Shown: positions 1 to 64,000 of the stretch, in pieces | Numbering within the stretch: the first letter of the stretch is position 1 | Layout: every line of letters begins with the position of its first letter | Assembly: GCA_965602015.1 (NCBI GenBank) | Contig: OZ271918.1 | Coordinates: 768,001-832,000, forward strand | Length of the DNA: 64,000 nucleotides | Direction of reading: 5' to 3' | DNA from: Salinispira sp. | GTDB lineage: Bacteria > Spirochaetota > Spirochaetia > DSM-27196 > Salinispiraceae | Made by a program: the position numbers and the translations under genes | The notes under the pieces: generated by a model | The model's input: only the letters and a program-made list of their open reading frames with translations | Databases searched by the model: none | What the model was told of the DNA's origin: nothing

Positions 1-600
1 GACCATGAAGCGGCGCAGCCATATGGCATACCAGGCGATGCCCGTCAGCGAGAGAGACACAGTGGGCAAAATCCAGGTTACAGGCCTGCTGTCGTAAAAA
101 ACCATGGGCCAGCCGAATAATCCGGTTACCCAAATTTGGATGAGAAAAAGATAGATAAGGCTCGGAATGGCGCGTACGCTGACCACATAGGCGGTGCCCA
201 GGTGATCCGGCCATCGCTCCTTGAACCGGGCCATCAATATCCCCAGGCCGAAGCCGAAGGTCAGGGAGATGGTCATGCTCGCCAGGCCGAAATACAGCGA
301 ATAGGGGATTTTATCCGCCAGGACAGTTGTTATGGGCAGTCGGGGATAGACTGTGATGGATCGTCCTAAATCTCCCCGGAAGATATCCGCGTAAAAGTTT
401 TTTAACTGGACCAGGGGCGGATCCAGGAGTCCCAGACCCCGAAGATATGCCTTGCGTCCTTCCTCGGACATGTTTATATAGTCATCCCTGGTAAAGTAAC
501 CGCTGGTGGGCATGAGCCTCAGCAGTAAAAATACCGCCGATACGACGATTATCACCGTGAATACCGACTGGATGGACCGCTTGCCAATGTAGCGCCACAT
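1..600 (-). CDS. oppB: Oligopeptide ABC transporter permease (OppB/DppB-like), 3' end runs off the window
   Basis: Manual translation from ATG at 600: MWRYIGKRSIQSVFTVIIVVSAVFLLLRLMP...FRGDLGRS...ILPTVSLSL, typical of OppB. It lies directly downstream of a family-5 solute-binding protein. Confidence 0.85.
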   Translation of the reverse strand, partial: MWRYIGKRSIQSVFTVIIVVSAVFLLLRLMPTSGYFTRDDYINMSEEGRKAYLRGLGLLDPPLVQLKNFYADIFRGDLGRSITVYPRLPITTVLADKIPYSLYFGLASMTISLTFGFGLGILMARFKERWPDHLGTAYVVSVRAIPSLIYLFLIQIWVTGLFGWPMVFYDSRPVTWILPTVSLSLTGIAWYAIWLRRFMV

Positions 601-689
601 AATTTAGCTCTCTATATAATACAAAATGCTCTGAGCGGGCCCCCGGCGCGTGCGGAACGTATATCCGCCTACCCGGGGGCGATTCGAAG

Positions 690-717
690 CGGATGCCCGC
701 CAGTGGACGGGCATCCG
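690..717 (-). other. Intercistronic stem-loop between oppA and oppB (probable mRNA stabiliser)
   Basis: CGGATGCCCG-N8-CGGGCATCCG, a perfect 10-bp stem with no U-tract on the coding strand. Confidence 0.5.
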
Positions 718-728
718 TATACCATTAA

Positions 729-2612
729 TCAGTTGCCGATTGCGCGCAATTCTGCGCGGAACCGGGCTTCCAGCTCTTCATATTGCTGAAGGGTGACCGG
801 TTCGCCCTGGAGCTCCATGCCCTTGTAGCGGTAGCGGGTGAGCCCGAATCCCCCCCGTGGGTAGCTGAAGGGAACCACCTGGCTCATGCTGTATGCGCCG
901 CCGCCGGATTGCCAGGGAATGACGTACGCGTTGTCAATGAAATAGGTTTCGGCCTGGCTGAACAGTTCGTAGCGCCGGGAGAGGGTGCTCTGTGCATCGG
1001 CGGCCAGTACCTGGGCGTCAAAGGCTTCGTCCGTGAGCTCGCTGTCGTTGACGCTGCCGTCGCTGACAAGCCGCCCCAGCTGCGCCATGGGATCGGCGAA
1101 TCCCAGACGGAAACTGTCGTAGAGAAAATCAAAGCGCCGCGGCTTGATGGTGTCGTTGAACTTGTCGTCGACGAACTGGCCGAGAACCAGCTCCACCTGG
1201 CCGTCGAAGGCCTCTCTGAGCATTTCCTGCAGCAGCAGGGCAAGCCGGGTTTCCGTCGAGTCGGTTGAATGTACGTAGACGATCTGCACGGGAAGCCGGG
1301 CATCCAGGTCCAGATCGGCTATGGGGAGCCAGTCGACCCGGCCGGCTTCGGCTCCGCGGATTCGGCCGTTTTCGTCCACCAGCTCGGCGACTGCGGCCTC
1401 GAAGTACTCCCGAGCCAGGTCCCGGTCATAGGTTTCCCGGGCCTTGATTTCCGCCAGGCCGGGGTAATCGGTGTAGTCCGTTCCGTTCTCGTCGTAAATG
1501 ACTTCCTCGGGTATAACCGTATTGCGCAATAGCCGTTCGGGTTCAAAGGGATTGTAGAGTTCCAGCAGCTTCGCCCGGTCGAATCCGTGATAGAGGGCCT
1601 TTCTAAAATTCAGATTGTTCATAAACGCCCGGCTCTCGCTGTTTTCAGAGGTGAAGTTCATGGCGAACCAGAAGGTAACCGCGCTGCGCTCGGACAGGAA
1701 GATATAGTCTTCCCAGCGGCTGCCCTGCAATGCCTGGACTTGATCGCCCTGAAGGTTGGTGGTGGATATTTCACCCCGTTGGAACATCTGTACCCGGATA
1801 GCGTCGTCGGCGACTTTTTGCATATTAATGCTGTCGATGCTGATAGCCTCGGCATCCCAATAATGGGGGTTGGCGCTCAGGGTAATTGATTTGTCCCGCT
1901 GCCAGTCAGACAGGTAGTACGCCCCGGTGAACAGGAGGCGGTCAGCTGTGGTGCCGAAGTCTTCAGCTCCGACGCTGTCGAGGAAATCCCGCTCCAGGGG
2001 ATAAAACAGCTCGGTAACCAGATACGAAAGAAAGTACGGGGTGGGCGCGGTAAGGGTGTACTGAATGGTATATTCGTCCAAGGCCCTTACTCCTACCTCT
2101 TCATCGAAGCGGGCAAGCACCTCTTCCCGGGTGACGCCCAGGTCTACGCCGTCGTCAATATCAACCAGATCCCAATAATAGGCGTTCAGGCCTTCGATAA
2201 GCCTGCGGATGGTTCCCACGTTTCGGATATCGTTTTGGGGTTCGGCGATGAAACGCATGCCCTCGACGAAGTCGTCGGCGGTAACTTCATAATCAGTCTC
2301 GGCTCCGGTGGAGTCGACCCACATGACACCGGGACGCAGGGTGAAGGTCCAGACGCTGTAATCGTCGTTGTGCTCCCAGCTTTCGGCCAGTGAGGGCACA
2401 AAACGGGCAAAACGGTCGTTCTCCACCAGCCCGTCCATGGTGTTGGCCGCCACCCGCAATGCGGTGGTGTCCAAGAGGAGAAAATAATTCAGGGTTTTTA
2501 CTTCCGTGGCGTAGGTGGTGTTAAAGCTGGCGGGCGCCTCAGCGCCTCCGCCGGCAAAAACCATTCCGGCCCACAGAAATGCTATGATGGCAATAAGCAG
2601 TTTTCGTTTCAT
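729..2612 (-). CDS. oppA: Peptide ABC transporter substrate-binding protein (family 5, OppA-like)
   Basis: ATG at 2612 after AAGGAGG. Signal peptide MKRKLLIAIIAFLWAGMVFAGG. Motifs DGLVEND, PSLAESW, WTFTLRPG, GAYYLSDW, NPHYW, FRKAL. Confidence 0.88.
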   Translation of the reverse strand: MKRKLLIAIIAFLWAGMVFAGGGAEAPASFNTTYATEVKTLNYFLLLDTTALRVAANTMDGLVENDRFARFVPSLAESWEHNDDYSVWTFTLRPGVMWVDSTGAETDYEVTADDFVEGMRFIAEPQNDIRNVGTIRRLIEGLNAYYWDLVDIDDGVDLGVTREEVLARFDEEVGVRALDEYTIQYTLTAPTPYFLSYLVTELFYPLERDFLDSVGAEDFGTTADRLLFTGAYYLSDWQRDKSITLSANPHYWDAEAISIDSINMQKVADDAIRVQMFQRGEISTTNLQGDQVQALQGSRWEDYIFLSERSAVTFWFAMNFTSENSESRAFMNNLNFRKALYHGFDRAKLLELYNPFEPERLLRNTVIPEEVIYDENGTDYTDYPGLAEIKARETYDRDLAREYFEAAVAELVDENGRIRGAEAGRVDWLPIADLDLDARLPVQIVYVHSTDSTETRLALLLQEMLREAFDGQVELVLGQFVDDKFNDTIKPRRFDFLYDSFRLGFADPMAQLGRLVSDGSVNDSELTDEAFDAQVLAADAQSTLSRRYELFSQAETYFIDNAYVIPWQSGGGAYSMSQVVPFSYPRGGFGLTRYRYKGMELQGEPVTLQQYEELEARFRAELRAIGN

Positions 2613-2680
2613 TGCCGCCTCCTTAGTGCAGTGATGCTCCACTGTGGACCTGATTATTACGGGCAGCAAGATGGGAAATA

Positions 2681-2699
2681 TACGTAGGGGTATTACGTA
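2681..2699. promoter_or_regulatory. Candidate operator TACGTA-N7-TACGTA upstream of oppA
   Basis: Two self-palindromic TACGTA hexamers at 2681-2686 and 2694-2699, lying between the LuxR-output sensor gene and oppA. Confidence 0.35.
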
Positions 2700-2742
2700 A
2701 TCTGTGAAGGGGCGAAAAAACCGGCTTGAGGGGAGGTGGCTC

Positions 2743-5700
2743 CTATTCTTCGTGGAAGAAATTTATCAGTTCGACCCGGTTTTGCACCCCGGCCTTGCGG
2801 TACAGGTTGTACACATGCTTTTCCACGGTCCGCACGGAGATATCCAGATCCGAGGCGATTTCCTTGCTGAGCTTTCCCTCCAGGATGCCAAGCAGAATTT
2901 CCCGCTCCCGGGTTGAAAGATCGATTCGGCTCATCTGCTGTTCCCGCTTGCGCTTCTGTTCCTGCTGGATGCCCTTGGAAGTTCGTAAGGGTTTGAGGCT
3001 TTCGGCAATCCGCTGCTGGACGCTTTCCATGAGCATGCGCCGGCGCCGCTCCTGGCCGCTGATTCTGGCATCGATGCGCCCCGCCAGATCTTCCAGGGCG
3101 AAGGGTTTGGGAATAAAATCCACCGCGCCCTCGTAGAAGCTGCGCAGATACTCCTCCTTGTCGGACCGTGCCGAGAGGAAGATAAACGGCACCGCCCGCC
3201 ATCCGGTATCCTGAAGCCGGGTAAGGAGCTCATGCCCGCTGATTCCGTCCATCATGATATCCGAGACGATGATATCCGGGGCGGTTCTCTCGTCAAGGCC
3301 GTCAAGCAGCTCTTCCGCCGACGTGGCGAAACTGAGGTCGTATCGTCCAGCAAAACTTTCTGCCATAAGCTGAAGCATGTCCCGGTCGTCGTCGATGAAC
3401 AGGATGTGCTTGAACTCCCCGCCCCTCAGGACGTCATTGGGCTTTTGCGGAGGCGGTTGCCGGAAGTTGTAGTAGCTTTCGCTTTCCGCGCCGGAGCCGG
3501 GACGATCGACGGCGCCGGATGCCGGGGTTCCGCTTTGCTTGATGTCCCTTGAGGTACGGCTGCTTTCGGCGCTTCCGGTATGCCGATCTGCCGCCGGAAA
3601 ATCGACGGCAAAGCGGGAGCCTTCGCCGGGCGTCGATTCGATTACCAGTTTGCCCCCGAGACCCTCGGCTATTTTCCTGACGATAAACAGCCCCATGCCG
3701 ATACCCTGAATCTGCCGTTTGTTGTGGCTCAGCTGGAAAAACGGATCGCTCAGGGACTCAAGCTTGTCCTTCTGTATTCCCGGTCCGCTGTCCTGTACGG
3801 AGAAGTGGATGCGCTGGGATATTCTCTTTGCGAGTATGCGGACGCTTCCCCCGGGGCGGTTGTACTTGATGGCATTATCGATGAGATTGTTCACCACCCT
3901 ATCCACCGCCAGAGGATCGGCGCAGACGATCAGGTCGTTTTCCAGTTCCATGCCAAGGGTGAGCTGATGCTTTTGGGCCACCTCGCTGAGCATGGTGAGT
4001 TTGGGACCCAGGAGGGCGTGTATATCGGTGAGCCGGCTGTGATCGTACAAGTCCGATGAACGCTGGATTTTTTCCGCATCCAGGTAATTCACCATGTCCC
4101 GCACCAGCTTATCCACATTGTCTTTTACCAGCAGAAGCTCCTGCTCTCCGGGGTGGCGGGCCAAATACCGGTCCAGATAATTCTGGATAAATGTCAGCGG
4201 AGTCTTGGTTTCATGGGCGAGGTTGATAAAGAACGTCGACTTTCGCCGGATCGCCTGCTCCAGTGCCTCCTTGGCTTCGGTGAGTTCAGCGGTGCGCCGG
4301 GCGACCACCTGCTCCTGCTCGCGGATTATTCTCAGGTGCCGACGGGAGCGCAGGCGTATATAAAGGGCCACCAGCAGCGCGAGCGCGGTGGCATACATTA
4401 GAAGCAGGGGCCATTGCAGAACCAGTGGAGGCGAAACCCGGATGTCCAGGCTCCGTTCGGGAGTCAGCGGAATGCCGCCGTTGCCGCTTGCCCGCACATG
4501 CATGCGGTATCTTCCCGGCTGAATATGGGAAAGCAGAATTTCCCCGTTGCTTCCGATCTCTATCCACTCGCTCTGGTCGGAAAAGCGGTACGCGTATTCA
4601 GTTTCTCCGGGATGACGGTAATCAAATGCCGTGAGGCGGATGTGCAAAAGGCGGTTGGCCGAGTCCAGTTCCAGGATCTCCCCCGGGCGGTACAGCTGAA
4701 CCCTGCGCTGCAGATCTTCGTATACCTCAATGCCCAGGGGAAAGGCCGAAGGGGCGGGCAGGGCTGACGGTTCATCGGCCTTGATGAGCATGGCCAGACC
4801 TTCGGTGGAACCAAAGACCGGCCGGCCGTCATAACCATAGGCCACCGAGCCCGGGTTAAAAATCATTCCCGGTAGCCCGTCCTCACGTCGGAACACCTCG
4901 ATGGAAAACCCGCCCTGTTGCGATGATTGGCGAAGGCGCGCGATGCCGCGGATGCTGCTAATCCAGACCGAACCGTCGGGATCAGCGGCCAAGGCGCGGA
5001 TAACCGAGCTGGGAAGCCCGTCGGCCTCGCCTATTCTCCTCAGTCCATCATCATATGCCATGAACAATCCGTCCCGTTCGCTGCTCAGCCACCAGTTGCC
5101 CATGGCATCCCGGGTGGCGGTGTTAACCGAGCGCAGCTCATCGGGCCAGGGCGAAGCTATAAGGCTCAAGGTCAGCCGGTCCAGAAGCTGGGGATTTTTA
5201 TCGGCAATTCCCAGAAGCAGGTGGCGTTCATCGTATTCCGTAATGCTCAGCAGCGTATCCCCGGCGAGTCTGGTCAGGCTGGGATCGCTCGAGCGAAGCC
5301 ATCGGGGTTCATCTTCTCCGGAAGGAAGATAGCCGAGCCCCGAACCCTCTGTGGCTATCCACAGGGTGTCGTCGGAATCGCGATACAGCTGGTTGACCTG
5401 CGCCTCGGCCAGGCGAACGGAACGCCGGTTACCCGGCTCGCCGGATATTTCCAGCAATTCGCTCTGGGTTCCGGCGTACAGCAGCGTCCGGGATACCCTG
5501 TCCAGGGCGTAGACAATTCCCGAGGCCAGAATGGTTTCCTGCCCAGGAGGATTTCCCGGTGTAACGAGAAAAAGGCCGGAGAAACTGCCCAGATAATAGC
5601 CCTCTTCAGCAACGGCGATGCTCCGCAGGTCATTTCGGCGGGGAATATCCGCGGGATCGCCCTGCACGCCTATGCTGGTAAAGCGGGGGTCGATGTAGCG

Positions 5701-6818
5701 GTTCAGCCCGTCTCGGGTTCCGATCCAGAGTATTCCCCCGGCATCTTCTATAATCCGGTGCACCCGGGAGTGGCTGAGGCTGTTTTGATCATCGCTGAGA
5801 TGATACAGCCGGCTAAAGGTTCCCTCGTTCCTGTCCATGTGATTGAGTCCGTCGGTAGTTCCCACCCAAAAATCGCCCCTGATGTCTTCAAGAATGGCCC
5901 GTACCGAATTATTGCTGATGCTCTGCGGATCAGCCGGATCATGCAGAAATGCGGAAAAGCTGCCGGTTTGCCGGTCGAAGCGGTTTAATCCTCCTCCCGC
6001 GGTGCCCACCCACAGGGTTTGCGAGCTATCAATATAAAGGGAAAAAACATAGTCGCTGCTCAGGGAACCCGGCCTACCGTCGGCCCGGTAGTGAATAAAT
6101 TCCCCGCTTTCCACCAGCAGACGATTAAGACCTCCGCCGTCGGTACCGATCCACACATCGCCGTTGAAATCCTCGATGATTGGCCAGATGTTATTGTACG
6201 AGACGCTGGTTTCCCGGCTCTGATCGCCTCGGGTATAGGCTTGCACAGTTCCCGTTGCCGGATCGATGCGGTTGAGTCCTCCGTAACTGGTGCCCGCCTA
6301 AATAAACCCTCGGCTGTCTGCCAAAAGTCCCCAGACTGAATCGTCGCTGATGCGAAGAGACGGCTGGGAAGCCTGGCTGTGGTAACGGGTAAAGCTCCCC
6401 CGCTCCGGGTCCAGTCGTCCGATTCCGCCGCCGTCAGTGCCGACCCAGATATCCCCCGCGGCATCCTGAATGAGGCTGGTGACAAAATCGTCGGGAAGGC
6501 TGGATTCATCGCCCTCACGATGCCTGAACTCGATAAATTCTCTTCCGTCGAAGCGGTTCAGGCCGTTTGAGGTGCCCACCCAGATGTAGCCCCGGGAATC
6601 CTGCAGGAGGGCATAGATTCTCGAGTGGGACAGACCGTCGCTGATTCCGTAATGAGTAAAGGACTGGGTGGTCTGGCCGCTGACGCTCGTCGGCAATATC
6701 AGGTAAAAAACACATAAAAAGAGGAGGATCATCAGGATCGTTGGCGACCCTGGCCGGCGGGGAACTGCAGACCTCCGGCGGGGAACTGCAGACCTCCGGC
6801 GAGGTTGGAGAAATCTCA

Positions 6819-6819
<1 letters not shown>
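2743..6819 (-). pseudogene. Hybrid sensor kinase/response regulator (signal peptide, Reg_prop beta-propeller repeats, Y_Y_Y, TM, HisKA, HATPase, REC, LuxR HTH) interrupted by an in-frame TAG at 6298-6300
   Basis: ORFs 6298-6819 and 2743-6246 are in the same frame. Reading through gives DSRGFI*AGTSYGGLNRID, matching the repeat consensus IWVGTxxGGLNR. H-box NLAHETKTPL, N-box NNLIDNAIKY, REC DIIVSDIMM, HTH LSTREREIL...TVEKHVYNLYRK. Confidence 0.8.
6754..6801. repeat. 21-bp tandem repeat (2.3 copies) in the N-terminus of the sensor gene
   Basis: CCGGCGGGGAACTGCAGACCT at 6754-6774 and 6775-6795, then CCGGCG. Encodes RRRSAVP twice. Confidence 0.9.
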
Positions 6820-7967
<1,148 letters not shown>

Positions 7968-8035
7968 AGCTATCCCCCGATGAATAGTAGGTAATATGGT
8001 AAAAAGCCGCAAGCGCGGACCATTGCGACATAATG

Positions 8036-8053
8036 TTACTACTATAAAAGTAA
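8036..8053. promoter_or_regulatory. Palindromic operator (TTACTA-N6-TAGTAA family) in the cphB/trmB divergent region
   Basis: TTACTA CTATAA AAGTAA, extended by ATG/CAT flanks. A weaker copy TTACTA CTGCAG TTATGA is at 8092-8109. Confidence 0.75.
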
Positions 8054-8121
8054 CATATTCCGACTTGCTTCGCCATCGGGAAACTGTAGTGTTACTACTG
8101 CAGTTATGATATAGTTAATCT

Positions 8122-8931
8122 ATGTCAAACTCCCTTGATTCCGCCATCGCCGACCTCATGGAGGCGGGTTTTATCGAATACGAGGCCAAGGTGTATCTCT
8201 CACTTCTGCAGAACCATCCGGCCAGCGCCTATACCATCAGCCAGAATTCTGGCGTCCCTCATTCGCGGGTATACGATATCTGCCGCCGTTTGAAGAAAAA
8301 GGGCTATGCGGTTTCATCGAGCAGCAAACCGGAAACCTTCTCACCCCTGTCCCCCGACGAGCTGGTGGACAAGCTCACCAGGGACAGCCAAAAACTGACC
8401 AAAAAACTCGGCAGCAGCCTGAAGTCGATTTCCTTCTCAAGTGATTTTGATCCCGTGTGGAATTTGCAGGACCGGGAAGAAGCCCTGGGCAAAACTGTTG
8501 AGATAATCAGCGGCGCACGGCGCATCCTGTATATCGGATTCTGGAGCGAAGAGTTCGACCTTTTGGAAGAACCCCTCCGCCACGCTCATGAACGGGGAGT
8601 TCAGGTATATATGCTGGTGTACGGACAGCTCACTCTGGATTTCGGGGAGTATTATTTCCACGACAGGGATCACCTGGACGAGATACAGGAGCAGGGCCGA
8701 AGCATCGATTTGGCGGCGGACAGTGAAATCTGCCTTTCGGGAATTCTGGGCGGCCCCGGCAAAACCGAAATGGTGTGGACAAAAAACAGCGGTCTGGTGC
8801 ACTCAATCGAAGGATATATCATCCACGATTTTTACCTGGCCGAGCTTGAAAAAGTCTTCGGCGAGGAGATGAACAGCAAATTCGGCAAAAACCTCATCGT
8901 CCTTCGCGACAAGTTTAATAAAAGCCATTGA
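8122..8931 (+). CDS. TrmB-family transcriptional regulator
   Basis: N-terminal GFIEYEAKVYLSLL...SGVPHSRVYDICRRL winged HTH, followed by an effector-binding domain (IISGARRILYI, HAHERGVQVYMLVYG). Confidence 0.88.
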   Translation: MSNSLDSAIADLMEAGFIEYEAKVYLSLLQNHPASAYTISQNSGVPHSRVYDICRRLKKKGYAVSSSSKPETFSPLSPDELVDKLTRDSQKLTKKLGSSLKSISFSSDFDPVWNLQDREEALGKTVEIISGARRILYIGFWSEEFDLLEEPLRHAHERGVQVYMLVYGQLTLDFGEYYFHDRDHLDEIQEQGRSIDLAADSEICLSGILGGPGKTEMVWTKNSGLVHSIEGYIIHDFYLAELEKVFGEEMNSKFGKNLIVLRDKFNKSH

Positions 8932-9269
8932 TTAGCCGGCAGGAGAGAGTATAGGTGTTTGAGAGTATTGCTTTTGGAATTTCCTTTGTCAGCACCCTGA
9001 TACTGATTCCTCAGCTGGCATTTAGGAAGATGACCTGTGCCATTCACAGCCATCTAGTGAAAGATAATATTTTGCCGGCGGATATGGCCAGGGCTTCCGA
9101 GATCAACTACCGCCTCCGCCGAATTTCCCGGCTTGATTCGGGCTGGGGTGCCAGACATTGGCTTTTTTCCATCGATGTGCGCCACCGCGGCGCGGTCTAC
9201 CCCATGACTTCCGCAATCGACGGGCGCTGCCAACACCGCGATGCCGTCGATTGGTCAAAACATTCCTGA

Positions 9270-10079
9270 CTAAATTACATAATCCATTGAATCAGCCATT
9301 TCGCGGTGGAGCCCCTGGCGGCGGAAAATAAGCTCAGGGGACTCGGGGTCCCGCGGGCGGGGTAGGTCAACGGAGATTTCCCGCACCACGGTCGACGGGC
9401 TTCCGGATAAAATCAAGATGCGGTCGGCCAGCACCAGGGCTTCTTCAGTATCGTGGGTTACCATGAGGGCGGGAATACGAGTCGCGCTCACCAGCGATAC
9501 CAGCTCGCCCTGGAGCCTGATACGGGTGGCACGGTCCAGGGCGCTGAAGGGTTCGTCCAGGAGCAGGAGCTCCGGTTCGGCGGCCAGGGCCCGGGCTATG
9601 GAGACCCGCTGCCGTTGTCCCCCGGAGAGCTGCCTCGGCCAGCGGTTTTCCAAACCCTGAAGCCCCAGGTCGGTCAGAAGGCCATCGGCCCTGAGGATTC
9701 GCCGATTCCGCCGCTCCCTGTGTGTTGGATAATGCATTCCGCCGTCCCTGCGGTTCCCCGGGGCCTTGTCCTGCATCCCTGTCATAACGTTTCGCCGGGC
9801 GTCGAGCCACGGGAATAGCCTTGGCTCCTGGAATACGAATCCGATTCTCCCGGCAAATGAACTCCTGCCTTCCTCAGCCGGTGACGTGGAATCCCTGACA
9901 TCGGGAAGCAGGCCGGCAATGTGTCGGAGAAGGGTAGACTTTCCGGCCCCCGACGCACCGAGTACGACGCAGAGCTCGCCGGGTATCAGATCAATTGTGA
10001 TATTCCGAAGGATTTCCCTACTGCTGCCCTCGTTTCCAAGGTGCACGCTGGAAAGCGATACACTTATTCGGCGGTCCAT
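9270..10079 (-). CDS. NitT/TauT/SsuB-type ABC transporter ATP-binding protein
   Basis: Walker A GASGAGKST, VFQEPRLFPW, LSGGQRQR, LLLDEPFSALD, VTHD. Confidence 0.9.
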   Translation of the reverse strand: MDRRISVSLSSVHLGNEGSSREILRNITIDLIPGELCVVLGASGAGKSTLLRHIAGLLPDVRDSTSPAEEGRSSFAGRIGFVFQEPRLFPWLDARRNVMTGMQDKAPGNRRDGGMHYPTHRERRNRRILRADGLLTDLGLQGLENRWPRQLSGGQRQRVSIARALAAEPELLLLDEPFSALDRATRIRLQGELVSLVSATRIPALMVTHDTEEALVLADRILILSGSPSTVVREISVDLPRPRDPESPELIFRRQGLHREMADSMDYVI

Positions 10080-10867
10080 CGCAAAACCCTCCGTTTTATC
10101 AGGCTAAAAATCACATCGACCGCGGTATACAGCCCGGCGATGGTGATCATGTACACCAGAACCACATCGGTTGCCAAAAGTCCCGCGGCCTGGTTCATTC
10201 GCTGACCGATTCCGTCAACTCCAAACAGTTCGGACGCAACCACAGCCATCCAGCCCATGCCCAACGCGGTGTGCAGGGCGGTCATTACCCCCGGCAGGGA
10301 CTCGGGAATGGCTACACGCAGCAGGTAGGGCAACGGTGAGCCAAAGCCAAAGACCCGGCTGACTTCCCTGAGCTCCGCCGAACAGCGCTCCATGGAACCG
10401 GCTGTCCCCAGGCAGGTAATCCAGAATACTCCTATTAATATGATAAACGCCGAGGCCCAATGACTGATGCCGAACCAGATAATGCTGAAGGGTATCCAGG
10501 CCAGGGGCGGTATGGGCCGGAGAATCCGGATCAGTCCGGAGCTGAAGGACCGGAAACCCGGTGATATTCCCATGATAAAGCCCGTGCTGATTCCCGCCGC
10601 CGAGCCGATTGCCACTCCCGGCAGGTAGTGGATCAGGCTCTGTAGTACTTTTTGCCCCCAGATTCCCAACGGTGCCGATGGTCCGGCGCCCAGGTGAAGT
10701 TCCCGCAACCAGGCTGCGGGTACGGCGCTCGGCGGTGGGACCAGGGTTCGGGGAAAGAGTCCGGAGACTACGGATAGCTCCCAAATCAGCAGGAATGAGG
10801 CTATCCCCGCAGCCGGCAATGCGAACGAGCTAATCTGACGCTTCAGTTGTCTCGAAATAGCTGACAT
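10064..10867 (-). CDS. NitT/TauT/SsuC-type ABC transporter permease
   Basis: LRPIPPLAWIPFSIIWFG and WMAVVASEL..GIG motifs. Start codon uncertain. Confidence 0.85.
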   Translation of the reverse strand: MSAISRQLKRQISSFALPAAGIASFLLIWELSVVSGLFPRTLVPPPSAVPAAWLRELHLGAGPSAPLGIWGQKVLQSLIHYLPGVAIGSAAGISTGFIMGISPGFRSFSSGLIRILRPIPPLAWIPFSIIWFGISHWASAFIILIGVFWITCLGTAGSMERCSAELREVSRVFGFGSPLPYLLRVAIPESLPGVMTALHTALGMGWMAVVASELFGVDGIGQRMNQAAGLLATDVVLVYMITIAGLYTAVDVIFSLIKRRVLRWTAE

Positions 10868-11876
10868 CAATGAGTTCCTCAATATCCACCTCGGCGGCGA
10901 GGGTGCCGATCTCTACCTGAAAACGTTGCATCTCGGCGGTCGATTCGAGAATGATCCGGGGATCGGCCACAAAGGAATCCCGGCTTGAGCGCAGCGCCGA
11001 CTCAATTATTTGCGGATCCACGAGGCCATCCCCGATGGCTCCGGCAATTATCTCAGAGGCTTGCCCGGGCTCATCCCGGATAAAATCCGTTGCCCTGCGG
11101 ATCAATCGAACAAGCCGCTCTCCCAGGTCGGGATACTCATCAAAAAGAGGGCTGCGCACCGCAAGCACCGCACCCGGCTGGCGGGGAAAGAGCTGGCTTC
11201 CCCGGGCAAGCACCCGGGATCCCGGTTCTGCGTTGGAAACAATGGATACGATGGGCTCGAGGGTGCTTGCGCCGTCGACCGCCCCGCTGAGCATGGCCTG
11301 CTGGACCGCATTCGCCCCCATGCCGAGTATTTCCACATCCTCGGTGCCCACCTGCAGCACGTTTTCCAGCCAGTACATCAGTACTACATGAGGTACGCTC
11401 CCCTCCTGGAAGGTGGCGATTTTCGCCCTTCGTCCGTTTTCTTCCCTGAATCGACGGAAGACTCCCGCAGGATCTCTTTCATCCCAGTGCATAGCGAGAT
11501 TGTCCCGGGCAATAAAGGACATTTGCTCAATAATAAGCGAGGTAATGACGGCAATGTCCTGGCCGCGGCTTCTGGACACCATCGCCGGTCCGATACCGAA
11601 AAACATGATATCCAGATTGCCCGATGCCACCGCCTGAACCATGGCCGGTCCTGACTGGAACATGTTCTGATTGAGTACCAGGCCCTCTTCCCGGTCCCAG
11701 CCCTTTTCGGAGATGATAAAAAACTGGGAGACCGGGAGAATCGGCATCACCCCTGCTTCAAGACTGAGCAGTTCAGGGCTCGTCTCCGCCTGCTCGCCGC
11801 TCCCCGCGGCACCAAGGGCAGCAGTTGTTATGAAAAACATCAGCAAGGTCAGAATGATAGTTCTCATCCGGGGCAT
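10830..11876 (-). CDS. NitT/TauT/SsuA-type ABC substrate-binding protein
   Basis: Signal peptide MPRMRTIILTLLMFF..AAG after GGAGG. FQSGPAMVQAVASGNLD and SGAVDGA..EP motifs. Confidence 0.85.
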   Translation of the reverse strand: MPRMRTIILTLLMFFITTAALGAAGSGEQAETSPELLSLEAGVMPILPVSQFFIISEKGWDREEGLVLNQNMFQSGPAMVQAVASGNLDIMFFGIGPAMVSRSRGQDIAVITSLIIEQMSFIARDNLAMHWDERDPAGVFRRFREENGRRAKIATFQEGSVPHVVLMYWLENVLQVGTEDVEILGMGANAVQQAMLSGAVDGASTLEPIVSIVSNAEPGSRVLARGSQLFPRQPGAVLAVRSPLFDEYPDLGERLVRLIRRATDFIRDEPGQASEIIAGAIGDGLVDPQIIESALRSSRDSFVADPRIILESTAEMQRFQVEIGTLAAEVDIEELIDVSYFETTEASD

Positions 11877-11912
11877 AGTATCCTCCAATAGCCAGGTTTA
11901 TTTGCTTGCTTA

Positions 11913-11941
11913 AACCTAACTAAGTAAAGTTGTAAAGTCAA
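11913..11941 (-). promoter_or_regulatory. Putative sigma70 promoter of the NitT/TauT ABC operon
   Basis: Minus strand TTGACT-N17-TAGGTT, about 40 bp upstream of the start codon. Confidence 0.45.
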
Positions 11942-11953
11942 GAATGAAGGTGT

Positions 11954-11978
11954 AAAAAAGGCAGCCTCGAGGCCGCCT
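11954..11978 (-). terminator. Rho-independent terminator downstream of arcC
   Basis: Minus strand AGGCGGCC-TCGA-GGCTGCCT followed by TTTTT. Confidence 0.65.
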
Positions 11979-12057
11979 ATTCGTGAGTAAAAAATGCCGT
12001 GCCCCGAAAACAGCTGATTTAAATCACCAAAACACTTCGGCGAAAAAGGGGCCAAAC

Positions 12058-13011
12058 TCAGTGAGAGACGATGACCGTGCCCGCCTCTCCCCGTATTGCC
12101 GAGGGCAAACTGTCCACATCGGTGATGATAACCTTGTTGCCCGGATCGGCCTGGACAAACTCAATTGCCGCTCCGATTTTTGGTCCCATAGAGCCTGCGG
12201 GGAACTGGCCTTGACGCTGATAATGCCGGGCCTGCGCAAGGGTTATGCGGCTCAGGTCCTTCTGATCTGCCTTGCCGAAATTAATCGATACCCGGGGAAC
12301 CCCGGTGATAATAATAAGCTCATGGGCCCCCACCGCCAGGGCAAGCTTCATGCTCGCCAGATCCTTGTCGATGACGCAGTCCAGCCCTTCGATCAGCCCG
12401 TTTTCATCCCAGTACACCGGAATACCGCCCCCGCCCCCGGAGATGACCACATAATCTTCGTCGATGAGGTGCCTGATTGAGTCCTTCTCAATAATATCAA
12501 GCGGGTAGGGCGATGCCACGTATCGCCGCCAACCGCGACCCGCGTCTTCCTTAACCACCCAGCCGTGTTCTTTTGCAAGCTTCCTGGCTTCGGCTTCATC
12601 GTAAAACGGACCGATGGGTTTGGTGGGGTCCTCCATGGCCGGATCGGCGGGGTCGACCACGACCTGGGCCGGTATGGTAACCACATTCCGCCAAATCCCG
12701 TTTTGAATCATGGTGTTCTGCAGGCTTTGCTCGATCATATAGCCGATTGAACCGCAGGTCATGGCATCGGCAACTCCCAGTGGAGTTTCCGGAAGGGAAT
12801 TTCGTGAATTTTCCACCATGAGCATAATATTGCCCACCTGGGGACCGTTTCCGTGGGTGATTAGCAGGCGATAGTCGGATTTCAGCAGCTCGGCCAGACC
12901 AGCCATGGAATCCCGTGTGGCCTGAAACTGGGCGTGAATATCGCTTCCCCGTTTTTTGTCGAGAATGGCATTTCCCCCCAGGGCGACCACTGCAAGGCGC
13001 TTTTCTTCCAT
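12058..13011 (-). CDS. arcC: Carbamate kinase
   Basis: VALGGNAI, THGNGPQVG, PTKPIGPFY, WRRYVASP, GGGGIPV, VIDKD, GSMGPK. Confidence 0.95.
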   Translation of the reverse strand: MEEKRLAVVALGGNAILDKKRGSDIHAQFQATRDSMAGLAELLKSDYRLLITHGNGPQVGNIMLMVENSRNSLPETPLGVADAMTCGSIGYMIEQSLQNTMIQNGIWRNVVTIPAQVVVDPADPAMEDPTKPIGPFYDEAEARKLAKEHGWVVKEDAGRGWRRYVASPYPLDIIEKDSIRHLIDEDYVVISGGGGGIPVYWDENGLIEGLDCVIDKDLASMKLALAVGAHELIIITGVPRVSINFGKADQKDLSRITLAQARHYQRQGQFPAGSMGPKIGAAIEFVQADPGNKVIITDVDSLPSAIRGEAGTVIVSH

Positions 13012-13065
13012 ACCGGCTCCTTTTGGAAAAAAATATGCCGGCGGATTATAATGCCGGCGCAGTTA

Positions 13066-13117
13066 TTACTACTTTGATAGTAAAAATACTATAGTCCCTG
13101 GAAAGCTCTGCTGTCAA
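13066..13117 (-). promoter_or_regulatory. arcC promoter with overlapping palindromic operator
   Basis: Minus strand TTGACA (13117-13112)-N18-TATAGT (13093-13088). Perfect operator TTACTA CTTTGA TAGTAA at 13066-13083 covers the predicted +1. Confidence 0.75.
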
Positions 13118-13142
13118 TGAAATACTGTTTTTCGGTGGGGAC

Positions 13143-14840
13143 TCAGGTTATGAGTTGGTGTTGGAGAAACTCTTTTGAGTATGTTGTACAGAAACCATAG
13201 AGTTCCTCCCAGGAATCCAGTAGCTCGGCGTAGTTGTGGAGATAGCCCACGAGCGCAGAAAAATCTGCGGTTTCATCGGGAAGCCAGAAATTCGGCTCAT
13301 CGGCCAGTTCATCGAGAAATGCCATTGCCGCCCGGCAGTCGGCTACCCAACTCGACGGCGAATCATAATTATCCAGGGCTTGTTCAATAAGCCGCTTTCT
13401 CCCCGCCAGCGCCTGGAAAACCAGTTCGTCAAACAGGCCTTCCAGCTCATGCGCCGGCCATTGCAGAATGGCCTGAAGTTCGCCGCTCAGGAGTTTGAAG
13501 CCTTGTCCCAGTTCCCCGGCATCCCGGACTGCGAATCCCAACAGGAGCCGGATGAGGTCGTTGAGCCCCGGTCTTATCATCAGGGTGTCGATTGTGCCGC
13601 TTGTTTCCGCCGTGCGATGGCGCACGGCATAATCGGGCGTAAATGTGTAGGCCGAGGGCAGCAGATATCTCAGACTGGATCCCCACAGGCCGTCGGCATT
13701 TCTCCCCCTGGGGCTGAAGGGCGGCAGAACCGGAGAGGGGTTGAGAAGCAGATAGCCGCCCATCAGGCTGCCGTACCCGGCATGAGGATTGACGGGGTTC
13801 CGAAAAATCAGAGCGCTTTCCCGGCAGGATAAATATTCCTGATCGGTTTTATACCTTCTGCTGAATTCATTCCTGCCATAGAGGAGAAATGCATATGACG
13901 GCGACCCCGATACTCCCCAGTAGGGGTGCGAAAGTACCGCGACCTTTCCCTTGCCGCTGAGGGCGTCTTGAATGAGGGTGAACCGGGCTTCTGACAGATC
14001 GAGGGTCTCATGCCCCGATAAAAAACTGTTCACTGTTTCTCCGCCGGCAAAGCCGTACAACTCTTCCGGCATTATCTCCTCGCCCATTGTTTCAAGACCC
14101 TCCCAGTCCGATGCGCTTACCGCATGCACCGGTCTCCCTGTTGATGACAGGGAAAGGCAATTTTTGCCTCCGGCGAGTAGCTTTAGCCTTCGAAAAACCG
14201 GATAGATGTCATCGTCGGTCATGGCGATTTTGTCCCCCGCGCTTAGCAGCAGCAGGGTATTCCGATTACTTCCGTAAGCCTGAGAGGCGGTGTCTCCGTC
14301 GAGATTCAAGGCGAATCTGGCGCTCTGCTGCAATGCAGGAGGGAGACCTCGTATAAAGTCCTCCTGTGAAGACCGATGTAGATATGCGACCTTCTCTCCG
14401 CTCTGCCGGGCAAAGCTCAGTGCCGCCGAGCGCACCTGCGATGAATAGACCAGCGAATCGTCACTGATAATCCAGGATAGCTTATGACCGAGGCTTTGAT
14501 GGTGGCCCTTCCATGACCTGAGATGCTGCTCGAGCTGTTTGGGCCGGTCTTTGGTGGGGATGCAGTGATACGCCAATGAAGCCGCAGGAGTCTCAACGCT
14601 TTTCGCGCTGGCATCGACCAGATCCGCTAACGCAACTACCGAGCCGTTTTTCTCTAACTCATCGATGCAAGACTGAAGTCCGCTGATGCTCTCTTGAGGC
14701 CAGTTTTGAGATTCCAGAATTGATGATAACTGCTTTATGCTGCGCGGTGTTGTGAGGTGGGTGCGAATCTCCTCAAGCATTGGTTCGCTTGAGGAGATAG
14801 TTGTTGAAACATAGCAGGCGCCCTGCGGTAGGTAGTTCAA
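13143..14840 (-). CDS. Hypothetical protein with GT-A (glycosyltransferase-2-like) motifs and a possible N-terminal winged helix
   Basis: CIPTKDRP, IISDDS, YGSNRN, IAMTDDDI. Start uncertain (ATG at 14780 is possible). Confidence 0.55.
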   Translation of the reverse strand: MNYLPQGACYVSTTISSSEPMLEEIRTHLTTPRSIKQLSSILESQNWPQESISGLQSCIDELEKNGSVVALADLVDASAKSVETPAASLAYHCIPTKDRPKQLEQHLRSWKGHHQSLGHKLSWIISDDSLVYSSQVRSAALSFARQSGEKVAYLHRSSQEDFIRGLPPALQQSARFALNLDGDTASQAYGSNRNTLLLLSAGDKIAMTDDDIYPVFRRLKLLAGGKNCLSLSSTGRPVHAVSASDWEGLETMGEEIMPEELYGFAGGETVNSFLSGHETLDLSEARFTLIQDALSGKGKVAVLSHPYWGVSGSPSYAFLLYGRNEFSRRYKTDQEYLSCRESALIFRNPVNPHAGYGSLMGGYLLLNPSPVLPPFSPRGRNADGLWGSSLRYLLPSAYTFTPDYAVRHRTAETSGTIDTLMIRPGLNDLIRLLLGFAVRDAGELGQGFKLLSGELQAILQWPAHELEGLFDELVFQALAGRKRLIEQALDNYDSPSSWVADCRAAMAFLDELADEPNFWLPDETADFSALVGYLHNYAELLDSWEELYGFCTTYSKEFLQHQLIT

Positions 14841-14858
14841 CCGTTGTGGTCTATATGC

Positions 14859-15503
14859 CTACCAACCGCTGTTGCCCTCGGAAACCCCGTACACTTCGAA
14901 AACAAAATCGAAATCTTCCGCTGTGCCGTCGACGAATATGCGGAAACGGCGTCGCAGCAAGTAACCGAAGGTATTGATGTCATCATCTGAAAGGGTAATG
15001 GTAAAATCAGGTGACGACGCGCCGGCAGCCACGAGGGTACCGGTGGGTATTGCGGTAAAATCGCCGGTCAGGTCCGGGGAGGTTGGTGCAAAAAAATCCA
15101 GACTTCCGCCCTGAGTTGTCCTGGTCTCCAGATCGATATCAAATACCGGACTTCCCGAAAAGGTAATATCCTCATTTCCGTTATTGACAAAACGGAAGGT
15201 GTTCACAATATCAGGATCGAAATACCCAACATAGCCGAGATAGATTTGAGCGCCGGAGTAATACCTGGCCCCTGCCGCATCCTCGAGGTAGAAGGTTGGA
15301 CCGGGAAGTCCGTCGCTTCCGTCTGTACCGTCCGTACCGTTGAGTCCGTCTGCGCCGTCTATACCATTTAACCCCGCAGGACCCTCAGGACCGATGGGAC
15401 CTTCCGGACCGATGGGACCCTCCGGCAACTGAAAGATATCGCAACTTGCGACCAGCACACTTGCCATCACGAGAACGGCCAGTAACAACTTCCCTTTGTT
15501 CAT
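14859..15503 (-). CDS. Lipoprotein with a collagen-like Gly-X-Y tract
   Basis: Lipobox VAS-C after GGAGG. 14 consecutive GXY triplets (~15294-15419), then a beta-rich domain. Confidence 0.8.
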   Translation of the reverse strand: MNKGKLLLAVLVMASVLVASCDIFQLPEGPIGPEGPIGPEGPAGLNGIDGADGLNGTDGTDGSDGLPGPTFYLEDAAGARYYSGAQIYLGYVGYFDPDIVNTFRFVNNGNEDITFSGSPVFDIDLETRTTQGGSLDFFAPTSPDLTGDFTAIPTGTLVAAGASSPDFTITLSDDDINTFGYLLRRRFRIFVDGTAEDFDFVFEVYGVSEGNSGW

Positions 15504-15790
15504 ACAAACTCCTCCAAATTTTCCCTCGTAAAGCTATTGAGGAGCTAATTCTTGGTCAAGTAAAAAGATAGTAGATTATTAAAATAATCGGAATTTTCAT
15601 CCATACGAGGTCCTGAAATCCTGTGATAATCAACATTAAATAGCGCAATTATACTGCATTCTCTGTTATTTACCGATTTAATCCATATGAACTACATTTC
15701 AAAAATAGTATGATTCCCGATGGCTGCCGGATTTTGCATGAGACAGCAAGTGGAGCGCTTGTGACAGTCCGGTTGCCGAAGGAGATAATT

Positions 15791-17740
15791 ATGCGAGTGA
15801 ATCGAAGTCTCCCGGGAACGCTTATGCTCATAGTCGCCTTATTATTGGCGTCTTGTGATATGTTTCCGGGGCTGGAAGGAGATGGCGGCGATCTGCTAAT
15901 TAGCATTAATGAGTCGGTTTCCCGGACTCTGCTGCCTGATATTTCAATGGATCCCCGTTCTTATCGAATCGATGGAACCGGACCTGCGGGCCAAGAGTTT
16001 TCTGTCGAAAGTGCCGACGAGCGCGTTCTGATTGAAGAGCTTATGTTCGGGGATTGGACGGTGACCGTGACGGCGATCAACGCCGACGGCACGGAAATCG
16101 GCAGGGGAGCCGCGGAGGTGACGGTGCGCAGTAATGAAACCGTAAGCACCTCCATCACTGTCACCCCGCTTGTGGGTTCCGGAACCCTCAGTCTGGAGGT
16201 GAACTGGAACGCGCCGGACATCCAGAGTCCGGAGATCCGGGCCGATTTGGTTCCGGTAACCGGCGATTCTCGCATCCTGGATTTTACCATCGTCGAAGGC
16301 CAGGGGCTGTTTTTTGCGGATGATATCGAAACCGGCTACCACAGCCTGATTCTTCAGCTATTTGATAACGGTCAGCTCGTTGCCGGTTTGGTTGAAGTTG
16401 TGCGGATTGTCCATGCGGAGCGTACGGAAGGGGTAATCGACTTTTACAGCATCAATCCCGCAACCGGCGGCCTCCAGGTTCAGGTTGAGCTTAATCTTCA
16501 AAACCCGCTTCACGTAAACATTGCCGCTCCGGCGCTTGAAAAGGCTGTAAACGAATCTATCGAACTACACTCGCATGTTTCCGATTATCCGGGGAATGTA
16601 ACGTATCTGTGGTACGTCAACGGCGAGGTTCAGGAAGCCGGGAGCAGTTATACCCTCGATGAAAGCTGGGAAGAAGGGTTTTATACGGTGAATGTCACCG
16701 CTTTTACCCCCGACGGCTTGAGGGCGGGAAGCGCCGGGGTCGACCTTACCGTCGCCGGTTTTTCAGGTCTGGATTTTGCAAATCCGAACAACTATGTCTC
16801 ACTGCCCGCATCGTACAGCAGGACCATGGAGTTCTGGGGTGATTTTGCGTACGTTTTTGATTCGAATAGAAGAGAACTAAAGGTGTACTCCCTACTGGAT
16901 CCTGACCTGCCTGCGCTGGCTCATCAGATTTCTACCGACGGCCTCGGGAATGTATATAACATGATTATCGTCGGCGATTATCTGTACCTCCCCCAGTATT
17001 GGGACAATACCATGGATACCTTCGATGTCGTCCGCTGTTTCGCTATACAGCCTGACGGTGGGCTTGACGAAATTGGCCCGGTTTTTTTCACCCCTGATTA
17101 TAGTCTCGGCCTCTCAACTGCACATTTTTTCCTGAGTGAGCAATACGGCGACATCTATCTATTTGAGCGGGGCTACAGCTACAGTCTACACAGATATGTC
17201 CAAGAGTCGGACGGCAGCCTGACGCTCCTCAGTACTTCTCAGCTGCCGGGGTTTGTACCCGAGCAGTCTCCAAGCCCTGGTTTCGCCGCGGGGAGCCTCC
17301 ATGTATCTACCTATCGGCGTAATCCCGACAATTCGATCTACTATTTCAACTACTTCTATGGCATATCAGAGAATGGAACGGTGAACCTTCACTCACGGTA
17401 TGAAGGGGTCGACATGGGGTATAGCAGGACGTCAGCCGGATCCTGGCAGGTGCTGAATTATAGCTACTCATATACTCTCGTGAATCCGGTGCTCGATGTC
17501 ATTACGTACCCAGAATTTACCGGATACAGCTATGAACGAGTTCAATCCGGTGACGGCGAATACCTGTTTACCCTGGCGTACGACCCAGTTCTTCAGAAGC
17601 GCTTGATACGCACACATCGGGTAAACGCTGACGGGAGTTTAGATATTCTCGGCCATGTCATTGATAAAACTCAGTCGGGCAGCATGGAAACAGCGGGCAT
17701 TCACAAAGGTCGGGTTTATTACACCGGAGGTTCTACATGA
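15791..17740 (+). CDS. Surface lipoprotein: Ig/PKD-like N-terminal module plus Tyr-rich beta-propeller-like C-terminus
   Basis: ATG at 15791 after AAGGAG. Lipobox LAS-C. YLWYVNG Ig-like motif. Repeated GDFAYV/GDYLYL/GEYLFT blade-like motifs. Confidence 0.7.
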   Translation: MRVNRSLPGTLMLIVALLLASCDMFPGLEGDGGDLLISINESVSRTLLPDISMDPRSYRIDGTGPAGQEFSVESADERVLIEELMFGDWTVTVTAINADGTEIGRGAAEVTVRSNETVSTSITVTPLVGSGTLSLEVNWNAPDIQSPEIRADLVPVTGDSRILDFTIVEGQGLFFADDIETGYHSLILQLFDNGQLVAGLVEVVRIVHAERTEGVIDFYSINPATGGLQVQVELNLQNPLHVNIAAPALEKAVNESIELHSHVSDYPGNVTYLWYVNGEVQEAGSSYTLDESWEEGFYTVNVTAFTPDGLRAGSAGVDLTVAGFSGLDFANPNNYVSLPASYSRTMEFWGDFAYVFDSNRRELKVYSLLDPDLPALAHQISTDGLGNVYNMIIVGDYLYLPQYWDNTMDTFDVVRCFAIQPDGGLDEIGPVFFTPDYSLGLSTAHFFLSEQYGDIYLFERGYSYSLHRYVQESDGSLTLLSTSQLPGFVPEQSPSPGFAAGSLHVSTYRRNPDNSIYYFNYFYGISENGTVNLHSRYEGVDMGYSRTSAGSWQVLNYSYSYTLVNPVLDVITYPEFTGYSYERVQSGDGEYLFTLAYDPVLQKRLIRTHRVNADGSLDILGHVIDKTQSGSMETAGIHKGRVYYTGGST

Positions 17741-19758
17741 GGATTATCAAGAAGATTAACACCGGGCTCGTGAATGCCATTTTTGCGTTCATCGCCCTAT
17801 TTGTGATGCTTTTCACACATGCATCGTGCGATCTTATTCCGACAGAATCCGGGAGCATACGCGTCAGCGCAGAAAATGCGGTTTCAAGGACCATAGCCCC
17901 GGATATTTCAATGGATGTGGCCAGGTATGAAATCGACGGCCGGGGCCCGGGCGAAGCGCAATTCAATGGTCATTTCCTTCCCGGTGAAACCTTCCTGGCA
18001 GAGAGCCTGCTGTTTGGAACCTGGACCGTCGAGCTGACGGCGTTAAACGAGGCAAATGATGTAATCGGCCGGGGATCATCGGACTGTGAGGTTCGCAGCA
18101 ATGAGACGACAGTTCTTATCGTCGAAGTTCTTCCTATTGAGGGGACGGGAACATTAGATCTGTCGTTCGCCTGGAATCCTTCACTTATAGATATGCCTGA
18201 ACTACGGGCATCGCTTATTCCCGTCAGCGGCGAAACAATCGATCTTGATGTTGTTCTGGATGCCCCGCAAGGGAACGCAACCTACCGTTCAGATTTTGCT
18301 AGCGGGTATTATACCCTGATTCTTCAGTTACTTGACAACGGCGCCCTTACAACCGGTCTGGTGGAAGTTGTCCGTGTCGTCGATAGCCAGGTTTCCTCGG
18401 CGGATATTGTATTTGAAAACATCAATATGCCGGGAGGCAGCATCGATATCAATGTTGATCTCGCTCTTGCTGATCCCATTCAGCTAACATTGGAGAATCA
18501 GCCGACCTTCATGCTTTCCGGTGATACGGTAGTATATGAGCCGGAAGTGAGCAATTATGCTGATAATCTGATATTTACCTGGTATGTCGACGGCCGGGCA
18601 GTGGACAACGCCGAGCAATTCTCCATGAATGGCACCTGGGGCGCAGGGTATCATCGCCTCTCTGTGACAGTTTTTACCCCTGACGGGCTTCGGGCCGGCA
18701 GCGCCCAACATGCCGTATATGTATCTGCCCAAAGCGGCTCAACGGAAGATTTGAGTGATCGTCTGGTATTGGGTGGGAGCAATTATTACGTGGATGATCA
18801 AAACCGCTTGTGGGGCTGGGGCGGCAACAGGGACGGACAAATGCTGCGGCCGGCGGGTGAGGACCTGGCAATCCCGACGGTAATAATGAGTGACGTAGCC
18901 AAGGTATGGAGCTCGGGCTATCATACGGGAATCCTAAAAACCGACGGCAGTTTTTGGACTGCCGGGTACAACTACCACGGCGAGTTAGGTGACGGCACTC
19001 GGAACAGCAGCTCGACTGCAATCAACGTCATGAATAATGTGGCTGACGCCTCGCTTTCGGGAAGCAGAACCATGATCATTACCGATTCCGGCGAAGCCTA
19101 CGGAACCGGCTATAACTACCACGGCCAGCTCGGCGACGGCACCAATATTAACAGAACGGGCTTTGTTCACGTAATGTCCGGTGTTACAAAAATTGAGAGC
19201 ACGGCGGTTACAACCTTGTTCCTTAAAGCCGACGGTAGCGCCTGGGGTTGCGGTGCCAACAGCAGCGCTCAATTAGGCGACGGGTTCACCGCGTCAGTGT
19301 ATTCCACCCCCTTTCTCATCGAGACGGGTATTGCTGATATCGCCATCGGCTGGAGCGGCTTCCTGCTGAGAACCGACGGTACCTTATTGGCCTCCGGAGT
19401 TAATCATTATGGCGAAATAATGAGCGGCGACACCGATCAATACCTGACGTACACAGAGCTGCTGCAGAATGTCGCTGAAATCGAATCGGGAGGCAATTAC
19501 AGTTATGTTCGCTTCACCGATGGTCGGGTAATCGCTGCCGGCTATAACTTCCAAAGAGAACTCGGAACAGGAGGCCGTACTCACCGGGTTGAGCCGGTGA
19601 CAATCGGAACGGGAATCGTAGACATCATTCCCGGAGAATATGCTTCGGCAGTTCAAACAGCTGACGGACAAATTCTTGTTTTCGGAAGCGTTCAGAACGG
19701 TCCCGATTTCAACCGACAGGACTACAGCCCCCTGCCCGAAGCTTTTTCCCTCTATTAA
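17737..19758 (+). CDS. Surface lipoprotein: paralogous N-terminal module plus RCC1-repeat propeller
   Basis: HAS-C lipobox. RCC1 repeats DGSFWTAGYNYHGELGDG, GEAYGTGYNYHGQLGDG, DGSAWGCGANSSAQLGDG. Confidence 0.8.
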   Translation: MRIIKKINTGLVNAIFAFIALFVMLFTHASCDLIPTESGSIRVSAENAVSRTIAPDISMDVARYEIDGRGPGEAQFNGHFLPGETFLAESLLFGTWTVELTALNEANDVIGRGSSDCEVRSNETTVLIVEVLPIEGTGTLDLSFAWNPSLIDMPELRASLIPVSGETIDLDVVLDAPQGNATYRSDFASGYYTLILQLLDNGALTTGLVEVVRVVDSQVSSADIVFENINMPGGSIDINVDLALADPIQLTLENQPTFMLSGDTVVYEPEVSNYADNLIFTWYVDGRAVDNAEQFSMNGTWGAGYHRLSVTVFTPDGLRAGSAQHAVYVSAQSGSTEDLSDRLVLGGSNYYVDDQNRLWGWGGNRDGQMLRPAGEDLAIPTVIMSDVAKVWSSGYHTGILKTDGSFWTAGYNYHGELGDGTRNSSSTAINVMNNVADASLSGSRTMIITDSGEAYGTGYNYHGQLGDGTNINRTGFVHVMSGVTKIESTAVTTLFLKADGSAWGCGANSSAQLGDGFTASVYSTPFLIETGIADIAIGWSGFLLRTDGTLLASGVNHYGEIMSGDTDQYLTYTELLQNVAEIESGGNYSYVRFTDGRVIAAGYNFQRELGTGGRTHRVEPVTIGTGIVDIIPGEYASAVQTADGQILVFGSVQNGPDFNRQDYSPLPEAFSLY

Positions 19759-19775
19759 TAGTTCTTCGGCTGTAT

Positions 19776-19812
19776 GCTGCGGGAGGATCAACTTGATCCT
19801 CCCGCAGCTTTT
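19776..19812 (+). terminator. Rho-independent terminator
   Basis: GCTGCGGGAGGATCAA-C-TTGATCCTCCCGCAGC, a perfect inverted repeat followed by TTTT. Confidence 0.85.
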
Positions 19813-19849
19813 ATACACCCGCATCACATTGAACCGCAGCAACTATTCC

Positions 19850-19894
19850 TTGACAGCCCCAAAGCCTCCTGTATAATTACTACTTCAATAGTAA
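19850..19894 (+). promoter_or_regulatory. ord operon promoter with overlapping palindromic operator
   Basis: TTGACA (19850-19855)-N16-TATAAT (19872-19877). Perfect operator TTACTA CTTCAA TAGTAA at 19877-19894. Confidence 0.8.
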
Positions 19895-19992
19895 ATAGTG
19901 CGCGCCTGGTCTGCTGTATTAGACTCAGGCCGTGGGCGCGGTGATCCCTCATGTGTGCAGCGCGTGGTTTCATCGGGCCAATGGGAGATACA

Positions 19993-21054
19993 ATGAAAGA
20001 ACGGGTCAAGGTCCTCCTCTGGGGCTTCGGGGCAATGGGATCGGGCATGGCACGGATGCTTCTGCAAAAAACCGGCGTTCAGATTAGCGCGGTTTGCGAC
20101 AATCACCCTCAGCGGGCCGGCAAAAGCATCTTTGAGGTATTGGGGCAGGAAGCAGGGGATCATCCGGATGTCATCATTCGACCTGATATACATGAAGCAC
20201 TGTCGGATGCCCGGGCCGCCGGAGCTGTATCAATCGCCCTGTTGGCTACCGATTCCTTCACCAAAATGGCTTATGAGAAAATCATGCTCCTGGTGAACGA
20301 GGGAATCAATGTTATTTCCACCGCCGAGGAAATGGCCTATCCCAGGGCAGGCGAGCCCGAACTTGCCCAGAACATTGACCGGGCTGCCAAGGCTTCCGGG
20401 GTCAGCGTGCTGGGAACCGGCATCAATCCCGGGCTGATTATGGATCTGCTGGTGGTTCTGATGACCGGCGCATGCATCAATATCGATTCGATCAAAGCCG
20501 AACGGGTCAACAGTCTATCTCCCTTCGGTCCGGCGGTAATGGAGGAACAGGGAGTCGGCCTCAGCCCCGAAGAGTTTAGAGAAGGGGCGGCCAATGGCAG
20601 CTTGGCCGGCCATGTGGGCTTTGCCGAGTCGGTGAACATGATAGCCGACGCTGTGGGCTGGAAGCTGGACGGTCCCGTTGAACAGGCAATGAAGCCAATT
20701 ATTTCGTCGGTTCCCCGCAAAACCGAGTACATAGAAATAGAAGCCGGCCAGGTCGCGGGCTGCAATATGACCGGTTCAGGAAGGGTTTCGGGGACCGGAG
20801 GCATCGAAATGGACCATCCGCAGCAGATTGAACCGGAGCTGGAGGGAACCGACACCGGTGATTATGTGACTATTAAGGGTACGCCGGATATCAATCTTTC
20901 CATCAAACCCGAAGTGCCCGGAGGCATCGGGACCATCGCCATGTGCGTCAATATGATTCCCCAGGTGATCAATGCATCTCCTGGCTTAAAAACCATGCTC
21001 GACCTGCCGGTTCCCCGGGCGATTCTGGGCGATATCCGCGACCGCATCGAATAG
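19993..21054 (+). CDS. ord: 2,4-diaminopentanoate dehydrogenase
   Basis: WGFGAMGSG Rossmann motif, STAEEMAYP, GTGINPG, GHVGF, PEVPGGIGT. First gene of the ora operon. Confidence 0.92.
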   Translation: MKERVKVLLWGFGAMGSGMARMLLQKTGVQISAVCDNHPQRAGKSIFEVLGQEAGDHPDVIIRPDIHEALSDARAAGAVSIALLATDSFTKMAYEKIMLLVNEGINVISTAEEMAYPRAGEPELAQNIDRAAKASGVSVLGTGINPGLIMDLLVVLMTGACINIDSIKAERVNSLSPFGPAVMEEQGVGLSPEEFREGAANGSLAGHVGFAESVNMIADAVGWKLDGPVEQAMKPIISSVPRKTEYIEIEAGQVAGCNMTGSGRVSGTGGIEMDHPQQIEPELEGTDTGDYVTIKGTPDINLSIKPEVPGGIGTIAMCVNMIPQVINASPGLKTMLDLPVPRAILGDIRDRIE

Positions 21055-21064
21055 GAGAAATAAC

Positions 21065-21478
21065 ATGAAGGAACGACCCGACGATTATACCCGGCGCCGT
21101 GCTCATTTGGCGGATTTGACCGAAGAGCAGCTGGAAGCCCATTTCTGGGATCTGGCCGACAAGCTGACCCAGCCCTTAATCGAACTGGCTCATGGTCATA
21201 CCAGCCCGTCAATCGAGCGCTCGGTGCTCCTGAGAATGGGCCTGTCATCCATTGAATCCCAATCGCTTGTAAGCCGGGCGGTGGATACCGGCCTGATTGG
21301 AAAAGGCGCAGGTCATATCGTCTACAAAATCAGCAAACATACGGGGTTGGATATCCGAGCGGCCGGGCAGGCTCTGGCCGAAGGCCGGTACTGGGATGAT
21401 GCGGCCCGGCTCTTCGCTCAAAGCGGACCTTCGTCAAACGCGTCGGGAACCGAAACATCAGCCGGAGGGCAACAATGA
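21065..21478 (+). CDS. oraS: D-ornithine 4,5-aminomutase alpha subunit
   Basis: RRAHLADLT, HTSPSIERSVLLRMG, GKGAGH. Directly upstream of oraE. Confidence 0.92.
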   Translation: MKERPDDYTRRRAHLADLTEEQLEAHFWDLADKLTQPLIELAHGHTSPSIERSVLLRMGLSSIESQSLVSRAVDTGLIGKGAGHIVYKISKHTGLDIRAAGQALAEGRYWDDAARLFAQSGPSSNASGTETSAGGQQ

Positions 21479-23679
21479 AGCTGGAAACGAATAAAAAGCT
21501 CGATGTCGAGGAAATCCTCAAGGACCTTGAAAGCTATCACCCTCGACGCCGCGGCTGGACATGGAGGAAGGGTATCGGCGAAAAGCGGGGTATCGGTCCG
21601 TTCGAGTACTATCAGACCAGTGAAAACCTGAACAACAATGTGCCCCTCCCTGCCGCCCATTATTTCGGAGATATCGACCCCCAGCCCGTGAGCACCATTA
21701 CCACGGAAATCGCTTCAGGGCGATTCGAGGACGACATACGCCGGATGAGAATGGCCGCCTGGCACGGAGCGGACCACCTGATGGTTATCCGCACCGCAGG
21801 CCAGAGTCATATGGACGGGCTTCTGGAGGGAACTCCCCAGGGTATAGGCGGCGTGGCGATTACCCGAAAGCAGCTGCGGGCACAGCGGAAGGCCCTTGAT
21901 GCCATTGAGGACGAGGTCGGGCGGCCCATTAACTACCACTCCTATGTCAGCGGAGTGGCCGGACCGGAGATGGCGGTACTATTCGCCGAAGAAGGGGTGA
22001 ACGGAGCCCACCAGGACCCCCAGTACAACGTCTTGTACCGCAATGTGAACATGGTCCGCTCTTTCGTGGATGCGGCTGCGGCAAAAAAAGTTATGGCCTG
22101 GGCGGGAATTGCCCAAATCGACGGCGCCCATAACGCCAACGCCACAGCCCGCCAGGCCTGGAAGGTTATGCCCGAGCTGATGGTCCAGCATGCCCTGAAC
22201 TCCATGTTTTCCGTAAAGTCCGGCATGCCAAAGGAAGACATCTGCCTTTCAAGCGTTCCTCCCAGCGCGCCTCCGGCTCCGGCCATGCGGCTCGATCTGC
22301 CCTATGCCGTGGCACTGAGGGAATTATTCCGGGATTACAAAATCCGGGCCCAGCAGAACACCAAATACATGACCAGTTCCGCCCGGGAGGCCACGGTGAC
22401 CCACACCCTGAACCTTCTGATAAGTCAGTTTACCCGGGCTGAAATCCAGTCGACCATCACCCCCGATGAGGGACGGAATGTCCCCTGGCATATTTATAAT
22501 ATAGAGGGAACAGATACCGCCAAGCAGGCTTTTAGCGGGATGGACGGTCTCATGGAGATGGTTCAGCTCCGCAGGGACGAAGGCGAGCTCGCCGATTCGG
22601 TCCGGGAGCTCAAGGAGCGGGCCGTTCTGTACATGGAGGAAATGCTCGAGCTCGGAGGGTATTTCAAGGCGGTTGAGGCCGGGATGTTCGTCGATTCGGG
22701 CAAGTACCCCGAGCGAAACGGCGATCCCATCGTCCGAAAAGTCGACGACGGCATCGGCGCCGGCACAGTGTACCCCAGAGATGAGGAGTACATGGCCCCT
22801 GTTACCGCGCACTTCGGATACAACAATCTCAAGCCCTTCGGCCCCGAAGCCGTAAAAAATCCATCCAGCCTGATCGGCGGTTCAACCTTCGAAAATCCGG
22901 ATAAAATTGTCTTCATCGATGAGCTCGACGAGAGCGACAACGTCAACCTCCGCATGGCGGAAACCGCTGAGCTCCGGGGCGGAACCAAAATCAAGCCTGA
23001 AATGGAGTGGCAGGGTGACGGAACGGTGCTTGTGACCGTCTTCCTGCCCACAGACGAGCGCACCGCCAAGGTCGCGGCTCTTGAAGTGGGTAAGGCAATG
23101 AACCTGAGCGAGTGTGAGGTTATTCACAGCGAGGTCATGCACCCCTCGGAGGGGACCCGCATCGAGTTAAAGGGCAGGCTGGATGTAATAATCGATACGG
23201 CTTCCCTTGAAATCCCCCCGGAGCCCGACATCATGACCGCCGAAGAAGTGGCAGCCGAAGTAAAGGTCCGGCCCCTCACAATAGTTGCGGGAACCGTGGG
23301 CGAGGACGAGCATTCGGTGGGCCTGAGGGAAATAATCGACATCAAGCACGGCGGAATCGAGGGGTACGGAATACAGTGTCTCTACCTGGGGACTTCCGTA
23401 CCCCTGGAAAAACTGGTTGATGCGGCCATCGAGGCAGATGCCGAGGCAATTCTGATGTCCACCATTATCAGTCATGATGAAATTCACTATAAAAATATGA
23501 AGCGGGTCCACGAGCTGTGCATTGAGAAAGGGGTGCGCGACCGCCTTCTGATTCTTGCCGGCGGAACCCAGGTAACTCCAGACCTGGCGGTAAAACAGGG
23601 AGTCGATGCGGGCTTCGGACGGGGTACCAAGGGCATCCACGTGGCCACCTTCCTGGTAAAAAACCGCAAGGGCAGGTAA
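21475..23679 (+). CDS. oraE: D-ornithine 4,5-aminomutase beta subunit (PLP and adenosylcobalamin dependent)
   Basis: RMAAWHGADH, GAHQDPQYN, ITPDEGRNVP. B12-binding DEHSVG and the PLP lysine in IIDIKHGG. Confidence 0.95.
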   Translation: MKLETNKKLDVEEILKDLESYHPRRRGWTWRKGIGEKRGIGPFEYYQTSENLNNNVPLPAAHYFGDIDPQPVSTITTEIASGRFEDDIRRMRMAAWHGADHLMVIRTAGQSHMDGLLEGTPQGIGGVAITRKQLRAQRKALDAIEDEVGRPINYHSYVSGVAGPEMAVLFAEEGVNGAHQDPQYNVLYRNVNMVRSFVDAAAAKKVMAWAGIAQIDGAHNANATARQAWKVMPELMVQHALNSMFSVKSGMPKEDICLSSVPPSAPPAPAMRLDLPYAVALRELFRDYKIRAQQNTKYMTSSAREATVTHTLNLLISQFTRAEIQSTITPDEGRNVPWHIYNIEGTDTAKQAFSGMDGLMEMVQLRRDEGELADSVRELKERAVLYMEEMLELGGYFKAVEAGMFVDSGKYPERNGDPIVRKVDDGIGAGTVYPRDEEYMAPVTAHFGYNNLKPFGPEAVKNPSSLIGGSTFENPDKIVFIDELDESDNVNLRMAETAELRGGTKIKPEMEWQGDGTVLVTVFLPTDERTAKVAALEVGKAMNLSECEVIHSEVMHPSEGTRIELKGRLDVIIDTASLEIPPEPDIMTAEEVAAEVKVRPLTIVAGTVGEDEHSVGLREIIDIKHGGIEGYGIQCLYLGTSVPLEKLVDAAIEADAEAILMSTIISHDEIHYKNMKRVHELCIEKGVRDRLLILAGGTQVTPDLAVKQGVDAGFGRGTKGIHVATFLVKNRKGR

Positions 23680-25205
23680 TGAGCGCCGGAGGAGTATTAA
23701 CCGTCGACCTGCTGTCGGCGGAAATCGGCAGCACGACGACGGTGGTCAGCGCCTTCGACGGACTGGGCCTGGAATCCGGATCCTCGGTTTTTCGGGGCTC
23801 GGGCGAGAAAGCCCATGCCTCCGCAGCGCCAGATGCGCCGCACAGGAGCAAAAGCGCCGGAGTTCCCCGGTTTCTCGGTCAGGGTTCAGCGCCGACCAGC
23901 GTGTATCCCCCCCAAGCCGACGTCCGCCTTGGTCTGGAGGCGGCGATCAGCGATCTCGCCGCCCGCCTGGGATATGACAGACTGGAGTGGCGAAGATTCT
24001 CCGCCAGCAGTTCGGCGGCCGGCGGCCTGCGGATGAGCGTGCACGGCCTGGTGTATGACATGACGGTTAAGGCCGCCCGGGAGGCCGCCCTGGGGGCCGG
24101 GGCGAACATCATTCATGTCACCGCCGGCCGTCTGCGCCGTCTGGACATCAAAAAAACCATCGAGCACAAGCCGAATATAATCATGATAGCCGGCGGTCTG
24201 GACTACGGTGAGCGGGACACGGCCCTGGACAACGCCGAGCTTATTTCAGCCGCCCTGTCTTCTGCGGGGCTCCCGATTCCGGTGATCTACGCCGGAAATA
24301 TTGAAAACCACGATGAAATCCGGGAGATCTTCTCGGGTCATGCAAGCAGGCTCTATATCTGCGAGAACGTATACCCCCGCATCGACGAGCTGAACATCGA
24401 GCCGGCCCGCCGGATCATCCAGGACGTGTTTGAGCAGCACATCGTGCATGCCCCGGGCATGGAGCATATTCGCGAGCTGGTAAACGGCCATATTATGCCG
24501 GTTCCCGGAGCGGTTATGGCAAGCGCCAGGCTTTTGCGGGAATCGATCGGCGATGTAGTGGTTTTCGACGTCGGGGGCGCCACCACGGACATACACTCGG
24601 TGTGCTCCGATTCGCCGGAGATCGAGCGCATACTAATCGCTCCGGAGCCCCTGGCCAAGCGAAGCGTCGAGGGCGACTTGGGGGTGTATGTAAACCGAAT
24701 TAGCATTGTGGAGACAGCGGGTTGCGACGCGATAGCCGCATTTTTATCACGGGAAGCTATCCAAACACCCGGTTTGCATCCCGGCAGCCAGGAACTTGAG
24801 GACGAAATCCGACGGCTGCCGCCCATCCCCGTATCGGCCAGGGAGAAAGCCCTTGTCCGGGCCCTGACATTTCACGCCTGCCGCATCGCCCTGCAGCGCC
24901 ATGCGGGATGCCTGCGGGAACTGTACAGCATTTCCGGAAAGGAAACCCTTGCGGAGGGCAAAGATCTGAGCGCCGTGCAATACCTATTGGCTACCGGAGG
25001 CGCTCTCACCCGTCTCCCCGATGCCCCGGCAATACTCAGGGCGGTCCTGGCGGCACGAAGGGGCGCTGAACTCTACCCCCTGCCGAACACTCCCATTTTG
25101 CTGGACAATGATTATATTATGGCTACCATGGGAGTTCTTGCCGGCGAATACCCCCGGGAAGCCCTGTGGCTGCTAAAAAAAAGTCTGGGAATACATAATG
25201 AATAA
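23679..25205 (+). CDS. GlmL/MutL-type reactivating factor for ornithine aminomutase
   Basis: ASKHA motifs AEIGSTTT, SSSAAGGL, DVGGATTDIHS, KRSVEGDLG. Usual position in ora operons. Confidence 0.88.
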   Translation: MSAGGVLTVDLLSAEIGSTTTVVSAFDGLGLESGSSVFRGSGEKAHASAAPDAPHRSKSAGVPRFLGQGSAPTSVYPPQADVRLGLEAAISDLAARLGYDRLEWRRFSASSSAAGGLRMSVHGLVYDMTVKAAREAALGAGANIIHVTAGRLRRLDIKKTIEHKPNIIMIAGGLDYGERDTALDNAELISAALSSAGLPIPVIYAGNIENHDEIREIFSGHASRLYICENVYPRIDELNIEPARRIIQDVFEQHIVHAPGMEHIRELVNGHIMPVPGAVMASARLLRESIGDVVVFDVGGATTDIHSVCSDSPEIERILIAPEPLAKRSVEGDLGVYVNRISIVETAGCDAIAAFLSREAIQTPGLHPGSQELEDEIRRLPPIPVSAREKALVRALTFHACRIALQRHAGCLRELYSISGKETLAEGKDLSAVQYLLATGGALTRLPDAPAILRAVLAARRGAELYPLPNTPILLDNDYIMATMGVLAGEYPREALWLLKKSLGIHNE

Positions 25206-27123
25206 GAATCCACAACTGCACGATACATCGGGGCCCCTTGTAGAGGTCGATATTGAAGCCATAGAAAACAACGCCCGAATTATCTGCGGACTCTGCGCGG
25301 ACAACGGCATAGAGGTCACGGCGGTGACCAAGGTTACCTGCGGCATGCCCCAGGTCGCCAAAGCCCTGCTCAGATCGGGAGTACGTCAGCTCGGCGAAAG
25401 CCGGCTTGAAAATATCTACCGCCTGCGTTCCGGGGGCATCAGCGCGTCGGTCATGCTTCTGCGAATTCCCCCGATTTCCGCTGCCGAAGAAATCGTGCGC
25501 AGCGTTGACATCAGTCTCAACTCCGAGCTGCCGGTCATTGAACGGCTGTCGGAAGTCGCCCTGTCCATGGGCACGGTGCACCAGATTATTCTCATGGTTG
25601 ACCTGGGCGATCTCAGGGAAGGAATCTGGCCCGAGGACCTCATGGGCACAGTAGCCAGGGTGATTGAGCTAGAGGGTGTAAAAATCCGAGGACTGGGCAC
25701 AAACCTGACTTGCTATGGCGGAGTAATCCCCACAGAAGAAAATCTCGGCCGCCTGGTGAACTATGCGGAGACTATTGAAGACCGCTTCGGATTCGCTCTG
25801 GATGTCATATCAGGGGGGAATTCATCCACCCTCGATTTGCTTGCTGCCGGCAAGGTGCCCCGCCGGGTCAACAATCTGCGAATAGGCGAGGCCATTCTAT
25901 TAGGGCGGGAGACCGTAGAACGGCGGCCGTGGCCGGGTACCAGCCAGAAAGCATTTGTGCTCAGCGCCGAGCTCATAGAAAAGAAGGTCAAACCCTCGGT
26001 GCCCATCGGCGAGACCGGTCAGGACGCCTTCGGCGGCAAGCCGGTGTTCGAGGACCGGGGAGACCGCCTCCGGGGAATATTAAACATCGGACGGGAAGAT
26101 GTAGACGTTGATGGGCTTGAGCCCGTCGATTCCGGAGTACGGGTAATGGGCGCATCCAGCGATCACCTGCTTGTAGACCTCAGCGATGGGGAAAAACAAC
26201 CCGAGCTGGGCGATCGTGTGAAATTCATACCCAATTACTCCGCCTTGCTCGCATGCATGACCAGCGAATACGTCGGCAAGCGGGTAAGGCTTCCCGAGGG
26301 ACGGGATCAAACCACAGCTTCCACGGTGGCCCTGGCCGGCGAGCTCTTCCGCAAGAAAAAATACGGAAAGGAACTGGATATGTGGCTCGACCGCCTGGGC
26401 TATGTCAGGAAACAGCTCGGCGACCAGGCAGCTGCGGCTGAAATTGCCGGACATATCCGTCCCGGATCAATTCCGGTTCTCGGCGGCAGGAAATACAGCG
26501 TCCGGGGACTTGAGGCTGCAGGCCAAAGCATGAGTCAGTTCGGGCTCCTGTGGGTGGACTCGACCATCGCCGCGGAGGAATTGCGGCGGGTCCTGGGTCC
26601 GAGGGCCTTGATGGATAATGGCCCGGACAACCAGGCGGTTCGCGGCAAAACCGGCTCCGCTGAGCCTCACCACCATGCATCCTCGCTGGCCCTGGAGAAC
26701 ATCGTCCTGCTCGGAGTCCGGGAAATCGAAGAAGGCGCAGCCCGGCTCATCAGGCGTTTGGGCATCAGGGTGTACACCATGGAAGAGGTTTCCCTGCTGC
26801 CAATGAGGGAGATAGTCCGTCGATCCATCGCCCGCTGCAGCAGGGGAACCGAGGGAATCTATCTTAAATTTTCAGGCAGGGTGGCGGATAACGGTAATGA
26901 CGGTCTTACCAACCGGGAGACCCATCTCATTATGGAGCTTATCGCCGCAAGCGGAGCCCTGAGGGTGTTCGAGATGGATGATGACGATATCGGCGGTCTG
27001 GAGTCCTCGTATGTTCGCAGCAGCAGACAGGCCAGCGCGAACATGCCCCGCTTTTTGTTGTCCGCCCTCGGCAAGCGAATACTCGGCGCACCATCACCGA
27101 GCTCACCAGAGGCCTCCGGGTAG
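25198..27123 (+). CDS. orr: Ornithine racemase fused to a degenerate arginase/ureohydrolase-like domain
   Basis: AVTKV (PLP Lys), DLGDLREG, GTNLTCYGG, ISGGNSS, SSDHL. C-terminal ENIVLLGVRE..GIRVYTMEEV..GLTNRE. Confidence 0.85.
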   Translation: MNKNPQLHDTSGPLVEVDIEAIENNARIICGLCADNGIEVTAVTKVTCGMPQVAKALLRSGVRQLGESRLENIYRLRSGGISASVMLLRIPPISAAEEIVRSVDISLNSELPVIERLSEVALSMGTVHQIILMVDLGDLREGIWPEDLMGTVARVIELEGVKIRGLGTNLTCYGGVIPTEENLGRLVNYAETIEDRFGFALDVISGGNSSTLDLLAAGKVPRRVNNLRIGEAILLGRETVERRPWPGTSQKAFVLSAELIEKKVKPSVPIGETGQDAFGGKPVFEDRGDRLRGILNIGREDVDVDGLEPVDSGVRVMGASSDHLLVDLSDGEKQPELGDRVKFIPNYSALLACMTSEYVGKRVRLPEGRDQTTASTVALAGELFRKKKYGKELDMWLDRLGYVRKQLGDQAAAAEIAGHIRPGSIPVLGGRKYSVRGLEAAGQSMSQFGLLWVDSTIAAEELRRVLGPRALMDNGPDNQAVRGKTGSAEPHHHASSLALENIVLLGVREIEEGAARLIRRLGIRVYTMEEVSLLPMREIVRRSIARCSRGTEGIYLKFSGRVADNGNDGLTNRETHLIMELIAASGALRVFEMDDDDIGGLESSYVRSSRQASANMPRFLLSALGKRILGAPSPSSPEASG

Positions 27124-27167
27124 ATTGCCACAGTCCCCCTCATCATGCTAAAAATCCTCGTCTGAAA

Positions 27168-27211
27168 TGTTAGTATCGTGTTAGTATTCCGTTAGCATTC
27201 TGTTAGACACG
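27168..27211 (+). promoter_or_regulatory. Four 11-bp direct repeats, Pho-box-like
   Basis: TGTTAGTATCG / TGTTAGTATTC / CGTTAGCATTC / TGTTAGACACG at exact 11-bp spacing, about 40 bp upstream of a Na/Pi symporter. Confidence 0.65.
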
Positions 27212-27249
27212 CGTACCACAAACCTATCTGCATTTCACAGGAGTGACCG

Positions 27250-28959
27250 GTGAACATCATCTCTCAAATCTGGCAGGTTATCGGCCAGATCCTCCGAATC
27301 GTCGGCGGCCTCGGGGTCTTTATATTCGGCATGAAAGTTCTCAGCGACGGCCTGCAGAAAGCCGCCGGCAGCCGAATGCAGTCGATTTTGGACAAGATGA
27401 CCGAGAAACCCGTCTCGGCCATCGGCACGGGAATCGCAGTAACCAGCATGCTTCAAAGCTCTTCGGCGACCACGGTGATGGTAGTGTCGGTGGTAAACGC
27501 CGGTCTGTTGAGCCTGACCGGAGCCATCGGCGTCATCATGGGGGCAAATATCGGCACCACCTTAACGGCCTGGATTGTTTCAGCCCTCGGTTTTAAGGTG
27601 TCGGTAAGCGCGTTTGCCCTGCCGGTTATCGCAATGGGTCTGCCGATGCTTATCAACAGCCGCAGCAGGCACAAAGGCCTTGCAGAAGCCCTGGTCGGTT
27701 TTGGTATCCTGTTCATCGGCCTGGGATTCCTTAAGGAATACATGGCCACCGACGCCATGAAGGACTTCATCCAGACCGTTATCAGCAGCATTAATCTGGA
27801 TGCATACATCCTGCGTTTTCCGGTTTTTGTTCTCATCGGCACAATTCTGACCGTGCTGGTTCAATCATCCTCCGCTGCCATGACCATTACCTTGACCCTC
27901 ATCAGCATTGGGGCGCTCAACTTTGAACAGGGCGCGCTTATCGTGTTGGGAGAAAATATCGGGACGACAATCACCGCTTATTTGGCATCCCTTGGTGGAA
28001 ATATCCACGCCAAGCGCGCGTCCCGGGTGCATATTCTGTTCAACCTTTTTGGCGTCGCCTGGATGTTCGTGGCCTTTACGGGCTTCGCCTTGCTTGTTCG
28101 CCGGATAATTCCCGACGGCAGCGTTCTGTTCGGCAATGAAAACTATCTGCTGTTCCAGCTGGCGCTGTTCCACAGCCTGTTCAACATAACCAACACCTTC
28201 ATCCTCGCATGGTTTATCCCCCAGCTCGAATGGGCTGCGGGAAAAATGGTCAAGGATCAGCTCGGCCAGAGCGAGATATCCCTGCGCATGCTCTCCCAGG
28301 GATACCAGGAAATCAGCGAGGCGTATCTTTTCGAAGCGCAGAAGTACAGCGACAAGCTATTCGAGCGGGTGGGCAGCATGCTCGCAAATTTCAGAAATCT
28401 TCTGGAAAGCGGGCATATTCCCGCCGGAGAATTCTACGAAAATCAGCTGGCAATAGAAGCGGAAGTTGATGTTCTCGAAGGAGAACTCTCGGAATTTCTG
28501 TCAGAGCTTTCGGGAAAGGATCTTTCCCCTGCCCACCACAGCGAAGTGGGCATAATGACCCGCAGCGTAGGCGAGCTCGAGCGCATCGGCGATGAAATGC
28601 TCCGCATTTCCAAGGTCTGGAAGAAGATGGCAAAGCGGAATTTCGATCTGCCTCCGGAACAGGCAGCGGCTCTCAGGGAAATGGTACTCCAGCTCGAGGA
28701 AATGCACCGCCAAAGTGCGGCGGTTCTCCGGGAGAGGAAGGTTAGCCCGTCCCGGGCCACTGTCTCAGCCTTGCAGAAAAATCTCATAAAGAGCCACAAG
28801 GGTTCTTACAAAGGCCTGCGCACCCGCCTCGAAGCAGGGGGCAACGTTCGCCTTGAACTCATGCTCATGGATATTCTTAACGCCATCGGAGAGATCCGCG
28901 ACCTGTTTGTCGATATAGTAGAGTTTGATCAGGAAAGCCGCAGCACCGAGCCGGCGTGA
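27250..28959 (+). CDS. Na+/phosphate symporter (NptA/YjbB family) with PhoU-like C-terminus
   Basis: Two QSSSA repeats, GANIGTT/GENIGTT, C-terminal ELERIGD helical bundle. GTG start after AGGAG. Confidence 0.9.
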   Translation: MNIISQIWQVIGQILRIVGGLGVFIFGMKVLSDGLQKAAGSRMQSILDKMTEKPVSAIGTGIAVTSMLQSSSATTVMVVSVVNAGLLSLTGAIGVIMGANIGTTLTAWIVSALGFKVSVSAFALPVIAMGLPMLINSRSRHKGLAEALVGFGILFIGLGFLKEYMATDAMKDFIQTVISSINLDAYILRFPVFVLIGTILTVLVQSSSAAMTITLTLISIGALNFEQGALIVLGENIGTTITAYLASLGGNIHAKRASRVHILFNLFGVAWMFVAFTGFALLVRRIIPDGSVLFGNENYLLFQLALFHSLFNITNTFILAWFIPQLEWAAGKMVKDQLGQSEISLRMLSQGYQEISEAYLFEAQKYSDKLFERVGSMLANFRNLLESGHIPAGEFYENQLAIEAEVDVLEGELSEFLSELSGKDLSPAHHSEVGIMTRSVGELERIGDEMLRISKVWKKMAKRNFDLPPEQAAALREMVLQLEEMHRQSAAVLRERKVSPSRATVSALQKNLIKSHKGSYKGLRTRLEAGGNVRLELMLMDILNAIGEIRDLFVDIVEFDQESRSTEPA

Positions 28960-29184
28960 TGAGGAAATTCCTTGTTCTGTGAGACGCCGGGACAACAAGG
29001 CGGGTGGGTACCGGCGCAGATCACTGAACTCAATCAGTGATTTCCCGCATGTGGCAGCCGCTGCTGTTTTCTGGCCTCCTTTCCCCCGAGAAGCAACACG
29101 CTACGTCCATTTTTTTATGGATTTCTGTTTACGGTATCGCAGTCCGGTAAAAATGAGTTATGCTTAAGAAGCGGGCTGATTATA

Positions 29185-30999
29185 ATGCAATTTTCAAAAA
29201 CCAAAACCCTATTACTCGTTGAAGACGAGCCCATTATCGCGCTTTCTGAGAAAACTTCCCTCGTTACATACGGTTATGATGTGGTCATAGCCGCTAGCGG
29301 CGAGAAGGCAATTGATGCGGTGGATTCTAATCCGGAAATCTCCTTGATCCTCATGGATATCGATCTGGGAAAGGGCATGGACGGTACCGAGTCGGCGGCC
29401 ATCATCCTCAGTCGCCATGATATCCCGATTGTTTTCTTATCGAGCCACAGCGAGCGGGACATCGTTGAGAAAACGGAGCGGATTACATCCTATGGATATG
29501 TTGTCAAGAACTCATCAATAACGGTCCTTGACGCGTCAATCAAGATGGCCTTTAAGTTATTCGACGCATCAGTAAAAAAGCAGGAGAAAGAAGCTGCTCT
29601 GAGGAAGAACGAAGAGATGATGCGCAACTCCGAAACCTTGGCGCATATATGTTCATATTCAACTAATCTCGTTGAGACCGATATCGATAAAAGCGCATGG
29701 GTCTGCTCACCTAATTTCTACAACGTCTTTGGTATCGATGAATCGTATCCCCACACCATCGCCGGCTGGTCGGCCTTCCTGCACCCGGACTTTCGTGAGG
29801 ATACCTATTCATACCATGAGCAGGTGGTGCGGGAACGAACAACCTTCGATCGTGAGTACAAGATTATCCGCATCAACGATGGTGCGGAGCGCTGGGTGCA
29901 CGGTACCGGCAAGCTAGAATTCGATGAAGATGGAAAACCGATACGGATGCACGGCGCAATCCAGGACATTACCGAACGGAAAGAAGTGGAAGAACATCTT
30001 GTGCGGACAAAACGGCTGCTTTCCGAGTCCGAGCAGGTCGGGAAAGTCGGAGGATGGGAACTGAGCATAGATTCCAATGAATTGAGCTGGACCGATGAGA
30101 CCTATCGGATTCACGAGGTCGACCTTCAGTTTGATCTCTCTCCGGAAAAATCTGCGAGCTTCTATACGGAGAAATCGAGGCCACTCATCGAAAATGCGGT
30201 GAGGGAGGCAATCGAGTTTGAAAAACCTTTTGATTTGGAACTTGATATAATTACCGCCAAAGGTAATCTGCGCCATGTTCATGCAATCGGAAAACCTGAC
30301 CCTGATAATCGCAGAGTATTCGGATTTTTCCAGGATATTACCTACCGTAAATCAGTTGAAAAGGAAATCAAGCGTCAGTTATCGGAAAAAGAAACCTTGC
30401 TGAAAGAGGTTCATCACCGAATCAAGAATAACATAGCTTCGATTGAAGCATTGCTGGTAATGCAAGCCGAGGAGGTGGCGAACGCTGAGGCGGAAAAGTC
30501 GCTTAAGCTCGCGATCTCTCGCGTGCAGGGAGTGAGAGTTCTCTATGAAAAGTTGCTGGTGGATCAGCGCTATGAAGCAGTTTCAATCAGAAGTTATATC
30601 GATGAGCTGCTAAACTCATTAGTTAGCATATATCCCGAGCACACCGATATTTGTGTTGAAAAGAATATTACCGAGGTAAACCTAAGCTCCGGTAAGGCCG
30701 TTTTAATAGGAATTATTATTAATGAGCTGGTCACAAACATCCTCAAGCATGCGTTTAACGGCGTACCATCCAAACATGTACGAATCGATTTTAATCACGG
30801 ACATGAAGGTACTGTACTGATGATTCAAGATGACGGAGTGGGATACTCAGAGGAAGCCTCAAAAAACGATTCCTCAGGCTTCGGACTCACTATCGTCAAA
30901 ATGCTCGCCGAACAGCTGTCAGGCACCTTCAGCATTACAACCGACCGCGGAACGATATTTACGATAGTTTTTGATGATCTGATCGATGGCTCACAGTGA
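29185..30999 (+). CDS. Cytoplasmic REC-PAS-PAS histidine kinase (HisKA_2 type)
   Basis: LLVEDE/ILMDIDL receiver domain, PAC motifs QDITERK and QDITYRK, EVHHRIKNN, NELVTNILKHAF, DDGVG. Confidence 0.9.
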   Translation: MQFSKTKTLLLVEDEPIIALSEKTSLVTYGYDVVIAASGEKAIDAVDSNPEISLILMDIDLGKGMDGTESAAIILSRHDIPIVFLSSHSERDIVEKTERITSYGYVVKNSSITVLDASIKMAFKLFDASVKKQEKEAALRKNEEMMRNSETLAHICSYSTNLVETDIDKSAWVCSPNFYNVFGIDESYPHTIAGWSAFLHPDFREDTYSYHEQVVRERTTFDREYKIIRINDGAERWVHGTGKLEFDEDGKPIRMHGAIQDITERKEVEEHLVRTKRLLSESEQVGKVGGWELSIDSNELSWTDETYRIHEVDLQFDLSPEKSASFYTEKSRPLIENAVREAIEFEKPFDLELDIITAKGNLRHVHAIGKPDPDNRRVFGFFQDITYRKSVEKEIKRQLSEKETLLKEVHHRIKNNIASIEALLVMQAEEVANAEAEKSLKLAISRVQGVRVLYEKLLVDQRYEAVSIRSYIDELLNSLVSIYPEHTDICVEKNITEVNLSSGKAVLIGIIINELVTNILKHAFNGVPSKHVRIDFNHGHEGTVLMIQDDGVGYSEEASKNDSSGFGLTIVKMLAEQLSGTFSITTDRGTIFTIVFDDLIDGSQ

Positions 31000-31142
31000 A
31001 AGTAGATATAGTTTTTAACCCTCATAAAGCGGAAATCTCGGTCTTTGTTTGATTGACATCCCGGAGCCGGATCCATACTGCAAGGTGCAAACCGACCACG
31101 CCTTGGCCGCTCCGGCTGCCGATACCGGCAGCTCCGTGAAGT

Positions 31143-31922
31143 CTAAATCAGCGTAACCCCTGCTTTTTTCATAATTCTCTCAAACCGGTTGTCTAAGCAG
31201 ACTCCCAAATCAGTGGTGATAAACCGGCCATTATAGTAGAGGGAAAAGATAGTAGCTGGAGTGGGCGCATTTTGTGCCTGATTACGGCTCTCCAATTTGT
31301 GAATTGTAAGCGATAGTCCACGGTTTTTAGCTGTTTGGGGCAGGGTGTCAGTTATATAGTATTCTGTGAAGGGACAGCGGTTAGAAAAATATACCACTAA
31401 CCCATCCTTTTCGTCGCAACCGCCTGATTTAACCTGAGCTGGGAAGCGGGGAGGGCTATCATTCGTAACCAATTCTAAGGCCAAGAGGCTGAAGCCGTCG
31501 GGGCTACGGTCGGCTTCATAAAACCCCTGTTTCAAGAGAAATTTTCCGTCACTCATAAAATGAAACTTTTTGGTGCCCACCACGGCCACTAAGCCCTTTT
31601 TATTCTGCGCCTGAGCGGCCTCCTTGGCCAGATGTAATAATGCCTTTCCGTGGCCCTGTCCTTTATATTTGCCAGAAACCCAAAAACAGCCCAGCATGAG
31701 ATAATCGGGGGCAGATACCGGTATCCAGGACTCCTCGGCGGGGCCATATTCAATAAAAACTTTCGCCCGTTCGTTCAAGCGTTGAAAACGGAAACCGCGG
31801 TGGTATTGATCAATAAGCCAACGCTTTTTTAAGCCGTAACCCTCAGAGCATTTCTTGTCGCTGATGGCACAGCAAATGTGCTCGTTCATAACCGACTTCG
31901 GATCAAGAGTAAGATAGGTCAT
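31143..31922 (-). CDS. GNAT acetyltransferase with YoaP-like C-terminal domain
   Basis: EHICCAISDKK, CFWVSGKYKGQGHG, RCPFT, APTPATIFSLYYNG. ATG at 31922. Confidence 0.8.
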   Translation of the reverse strand: MTYLTLDPKSVMNEHICCAISDKKCSEGYGLKKRWLIDQYHRGFRFQRLNERAKVFIEYGPAEESWIPVSAPDYLMLGCFWVSGKYKGQGHGKALLHLAKEAAQAQNKKGLVAVVGTKKFHFMSDGKFLLKQGFYEADRSPDGFSLLALELVTNDSPPRFPAQVKSGGCDEKDGLVVYFSNRCPFTEYYITDTLPQTAKNRGLSLTIHKLESRNQAQNAPTPATIFSLYYNGRFITTDLGVCLDNRFERIMKKAGVTLI

Positions 31923-32149
31923 AACGGTTCTCCATGATTGATATGTGCATAAGCATACCCCAATCAAAAATAGCCGAATCTTCATCGAGCACTTGAGCTG
32001 CACTCAGAAGAATCGGCTTTGGCCTGAAGGGGGAACAAGTGGCGAATATCCCCAACTCTAAGGTGAATCCCTCTGCAAGACTTACCGACCCAAGGTCCTT
32101 GAGATTGATCGCTTTTTGCATGCTTACCTTCATTCCAATGGAGGTCGCA

Positions 32150-33109
32150 TCACTCCATAGGCTTCACGGGGATTCCCAAAACCACCCGGGCTTTCCCCTT
32201 TTCTCCCTGGCCATCCTCCTGGAAATATTCCTCGTAGGCCAGCCCGTCATCCGGGACAAAGCCGCTGATCGGCAGCCATTGCCCATAAAACCATTCCCAG
32301 GCCTTCTGATAGTCCTTGGGACCCAAATACCATTCGCTTCGAGCGTATGAACATTGCATAATCTCCATGACCCCGATTTTTCCATCTCCCTCAATGCCCC
32401 AGGGAACGTTAGTTCCAATACTCAGGCGGAGCTTTGGTTCTTCAGTGGTGGAAGGATCATTATGATAAAAAGACAAATACCGGGTGTTTGCGTTTTCCAA
32501 GAAACCCCGTGGACCCGCCCAACGACAATACTGGTCCCAGAGCCTCTGAAATAGACCGGCATCTCCCTTGTACGGCCCGGTGTGACGGACATAGGCAAAG
32601 GCCATCGCTTCCTGGTTAACGATCCGAACAATCCGCTTCGTTCGATCTTTTCCAATCCAAATTTGGCTTTGTTCTCTGTGCTCAATATGCCCCTCAGGGC
32701 CGGGAAATACTTCACGATCCTTGCGAAGGCCTTGCCGATTCTTGCTATCTTGCTCGTTTATTTTCTTTATAGAGAAAATCCGGATTCGCTCCTTACGATA
32801 TTCAGAAGGAGCTATGCCGAATTTTTCCTTGAAGGCTCTCGAAAAAGCCGAGGAGCTGGAGAACCCGCATTCCAGGGCGATGGTGGTGAGACTCTTCTTG
32901 CTGTCATACATCAAGAGGGCAGCTTTGGAGAGTCGGTGGCGAAGAATGAACTGATAGAGGGGTTCCCGGGCGATGGAAGAAAAAATTCTATGGAAGTGGA
33001 AAGGGGAAAATGCCGCCTCCCGAGCGAGGGTCTCCAAATCTAAAGGATCCCCGAGATGGGCTTCGATGTAATCCATGATTCGATTGATCCGTTGAGTATA
33101 TTCTTCCAA
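32150..33109 (-). CDS. AraC-family regulator with GyrI-like effector domain
   Basis: FSPFHFHRIF, CGFSSSSAFSRAFK, YVRHTGPY. Confidence 0.9.
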   Translation of the reverse strand: MEEYTQRINRIMDYIEAHLGDPLDLETLAREAAFSPFHFHRIFSSIAREPLYQFILRHRLSKAALLMYDSKKSLTTIALECGFSSSSAFSRAFKEKFGIAPSEYRKERIRIFSIKKINEQDSKNRQGLRKDREVFPGPEGHIEHREQSQIWIGKDRTKRIVRIVNQEAMAFAYVRHTGPYKGDAGLFQRLWDQYCRWAGPRGFLENANTRYLSFYHNDPSTTEEPKLRLSIGTNVPWGIEGDGKIGVMEIMQCSYARSEWYLGPKDYQKAWEWFYGQWLPISGFVPDDGLAYEEYFQEDGQGEKGKARVVLGIPVKPME

Positions 33110-33341
33110 CTCATCTCCTGTGCATAAACTTTGGGAAGCAATTGGTATTTTTACCGTCTGTTTTTGGCCTATCGGTTTTTCCGATTAATGCAGTTGGTAC
33201 CGCGCTTTCGTGGCAACAAAAACCCCGCCGGATGGCAGGGCTAATAGTAGAAAATAAATAGGTTTTCATCCAGTCGCGTGAACTCTCCCGGATCCCTTTG
33301 GGCCCACGCTCTGTTTTGAAAGATAACATTGGCTTTGCTAT

Positions 33342-34337
33342 TTACAGGTTTCCGATTGTGGCGACCATTACTGCCTTGATGGTGTGCAGCCGGTTTTCCG
33401 CCTGGTCGAAGACCACCGAGTGGTGGCTTCGGAACACCTCATCGGATACTTCCATTTCATGCAGACCGAATTTTTCCTTGATTTCCCGGCCGATTTCTGT
33501 GGCAGTATCGTGGAAGCTCGGAAGGCAGTGGAGGAATTTAACGTCGGGGTTTCCCGTTGCCTTAACCATTTTCATGTCCACCCTGAAAGGCTCGAGAAGT
33601 TTTATGCGTTGGGCGAACTGCTCCTCTTCACCCATTGAGACCCACACGTCGGTGTACAGCACGTCGGCTCCCTTGACCCCCGAGGCTATGTCGTCGGTGA
33701 GCACTATGCTGCCGCCGGTGGCATTGGCGACCAGCTTCATTTCTTCTACCAAATCCGGATCGGGAAACAGGCTCTTCGGCGCTACCGCGACGAAGTCGAT
33801 TCCCATCTTTGCCGACCCGATCATGAGGCTGTTGCCCATGTTGTTGCGGGCATCGCCGACGTAGACGAATTTTACCCGGTCCATGGGTTTGCCCACATGC
33901 TCCTGCACGGTCAGCAGATCGGCTAAAACCTGAGTCGGGTGGTAGCGGTCGGTGAGACCGTTCCACACCGGCACACCGGCATAACGGGAGATTTCGTTGC
34001 AGGTTTCCTGGTGAAAGCCCCGGAACTCGATGCCGTCGTAGTACCGCCCAAGAACCCTGGCGGTATCTTCGATGCTCTCCTTTTTGCCCATCTGGCTGTT
34101 GGACAGAAAAGTCACCTGTCCCCCTTCGTCGAACGCGGCGGTTTCGAAAGCCGCCCGTGTTCTGGTGGATGTCTTCTCGAAGAGCAACACGATATTCTTC
34201 CGGTCAAGCAGGTCGCCGCGTATGCCGGCGCGCTTCTTGTTCTTGAGATCGCGGCTGAGCTCCAGCAGATAGCGGATCTCCTCGGGGCTGAAATCTTTCA
34301 GCGTAAGAAAATGACGTCCTTTCAGATTTACTGGCAT
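33342..34337 (-). CDS. arcB: Ornithine carbamoyltransferase (catabolic context)
   Basis: [32 protein letters not shown] at 34337 after GAGGAG. Downstream of arcA. Confidence 0.93.
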
Positions 34338-34411
34338 TTGCTTCTCCTCATTATGTGTTCCGGCCCAACCCGGCCCAGGCCTTCGGGGCATCGGCCGCCC
34401 GGCCTTGTGTA

Positions 34412-35659
34412 CTAGCTCTCTTGAGAGTAATCCCTGGCCAGGGGCATGCTCATGCAGCGCGGACCCCCCCGGCCCCGGACCAGCTCCGATCCGGGTATTT
34501 CAACCACTTCCACGCCGTTTTTGCGAAGCAGGTCGTTTGATACCCGGTTCCTGCGGTAGGTAATCACCTTGGCCGGAGCAATGGCCAGGGTATTGGTACC
34601 GTCATTCCATTGCTCCCGTTCGGCGGTAAGCAGATCTCCGCCGCCGGTTTCGATGAGCTGCACCGCATCGATATCCAGCGCTGAAGCCAGGGTCCCCTTG
34701 AGATTTTCCCGGCTTTGAATGCGGATCTCGCCGTTGCCCGCAGGGGTCAGTTCGAAAAGTGTAATGTAATCTGCAATGCCGGGGAAGATGGTGAATTTGT
34801 CCCGGTCCACCATGGTGAACACCGTGTCCAAATGCATATAGGCCCGGGCGAAGGGTATCTGCATGACCAGTACCCGCCGCAGCTCGCTGTGTTCGGCGAA
34901 AAGCCGCTGGGTAAGCTCCTCAATGCCCTCGGGACTGGTGCGCGCGCTGCACCCGATGGCCAGGGTATGGGGACTGAGAATCAGGATGTCCCCTCCCTCG
35001 ATGCTGTCCCGTTCGTCGTAATGGTGCCAGGGCTTTTGACCGTGGCTCAGGAATCGGGGATGAAACTCGGCAATATACTCCAGCAGCATGCTCTCCCGAC
35101 GGCGGGCCCTGGCTTTCATGGTATTTACCGATAGCCGGTTGCCGATTACCGTGCCGTAGTCTCTGGAGAAGTAGAGATTGGGAAGGGGATCGAGATAAAA
35201 GGGGTAGCCCTCTTTAATATAAAAAGACAGCCGCTTCTCCTCGCCCCGGTGGGGAATCTCGGTTTTTGTAAGACCCGAAACCAGACTGCTGGCAAGATCG
35301 CCATCGGCCTTGTCCAACAGCAGCTGTCTGATATCTTCCTTCAGGGTTCGGGAGTTTACCCTCAATTCATCGAGAACCTCGTTAACTATCAGATCACGGG
35401 CCACGCCCCGTTCATTGCTGCGGCTCAGGGACTCGGCGAGCAGGTCCTCGAAGTACAGAACTTCCGCCCCGTGCTCCCGCAGGCGGGCGGCAAATTCATC
35501 GTGTTCTTTCTGCATCTGTTCAAGGTATGGTATGTCCTCGAAAAGCATCTCATCGAGATATTTGGGCATGAGCTGCTCGAGTTCCCGCCCCGGACGGTGA
35601 AGCAGGATACTCTGAATGGGATCAATCTCCGATCTGATGTTGAGAAATGCCGTACTCAT
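34412..35659 (-). CDS. arcA: Arginine deiminase
   Basis: [46 protein letters not shown]. Confidence 0.95.
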
Positions 35660-35692
35660 TATGGGTCCGCTCCTCGTAATTCCGATAGTATG

Positions 35693-35753
35693 TTACCACT
35701 GTAATAGTAATAATGGAAGAGCAAAAGGACATCTGTTACTATTGCAGTAGTTA
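35693..35753. promoter_or_regulatory. Two palindromic operators in the arcA/ortA divergent region
   Basis: TTACCA CTGTAA TAGTAA (35693-35710) and TTACTA TTGCAG TAGTTA (35736-35753), each one mismatch from consensus. Confidence 0.75.
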
Positions 35754-35802
35754 TGATAAAATATCATCACCTGCCGTGCACCATAATTCAGGAGGCCGCC
35801 GG

Positions 35803-36114
35803 ATGATACCACAGGGAAGTCTCGTCGACATTCACACCATTCTGCTCAGCGCCGACCAGCGCAGTTCTTCAATCCCCGAGGACACCAAACGGGTGAATCT
35901 GGAGATGAAGGTCAAGGGCATTCTCTGCGCCGATGCGTCCCCCGGCGATTCGGTGGAAATCGAAACGCCCGTCGGGCGAAGGCTCAGGGGTACCCTGATA
36001 GAGGCCTATCCAGCCTATAAACACCGATTCGGACCGCCGATTCCCGAGCTGGTGAATATCGGAGGCGAACTTCGCCGCATCCTTCGGGATTACCGGGAGG
36101 CTGCTGATGAGTAG
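35803..36114 (+). CDS. ortA: 2-amino-4-ketopentanoate thiolase alpha subunit
   Basis: PEDTKRVNLEMKVKG, ETPVGR, HRFGPPIPEL. ATG at 35803 after AGGAGG. Overlaps ortB. Confidence 0.88.
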   Translation: MIPQGSLVDIHTILLSADQRSSSIPEDTKRVNLEMKVKGILCADASPGDSVEIETPVGRRLRGTLIEAYPAYKHRFGPPIPELVNIGGELRRILRDYREAADE

Positions 36115-37561
36115 GGTAGCACAAGACCGGGACCGCAGCTACCAGGCGGTCATGGCCCGAAAGTCGGAAATCATGCGCAGTTCGGTGGGCATAGACTACA
36201 GCGCGTACAACCACGGCACAATCGCCTTCGACTATGAAGCAATGCTTTCCGATCCGGGCTACGCCATTGAGGACATCGCCGCAATTCAGGCTGAAACCGC
36301 GGTGGGCAACACCCCCCTGGTTGAATTAAAAAATCTCACCGATATTGTCAGAGCCATGTCCAAACCCGGCATGGGCGCCAGAATCTTCATCAAGGATGAA
36401 GCCGCCAACCCTTCGGGATCATATAAGGACCGCCGGGCTTCTCTCTCAGCATGGGAGGCAAAAAAACGAGGCTACCGGGGCATCGCCGCGGCATCCAGCG
36501 GGAATTACGGAGCGGCAGTGGCCAGCCAGGCGGCAAAGCATGGTCTTGCCTCAATCATCGTTCAGGAGAGCTTTGACTCCCGGGGAGTGGAGCAGCCGGA
36601 AATTGCCGAGAAGACCCGGGCCTGCGAGGCCTACGGCGCCGAAGTGCAGCGGCTTTCGGTGGGGCCGGAGCTGTTCTATCAGTTCCTTCTCACCCTGGAA
36701 GACAGCGGTTTTTTCAACGCCTCGCTGTACACCCCGTTTTCTATTCTCGGAGTGGAGACCCTGGGAAGCGAACTGGTCAGCCAGGTCCGCAGCCGCTGCG
36801 GTCGGGACCCCGATGTGGTAATCGCCACCAACGCCGGCGGGGGTAACCTCACAGGTACCGCCAGGGGCATTGTGAAGGCCGGAGCCCAGTCATGTAGCAT
36901 TATCGGCGCCAGCGTCGACCTTTCCGGGCTCCACATGGCAAGCGACGGGGATTTTAACCGCAAGTCCTTCACCACGGGCCACACCGGCTTTGCCATACCG
37001 TTTACCACATGGCCTGACCGCAGCGACGTACCCCGTAGCGCAGCCCGTCCCCTGCGGTATATGGACCGTTTTGTCACCGTAACCCAGGGCGAGGTTTTCT
37101 ATGTTACCCAGGCACTTGCCGAGCTCGAGGGAATGGAGCGGGGCCCGGCGGGCAACACCTCCCTTGCCGCCGCGTTGAGCATTGCCCGGGAACTGCCGAG
37201 GGAACAGATTGTGGTAGTCCAGGAGACAGAGTATACCGGTGCGGGAAAGCATCCCATAGCCCAGCTGAATCTGGCCAGGCAGATGGGCATCGAGCTGCGC
37301 CGGGGAGACCCTTCCGAAAACCGGCCCGGCAAGGCCATCGTCATCCCCGAGCACCCATCCCAGATTCAGGCCCGAGAGGTGAGCATGGAGCGCCTCCAAA
37401 ACAGTTACCTCCAAAAAGCCCTGTCCGCCCTGGGCCGGGAGAGACCCGCGCTTGAAGTATTGGGACACTATGATATTGAGTACCTTGCAGCGGAAACCCG
37501 TCTTTCCGTCGATGGTATAAAAAAGCGTATTCTTCAGCTCGAAAATGCGAAAATCGAATAA
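36107..37561 (+). CDS. ortB: 2-amino-4-ketopentanoate thiolase beta subunit (PLP)
   Basis: VGNTPL, KDEAANPSGSYKDRRA, SSGNYG, ERGPAGNTS, VQETEYTGAGKH. Confidence 0.92.
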   Translation: MSRVAQDRDRSYQAVMARKSEIMRSSVGIDYSAYNHGTIAFDYEAMLSDPGYAIEDIAAIQAETAVGNTPLVELKNLTDIVRAMSKPGMGARIFIKDEAANPSGSYKDRRASLSAWEAKKRGYRGIAAASSGNYGAAVASQAAKHGLASIIVQESFDSRGVEQPEIAEKTRACEAYGAEVQRLSVGPELFYQFLLTLEDSGFFNASLYTPFSILGVETLGSELVSQVRSRCGRDPDVVIATNAGGGNLTGTARGIVKAGAQSCSIIGASVDLSGLHMASDGDFNRKSFTTGHTGFAIPFTTWPDRSDVPRSAARPLRYMDRFVTVTQGEVFYVTQALAELEGMERGPAGNTSLAAALSIARELPREQIVVVQETEYTGAGKHPIAQLNLARQMGIELRRGDPSENRPGKAIVIPEHPSQIQAREVSMERLQNSYLQKALSALGRERPALEVLGHYDIEYLAAETRLSVDGIKKRILQLENAKIE

Positions 37562-37628
37562 ATTACCCTTGCATTTTGCGAAATACGTTTTATTATCAGC
37601 GTAGAACGACCTGTTTCGGAGGTAGAGT

Positions 37629-38765
37629 ATGATAGTTGGAACTGTCAAAGAAATAAAGCGGCATGAATACCGGATCGGCCTCACTCCCCAGTGCGTGGCG
37701 GCCTATGTTTCTCACGGCCACAGCGTGCTGGTGGAGAAGGAAGCCGGACTGGGTGCGGGATTCACCGATGAGGAATACACCGAGGCCGGAGCCCAGCTGG
37801 CCGACAGCGCGGCAGAGGTGTTTAAAAAGGCCGATATGATCGTCAAGGTCAAGGAACCCCAGAAGCCCGAAGTGGCCATGCTCCGCAAGGGTCAGATTCT
37901 TTTTACCTACCTGCATCTCGCCGCCGACCAGGAGCTCACAGAATCGCTTCTGGCAAGCGAAGCCCACGGCGTGGCGTACGAAACCATCGAGCCCGAAGCC
38001 GGCTTGCTTCCCTGTCTCAAACCAATGAGCGAAATCGCCGGCAGGTTATCAGCCCAGGAAGGCGCGAAGTACCTTGAAAAGCCCTTCGGCGGGCGCGGGG
38101 TCCTTCTGGGAGGAGTACCCGGGGTGGCAAGGGGAAAGGTCGCCATTTTGGGAGCCGGCGTGGTGGGCACCAACGCAGCCCAGATCGCCATGGGAATGGG
38201 CGCCGACGTCACCATCCTGGATATCAACTCCCGCCGCCTGGAGTACCTCGACCAGCTCTATCACGGCACCCTGACAACCCTGTACTCCACGCCTCCCAAC
38301 GTAGAGCGGATCCTCCGGGAAAGCGACCTGATTATCGGGGCAGTGCTGATCCCCGGGGCCAAGGCCCCCCGGCTCGTTACCCGGCAGCAGCTCTCCCTGA
38401 TGAAACCCGGAGCCCTGCTGGTGGATGTGGCCATTGACCAGGGCGGCTGTTTCGAGACCTCCCGGCCGACGACCCATGACGATCCGGTGTATACCGTTGA
38501 CGGCATACAGCATTACTGCGTAGCCAATATGCCCGGAGCCGTAAGCCGGACCTCTACTCTGGCCCTGACCAGCACGACCCTTTCGTACGGGCTTATGCTG
38601 GCCGACAGGGGCATACAGACCGCATGCCGCAATAATGCCGCCCTGCGCCGAGGGGTTAATACCTTCGCAGGGAAGTTGACCTGCAAGGCTGTCGCCGAGG
38701 CCTTCGCTCTGGAATATACCGATCCCGCCGGAATTTTCGACGCCCCCGCCACGGCTTATGTATAA
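37629..38765 (+). CDS. ald: Alanine dehydrogenase
   Basis: VKVKEP, FTYLHLA, PMSEIAGR, GAGVVG, DVAIDQGG, YCVANMPG. Confidence 0.95.
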   Translation: MIVGTVKEIKRHEYRIGLTPQCVAAYVSHGHSVLVEKEAGLGAGFTDEEYTEAGAQLADSAAEVFKKADMIVKVKEPQKPEVAMLRKGQILFTYLHLAADQELTESLLASEAHGVAYETIEPEAGLLPCLKPMSEIAGRLSAQEGAKYLEKPFGGRGVLLGGVPGVARGKVAILGAGVVGTNAAQIAMGMGADVTILDINSRRLEYLDQLYHGTLTTLYSTPPNVERILRESDLIIGAVLIPGAKAPRLVTRQQLSLMKPGALLVDVAIDQGGCFETSRPTTHDDPVYTVDGIQHYCVANMPGAVSRTSTLALTSTTLSYGLMLADRGIQTACRNNAALRRGVNTFAGKLTCKAVAEAFALEYTDPAGIFDAPATAYV

Positions 38766-39195
38766 ACCCGACGAAGTCGACTGGAGTATTATCCGGCTGC
38801 TTCGGGAGGAATACGAAAACAACAACGCCATCGCCCGGAAGCTTGGGGTTTCAGAGGGCACTGTCCGCCAGAGAATACGCCGCCTCAAGGAGGCGGATAT
38901 TCTCAGGGTGCGCGGACAGATCAATCCGGATATCCTGGAAGAGCAGCAGCTTGCCCTCATCGGAATAAATGTGGGGCCGGCGGGAAAGCTCGAGACAAAG
39001 GCCCGGGAAATTGCCGCTCTGTCCCATGTGCAATCGGTCTCCATCGCCTCGGGCCGCTATGATGTCCTGGCCGAGGTTCTGGTGAGCTCCAACAAGGGGC
39101 TGGTTGATTTCCTTACTCATCAGCTTTCCACCGTGGACGGCCTGATATCCTCCGAGACCTTTCTGCTCCTGAAATCATATAACCGTTTTGTATAA
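38758..39195 (+). CDS. Lrp/AsnC-family regulator (AldR-like position)
   Basis: IARKLGVSEGTVRQRIRRL HTH and SGRYD. Overlaps ald. Confidence 0.88.
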   Translation: MYKPDEVDWSIIRLLREEYENNNAIARKLGVSEGTVRQRIRRLKEADILRVRGQINPDILEEQQLALIGINVGPAGKLETKAREIAALSHVQSVSIASGRYDVLAEVLVSSNKGLVDFLTHQLSTVDGLISSETFLLLKSYNRFV

Positions 39196-39208
39196 AAACC
39201 CAGCATTG

Positions 39209-39262
39209 TTGCCCGCGGCGTCGAGAAAAGCTACAATCGAGCATATACTACTGTAGTCGTAA
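39209..39262 (+). promoter_or_regulatory. iadA promoter with palindromic operator at +1
   Basis: TTGCCC (39209)-N17-TACAAT (39232-39237). ATACTA CTGTAG TCGTAA at 39245-39262 has two mismatches to consensus. Confidence 0.6.
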
Positions 39263-39283
39263 TGACCGGAGGTCGATTCGCCC

Positions 39284-40477
39284 ATGATTCTTATTCAAAA
39301 CGCCGACATCTATGCCCCCTCCCGCCTTGGTCGAAAAGACCTTCTTATGGCCGGCGGGAGCATAATTGCAATTGAGCCTGCGGGAGGACTTGATGACCTG
39401 TTGTCTTCTTCCCAGGTTGAAGTTTTCGACGCCGAGGGTATGACGGCGGTTCCGGGTTTTATCGACAATCATCTTCACCTTATCGGCGGAGGAGGGGAGG
39501 GGGGATATACGACCCGTACTCCGGAGATGATGCTGGGAGATATGGTGGCCCACGGCGTCACCTCAGTGGTCGGCACCCTGGGCACCGATGCCACCAGCCG
39601 GTCCATGGCCGATCTGCTTGCCAAGGTTAAGGCGCTGCGTGAAGAAGGCATCGGCGCATGGTGCTGGAGCGGAAATTACCACCTTCCGGTAAAAACCCTG
39701 ACGGGAAACCTGACCGACGACATCATGCTCATCGAAGAAGTGATCGGTGCGGGCGAGATCGCCGTGTCGGACCATCGTTCCAGCCAGCCGACGGTCTCGG
39801 AATTGGCCCGCCTTGCCTCCCAGGTCCGGGTGGGGGGAATGCTGTCCGGGAAAGCCGGATTGGTAAACCTCCATCTTGGCGACGGAAAGGGCGGTTTGGA
39901 GCTTCTGCGCGAGCTTATTGGTCAAACAGATATTCCGATTTCCCAGTTCCTGCCGACCCATCTCACCCGCAACCCCGGGCTGTTCAGTGAGGCAATAGAC
40001 TGGGCTTTACAGGGCGGACGGGTTGATTTCACCGCATGCACGGTGCAGTCTTTTCTCGATGATGGGGAAATTCGGGCCAGCGACGGCTTTCGCAGGATGC
40101 TCGATGCGGGAGTCGATCCCCGGAATATTACCTTTTCATCGGATGCCGGGGGAAGTCTGCCGGAATTCGACTCCCGGGGGGAGCTCATCGGCATGAGCAT
40201 CGGCAGCTGCTCCAGCCTCTATGGGGAAATAAAGCGGTCGGTAACCGAGCAGGGCATCGATCTGGAAACCGCGCTGCTTCCCGTGAGCGCTAATCCCGCC
40301 GCTACCCTGGGGTTGAAAGGCAAGGGGCGGCTCGAGGTCGGCTTTGATGCGGACATTGTCCTGCTCGATGGCCCGGCGGACAGAGGGGAAGCGGCAATTC
40401 ACAGTGTTTTTGCTCGTGGTAGGGCCATGGTGCGGGCCGGTGAGCTCCTTGTACGCTCCCGGTTTGAATCCCGGTGA
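39284..40477 (+). CDS. iadA: Isoaspartyl (beta-aspartyl) dipeptidase
   Basis: PGFIDNHLHLIGGGGEGG, GTLGTD, GEIAVSDHRSS, HLGDG, PTH, SSDAGGSLP. Confidence 0.93.
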   Translation: MILIQNADIYAPSRLGRKDLLMAGGSIIAIEPAGGLDDLLSSSQVEVFDAEGMTAVPGFIDNHLHLIGGGGEGGYTTRTPEMMLGDMVAHGVTSVVGTLGTDATSRSMADLLAKVKALREEGIGAWCWSGNYHLPVKTLTGNLTDDIMLIEEVIGAGEIAVSDHRSSQPTVSELARLASQVRVGGMLSGKAGLVNLHLGDGKGGLELLRELIGQTDIPISQFLPTHLTRNPGLFSEAIDWALQGGRVDFTACTVQSFLDDGEIRASDGFRRMLDAGVDPRNITFSSDAGGSLPEFDSRGELIGMSIGSCSSLYGEIKRSVTEQGIDLETALLPVSANPAATLGLKGKGRLEVGFDADIVLLDGPADRGEAAIHSVFARGRAMVRAGELLVRSRFESR

Positions 40478-40486
40478 GCGGAAGTT

Positions 40487-40840
40487 CTATGGAAGCTTGC
40501 TGTTGAGCCGATATTCCCGGCCGGCCCCGTCGCGGAACAGAAATTTATAATCGATAAGGTAGCGGCGAATGGTGGCCACGTCCTGGTAAACCGGCTTTAG
40601 GAGACCAGTGATGTCCCTGTCGCTGTAGACCCGATTCTTCTCAAACAGCCCGGCGACGGCTCGGAGCACCACAAGCTTCGCCTTTTCTTTTCGGGGAAAC
40701 GTCTTAATTTTAAATTCGGCGCCTCGGTCAATATGCTTGCCTTCTATGCTCCGGGCTTCCTCAACGGTAATGCGAACCCGGTCATCCTGTATGGGAATGT
40801 CAGGGTGATATTGTAGCAGCTCTGCCATGTCATTCTCCAT
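40487..40840 (-). CDS. DUF2087-like winged-helix protein
   Basis: FPRKEKAKLVVL...YQDVATIRRYLIDYKFLFR. Confidence 0.7.
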   Translation of the reverse strand: MENDMAELLQYHPDIPIQDDRVRITVEEARSIEGKHIDRGAEFKIKTFPRKEKAKLVVLRAVAGLFEKNRVYSDRDITGLLKPVYQDVATIRRYLIDYKFLFRDGAGREYRLNSKLP

Positions 40841-40881
40841 TGCACCAGAACACCCTCGAGGAGCTCATGTGTATGGCGTCT

Positions 40882-41277
40882 TTACGCCAAGGCTCTCATG
40901 ACGCCCGGGGCAAAATTTCGGATGTAATCTTTTGCGGCGTCCCCCGCACTGACCTGCGGCTGGGTCTGCTTCAAATAGTACCAGTGAGTCGACAATCGGA
41001 ACAAGCGTTCGGCCCGGCTGAGATCCGGGAATGCCATCCGGAAATCCGGCGTCTCGCAGGCCGTGAGAAGGGGCTCGAACACCTCTTCCATCCAGGAAAA
41101 CACCGCCTCCCCCCATTCGAGGGGCCATGACGCCTCTTCACTTCTGAAATATTTATGTACATCTACATGATCAACCAGGTTGTCCCACCAGCTTTCATCT
41201 TCGGGAAACATGCCCAGATTGAGCAGCGTCATCTTAAGCAGGTATTTCTTTTCGTCTTTCGGAATGATATAATTCAT
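40882..41277 (-). CDS. Hypothetical protein (DUF4032-like)
   Basis: ATG after GGGAGG. HKYFRSE, SWMEEVFEP, HWYYL pattern. Confidence 0.55.
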   Translation of the reverse strand: MNYIIPKDEKKYLLKMTLLNLGMFPEDESWWDNLVDHVDVHKYFRSEEASWPLEWGEAVFSWMEEVFEPLLTACETPDFRMAFPDLSRAERLFRLSTHWYYLKQTQPQVSAGDAAKDYIRNFAPGVMRALA

Positions 41278-41484
41278 CTTCCCTCCCAGACAGAAGCCTT
41301 ATGATTTCTGTCCGGGAGATAATGTATCCCGCTGCAGGAAAATGTCAACAATAATCCTTGACAAAACACAATTTTAACCCGTATCAAAATTTCTCTAAAA
41401 TATCCTTGTTTTATGTGATATTTTTGAATGACGATCGGGATACGCATTGCCTTTTTTTTTCCGTCAGCCCATTATGTATATATC

Positions 41485-43128
41485 ATGAGAATATTACTCA
41501 AGGAACGATTTGCTGATTTTTCACTCCGCCGGGAAATTTTCGGTGGACTCACCACTGCCGTGGTGTCGCTTCCCATGGCCATCGCCTTCGGGGCATCATC
41601 CGGGGCCGGTGCCGAGGCCGGATTATACGGCGCTATTATTCTCGGGTTCTTCGCCGCGCTGTTCGGCGGAAGCCGAACCCTGATTTCCGAGCCCACCGGC
41701 CCGATGACAGTCTTGATGACCGCGGTCATTATGGGGGCAATTGCCGATCATCCGGAAAACGGCCTGGTGTTGGCGTTTAGCGCCGTAATGGTGGCCGGAG
41801 TGGTTCAAATTCTTTTTGGCACCCTAAAACTCGGCAAATATTTCACCATGATGCCCTACAGCGTGATTTCCGGCTTTATGTCGGGAATCGGCGTCCTTCT
41901 TATACTAAACCAGCTTCCCTCCCTGGCGGGTTCAGTGGAGTCGGGAGCGAATGTCTTCCAATCCATCAGCGTGAGCTTCCGGGCGTTAGCCAGCCCCAAT
42001 TGGGTCGAGTTAAGCATTTCCGGGGCGTCCCTGCTAGTGCTGTTCGGTATTCCCCGGCGAATTCAGCGCTATGTGCCGTCCCAGCTCATAGTGCTGGTGC
42101 TGGGAACCGCCGCAGCCGCCCTGTTATTGCCCGCAGCCGCCTTCCGCAGCGTGGGGAATATCAACTTCACCCTCCCGGCCATAAATCTGCCGAGAATCCC
42201 CCTGGACATCTGGCCTGAGATTTTGGTGAACGGGGCCATACTCGGCATTCTGGGGAGCATCGATACCCTGCTGACAGCCATGATTGCCGACAGCCTGACA
42301 AGGGAACAGCATAACAGCGACCGGGAGCTCATCGGGCAGGGAATAGGAAACCTGGCCTCCGGGCTCTTCGGGGGACTGCCCGGCGCCGGAGCGACCATGG
42401 GAACGGTGGTCAATATCCAGACCGGCGCCAGGACGCCGGCGGCCGCAATGATCCGCGCCGGAACCCTCATAGCTCTGGTTTCGGTGTTCGCCCCCCTTGT
42501 GCGATTCGTCCCCATGGCTGTGCTCGCGGCAATTGCGGTGAAGGTCGGCTTCAACATCCTCGACTGGAGCTTCCTCGGGCGGGCCCACAAGATTTCCCGA
42601 GCAGCCAGTTTTATTATGTACGCCGTTTTACTGCTCACGGTTTTTGTCGACCTGTTGGTGGCCGTGGGGGTCGGGGTGTTTATCGCCAATGTCCTGACGA
42701 TTGAGCGGCTTTCGGCTCAGCCGGCGACCCGGGTCCGCAGCATAGACCCCAGCGGCGACCCGGTGGTGGTCAACGCCGAGGAGAGGGAACTGCTTGAGGC
42801 TCTGGGAGAGTCGGTGGTGCTGTTTCACTTGAGCGGACCCATGATATTCGGGGTCGCCCAGGCCATCGCCCGGGAGTCGTCCCTCATGAGGGAGTCGGCC
42901 TCCGCCCTGATTATCGACCTCACGGAAGTTTCGTTTCTCAGCACCACGGTGAGCCTTGCCCTGGAAAACATTATTCTCGACGCCAGGTCCAGTGATCAGT
43001 CGGTGTACATAGCCGGAGCCAGTGTGGAGTCCCGGGCAAAAATGGAGAAGATCGGCGTGAGTTCGCAGCAGGTGCAGTACAGCGACTCTCGGCTCGATGC
43101 GTTGAGAAGCCTCAGTCCGCCGGCATAG
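41485..43128 (+). CDS. SulP/SLC26 anion transporter with STAS domain (BicA-like)
   Basis: GLYGAI, ISEPTGPMTV, RELIGQG, GAGATMGT, STAS GPMIFG. Start uncertain. Confidence 0.9.
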   Translation: MRILLKERFADFSLRREIFGGLTTAVVSLPMAIAFGASSGAGAEAGLYGAIILGFFAALFGGSRTLISEPTGPMTVLMTAVIMGAIADHPENGLVLAFSAVMVAGVVQILFGTLKLGKYFTMMPYSVISGFMSGIGVLLILNQLPSLAGSVESGANVFQSISVSFRALASPNWVELSISGASLLVLFGIPRRIQRYVPSQLIVLVLGTAAAALLLPAAAFRSVGNINFTLPAINLPRIPLDIWPEILVNGAILGILGSIDTLLTAMIADSLTREQHNSDRELIGQGIGNLASGLFGGLPGAGATMGTVVNIQTGARTPAAAMIRAGTLIALVSVFAPLVRFVPMAVLAAIAVKVGFNILDWSFLGRAHKISRAASFIMYAVLLLTVFVDLLVAVGVGVFIANVLTIERLSAQPATRVRSIDPSGDPVVVNAEERELLEALGESVVLFHLSGPMIFGVAQAIARESSLMRESASALIIDLTEVSFLSTTVSLALENIILDARSSDQSVYIAGASVESRAKMEKIGVSSQQVQYSDSRLDALRSLSPPA

Positions 43129-43173
43129 GGAAAAAATGCTTCGTCACATCGATTGTATTGACAGGGGAAGACC

Positions 43174-44097
43174 GTGACGCTGTTCCTCACCTCCCTGGCT
43201 CAGGTCCTGCCGCTTTTTGTGCTGATACTGCTGGGCTTATTCCTGCGCAGGGGCGGGGTAATAGACGACGCCTTCGTTTCGGGAGCATCCCGGCTGGTGT
43301 TCCGCATCGCCCTGCCGGTCATGGTTTTCCGTCGGCTGTCGCAGATAGACTCAATACCCGCGGAACTGTTTGCCGGCATCGGCCTGTTTGCCGCTGTGAC
43401 CCTGCTGGTCTTTGTCTCGTTATGGATATTTCTTCGACGCATTCCCGGGCCGCAATGGGCCGCGGCCATACAGGGGGCATTCCGCAGCAACATCGCAATA
43501 ATCGGATTGGCGGTAATAGAAAACAGCTACGGGCCCCGGGCCTTGGCCCTCGGGGCGGTTGTGCTTGCGGCTATTATGCCGCTGTACAACCTGCTGGCTA
43601 TTACCGTCCTCAGCCACGGGGCGCACCGCAATGAAGGCTCTCTCTGGCTCAAGGTGGCCAGGGAAGTTTCGACCAATCCCCTGTTGTGGGCGGTGGCGGC
43701 GGGGATTTTCGCCTCGCTTGTGTCCCTGCCCCTGCCCACTGGCGCCCAGCAGGTTCTGGATTACCTGTCCCGGCTTACTCTGCCCTTGGCGCTTATCAGC
43801 ATAGGGGCATCCCTAAGCGTCAAAGGCCTGGTTCACCGCCGCGGCCTGTGGGCCCTGGCCTCCGCGGTAAAACTCGTGGTTATTCCCGCTCTGGTGTATG
43901 CCGGCGGACTGCTTACGGGCATTGATGGTGATCTGCTCCGAGTTCTGGTGTTGACCTCCGGCTGTCCGACGGCGGTGGCCAGCTTTGTGATGGCCCGGGC
44001 CATGGGCGCCGACAGTGAGCTTGCCGGCGAGATAATCAGCGTGACCACTCTCCTGTCGGTTCTGACCCTTACCGGATGGATTAGCATTGTAGCCTAG
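43174..44097 (+). CDS. AEC (auxin efflux carrier) family transporter
   Basis: FRIALP, FRSNIAIIG, NPLL, CPTA. Confidence 0.85.
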   Translation: MTLFLTSLAQVLPLFVLILLGLFLRRGGVIDDAFVSGASRLVFRIALPVMVFRRLSQIDSIPAELFAGIGLFAAVTLLVFVSLWIFLRRIPGPQWAAAIQGAFRSNIAIIGLAVIENSYGPRALALGAVVLAAIMPLYNLLAITVLSHGAHRNEGSLWLKVAREVSTNPLLWAVAAGIFASLVSLPLPTGAQQVLDYLSRLTLPLALISIGASLSVKGLVHRRGLWALASAVKLVVIPALVYAGGLLTGIDGDLLRVLVLTSGCPTAVASFVMARAMGADSELAGEIISVTTLLSVLTLTGWISIVA

Positions 44098-44205
44098 TGA
44101 TCTGGCGGTAAGAGTCCGGATTGGCGCATGTGAGCTAAGCTTTCGGGTTATGCTAACCGGGGCTAAGCGCCCTTGATCTTGCGTCGTTCTTGACGGTATT
44201 ACTTA

Positions 44206-44916
44206 ATGGCTATGCCTATAAAAAGAGTCGGGAAATATCTCGAATCTGATGACCTTGGGAACTACCCCTCTCTGGGTATTGAATCTTCGCTCCTCAAGCC
44301 TTGCATACGGGAAATTCGACGGCGGAAAATCCCCGGTGTCTTCGGCTGCCCTGCGTTCGGATTCAAGGAACAGAATTTGGATTTCCTGAATGCCATGCCA
44401 TTTGTCAGGCAGGTCTGGTTTTGGGAAGTTCGATTGGACTCAATTGACGGGCTGAATAGTCTCGACCAGCTCGAATACTTCGGGGTCCATGATGTGCGTC
44501 CCGGAATAGATTTCTCGCATTTTACCCGATTAAAAAAGGCCGTGTGGCATCCAGTCGATGGGGATTGGGGCCTCGAAAAACTACCTGTGCTTACAGAATT
44601 GGACATGTGGAGATTCAAGCCTTCAACTAAGCGCTATTCGGACTTTAAAGCTCCGGCATCATTAAAGAAGCTCGCTTTGAACTGGTGCAATCCTCATTCG
44701 CTTGAAGGTTTGCCGAAATTGCCGAATCTCCTGGAGCTTCAGGTTCATTACTGTAAAAATCTCAGATCCCTCGACGGCCTGCTATCCGCCGCACCGAAGC
44801 TGCAAAGACTCGTCATAACGCGCTGCCCGAACCTGAAAGATTATTCAATAGTTGAGGGCAGGTCCTGGGAAAAACTCTTTATCAATGTCCGGGGCAGGAC
44901 GCTGTTTGATATTTGA
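44206..44916 (+). CDS. Leucine-rich-repeat-like hypothetical protein
   Basis: LxxLxL patterns: LPVLTELDM, LKKLALN, LPNLLELQV, LQRLVI. Confidence 0.6.
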   Translation: MAMPIKRVGKYLESDDLGNYPSLGIESSLLKPCIREIRRRKIPGVFGCPAFGFKEQNLDFLNAMPFVRQVWFWEVRLDSIDGLNSLDQLEYFGVHDVRPGIDFSHFTRLKKAVWHPVDGDWGLEKLPVLTELDMWRFKPSTKRYSDFKAPASLKKLALNWCNPHSLEGLPKLPNLLELQVHYCKNLRSLDGLLSAAPKLQRLVITRCPNLKDYSIVEGRSWEKLFINVRGRTLFDI

Positions 44917-44977
44917 TCAGAATACTGGGGAAGAGAGCCGGAATACCGTGAGAGCCAGCGCCCGTTTTCCCGCGTCA

Positions 44978-45529
44978 TCACAATTCCCGGTCTGACTCCA
45001 CTTCGCCCATTTCCCTGAGCACGTCGAACATATTGGGCACCCGGTGACCGAGGGGGTCCACCGGCCGTTCACCATGGCCGGGCTTCCGCCGGCGCTTTAT
45101 TATCATATTATCGTCTTCGCGCACCCGCAGGTCCCGATAACGGCGCTTCGGCGCCGTCGGCCCCTCCATGCCCCGGAGGGAACAGAGAACCCAGTAGAGC
45201 TCGTTCAGGTCATCGGCGGATTCGCAGACAATATATCGATAGTAACAGTCGCCGCTGATCAGGTACTTCTCTATGTTCCGGTTGGTCCGCTCTGAGGCGT
45301 CGGCTTCGAATCGAATCTCATTTCGCAGCCCGCCGTACCATGCCCTTCCCATCTTGATCAGCCGGGGCTTGCGGGACTGCTCGAGCCAGTACAGTTCCCA
45401 GATTCCCGCCAGCGAGGGCACCGATCCGTTTATCGACCGTCGTTCTACCGGCAGAAGGGGGGACCAGTCCAGATCGTAATACGCGATCTCCCGATGGACC
45501 CGCTTGGACACGCTGTGGGGGGTGCGCAT
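44978..45529 (-). CDS. Hypothetical protein, closely linked to the MinD-like ATPase
   Basis: Starts 4 bp after the ATPase stop. VPSLAGIWELY..MG weakly recalls GIY-YIG folds. Confidence 0.6.
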   Translation of the reverse strand: MRTPHSVSKRVHREIAYYDLDWSPLLPVERRSINGSVPSLAGIWELYWLEQSRKPRLIKMGRAWYGGLRNEIRFEADASERTNRNIEKYLISGDCYYRYIVCESADDLNELYWVLCSLRGMEGPTAPKRRYRDLRVREDDNMIIKRRRKPGHGERPVDPLGHRVPNMFDVLREMGEVESDREL

Positions 45530-45533
45530 CCGC

Positions 45534-46673
45534 CTATCCCTTCCTCATGGTGAGCATGCGAACCGTATTCTGCAGTTCGTGAATCCGTTCTTTTTGGGCG
45601 GCAAGTATCTCTATGAATTCTTCGGTATCCGAGTTCTTCCCGCCCTCCGGCGCGCCGGCCTCTGCCTGCCGGGTAGCCAGATCATTGGAAAGCTCTATGC
45701 GAAGCAGCTCATAGGAATCGCTGTACAGGCTGGTATCCAGGGCCAGATCGGGAAAATCCGGCGACTGGACGATTTTTTGGGCGATCCGGTCGACCTGCAT
45801 GGCCATCAGGCTGTCGGGGGCTTCGATGATATGGGGATTGTGGGCCCGGTAGCTTTTGGCCAGGTCCTCATCGGCCATCACGAATCCCAGGGCTTCAAGG
45901 GAGTAGGTGAGGTTCTTCCCCACGAGGTCGCGAAGGCTCTCGGCGATATTCAGGTCTTCGGAGCTCCGTACCAGGTTCAGTACGAGCTGGGGTTTCAAAT
46001 AGCCCAGAATCCGTTCCGCCCGGTCCGCCTGTACCGGATCCATTTCCCGCATTCCCTTGACTACCGATATGACGCTCACCGGATTGCCCGGCTGCCGCTC
46101 TTTTATTGTCTGGCGGATGTATTTTTCCACCTCGCTGTCCCCGCTGAATGCCCGCATCAGAAAGCGGAAGGTAGTGTTCTTCATAAAACTGTAGGCGTTG
46201 AGTATTGCCCCTACATGGGGGGAGGACACTACGATGCCCGAATTCGAAGCCAGGAAGAAGTCGACGACGTTATTGTTCGCGCCGGAGCCCAGGTCGAGCA
46301 GGATGTAATCCGCCTCTATTCTTTCAATGTGTTTTATTACGCTCCGCTTCTGGGCGAAGGTGATATTCGGCGTGTTGGCAACCAGAACGTCGCCGGGGAT
46401 AAAACGGAGGTTGGGGAAAGGGGTGTCCGACAGGATTTGTTCGAATCCCAGCCTGCGGTCTGATAAAAAGTTACCCAATCCGTAGTTTTTATTCTTGATG
46501 CCCAGCGCAGAGTGGAGGTTAGATCCTCCCAGGTCGAGGTCGATGACCACCGTATTGTAACCCAACTGGCCCAGGCGCACTCCGAGATTGGCGCAGATTT
46601 CGGTTTTGCCCACTCCGCCCTTGCCGCCGGCTATGGGGATTATCTTTGTTGCTCGATTTTGCGTTATAACCAT
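45534..46673 (-). CDS. MinD/FlhG/ParA-family P-loop ATPase with C-terminal coiled coil
   Basis: Deviant Walker A GGKGGVGKT, DLDLGGSNL, LLDLGSG. Confidence 0.88.
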   Translation of the reverse strand: MVITQNRATKIIPIAGGKGGVGKTEICANLGVRLGQLGYNTVVIDLDLGGSNLHSALGIKNKNYGLGNFLSDRRLGFEQILSDTPFPNLRFIPGDVLVANTPNITFAQKRSVIKHIERIEADYILLDLGSGANNNVVDFFLASNSGIVVSSPHVGAILNAYSFMKNTTFRFLMRAFSGDSEVEKYIRQTIKERQPGNPVSVISVVKGMREMDPVQADRAERILGYLKPQLVLNLVRSSEDLNIAESLRDLVGKNLTYSLEALGFVMADEDLAKSYRAHNPHIIEAPDSLMAMQVDRIAQKIVQSPDFPDLALDTSLYSDSYELLRIELSNDLATRQAEAGAPEGGKNSDTEEFIEILAAQKERIHELQNTVRMLTMRKG

Positions 46674-46767
46674 TTTTTACCCCGATTGGACCACAATACT
46701 CGAAAATACGAAAAAATGCCACCGCCGATGCTGACAACAGGCAATCGACCCCTTATAGTTATAGTCG

Positions 46768-49398
46768 GTGGAAACTTCTAACAGCAATATGCCTACGGGC
46801 AGCAGAGTCTATCATCTCGACCGCGAGTGCTACGTAATTTACATGGGCAAGGGCGATCGCCAGTACCGGCCGTTCCTGCGCATCGGAACGAGTCCGTTTA
46901 TCCCATCGGATATTCGAAGGCATATCGGATCGGTTGTGCTTCCCGACCGGATGACCGGCGACTACTTTCAGGAAGCCGACTGCCTTGAGCAGCCCATTAC
47001 CCGCAACATGCATTATGTGGGCTCTCCCGAGCTGATAAAGGCGGTCCGCCATTTTATAAGAAAGGATGAAATCGCCCTTCAACCCATTCAGTCGGTGAAG
47101 GACAAACCCGAGGAAACCGGCGCCAAGGTTCACTTCTTTAAAGACGGCAATCTTCGGGTGTTTATGGACGGGCACCGCCTGTTCGACCTGGTTGAACGGG
47201 AGAAAAGCGATAACCACCAGGTTTATCAGTACCGGCGGCTTTGCGAGCTCATCGAAAGTGATACCCATGCTTTTACTGAGGCGGATTTTGAGGATCCCGG
47301 CTTTATTCCCATGGACGGACCCGAGGTGTTTGGATTTGCCAACGGCATTATTGAGATCCACGGTACCGGAGGGGCGAGCGCCGCGCGGCTGGTTTCCCGG
47401 CTGCTGCCCCTGACCCTTGTTCGGCGCTTCGGAGCCCGGGCCAACCGGGACGCCATGTTCTCCCTGGTGAAATGGCACCATGTGGAAAACCGTTCAATCG
47501 AATTCGTTCTCGAAGACCTGAACACCAAAACCGGCCCGACCAGCGACCTCGAGGCCGATCTGTTGGAAATGCTGGACCATATACACGCCAAGGCCAAGGC
47601 AAAACCCGGCCTCGATCTCCCAGCGCCCGCACCCGCCGCCTTTGTCAAAGCCGCATTCGGATCGCGAGTTGACAGTCAGGCCGACGGCCAAACCGACGCA
47701 CAGGCAACGGGCAAATCCGGCGGTGCAATTTTCAACCGCCTGGATCTGCAGGCCGGAGATCCAGGCGGTTCCACTGAACTCTTCCTCGCCGAGGGACAGA
47801 CCTGGCACGGAGGCCGTGAGCCGGCCTTGTTCACCGGGGTTCCGGTACACATCGGCAGTGCTGGAGACGGCCTGTGGAAAAAGGCCGTTTCAGACTCACA
47901 GGAGAGCCTTTCGCGCCTTATGGGCAGCCAGCACCTGGCGGCCATTGAGCAGTTTTCCGGCTATGACGAGAGCGCGAAGCAGCGGCACATCGGACAGCTT
48001 CTCAGTGAGAGCGAGGATCCGGTGGGCCGGCTGGCAGCCCTGCTGTGGATCTGGAACGATCAATATCTTCACGAAGTTGCCGGCGGGTCGCTGTTTAGCT
48101 CCGCGCAGATAGGCCTCATGGCCTCCCTGCAGGATGAGCAGATATTTCCCCTCATCGGCCGTCTGGTGGACAGCGGCGAAGGTTGGGTGACGGTGTACCG
48201 CCTCACCAAAGATATCACCCGAAGCGAACTGCGCCAGCGGCAGCAAATCGTCGAAAAAATCCAAAAACTCCTCGCCTGGAATGACCCCAGGTCCGACTAT
48301 GAAGCCGACCGCCAGCGGCTGAGCGATACCCTAAAAGCCCTCCTGGCTTCAAAGAGCCTTCACAGCAGCAAGCCGAAGCCCCACGCTGCCGCCGACTCTT
48401 CGGCGCAGTCGGACGAAGCCCAGCCCGCTGATTCCCCGCCGCCCCAAAGCGAAGCGGCTGGCGACGCCGAGGGACGTGCTAAAACCGGAGATGGTCAAAC
48501 CGGGGATGTTAAAACCGCCCAGGATAGCGAACGCGATTCTGCAAGCCGGGAAGGTTCGACGGCGTCAGGCGGTGAATCTTCTATCGCCGCAGGCCGCGGA
48601 ACCGCCGATGCCGCCGATCGTGGGTCTTCCGGAAGCGCTGCCTCAGACGCGATTGACGGATCCGGACGCTCGCCCTGGGGAAGCATACTCCTGGGCATCA
48701 TCCTCATAGGCATAATCGCCGTTCTTATATGGCTCATCTTTTTCAGGCAGCCCGTTCCCCCATCCGAAGCTGCCGGCGGCGGCCAGGCTGCGGCGCAGCA
48801 GGAGTCTCCCGCCGATCCGGACGGCGGGGAAACCGGAGCCGGCTCACAGGCTGCCGGACCGGGAAGCGCGGCCTCCGATGAGGAAGTCGGCGGCGTTTCC
48901 GGTGAAACCGGCGACGAAGATGCAGAGCAGCCCCCGGAAACCGGCGGCGCTGACGATGGCACAGATGATTCCAGCGAGGCTGCCGATGATCGGGACGGCG
49001 AAGTCTCAGGCGAAAGCGGTGATTCCCAAAGCGGCGAGGACAGAGCTCCGACGGCAATGGGAGATCAGGGCCCCCGGCGGCCGGAGGATGGCCCCGCAAT
49101 GCCCTTCGAGTCGGTCTGGACCATGGCGGAGATTCTGCGGGTGTCGAACTGGATAGCCGGCAACAACGGTTTTGCCCTTATCGGTCAGACCAGCGACCTG
49201 CGCAGAAACCCCGACTGGATTTTTACCGGGAACGTGTTTACCCTTCCCAACGGTGAAAGCTATGAGGTTCGCGACGGGGACATGATCTGGACCATCGCCG
49301 ATGAATATCTCAGCAATGAATTCGAGAATTCCGGCCTGAGTATTGAGGAATTCCGTGAGAATATTACTGACCTGAACTATAATCAAAATGGAAATTAG
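46768..49398 (+). CDS. Bitopic membrane protein with acidic low-complexity linkers and a C-terminal LysM-like domain
   Basis: Single TM ILLGIILIGIIAVLIWLIFF. NPDWIFTG..LP and YEVRDGDMIWTIA motifs. Confidence 0.7.
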   Translation: METSNSNMPTGSRVYHLDRECYVIYMGKGDRQYRPFLRIGTSPFIPSDIRRHIGSVVLPDRMTGDYFQEADCLEQPITRNMHYVGSPELIKAVRHFIRKDEIALQPIQSVKDKPEETGAKVHFFKDGNLRVFMDGHRLFDLVEREKSDNHQVYQYRRLCELIESDTHAFTEADFEDPGFIPMDGPEVFGFANGIIEIHGTGGASAARLVSRLLPLTLVRRFGARANRDAMFSLVKWHHVENRSIEFVLEDLNTKTGPTSDLEADLLEMLDHIHAKAKAKPGLDLPAPAPAAFVKAAFGSRVDSQADGQTDAQATGKSGGAIFNRLDLQAGDPGGSTELFLAEGQTWHGGREPALFTGVPVHIGSAGDGLWKKAVSDSQESLSRLMGSQHLAAIEQFSGYDESAKQRHIGQLLSESEDPVGRLAALLWIWNDQYLHEVAGGSLFSSAQIGLMASLQDEQIFPLIGRLVDSGEGWVTVYRLTKDITRSELRQRQQIVEKIQKLLAWNDPRSDYEADRQRLSDTLKALLASKSLHSSKPKPHAAADSSAQSDEAQPADSPPPQSEAAGDAEGRAKTGDGQTGDVKTAQDSERDSASREGSTASGGESSIAAGRGTADAADRGSSGSAASDAIDGSGRSPWGSILLGIILIGIIAVLIWLIFFRQPVPPSEAAGGGQAAAQQESPADPDGGETGAGSQAAGPGSAASDEEVGGVSGETGDEDAEQPPETGGADDGTDDSSEAADDRDGEVSGESGDSQSGEDRAPTAMGDQGPRRPEDGPAMPFESVWTMAEILRVSNWIAGNNGFALIGQTSDLRRNPDWIFTGNVFTLPNGESYEVRDGDMIWTIADEYLSNEFENSGLSIEEFRENITDLNYNQNGN

Positions 49399-49504
49399 GT
49401 AAAAATAGGATTTGGAGACGTGCAGTTGCGGTCGTAGACCCGCTGAAAAACATGGCAAGAACAAGGGTTAGCAGCCCGGGGAAGTATCCAAGGAGGAATT
49501 CCAC

Positions 49505-51493
49505 ATGTCAGATCTTAACCACAGCCCGAATATATTCCATCCTACGAAACCGTCAGCGGTGGGATCTCGCAACAGTATGGCGCAGGAAGGCCGGGATCAG
49601 AAAAAGGAGTACGACAACCTGGTCCAGGAGGAAACCAACAAAATCCTCAACGTCATCGAGTCCAAGCTTCCGAAGGAAGTTCTCGAGCGCCTCGATATCA
49701 CCGGCGGTCTGAAGGAAAAACTGTACAACTACTTCAACCAGAACTACCAGAACATGTTCAACCGGTATATCACCACCACTGAAGACGAGATGGTGAAGAA
49801 AATCCGGAACTTCATCGACAAGGAAGAGAACAAGGCTCTGGCCCGCTACACTCCGAAAGAAATCGCCAACATGCTTGACGAGATCGCCGGTGCCGACAAG
49901 TTCAATACCGGTGAAATCGAAAAATCCATTGTCAACATGTACGGTCACCTGCAGGGTCACATTCAGCGGGGGATGAACGACCTGGAGAACGACACCAACA
50001 GCCTGCTGAGGCAGAAAACCGACGTCGGTGCTTTTATCCGCGGGGAAAACGCCTACTCGGTTGTGAAATGTGCATTCAAAGACAGTGCGCATCGGCCGAA
50101 AACCGTTACCGATGTAAAGCTCTCGGTCAACATCCTGGACTCCGAGCTCATCAGTCCCATTTTCCAGTATCAGGCTACAGTTGAGTACCTCATAAAGGAT
50201 CAGATCAGCCGGACCATCACCAATCTCATCGATGCGGAAATTGAGAAATATCAGGACGAGCTGATCGACGAGGGCAAGGAAGAGCTCACTGACTCGGAAA
50301 TCATCTTCGAAAAGATGAGACGGGTGCCCACCTTCACCGATGACGACGCGGCGGACGAAACCAGCAAGCGCTACACCTTCCTGGCCAAGGATCTGATGGA
50401 CAAAATCGAAGGGCTCCGGGCGGAAATCGACCCCAGCCAGTTTGACCCCATCAATATCCGGGAAAACTTGAAGAAAATCATCGACATGGAAAATATCCGG
50501 AACCGGGGTTTTAATACGGTGGTCAATTCGCTTACCTCCATTCTGGACACGTCCAAGATGGGTTATCAGTACGTGGAAAACCTCAAGAATGCCCGGGAAC
50601 TTATCGTGCGGGAATATGAGGACACTGACAGCGAGCAGCTGCCCGACGAGCGCTACCAGATCCGGCTGAAGTATTTCGATGCCGATCAGCTCCACAAGGA
50701 ACAGTCTGCCTATGACGCCCAGCTGGAATCTTTCCGCCGGAAAATTCAGGAGCTGTACGATGTGGTCGAGCAGATATATCTGGACCGCCGAAGCCGCTTC
50801 AATGTCAATGATTACGAAGACCTGTCCCGCCGCCTCAAACGGCGCATCGTCCGACGAAAAGACGAGAGCCCCTTCGACGCATCGGGGGATCCCATCGTCG
50901 AGGAATTAAAAAGAGTGTGGAACGAGATCATCGCCCTCAAGGCCGATCTCACCGAGGTCGAGCGGCTGAATCAGACCTATCTCCACGAAAAGGAACTGTT
51001 CAAAAAAATGCTCAGCGCCATCAGCAAGAAGATCGAGAGCATTTTTGGCTTTCAGAATCCCCGTGAGCGGGTCATTCTGGACAACCGGGTGGGTTTCCTG
51101 CGCAAGCAGTTCGATAATTTCGACTACATCATCAACCCCTATCACATCCAGCCGGGGCTGCTGCTAGATATTGACATCGTCAGTATAAAGAGGAAGAAGT
51201 ACACCCTGGGCAGCATGGCCAACGTACTCAACGAATTCCTCCACGGCGTTTCCAAGGGCTTCCAGGATGCGGCGTTCGCGGCATTCAAGCGCCGCCGCTC
51301 AACGGTCCGCGACGATATCGGCATGAGTTTTTCCGCTGACTATGATCGCGGAGGCGAAATGGAAAACATGGGAACCGACACCATTGCGGCGCCCAAGAGC
51401 TCTTCGAGCAGCACCGCCACGGCAGTGAAGGGCCAGGCCGACGTTTCACCGGGTAAAGGCGATATATCCGGCGACGACCTGCAGGAGCTGTAG
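49505..51493 (+). CDS. cfpA: Cytoplasmic filament protein of spirochaetes
   Basis: N-terminus [17 protein letters not shown]...[33 protein letters not shown] matches treponemal CfpA as I recall it. Strong RBS AGGAGG. Confidence 0.9.
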
Positions 51494-51498
51494 ACCTC

Positions 51499-52419
51499 AT
51501 GGTCGGTAATTTGGATCTTTTTTCCCGCAGGGCCGGTTTTAATTCGGCCCTGCGGCATTTCAAATTCACCACCGGCCTGATTGAACCGGTTACCCGGGGG
51601 GGCAATATCGCCGACCTCCTCAGGGAAGCCGAACTCAACGGGACAATTATCAAAGAACAGTTTTCACCAATACTTTCTGCGCTTCTCGTGGATAAATTCG
51701 AGTACTCCGTTGAGAGCCGGAACTGTCCGGTTCTTATAGATGATCCTTCAGACATCGTCGGCATTCTGAGCACATGGACGGCATTTCAAATCGTCATCGT
51801 CTATCAGCATCCCGAAGTCGGACCATTTCCCATCAATCCTCGCAATGCCGAATCCTGGGAGGCGGCGCTGCCCATACTCAAGGATGAGCTGATGGTGGCG
51901 TATATCAAAGACCTGAGCGGCAAGCACAGCAGCGAAGATGTCAAAGCGGCCCTCGGTTTGGTTCATGACGTTCTTGCGGGCCTATCGGTTGAAGCACCCA
52001 AAAGTTTTACCGCTTCGGGAGCTCCAAAACCCGCCCCGGCACCGGCCCCCAAACCCGCAGCTCAGGCTGCCGGGAAGCCTAAGGGTGCCTACCGGAAGAC
52101 GCCCCAGTACTCGGTTGTGGTAACCAATGAGCTTTTTCACAACGGAAATGTGGAGGCATGGAAACGCATTATTGCCTCCTATCGTCAGAGCTATCCTGAA
52201 CTGGACGTGCTTATCTACTACGACAATGAACGCATAAAGGACATAAACGCCCTGTTTAAGTGGGGGAAGGTCAAGCACGGAACGCCGATTCTTATATCCG
52301 TGGCCGGCACCAATATAAAAGACGTTTCCAAACTTCAGAGATATCTCTTCGAAGGTGCCAGTCCCCGTTTTGAAAATTTTCTCAAGGGAAGCATTGATCA
52401 GCCCCTTGAGCTCTTCTGA
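51499..52419 (+). CDS. Hypothetical protein with Pro/Ala linker and C-terminal HPr-like domain
   Basis: VVVTNELFHNGN...ALFKWGKVKHGTPILISVAG aligns by eye with HPr (GLHTRP...SLFKL...GTVVTISAEG). Confidence 0.65.
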   Translation: MVGNLDLFSRRAGFNSALRHFKFTTGLIEPVTRGGNIADLLREAELNGTIIKEQFSPILSALLVDKFEYSVESRNCPVLIDDPSDIVGILSTWTAFQIVIVYQHPEVGPFPINPRNAESWEAALPILKDELMVAYIKDLSGKHSSEDVKAALGLVHDVLAGLSVEAPKSFTASGAPKPAPAPAPKPAAQAAGKPKGAYRKTPQYSVVVTNELFHNGNVEAWKRIIASYRQSYPELDVLIYYDNERIKDINALFKWGKVKHGTPILISVAGTNIKDVSKLQRYLFEGASPRFENFLKGSIDQPLELF

Positions 52420-52434
52420 TCCAGGAGCCATAGT

Positions 52435-55050
52435 ATGAACAGCTTTATCCATTTCGGCGACTCCCTGGGGCCCGAAAAGGGCAGCGAACGGGAAGTCCTC
52501 GGAAGCCGCGGCCGCCGTGCCGTATCCCTGGGCGAGCTGGAAATGCCCATATGCCCGGGTTTTGTGGTGCTTAATGAACAGGTCCAACGCCTTGCCGAAG
52601 ATCCCTCGCCGCTCATAAAACCGCTTAGCGAGTCGGTGGTCGCCATCGAAAAGGTCATGGACAAGAAATTCGGCGGCGGCGACAGTCCGCTTCTCCTGAA
52701 AGCCGTGGAATCTCCCATGCTGAACGTACAGAGTTCGCTGCCTTCGGTTCACCACATCGGGCTCACCGAGAAAACCGTAGAGATAGTCGGAAAAATGACC
52801 GGTGAGAAATTCGCGTATGCGGAATACGCTCATCTGCTGCAGAATATTCTCAAGCTTGAGGTTGCAGCCGTCGGTGAGGACGGCGAAAAAACCGCCTTTG
52901 AAGGCTACATAAAAAAACTCAAAAGCGCGAAGACTAAGGCCGCGGTAGTCAAGGCCATAAGTGAGAATCGGGACCTGCTTCCCGAAGAAGTCTATACCGA
53001 ACCGCTGTTTCAGCTCCAACACGTCATTCAACGGTTTTATCACGCATTGAAGCAGAGCCCCACCAGCGAGGATTCCGCGGTGATGGTTCAGGCCATGGTC
53101 TACGGGAATCTCGGCGAGAGTTCGGCTGCAGGGTATTTTTATACCCACCATATCGTCAGCGGCGAGGACCGGCTGCAGGGGCAGTTTTTTCCTTCGGCTT
53201 TTGACGAGTCGGCGAAAAATGGAAAAGCCATCGATAAAATCGACGCTGGAATCCTGGATTCTCTTAAACTGATAAGCCGGAAACTTGAGGACCACTTCAA
53301 AGAACTCCGCTTCGTGCGATTCGCCGTTGAGGCCGAGACCCTTTGGCTGGTTGATCAGTCATCGGTGCCGAACAAGTCCGCTCAGGCGGAAATCCGCACT
53401 CTGCTCGATCTGCTCGAACGGGGAGTGGTAAATAACGACTATCTCATCGAGAAGGTCAAACCTGGTCGGCTGTCGGAAATCCTTCACCCGACCCTCGATC
53501 CCGACTCGGTTGCTGACTTTCATTGCTTTGACGGCGGCATCGCCGGAGCCGTCGGGGCCGCCATCGGCCGGGTGTACTTCAGCGCCGAAGCCTTGGTGAC
53601 TGCCTTCAGACAGGCTCAACAGGCAGGCGAAGACACCAACATGATACTCGCCATGCCCGCCACCTTCGCGGGAGATGTGAAGGCGATCGAAATTGCCCAG
53701 GGTGTTCTCTCTTCCGAGGGCGGATACGCCTCTCACGCTCCGGTAGTTGCCCGGAGCTTGGGAAAAGTCGCCCTGGTGCGCACCGACGCGGTAATCGGCG
53801 CTAAGTCTCTTGATTTAAACGGAAAGGTCATAAAAGAAGGGGACTACCTCACCATGGACGTGCCGTATTACGAGGAACCCCGTTTATTCGTGGGCAAAGG
53901 AAGCCTCACCAAACCCAGTCAGGAAGAAAGCGGACTCCTTGAGTTCCTTGAGGTCGTCCAGACCAGGATATCGGGAATCGATGTTCACGCGAATGCAGAC
54001 CAGCCGCGGGATGCCCAGCTTTCCCGGAAATTCAACGCCCGGGGCATAGGGCTGTGTCGAACGGAACACATGTTTTTCGACGAGAGCCGCATAAACCGCT
54101 TCAGATACATGATTCTCGCAGATGACACGGAATCCCGGGTGAAATTTCTGGATGATCTGGCCAAGGATCAGACCGGTGATTTCTACGAGTTGCTGAAAAT
54201 TATGGACGGTTTTCCGGTAACCATTCGGCTGCTCGACGCGCCGCTTCACGAATTCCTTCCGGCCGACGATGCCGGCATGAAGGCCTTTATTGCCCAGGCA
54301 AAAAAGGACAAAACCGGGCTGACTGCCAAACACATTACCGAACGAAGCCAGCTTCTGAGAGAATTTAATCCCATGCTGGGCCATCGGGGTATTAGGGTTG
54401 CGATTTCCTATCCGGAAATCTACCGCATGCAGACCCGGGCGATTTTCGAAGCGGCATACAAGCTGCTTGATGAAGGTTTGGATCCCAAGCCTGAAATCAT
54501 GATTCCCCTGGTGATGAACCCCAATGAGCTGAAGGTAGTGCGCAACGGGAAGAAAATCGAAGGCAAACATATATTGGGCATCAGGGACATAGAAGAGCAG
54601 GTGCGTCGATCACATCCCGAAAAGAGCCTGGAGTACTCGGTGGGAACCATGATCGAATTACCCGCCGCGGCGTTAAACGCTTCGTCCATTGCCCGGTACG
54701 CCGACTTCTTTTCCTTCGGAACCAACGATCTGACACAGACCACCTACGGCATCAGCAGGGACGACTTCAATACCTTCTTCTCGGACTACACCGAGTTGGA
54801 CCTGCTGCCCGCCAATCCCTTCAAAGTACTCCAGCCGCAGGTTAAGGAGCTTGTGCAAACCGCTGCCCTGCGCGGACGTATGGTGCGGCCCGATTTGAAG
54901 CTCGGACTGTGCGGTGAACACGGAGCCGAGCCGCAGAACATCGATTTTATCGCCGAGACCGGATTGAACTACGTGTCGGTATCGCCCTACGGCATTCCGA
55001 TTGCAAAACTGGCCATTGCACAAATGAATTTACAGGCAGCCAAAGGCTGA
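52435..55050 (+). CDS. Pyruvate,phosphate dikinase-like PEP-utilising protein with degenerate ATP-grasp domain
   Basis: GGYASHAPVVAR (phospho-His), GIGLCRTEHMF, IRLLD, NPMLGHRG, FSFGTNDLTQ and GLCGEHG are intact. N-terminal nucleotide motifs are altered. Confidence 0.85.
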   Translation: MNSFIHFGDSLGPEKGSEREVLGSRGRRAVSLGELEMPICPGFVVLNEQVQRLAEDPSPLIKPLSESVVAIEKVMDKKFGGGDSPLLLKAVESPMLNVQSSLPSVHHIGLTEKTVEIVGKMTGEKFAYAEYAHLLQNILKLEVAAVGEDGEKTAFEGYIKKLKSAKTKAAVVKAISENRDLLPEEVYTEPLFQLQHVIQRFYHALKQSPTSEDSAVMVQAMVYGNLGESSAAGYFYTHHIVSGEDRLQGQFFPSAFDESAKNGKAIDKIDAGILDSLKLISRKLEDHFKELRFVRFAVEAETLWLVDQSSVPNKSAQAEIRTLLDLLERGVVNNDYLIEKVKPGRLSEILHPTLDPDSVADFHCFDGGIAGAVGAAIGRVYFSAEALVTAFRQAQQAGEDTNMILAMPATFAGDVKAIEIAQGVLSSEGGYASHAPVVARSLGKVALVRTDAVIGAKSLDLNGKVIKEGDYLTMDVPYYEEPRLFVGKGSLTKPSQEESGLLEFLEVVQTRISGIDVHANADQPRDAQLSRKFNARGIGLCRTEHMFFDESRINRFRYMILADDTESRVKFLDDLAKDQTGDFYELLKIMDGFPVTIRLLDAPLHEFLPADDAGMKAFIAQAKKDKTGLTAKHITERSQLLREFNPMLGHRGIRVAISYPEIYRMQTRAIFEAAYKLLDEGLDPKPEIMIPLVMNPNELKVVRNGKKIEGKHILGIRDIEEQVRRSHPEKSLEYSVGTMIELPAAALNASSIARYADFFSFGTNDLTQTTYGISRDDFNTFFSDYTELDLLPANPFKVLQPQVKELVQTAALRGRMVRPDLKLGLCGEHGAEPQNIDFIAETGLNYVSVSPYGIPIAKLAIAQMNLQAAKG

Positions 55051-55099
55051 GGCCGGCGGGCTGCTTCGGCACACAAACGTTAAAAACCGCGGGGTGCAA

Positions 55100-55921
55100 T
55101 CACTCCGCGGTTTTTTCTATTTCATCACATAAACCGGACAGGGCTTTCAGCAGATATAGTTTGATGAGGGTCTCCGGAACGTAGCAGCTCTTGGGAAAAT
55201 TCGACAGGAGGAACATGAGGTTTTTCTCTGCGGCCGAGCGTGCTCCCGGGCATATCAGGCCTTGCTGTCTTTCCATTTTTAACAGGCCTCGATAAATCGC
55301 CCGGTCGAGGGAGGTGCTGCCGAGGCGATATAGCTTTTGGGCTTTCGCTTCGTCACCGATGTATACCTGATGCTCTTTTGGTTTGATCAGGAGGTTTTCA
55401 TAGAAGGCCTGGGCAAAGTCCCGTATACCCCGGATTTGCCGGTGCTGGATGGCCGACCCGGGCATTTCTCCGCAAAGAGCCAGGCTTTCGATGACGTGAG
55501 ACAGCTTGCGCATGAGAGCCCGGTAGCGCTGCCGCATGCTGCCCTCTTGCCGAAGATAAATCTTATCCATGCCTTCAACGTAGTAGCTGTGAATAAGATC
55601 GAGAATCATATCGTAAATATTGGCAATTCTCGCCTGGGTACCCAGGGAGTACCCCGAGTCCTGGGTGCTTTCGGGCTGGCTTTCCTCGTTTTCCCGGGAT
55701 TCGGCGCTTGCTTCGAGGCTCTCCTGGTATGCCAGTATGGCCTGGTACGCTTCAGTCAGCCGAATGGTCATCTGGTGTGACCAGTCGCTTCGGTGGCTGT
55801 TCAGATCCGGGTGATACTTTATCAGCAGCCGTTTGTACGAGGCGTTGATTTCCGCGGGAGAAGCGCTTTGCTCAATTTGGAGTATTTCGTAGGCTGCACT
55901 GACTTTCATCACTTTTTTCAT
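55100..55921 (-). CDS. DnaJ (J-domain) protein
   Basis: AYEILQI...YKRLLIKYHPD...LTEAYQAI. Confidence 0.8.
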   Translation of the reverse strand: MKKVMKVSAAYEILQIEQSASPAEINASYKRLLIKYHPDLNSHRSDWSHQMTIRLTEAYQAILAYQESLEASAESRENEESQPESTQDSGYSLGTQARIANIYDMILDLIHSYYVEGMDKIYLRQEGSMRQRYRALMRKLSHVIESLALCGEMPGSAIQHRQIRGIRDFAQAFYENLLIKPKEHQVYIGDEAKAQKLYRLGSTSLDRAIYRGLLKMERQQGLICPGARSAAEKNLMFLLSNFPKSCYVPETLIKLYLLKALSGLCDEIEKTAE

Positions 55922-55988
55922 CTTAATTCAGCACAGACAATCTTACAATGATTAGAATAGGGGTATTGATACTCGACGGAGGTAATGC

Positions 55989-56540
55989 ATGGGATTGCTT
56001 GAAACATTTAAGGCGTATCAGGAACATCGACTGCCCGACCAGTACGGGTACATCCTCTCGGTTTTTTACCATAATCATTCGACGTATACCCGGTATGAGC
56101 TCATTTCCTTCGGAAACGTCAAGGACATCTATACTTCCGATGAGGGGCTGGTTTTTTCCGCCGAGGGCAGGAAGCTTTATCTTCTCGTTCAGCCGGCGGG
56201 CTATCCTACAAGCCACATTGAACCGGCATACAGGCCCGATGCCGAGCGAATACCCTATCGCTTCAAGGAGCTCATAGATTACACCACGAACCGCCAGGAT
56301 CATGTATTTATCGGGGCCGAGCCCATTGTCACCTACACGAACTTCACTGTGCTCAAGCCAATCGGTCAGGATGTAAGCTATGTTTTTTTCCCCACGGAAA
56401 CTGTCAAGGAAGACATCCTCGAGTTTTTCCGAATTTCAATATGGAAACAGGCAAGGGTTCCCCAGTCCGACGCACGGAAACTGCTTGACCCCATAGGCAA
56501 GGTCTTCGACAAGTTGCGGCTATCCGACGGATCGTTTTAG
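55989..56540 (+). CDS. Hypothetical protein
   Basis: ATG after GGAGG, divergent from the J-domain gene, ordinary globular composition. Confidence 0.65.
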   Translation: MGLLETFKAYQEHRLPDQYGYILSVFYHNHSTYTRYELISFGNVKDIYTSDEGLVFSAEGRKLYLLVQPAGYPTSHIEPAYRPDAERIPYRFKELIDYTTNRQDHVFIGAEPIVTYTNFTVLKPIGQDVSYVFFPTETVKEDILEFFRISIWKQARVPQSDARKLLDPIGKVFDKLRLSDGSF

Positions 56541-56558
56541 GGTCGACCGGAGATCTGC

Positions 56559-57116
56559 TTACTCTTCAAAGTTTTTTGCGGTCTCCCGGTGTTCCCGAGC
56601 CATTGTGACGTAGTCCGATGCGTTTTTTCTGATTTTCTCCAGCATCGCATCATCCACGTTTTTTACCGCCTTGGCCGGGCTGCCGATAATCAGTGATCGG
56701 GGAGGAAACCGTTTTCCTTCGGTAACCAGGGAGCCGGCGCCAACCACCGAACCCTCGCCGATGTCTGCACCATTGAGAATTATGGCTCCCATGCCGATCA
56801 GGCAGTCATCCCCGACGGTGCAGCCGTGAAGTATGACACTATGGCCTATGGTGACCCCGCTGCCGACGATGCACGGCTGCTCGTGGTCTACATGGAGCAC
56901 CGAATTGTCCTGAACGTTCGTCCTGCCGCCCACCCGGATCGGCGCCATGTCTCCCCTGAGGGTCGCCGAGTACCACACCCCGGTGTCCTGCCCGAGAACC
57001 ACATCGCCGACCACCTCGGCATTCCAGGCGATAAATTGCGCCGCCTCGGTCTGCGGTCGGATGTTCTTATAGCTGTGTTTCATAGACCGCATAGTATCAA
57101 CGGCTGCTTCGGACAT
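56559..57116 (-). CDS. Gamma carbonic anhydrase family (hexapeptide repeat) protein
   Basis: LRGD, NVQDNSVLH, IGHSVILHGC. Confidence 0.9.
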   Translation of the reverse strand: MSEAAVDTMRSMKHSYKNIRPQTEAAQFIAWNAEVVGDVVLGQDTGVWYSATLRGDMAPIRVGGRTNVQDNSVLHVDHEQPCIVGSGVTIGHSVILHGCTVGDDCLIGMGAIILNGADIGEGSVVGAGSLVTEGKRFPPRSLIIGSPAKAVKNVDDAMLEKIRKNASDYVTMAREHRETAKNFEE

Positions 57117-57265
57117 TCAAGGGTTTTCGCTTCCTCCGCTACTCTTCCCGACAGGCGGTTCGGGCTGCTTGTCGATATGAGACTTCGACTGGGCCAGTTC
57201 CCATAGATGTTGTATGTGCTCAATATTCATGTCTGTCACGGTATCACGGAATGGGGACAGGCTGG

Positions 57266-58405
57266 CTACATGCCGCTGCGGGATTCCTCATGGCTCAGCT
57301 TGCCTAAGCGGACAATGCAGGCAGGTGATCCTGTCGGCAGTTCGGGCCCCGAAGCGCCTTCACAGCTGCCGGAGCCGGGGGAAAAACCTAAGGAACTGAT
57401 GCAATCACTGTCCTGATTGGCGATGAGCAATAGGCTTCCCTCGCCGTTGAATTCCATGTCCCTGGGGGTTTTTCCCCCGCAGGAAAACTCTCCGCCAGGG
57501 CTTAGCGCCGGGTTTCCTGACCCGATATAAAACACTGAGATGTGATCGGTAAATCTGTTGGCCACTGCCAGGCTTCTGCCGGAAGGGTGAACTTTGACTG
57601 CCGACGGTGCAGGGCTTATAGACATAGTCGCGGCCGCCGGGGAAGCTGAGTTCTCTGACCCGGCTGTACTTGGAATATCCTGAATGACTTTCAAGGCACC
57701 GGTTTTCACATGTATTTCAGCGGCTACTATTCGGGGAGCGAGCTCGCAGAGAATGTATGCCCGTGGGGTATGCCGGTTAAAAGCCAGGTGCCGAGGACCG
57801 TACCCCGGCGGGAGCTCCAATGCGGCTGTGGGCGGACCCGCAGGACGGCCGAGTGAATCTACACGAAAGGACCAAATCCTGTCAGTTCCCAGGTCGCAGA
57901 GATATAGGCAATCAGACCAGGGTGAGTGCAGGGCCTGGTGGATATGCGGGCCCTCCTGTCTTTCCGGGTCGGCCCCGGAGCCCTCAAAGGAGATCATCAT
58001 TTCCTCTGTTATATTCCCGTTATTGCCCACCCCGAAGGATGCAAATTTTCCAGCGCCGTATGATGATGCGTACAGAGCGTTCGAATTGGGTGCCAGACTG
58101 ATATGACAGAAATCGAAACCCGGGCCCTTCTTGCTTCCCATGTGGTCCATCTGGCCGTTGTTGCTGATGCGGTGCCAGTTTACCTGCCCCGGGTCGTCAC
58201 CGGCTTCGCTCGAAGAGTATAGAAGCCCCCGTGTCCCATCCCAGGCGGCGAAACTCGGGTTCTGGAGCGTGCTATCGGCATCACATGCGCTGAGAACCGA
58301 ACCCGCAGATGCGGCATCCAGGGCGATTAGCTGCAAACCCCTGCCTGCGGCCCGGGGAACATGGGGGAGGGAAGTCGTGTAACTGCCTACGGCGAAATAT
58401 TCCAT
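57266..58405 (-). CDS. 6-phosphogluconolactonase-family beta-propeller lactonase
   Basis: VGSYT, NPSF, RQEGPHIH, DLGTD, GPRH, TPRD, ANQDSD. Confidence 0.88.
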   Translation of the reverse strand: MEYFAVGSYTTSLPHVPRAAGRGLQLIALDAASAGSVLSACDADSTLQNPSFAAWDGTRGLLYSSSEAGDDPGQVNWHRISNNGQMDHMGSKKGPGFDFCHISLAPNSNALYASSYGAGKFASFGVGNNGNITEEMMISFEGSGADPERQEGPHIHQALHSPWSDCLYLCDLGTDRIWSFRVDSLGRPAGPPTAALELPPGYGPRHLAFNRHTPRAYILCELAPRIVAAEIHVKTGALKVIQDIPSTAGSENSASPAAATMSISPAPSAVKVHPSGRSLAVANRFTDHISVFYIGSGNPALSPGGEFSCGGKTPRDMEFNGEGSLLLIANQDSDCISSLGFSPGSGSCEGASGPELPTGSPACIVRLGKLSHEESRSGM

Positions 58406-58568
58406 ATCCGCGATTCTATCACAGTCTTCGGCTCACAATGAAAAGAGAGGGCCGACATGTGTCCTGATTTGCCGGAGCTCTGGAGGATTATGTTGACGCC
58501 GCTTCCTCCAAAGAGGATAATTTAGGCTCTGCCCCGAAAACAGCTGATTTTCCGGGGGCATTTCAGGA

Positions 58569-59039
58569 GTGAACATGAATATCTGGTATATCCTGCTTGC
58601 GGTTCTGATAATTCTCCCGGTGCCGATGATTGTGCGGAACAACATGGTGCCGCGGAATCTCGGCCCGGATGACAGCGGCAGGCTCGGTGAGCTGCCTTCC
58701 AGTCCGAATGCAGTTTCAAGTCAAACCGATGATTTGTCCCGGAGGGTTGAACCCCTGCCGTTTATCGGAAGTCTCAGCGAAAGCCGTCAGCGGCTTGTGA
58801 GGGCCGCCGAAGCGTACGGACGGGTGCGGCTCATCAGGGACGAGCCCAACTACCTCCACATGGTGTTTACCACCGCATTGATGAGATACAAGGATGATGT
58901 GGAGTTTTTATTCGTTGAAGAAGACCGAACCATCCACGTGCGAAGCGCTTCGCGCATCGGGTATTCCGATATGGGGCTTAACAGAAGCCGCTATGACCAG
59001 TTGCGCCTTTTCTACTTGGAGAATCCCGAGCTTCCCTGA
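58569..59039 (+). CDS. DUF1499 family protein
   Basis: PSSPNAVSSQ, DDVEF, VRSASRIGYSDMGLNR. Confidence 0.85.
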   Translation: MNMNIWYILLAVLIILPVPMIVRNNMVPRNLGPDDSGRLGELPSSPNAVSSQTDDLSRRVEPLPFIGSLSESRQRLVRAAEAYGRVRLIRDEPNYLHMVFTTALMRYKDDVEFLFVEEDRTIHVRSASRIGYSDMGLNRSRYDQLRLFYLENPELP

Positions 59040-59131
59040 GTTGTGAAGGCCTCTACAGGGTAATCCTACGCCCGGTCAAAGCGGCCGGCGTTTAAACCGC
59101 CATGTTACCTGCTGGTCACCTATTCACCTGC

Positions 59132-59521
59132 CTAAAGGTGATCTTCCATTTGCTTGTCCATCTGTTCGATGTGGTTGACCACTGATTCTTTAAATATGAG
59201 CAGTTGCTTTTTTACCTCATCGGTGGGATAGGTTTCGATGTGGTTTATCACTTCGTGAATCGATTCCCTGAGAATTTTATGCTCTTCGCGGTGTGCGCTG
59301 AGGTAATCCGGGGGCATTCCCGAATCGGTCATAAATTGTTCTTCTTCCAGAAAATGAACCGCCGCGTGTTTATAAATATCGATCATGAGGCTTAATAGTT
59401 GGGCACGGCTGGTCACAGACTCAACCTGTCCGAGGCGGTTTATTATTTCATCGTGGGCGTCATCTATTCTGCTATTATTGACCCGGGGAATAGCCGGTTT
59501 GCTTGCATCCATATTAGTCAT
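59132..59521 (-). CDS. Bacterial hemerythrin
   Basis: IDDAH, HFLEEEQFM, HREEH, HIEQMD di-iron ligand pattern. Start at 59521 or 59512. Confidence 0.85.
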   Translation of the reverse strand: MTNMDASKPAIPRVNNSRIDDAHDEIINRLGQVESVTSRAQLLSLMIDIYKHAAVHFLEEEQFMTDSGMPPDYLSAHREEHKILRESIHEVINHIETYPTDEVKKQLLIFKESVVNHIEQMDKQMEDHL

Positions 59522-59622
59522 AGTATATCTCATAATCCTCGGTTTCTGTGCCAGATAATTACTACAGTAATATTCATGATCGTCTCGATATATACGGATT
59601 GGTGAGGCTGCCTTAGAAAAGG

Positions 59623-61527
59623 TTATATCCGTTTGCGGTCCAATAGGAGCAGTCGATCGCGTAGAGTCGGCATATCCTCGGATTCCATCCATATCTTTTC
59701 GAAATCCTCATGCCGGATGATGTGCACCAGGCCGGAAAGTATCTTCAAATGATCGTCGCTCCGCTCCTGATTGCCGATGATGCCGATCATGGCCCTGATG
59801 TTCTTGTGATTTTCATCAAAGAACATTCCCTTTCTGCACCTCAGAAGGAAGACGTGAATGTCCTTGTCGCCGGGAATAAGCACATGGGGAATGGAAACGA
59901 ATTCCGAAAGGGCGGTGGACATGGAAGCTTCCCGCTCTTCAAGCATGGATGTCAGGGTTTCAGAGGGGATGCCGGTGTAGGGAGCGAGGGCGCTTCCCGC
60001 CGCCTGGAAGGCTCCATGAAGGGTTTCGGGGTGATCGATATCAAGCATCATTGCCTTTTCCAGAAGACTGTCCGCCAGGTCGTTGGCCAGATCATTCCTG
60101 GTACGCAGAATATCTCTCAGCTCGCTTTCCAGCCGGTCATCCTGGAGCTGCCGGTCAACTATCCGCTTTAAGAGGTGCAATGCGGCGAACTCGTACTGGG
60201 AGCGCTGCTTGCCGTAACTTAAATACATCAGCAGCCCGACTCCCGCAAAGAGGAGAAGAGCCTCGAGCGAACTTATTCCCAGTTCGACAAGAAAGTAGCT
60301 CATAAGTACCAGGGAGAGAACCGGAGTTAACGGATAACCCGGTATCCTAAACTGCGGGCGGTAGTTTCTGATGGGGCTTTCCCGGAGGATGATAAGGGCT
60401 ACATTGATTGCCATGTAGGAGAGAAGTATTACCGTTGAGGCCAGCTTCACAAGGCTCTCAAGAGGAATGAGAACCGCGATGGCTATACCTGCTCCGGTGA
60501 GAAGGAGCGCTCCGACTGGAATGTCCCGGCCGCTGGTTTTCGCGATACCCGGAGGAAGCAGGTGATCTCGGGCCATGGCCAGGGGATACCTGCTGGCGGC
60601 CAAAATACCCGCATTTCCCGTGGTGACGAAGGCCATTGCTGAGGCAACAGCAATGATAATAGCTCCGGCATTGCCGAGGAGGATGCCCGCGCTGTCGGCA
60701 ATCGGCGTGAGCGATCCGGCGAATATGCCGGGGGGTAATACGGCGGTGGTGGTGAGCACCATGGCGACGTACAGCACGGTGATAATAATGACCGACAGCA
60801 GCATGGCCCGGGGAATTACCTTTCCGGGGCTGCGCACTTCCTCGGCGAGGGTGGTAACGTTGAGAAGGCCGCCGAAGCTGACAAAAACAAAAGCCGCATT
60901 GGAGAACAGGCTGCGCATCCAGGCCATGGATCCGGCAAAGCCGCCTTCCTGAACGGAGGCTGATTGCTCAGCGCCGCCCCCGGCGAGGGCGGGCAGCCAG
61001 ATTCCCCTGTCAAAATGCTCCAGGTTCCAATTGGCCGACCCGACAACGATGAATCCTGCCATTATGACGAGCAGCGCAAAGACCAGAATAATTTCCAGGG
61101 TTACGGCTTCGCCGGTACCCAGGAGATTGATGAGCAGAAACAGACCCGTGAGGACCAGGGCGGTGAGGCGCGGGGGCAGGCCAAAAAATACCAGGCCGAG
61201 TTCCGCCAGGCCGAACACTGCGAATGCGGTTTTTAGCATCAGGGCGAGCCAACTGAGCAGGCCCATTATGGTACCCACCGCCGGCCCCATGCTTCTGGTG
61301 ATGTAAAAATAGTCTCCGCCGGCCTTGGGCATGGCGGTAGCCAGCTCGATAAGCGCCAGACTTGAAAGCAGGGCCACGATGCCTGCAAGCAGATAGCTGA
61401 GGCTGACCGCCGGACCGATTCGGGAAAATGCGAGGCCCGGAAGAATAAAAATCCCGCTGGAGATCATGGTGCCGCTGGCGATGGCGAACAGGGCTGTGGT
61501 GCCGATTCCCGGATTGCTCCGTTTCAT
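59623..61527 (-). CDS. APC-family amino acid permease fused to a PTS EIIA (Fru/Ntr-type) domain
   Basis: GTMISSGIF, ELATAMPKAGG, AEEVRSP, ASRYPLAMARD. C-terminal EREASMST...SIPH...HLKILSGL. Confidence 0.88.
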   Translation of the reverse strand: MKRSNPGIGTTALFAIASGTMISSGIFILPGLAFSRIGPAVSLSYLLAGIVALLSSLALIELATAMPKAGGDYFYITRSMGPAVGTIMGLLSWLALMLKTAFAVFGLAELGLVFFGLPPRLTALVLTGLFLLINLLGTGEAVTLEIILVFALLVIMAGFIVVGSANWNLEHFDRGIWLPALAGGGAEQSASVQEGGFAGSMAWMRSLFSNAAFVFVSFGGLLNVTTLAEEVRSPGKVIPRAMLLSVIIITVLYVAMVLTTTAVLPPGIFAGSLTPIADSAGILLGNAGAIIIAVASAMAFVTTGNAGILAASRYPLAMARDHLLPPGIAKTSGRDIPVGALLLTGAGIAIAVLIPLESLVKLASTVILLSYMAINVALIILRESPIRNYRPQFRIPGYPLTPVLSLVLMSYFLVELGISSLEALLLFAGVGLLMYLSYGKQRSQYEFAALHLLKRIVDRQLQDDRLESELRDILRTRNDLANDLADSLLEKAMMLDIDHPETLHGAFQAAGSALAPYTGIPSETLTSMLEEREASMSTALSEFVSIPHVLIPGDKDIHVFLLRCRKGMFFDENHKNIRAMIGIIGNQERSDDHLKILSGLVHIIRHEDFEKIWMESEDMPTLRDRLLLLDRKRI

Positions 61528-61618
61528 AAGCCGCTCCTTTTTTTATGTACGCCGTGGCGTTGATCGGATGAATATTAGTATAATACCAATAAATATTCTG
61601 CCGTCGATGAGGACATGT

Positions 61619-63301
61619 ATGAAAAAAACTAATAATGAACCGCGTTACAGCACCGACATGACCGGAGGGGTGGAGCGCATGCCGAACAGGGCCATGTTAC
61701 GGGCCATCGGATTCGAAGATGAAGATTTTCACAAATCTCTTGTAGCATTGGCATCTTCCGGGGCTGAACTCAGTCCCTGTAATTTTCACCATGACGCCCT
61801 GGCAGCTGTCTCGAAAGAGGAAATAAACCGGATCGGGCTGAAGGCCATGAAGTTCAATACCTTTGTGGTGACTGACGGTCAGGCCATGGGTCATGAAGGC
61901 ATGAAGGCAAGCCTGATATCCCGGGATTCAATAGCTGATGTCATCGAGCTTGTTGTCCGGGGGCACGCTTTGGACGCGATTTTCGGAATCGGTGGCTGCG
62001 ACAAAACCATACCCGGAACCGTCATGCCCATGGCACGGCTGAACAGGCCTTCTATTTTCTGCTATGGGGGAACTATCAAGGCGGGAAATCACCGCGGCAA
62101 AGCAGTGGATATTGTGTCGGCCTTCGAAGCCGTGGGAGCCTACAGCTCGGGAAGTATAGACGAGGAAGAGCGCTACCAAATCGAGTGCAGCGCATGTCCC
62201 GGCGTTGGAGCGTGCGGCGGAATGTATACCGCCAATACCATGGCGTCGGCCATGGAGGCTATCGGCATGAGCCTTCCCGGAAGCTCCAGCATCCCGGCGG
62301 TGGACAAGGCCAAGTCCGAACATATGCGTGAGAGCGCCCGCGCCCTTGCCGATCTGATCGCCCGGGATATCAAACCACGAGACATTATGACGAGAAAAGC
62401 CTTTGAAAATGCCATCCGGACAGTAATGGCCCTGGGCGGGAGCACAAACTCGGTGCTGCATCTCCTGGCACTGGCGAGGGAAGCGGAGGTTTCCTTGAGC
62501 ATCGAAGAGTTTAATTATTTCCACGACACCACGCCGATGCTGGTGGACATGAAGCCCGCCGGGCGCTATGTCATGGAGGACCTTCACCGGGTCGGCGGCG
62601 TTCCCGTGGTAATGAAGATGCTTCTGGATGAGGGACTTCTGCACGGAGATTGTCTTACCGTGACCGGAAAAACCGTTGCGGAAAATTTGGCCGGCGTCTC
62701 CACCAACCTCGAGGGCCAGGACGTTATAAAGCCCTTTTCCCAGCCGGAAAAGGCCACCGGGCCCATTGCCATCCTGTTCGGGAACCTGGCTCCCGACGGC
62801 GCTGTCCTTAAAACCTGCGGGCTGAAGGTCACTGAGCACAGCGGGCCCGCCAAAGTGTTCGAGGGAGAAAAGGCGGCCCTGGATGCCATTCTGGCGGGGA
62901 AAATTGTCGAAGGCGATGTGGTCGTCATCCGCTACGAGGGTCCGAAGGGCGGACCGGGAATGCGTGAAATGCTGGCTCCCACCGCGGCCATCGCCGGTCA
63001 GGGGCTGGCGGGCAAGGTGGCCCTGCTTACCGACGGCCGGTTCTCCGGCGGCAGCCACGGTCTTATTGTCGGTCACATTACGCCTGAGGCTCAGGTGCGC
63101 GGACCCATCGCGGCCTTGAAAGATGGCGATGTCATTTCCATCAGCCTGAAGGATAAGACCCTCTCGGTCGACCTGTCGCAGGAGGATATTGAAGCGCGGG
63201 TTGCCGACTGGAGCGAACGGGATCACGGGTACCATCGAGGCGCCCTTGCCAAGTTTGCCAGATTGTGCCGCTCAGCCAGCGAAGGGGCGGTGACCAGTTG
63301 A
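61619..63301 (+). CDS. ilvD: Dihydroxy-acid dehydratase
   Basis: PCNFH, GCDKTIPG, CGGMYTANTM, GGSTN, YEGPKGGPGMREM, TDGRFSG. Confidence 0.95.
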   Translation: MKKTNNEPRYSTDMTGGVERMPNRAMLRAIGFEDEDFHKSLVALASSGAELSPCNFHHDALAAVSKEEINRIGLKAMKFNTFVVTDGQAMGHEGMKASLISRDSIADVIELVVRGHALDAIFGIGGCDKTIPGTVMPMARLNRPSIFCYGGTIKAGNHRGKAVDIVSAFEAVGAYSSGSIDEEERYQIECSACPGVGACGGMYTANTMASAMEAIGMSLPGSSSIPAVDKAKSEHMRESARALADLIARDIKPRDIMTRKAFENAIRTVMALGGSTNSVLHLLALAREAEVSLSIEEFNYFHDTTPMLVDMKPAGRYVMEDLHRVGGVPVVMKMLLDEGLLHGDCLTVTGKTVAENLAGVSTNLEGQDVIKPFSQPEKATGPIAILFGNLAPDGAVLKTCGLKVTEHSGPAKVFEGEKAALDAILAGKIVEGDVVVIRYEGPKGGPGMREMLAPTAAIAGQGLAGKVALLTDGRFSGGSHGLIVGHITPEAQVRGPIAALKDGDVISISLKDKTLSVDLSQEDIEARVADWSERDHGYHRGALAKFARLCRSASEGAVTS

Positions 63302-63368
63302 TGAATTCCATATAGTCACCAGATTTCGCAGAATCATTCTTGATTTTTATCTTTAGCTATTCTACTAT

Positions 63369-63385
63369 ATAGGGTAGGGGGGTAT
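63369..63385. promoter_or_regulatory. Candidate CsoR operator (G-tract element)
   Basis: ATAGGGTAGGGGGGTAT immediately upstream of the csoR ATG, resembling G/C-tract CsoR boxes. Confidence 0.5.
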
Positions 63386-63390
63386 TCTAT

Positions 63391-63687
63391 ATGAGCGTCA
63401 AGCAGTCCGCCAGAAAGGCCCATCATTCCTATAAAACCAAAGAGGCCATGCTCACCCGCCTCAAGCGAATCGAGGGTCAGATCCGGGGAATCAGCCGGAT
63501 GATCGACGAGGATGTATACTGCGACGATATACTCCATCAGTTTATGAGCGTCGACTCGGCAATCGCAGGGGTCAAAAATATGCTTCTGGAAGCCCATGTG
63601 AAAAGCTGTGTAATCGATCAGATCCGCGAGGGCGATATTGCGGTAGTCGACGAGCTCATGAGCACCATTGCCAAAATGAGAAAGTAA
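63391..63687 (+). CDS. csoR: CsoR-family copper-sensing repressor
   Basis: RLKRIEGQIRGI, YCDDIL, HVKSCV (Cys-His-Cys ligands). Confidence 0.9.
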   Translation: MSVKQSARKAHHSYKTKEAMLTRLKRIEGQIRGISRMIDEDVYCDDILHQFMSVDSAIAGVKNMLLEAHVKSCVIDQIREGDIAVVDELMSTIAKMRK

Positions 63688-63767
63688 GGCCGGAGAGTAA
63701 GGATGTCGGCTGTGCAGCGCCTGGGGTTAACGCCCGGGGCAAGCCGGCGAGAAACAGGAGGAATATC

Positions 63768-64000
63768 GTGGAAATTTCCCAACTAAATATAGAAGGCATG
63801 ACCTGCGCTTCATGCGTCGCTCATGTGGAGAAAGCCATTTCCCGGCTTGACGGCATAGATATGGCCAATGTCAATTTGGCGACGGAAACCGCCACCGTAA
63901 GCTATGACCCGTCGAGGGTTGAAGTATCGGGCATAATCGAGTCGGTCCTTCAAGCCGGGTATTCTGCGAGCCTGCGCTCCCAGGATGACGATGAAAACGA
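63768..64000 (+). CDS. copA: Heavy-metal-binding N-terminus, probably Cu(I) P-type ATPase (runs off the window)
   Basis: GTG after AGGAGG. IEGMTCASCVAHVEKAI..VNLATETA. The frame stays open to the window end. Confidence 0.75.
   Translation, partial: MEISQLNIEGMTCASCVAHVEKAISRLDGIDMANVNLATETATVSYDPSRVEVSGIIESVLQAGYSASLRSQDDDEN

Follow-up and report, generated by a model that had tools for sequence, protein, structure and literature searches.

A palindromic operator predicted for a TrmB-family regulator of cyanophycin, arginine and ornithine catabolism in Salinispira

The window, a stretch of 64,000 nucleotides from contig OZ271918.1 of Salinispira sp., contains a palindrome, TTACTA-N6-TAGTAA (TTACTANNNNNNTAGTAA), that recurs at genes for breakdown of cyanophycin, arginine and ornithine. 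The palindrome is predicted, with a probability of roughly 0.8, to serve as operator for the TrmB-family protein whose gene lies at 8122-8931; that protein would repress cphB, the arc genes, ord/ort and iadA until an amino-acid signal is received. Since the motif is found at catabolic promoters of many bacteria that have trmB beside those genes, the regulator is likely to bind it. The dyad symmetry of the site and the family membership of the protein suggest that it would contact the palindrome physically as a dimer, and the position of the sites suggests that the bound regulator would repress the genes. An effector, possibly ornithine or arginine, might release it by acting on the PLD-like C-terminal domain; the initial annotation had suggested beta-Asp-Arg as a further candidate. 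No paper describing this pairing of operator and regulator was found in the literature. A bacterial branch of the TrmB family, a family known from archaeal sugar control, would thereby receive its first predicted role.

Operator copies and genes of the locus

Eight matches to the palindrome with at most two mismatches occur in the window, compared with 0.43 expected from 100 dinucleotide-preserving shuffles (sd 0.59, largest value 2, 0/100 reaching 8). The shared operator proposed in the initial annotation is thus borne out. Alignment of sites across loci gives its fuller form as an 18-bp 8-2-8 palindrome, TTACTAYT-NN-ARTAGTAA, in which positions 1, 3 and 4 are T, A and C in 47/47 sites and position 5 is T in 46/47; spacing of the half-sites in Salinispira is TACT-N8-AGTA. 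Seven copies had been listed initially. Those at 8036, 13066, 19877, 35693, 35736 and 39245 were recovered, while the one at 8092 is not among the matches with at most two mismatches. The spacers given for them (CTATAA, CTTTGA, CTTCAA, CTGTAA, CTGCAA on the reverse strand and CTGTAG) are all correct on re-reading, and the six recovered sites are intergenic as described, the 35736 copy falling only inside the longest open reading frame at 35713-36114. The interleaved cargo genes were said to lack the operator; consistently, the stretches 13143-19758 and 27250-33109 contain no match at up to two mismatches. A match at 27170 belongs to a different element, a set of four direct repeats of 11 bp (GTTAGTAT...), and a match at 59559 (two mismatches, 15.1 bits) is doubtful as an operator.

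The cyanophycinase gene cphB (6819..8012, minus strand, 397 aa; TIGR02069 148 bits, cut-off 126.6; PF03575) diverges from trmB (8122..8931, plus strand, 269 aa; PF01978 66.7 bits). PF11495 also matches the regulator (28.6 bits), spanning only profile positions 2-75 of 233. Between the two genes lies an operator copy with one mismatch (TTACTACTATAAAAGTAA, 8036..8053; 25.0 bits, rank 5 genome-wide), and the genome G001 has one in the corresponding place (L034 1326). The weak second copy (TTACTACT, 8092..8109) is located 13 bp before the trmB start and fits well in its left half alone; when the matrix is derived exclusively from other genera, this copy scores 18.4 bits and ranks 11th in the genome. 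As no site with up to two mismatches precedes trmB itself in G002, autoregulation is not general.

Perfect copies are found at 13066..13083, before the carbamate kinase gene arcC (12058..13011, minus strand; TIGR00746 364 bits, cut-off 358), and at 19877..19894, before ord, where the score of 28.6 bits is the highest in the genome. The latter copy heads the operon ord-oraS-oraE-glmL-like-orr for oxidative ornithine degradation (19951..27123, plus strand), in which NF040740, NF040743 and NF040744 exceed their cut-offs.

Two copies, each with one mismatch, separate arcA from ortA. At the arcA-proximal copy (TTACCACTGTAATAGTAA, 35693..35710), the block TTACCACT..AATAGTAA is invariant in 5/5 aligned arcA-ortA spacers. 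The ortA-proximal copy (TTACTATTGCAGTAGTTA, 35736..35753) continues into a TATGATAAAAT stretch resembling a -10 element and is kept in four of the five spacers; the fifth (G007) has a site elsewhere in the spacer. On the minus strand are arcA, for arginine deiminase (34412-35659; NF002381 484 bits, cut-off 414), and the catabolic ornithine carbamoyltransferase (OTCase) gene (33342-34391; NF003286 524 bits, cut-off 515). On the plus strand lies the operon ortA-ortB-ald-lrp (35713..39195; NF040739, NF040741 and TIGR00518 over cut-offs), whose Lrp/AsnC gene (38758-39195; PF01037, PF13412) overlaps the end of ald. Because the OrtA profile match begins at residue 31-33 of the longest frame and GGAGG followed by ATG is present near 35803, the true ortA start is probably there. 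Finally, a copy with two mismatches (ATACTACTGTAGTCGTAA, 39245..39262; 18.6 bits, rank 10) precedes iadA, which codes for isoaspartyl (beta-aspartyl) dipeptidase (39284..40477, plus strand; TIGR01975 472 bits, cut-off 331).

Scores above curated cut-offs bear out the names assigned earlier to the genes arcC, ord, oraE, GlmL-like, OTCase, ortA, ortB, ald, iadA and cyanophycinase, and arcA passes NF002381. The orr gene, which has an arginase-family C-terminal part, reaches 433 bits with NF040742, less than the cut-off of 480, and oraS is named from Pfam alone (PF16552).

Distribution of the motif in the genome and in other bacteria

The whole genome (3,869,486 bp, 53.8% GC) contains 56 matches at up to two mismatches. 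Both perfect matches lie in the window, which makes up 1.65% of the genome, as do three of the 8 matches with one mismatch and three of the 46 with two. The initial annotation had proposed a genome scan with a weight matrix. A non-circular matrix was made from 36 distinct sites of non-Salinispira loci, and its five best positions across the 3.87-Mb genome are operator copies of the window (19877, 35736, 35693, 13066 and 8036). Scores above 18 bits are reached at 11 positions, 7 of them in the window, compared with a mean of 0.85 (maximum 3) for 20 column-permuted matrices; the motif is therefore not common in front of unrelated genes. Outside the window, a second cyanophycinase gene has a site 59 bp in front of it (2632931) and, behind it, a YfcC-like "basic amino acid antiporter" fusion. 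Further sites precede pckA (1773114) and gdhA (178800), and one at 641394 separates the gene of a serA-like dehydrogenase from that of an SDR protein; G001 retains the pckA and serA-like sites. The regulon of the genus probably extends to the second cyanophycinase and YfcC-like transporter, pckA, gdhA and the serA-like/SDR pair. If so, the aspartate branch of cyanophycin breakdown would be tied to gluconeogenesis.

Eighty loci were fetched by TrmB alone, comprising 60 orthologue loci and 20 loci of homologues with 30-34% identity. Adjacency of TrmB is thus given by construction, and the independent evidence consists of motif presence and of controls chosen by OrtB. The 60 orthologue loci, in which related genomes are non-independent samples, contain 48 sites with at most one mismatch in 782,553 bp, against 2.5 in 20 shuffles (maximum 4), and at least one site is present in 39 of them. 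They come from six spirochaete genera, Desulfobacterales/Thermodesulfobacteriota, Ca. Zymogenaceae, and Planctomycetaceae and Bacteroidales MAGs. Catabolic genes are found in 40/60 orthologue loci and 36 of these 40 have a site. In 32 loci a catabolic gene has the site no more than 200 bp upstream (ord 23, ortA 7, arcC 6, arcA 2, arcB 1, cphB 1); in the other four site-bearing ones it is more than 200 bp from any recognised catabolic gene. The four catabolic loci with no site at up to one mismatch are L065, L072, L077 and L083. These four include two low-GC lineages with trmB inside an ord-ortAB-orr-trmB-ald operon and only a three-mismatch look-alike after the -10. Among the 20 orthologue loci without catabolic genes, many of which are short contigs, 17 have no site.

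Arrangement of the sites is illustrated by three genomes. In G001 (TrmB 91% identical) sites lie between cphB and trmB, and two perfect ones between arcC and ord. G002 (75%) has two perfect sites between ord and arcC trmB and two sites between ortA and arcA. In G015, from another family (61%), trmB is followed by a perfect site and then by ortA-ortB-oraE.

Loci of the 30-34% homologues contain one site against 0.25 expected. Twelve OrtB-positive Spirochaetota genomes without a TrmB orthologue show no excess: their 208,618 bp hold 2 sites where 3.15 would be expected, one within oraE and the other about 290 bp before ortA in DNA of 29% GC. Matches in G003 and G014, which also lack the orthologue, do not rise above the control pattern. 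This absence of excess indicates that the motif follows the regulator and not the pathway. Among 401 Spirochaetota genomes, close orthologues (E 1e-118 or better) number 5, each in an OrtB-positive genome, and the 12 weaker TrmB homologues are confined to OrtB-negative ones. Sites are present in G007, where no orthologue was detected; this genome is 57% complete.

Sign of regulation and alternative explanations

At three genes sigma-70 promoters could be predicted, and in each case the site overlaps the -10/+1 region, the repressor geometry suggested initially. At arcC (TTGACA-18-TATAGT, 13117..13088, minus strand, 11/12 consensus matches) the operator starts 4 nt downstream of the -10 and hence covers +1. 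At ord (TTGACA-16-TATAAT, 19850..19877, plus strand, 12/12) it overlaps the final base of the -10 and covers +1; a terminator-like hairpin at 19776-19808 closes the gene upstream of this promoter. At iadA (TTGCCC-17-TACAAT, 39209..39237, plus strand, 9/12) it begins 8 nt past the -10. It is unlikely that TrmB binds the sites as an activator or dual regulator instead of a simple repressor, in the manner of archaeal TrmBL1/Tgr and haloarchaeal TrmB, even though archaeal family members activate or repress according to site position, as PMC10817205 and PMC4158304 describe. No sigma-70-like promoter passed the consensus scan at arcA/ortA, near the cphB/trmB copies or at pckA, so that in these places the promoter may follow the site. 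However, besides the geometry at all three predictable promoters, the site in other genomes mostly ends 5-116 bp, often 12-60 bp, before the start codon, which leaves no room for a downstream promoter. With the same geometry, transcripts of arcC, ord and iadA would open with the site, which might act as a 5'-UTR hairpin and not as protein-binding DNA. This is extremely improbable: a hairpin whose AU-rich 8-bp stem leaves a loop of 2 nt is sterically poor, sites occur in both orientations and overlap a -10-like stretch at ortA, and base identity is conserved beyond pairing. No pairing-preserving compensatory changes were seen among orthologous sites.

Lrp/AsnC proteins are common controllers of amino-acid metabolism, and the one encoded at 38758-39195 might bind the palindrome with TrmB as a bystander. 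Its gene is within the regulon and would be self-controlled via the 35736 site, and the order ald-lrp-iadA recurs in G002. Nevertheless, tblastn (E 1e-10 or better, at least 50% coverage) found an Lrp homologue in 0/80 fetched loci, including the 60 orthologue loci, 39 of them motif-bearing, and G015 keeps trmB, site and ortA with no lrp within the 12 kb read. Typical Lrp-type sites are AT-rich and 13-15 bp long, a length that the 18-bp operator exceeds. Binding by Lrp is thus very improbable, in agreement with the preference for TrmB stated initially. An unlinked regulator, ArgR or a global one, with trmB merely travelling with the catabolic genes, appears quite improbable too. The Salinispira genome (G000) does encode an ArgR homologue elsewhere (95844-96257; 124 bits, just below the cut-off of 130), but the ARG-box consensus is a different sequence, the half-sites are TrmB-type, the OrtB-positive genomes without an orthologue lack a motif excess, and the recognition helix co-varies with motif presence. 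Of the 58 orthologue loci whose alignment covers this helix, 57 read SGVPHSRVYD or deviate from it by no more than one or two substitutions; the 21 distant, motif-less loci read SGVPRS(M/K)VYE. Tracking of motif and orthologue across genera and phyla, together with TrmB-type half-sites, supports the earlier assignment of the operator to the adjacent TrmB protein and not to ArgR or Lrp.

Comparison with known systems

The 269-aa regulator consists of a winged helix, a long helix, a PLD-like domain and C-terminal helices (AF2 model, pLDDT 84.6). Its best sequence match among solved structures is TrmB of Pyrococcus furiosus/Thermococcus litoralis (3qph, 2f5t); a profile of 17 orthologues matches 3qph with E 3.9e-24 over residues 8-166, and the archaeal recognition helix, SGIPYNRVYD, is similar. 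That protein is a repressor whose site overlaps promoter elements of the neighbouring operon, with published half-sites TACT-N3-AGTA (PMC4158304), a spacing of N3 as opposed to N8 in Salinispira. The second C-terminal subdomain of TrmB (sugar-binding Asn305 to Glu326) has no counterpart in the Salinispira protein, which reaches only 72.5 bits with the NCBIfam TrmB equivalog (cut-off 600 bits).

TrmB of Halobacterium salinarum (VNG1451C) and other haloarchaea shares the DNA-binding domain of the same family. Its half-sites, TACT-N7-8-GAGTA (PMC2710871), have nearly the same spacing as TACT-N8-AGTA here; archaeal sites of the TACT...AGTA type, named in the initial annotation, are borne out by PMC4158304 and PMC2710871. 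The haloarchaeal regulon covers multiple metabolic operons including gluconeogenic genes; in Salinispira a site precedes pckA. According to PMC10817205 and PMC4158304, haloarchaeal TrmB has about 360 aa including a sugar-sensing domain; its response is to glucose or glycerol, and it mainly activates gluconeogenesis. In contrast, the Salinispira protein is bacterial, has 269 aa without the sugar-sensing subdomain, and its core predicted targets are arginine/ornithine catabolic operons.

The best whole-length fold match is TrmBL2 (PF0496/TK0471; 5bpd, 5box, 5bqt; Foldseek E 3e-14 for 5bpd), aligned over 260-264 aa at about 20% identity. Both proteins have a winged helix, a long helix and a PLD-like domain and neither has a sugar-binding subdomain. 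TrmBL2 is described as a chromatin protein on coding and intergenic DNA, with no defined motif and no effector (PMC4158304). Since the Salinispira regulator lacks the sugar-binding subdomain of TrmB and its closest fold is the effector-less TrmBL2, an effector is not assured. Unlike TrmBL2, it is tied by sequence comparison to one palindrome at a handful of promoters.

In other bacteria the arginine deiminase pathway is controlled by ArgR/AhrC and ArcR, depending on substrate. Control of arcABC is the task that they share with the predicted regulator, whereas protein families and operators are unrelated. In Salinispira the gene for the ArgR homologue lies 680 kb from this locus, and the motif that the promoters share is TrmB-type.

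Predicted operator copies in the window and the host genome

The genes concerned encode a cyanophycinase (cphB, 6819-8012, minus strand), the TrmB-family protein of 269 aa (8122-8931, plus), ArcC (12058-13011, minus), ArcA and a catabolic OTCase (33342-35659, minus) and IadA (39284-40477, plus), together with ord-oraS-oraE-GlmL-like-orr (19951-27123, plus) and ortA-ortB-ald-lrp (35713-39195, plus). Names given to them in the initial annotation are supported by curated models. TIGR00746, NF002381, NF003286, NF040740, NF040743, NF040744, NF040739 and NF040741 score above cut-off; NF040742 for orr (433, cut-off 480) and TIGR01078 for arcA (472.6, cut-off 489.1) fall just under, and oraS was called from PF16552. 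All genes by which the arginine deiminase and oxidative ornithine degradation set is recognised (arcA, arcB, arcC, ord, oraS/E, ortA/B, orr) are present. Cyanophycin is degraded via beta-Asp-Arg to Arg and Asp; the deiminase pathway converts Arg to ornithine with formation of ATP, and the oxidative pathway turns ornithine into alanine and acetyl-CoA, after which alanine yields pyruvate. Going by what is established for these enzyme families, the genes of the window jointly form a complete route from cyanophycin.

A scan of the 64-kb window for TTACTA-N6-TAGTAA at up to two mismatches yields eight matches. In 100 dinucleotide-preserving shuffles of the window the mean is 0.43 and the maximum two, and none reaches eight. 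The copies previously described at 8036, 13066, 19877, 35693, 35736 and 39245 were all recovered, those at 13066 and 19877 being perfect, and the spacers quoted for them are correct. The copy proposed at 8092 is absent from this list and on direct reading fits well in its left half only; nonetheless it exceeds 18 bits with a matrix trained outside Salinispira.

Two further matches, at 27170 and 59559, had not been listed before. The former is ruled out as a regulon site, being part of a different element, four direct repeats with 11-bp period at 27163-27210 (GTTAGTAT cgt GTTAGTAT tcc GTTAGCAT tct GTTAGACA). These repeats lie 40-90 bp before a Na/Pi-cotransporter-related gene (27250-28959) and look like a binding array of a response regulator of PhoB/OmpR type and are unrelated to the TrmB palindrome. 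The match at 59559-59576 (ATTACTACAGTAAT) contains one good half-site or, alternatively, the same half-sites in a shorter-spaced palindrome, ATTACT-AC-AGTAAT. Its neighbours are an amino-acid permease-EIIA fusion gene (59623-61527, minus) and a hemerythrin-like ORF, and its membership in the regulon is doubtful.

The host genome (G000) is a single contig of 3,869,486 bp with 53.8% GC. It contains 56 matches at up to two mismatches; both perfect ones and three of the eight with one mismatch fall inside the window, which makes up 1.65% of the genome. A first matrix, trained on six window sites, already flagged functionally related genes beyond the window. To avoid circularity, a second, symmetric 20-nt matrix drew exclusively on loci outside Salinispira (36 distinct sites). 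Genome-wide, its five top-scoring positions all fall in the window (19877, 35736, 35693, 13066 and 8036). Scores above 18 bits occur at eleven positions, compared with 0.85 on average (maximum 3) for 20 column-permuted matrices. Since seven of them, 39245 and the weak 8092 included, sit in the window, the motif is not common in front of unrelated genes; the initial annotation had stated that a common occurrence there would speak against its proposal. Outside the window, position 641394 lies between genes for a serA-like 2-hydroxyacid dehydrogenase and an SDR protein, 1773114 immediately upstream of pckA, and 2632931 59 bp upstream of a second cyanophycinase gene. The position at 2588215 (19.7 bits), followed at about 650 bp by an ABC-2 transporter gene, is a doubtful member. 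A site upstream of gdhA reaches 17.3 bits with the same matrix.

The host is a bacterium with sigma-70-type promoters. Predicted promoters place the arcC site directly after the -10 box (TTGACA-18-TATAGT, 11 of 12 matches), and at ord the last -10 base is shared with the site (TTGACA-16-TATAAT, 12 of 12); for iadA the prediction is TTGCCC-17-TACAAT (9 of 12). The repressor geometry suggested earlier for these three genes is thus borne out as a prediction. At arcA/ortA, and near the operator copies at cphB/trmB, the scan accepted no promoter.

Several other features of these genes were observed. The interval 13143-19758, about 6.6 kb, is inserted between arcC and ord, which are divergent neighbours in two close relatives (G001 and G002) with one common spacer carrying two operator copies. 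It encodes a 565-aa unknown, a collagen-repeat protein, a 676-aa unknown and an RCC1-repeat protein, and has a GC content of 0.51-0.52 versus 0.55-0.59 in the flanks. The arcC and ord promoters each retain their own operator copy. In the protein encoded at 25198-27123, residues 13-362 form the ornithine racemase Orr, and joined to it is a C-terminal arginase-family stretch (PF00491, E 5.5e-6; TIGR01229, E 1.3e-10), which may represent a built-in arginine-to-ornithine step; long orr genes of similar size are present in many other loci. The stretch 2743-6819, directly downstream of cphB, encodes a large histidine kinase of the hybrid type, which has a LuxR-type output and repeats of the "two-component regulator propeller" kind. 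It is divided between two ORFs (6298-6819 and 2743-6246), perhaps a single gene containing either a frameshift or an internal start. The minus strand of the G000 contig C1 encodes at 2628536-2632871 (606-4941 of locus L002) the second, longer cyanophycinase (495 aa) and, after it, a 948-aa fusion protein, the N-terminal half of which is YfcC-like ("basic amino acid antiporter"). The counterpart of this cyanophycinase gene in G001 directly follows iadA.

Co-occurrence of regulator and predicted operator in other genomes

Among 41 relatives searched, orthologues of the regulator are present, besides G000, in G001 (91% identity), G002 (75%) and G015 (61%, from another family of the order); elsewhere paralogues of 23-28% only were found. 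OrtB occurs in the same four genomes and in G007, a 57% complete genome with the layout ortA / two sites / arcA. In G001, cphB and trmB are separated by sites, and arcC and ord by two perfect sites; the pckA and serA-like sites are retained as well. G002 has ord / two perfect sites / arcC followed by trmB, and ortA / two sites / arcA. In G015, trmB is followed by a perfect site and then by ortA-ortB-oraE. Two relatives without orthologue, G003 and G014, contain no more matches than the reversed-pattern control.

Searching one-genome-per-species contigs with 17 aligned homologues gave 80 loci, 60 with orthologues (35-91% identity) and 20 with homologues of 30-34% (Chloroflexota, Rubrobacter). 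The orthologue loci derive from spirochaetes (Salinispira, Spirochaeta, Marispirochaeta, Sediminispirochaeta, Alkalispirochaeta, Oceanispirochaeta), Desulfobacterales and other Thermodesulfobacteriota, Ca. Zymogenaceae, a Planctomycetaceae MAG and a Bacteroidales MAG. They contain 48 sites at up to one mismatch in 782,553 bp, versus 2.5 (maximum 4) in 20 shuffles, with at least one site in 39 of the 60 loci. Genes of the arc, ord, ort or ora type, or related ones, are found in 40 orthologue loci, and 36 of these have a site. It lies within 200 bp upstream of a catabolic gene in 32 (ord 23, ortA 7, arcC 6, arcA 2, arcB 1, cphB 1) and farther off in another four; loci L065, L072, L077 and L083 are site-less. 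Where catabolic genes are missing, many of the loci being short contigs, a site occurs in three of 20. Housekeeping neighbours (ylqF, fliG, tyrS, lipA/B) surround the regulator gene in low-GC orthologue loci L040-L045 and L075. The 20 distant-homologue loci together have one site, versus 0.25 expected.

A further control was selected on the pathway instead of the regulator, using 401 evenly sampled Spirochaetota genomes. OrtB was detected in 17 of them, and the regulator profile matched 17 at E 1e-50 or better. Five of these matches are close orthologues (E 1e-118 or better), all in OrtB-positive genomes; all 12 weaker ones (E 1e-50 to 1e-62) come from genomes without OrtB. Twelve genomes thus have OrtB without the orthologue, and around their ortB genes there is no excess of the motif, with two sites at up to one mismatch in 208,618 bp versus 3.15 in shuffles, so the motif tracks the regulator rather than the pathway. 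One of the two sites is within oraE; the other lies about 290 bp before ortA in DNA of 29% GC and is without the CT..AR spacer signature. An orthologue-bearing genome of the same sample, G215, has a site directly upstream of arcC. Genuine exceptions are G159 and G072 (loci L133/L065 and L134/L072), members of low-GC spirochaete lineages, in which no canonical palindrome was found and trmB is within the operon ord-ortA-ortB-orr-trmB-ald. The sole candidate there is a look-alike with three mismatches, ATACTAATTTTATATTAT, located after the -10 box of a TTGACT/TATAAAAT promoter, and it may be a diverged operator or reflect different control logic. A search of the exceptional loci with the looser pattern TACT-N7-9-AGTA gave nothing upstream of ord.

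Other binders could also be considered. A protein of the Lrp/AsnC type, such as that encoded in the window by the last gene of ortA-ortB-ald-lrp, is an unlikely owner of the motif: a search of all 80 fetched loci, among them the 60 with orthologues, gave no Lrp homologue, though 39 of these 60 carry the motif, so that the two do not co-occur at the level of loci. ArgR, over which the initial annotation had preferred the TrmB-family protein, has a homologue in G000, encoded 680 kb away.

The operator consensus was derived from an alignment of 47 distinct sites, all from other genomes. In the chosen orientation, positions 7 and 8 of the 6-6-6 pattern are conserved as C (47 of 47) and T (46 of 47), and positions 11 and 12 are A/G (39/8 and 36/11, respectively), so the element is in fact an 8-2-8 palindrome, (R)TTACTAYT-NN-ARTAGTAA(Y). 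This explains the earlier remark that even the spacers agree. When arcA-ortA spacers of five genomes are aligned, conservation is concentrated mainly in the two operator copies, and the non-consensus C of the arcA-proximal copy, TTACCACT, is retained in all five.

Structural relationship of the regulator to TrmB proteins

The protein has an N-terminal TrmB-type winged helix-turn-helix (PF01978, residues 13-78, E 1.7e-18, 66.7 bits with cut-off 25.6). The effector-domain family PF11495 also matches at residues 112-189 (28.6 bits, cut-off 22.2), yet over profile positions 2-75 of 233 only. A profile of 17 orthologues finds Pfu TrmB (3qph, residues 7-165) at E 3.9e-24, over residues 8-166, and TrmBL2 at E 1.7e-13. 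In the AlphaFold model (pLDDT 84.6, pTM 0.55), the winged helix leads into a long helix (78-101); next come a PLD-like alpha/beta domain, which can be likened to the first subdomain of 2f5t, and two C-terminal helices at 223-267. Foldseek ranks 1-10 are taken by TrmBL2 (5bpd, 5box, 5bqt, 5bpi), TrmB 3qph and 2f5t (E 3e-14 to 2.5e-7; the best is TrmBL2 at 3e-14), followed by PLD-family nucleases. The modelled overall fold thus resembles solved TrmB-family members, and the protein belongs to the TrmB family as Pfam broadly defines it.

Sugar-sensing TrmB equivalogs are not reached: NF040851 scores 72.5 bits, far under its cut-off of 600, NF047390 57.2 (cut-off 650) and NF047392 45.1 (cut-off 500). 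According to PMC4158304, sugar is bound in Pfu TrmB by Asn305, Gly320, Met321, Val324, Ile325 and Glu326 in the second C-terminal subdomain. The 3qph alignment and the model show no counterpart of this subdomain, the protein stopping at residue 269. Because of the low equivalog scores and the missing sugar-binding subdomain, its sequence places it outside the sugar-sensing TrmB/TrmBL1 group. Invariant C-terminal residues of the homologue alignment are DFDPVW (108-113), W141, H180, D196, D200, W219, T220, N222, Y232, H235, D236 and E241. These polar and aromatic residues are compatible with a ligand pocket, without being proof of one.

Of 58 orthologue loci whose alignment spans the recognition helix, 57 have SGVPHSRVYD with at most one or two substitutions; in the exception, L089, the helix start is garbled, possibly by a frameshift. 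In motif-less L094 and the 20 distant loci, the helix reads SGVPRS(M/K)VYE. The corresponding helix of Pfu TrmB is SGIPYNRVYD. A second TrmB-family paralogue, 26% identical, is encoded at 3206253-3206993 of the G000 contig C1, and similar ones are present in G001, G002 and G014.

Proposed regulon and comparison with known TrmB systems

Symmetry of the site, its position and the protein family suggest that a regulator dimer would bind the 8-2-8 palindrome over -10/+1 and block RNA polymerase, and that a catabolic substrate would release it from the operator. Ornithine would be the most plausible effector because it is common to both conserved target sets, as product of arcABC and substrate of ord/ora/ort; arginine is the alternative. 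Since sites precede trmB in G000 and G001, autoregulation is likely in these genomes. It is not general: there is no site before trmB in G002, and in many loci trmB lies upstream of the site. In Salinispira the regulon would be widened upstream to cphB, cphB2-yfcC and iadA, and sideways to pckA and gdhA, which may handle aspartate from beta-Asp-Arg.

We give a probability of about one half to the following reading as a whole. A bacterial TrmB branch would have dropped the sugar-binding subdomain and become a dedicated amino-acid-sensing repressor of ornithine fermentation and arginine deiminase operons, with ornithine or arginine as ligand. Regulator, operator and these operons would have spread jointly, with at least three phyla involved (Spirochaetota, Thermodesulfobacteriota and Planctomycetota), and the Salinispira regulon would extend from cyanophycin to pyruvate/PEP (cphB, iadA, arcABC, ord-ora-ort, ald, pckA, gdhA).

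Automatic annotation routinely gives bacterial members the name "sugar-specific transcriptional regulator TrmB", as seen in source names of the homologues. In the openly accessible literature searched, no regulator was found described for the oxidative ornithine degradation pathway, and we found there neither a TrmB-family protein linked to ornithine, arginine deiminase or cyanophycin genes nor a characterised bacterial family member. The regulator-operator pair would thus represent a new functional role within a known family, well supported by comparative genomics. If true, no bacterial TrmB-family protein would have had a function assigned before, and the ord/ora/ort pathway would have its first proposed regulator. 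One well-defined bacterial subfamily would gain a concrete operator and an amino-acid-catabolism regulon, and its annotation would be corrected. The matrix could be used to predict utilisation of arginine, ornithine and cyanophycin in uncultured spirochaetes and sulfate reducers, and the family would offer a natural system for how a PLD-like sensor domain changes ligand. An exact 18-bp operator, a short protein and cultured carriers make the regulator readily testable; candidate carriers are a Salinispira strain and Sediminispirochaeta smaragdinae, whose protein P0057 has 53% identity to the regulator.

According to the 2014 family review, which covers archaeal members only, characterised TrmB-family regulators are all archaeal, and almost all act on sugars or gluconeogenesis (PMC4158304). 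Operators of this family are palindromes with half-sites of the TACT/AGTA type, located at the promoter they control or close to it, and a candidate operator of this kind can be recognised here too. The present site reads TACT-N8-AGTA, whereas the published sites are TACT-N3-AGTA for Pfu/Tli TrmB and TACT-N7-8-GAGTA for Hbt. salinarum TrmB (PMC4158304, PMC2710871). The reach of the Salinispira regulon to pckA and gdhA, if true, would echo the tie of archaeal TrmB to gluconeogenesis.
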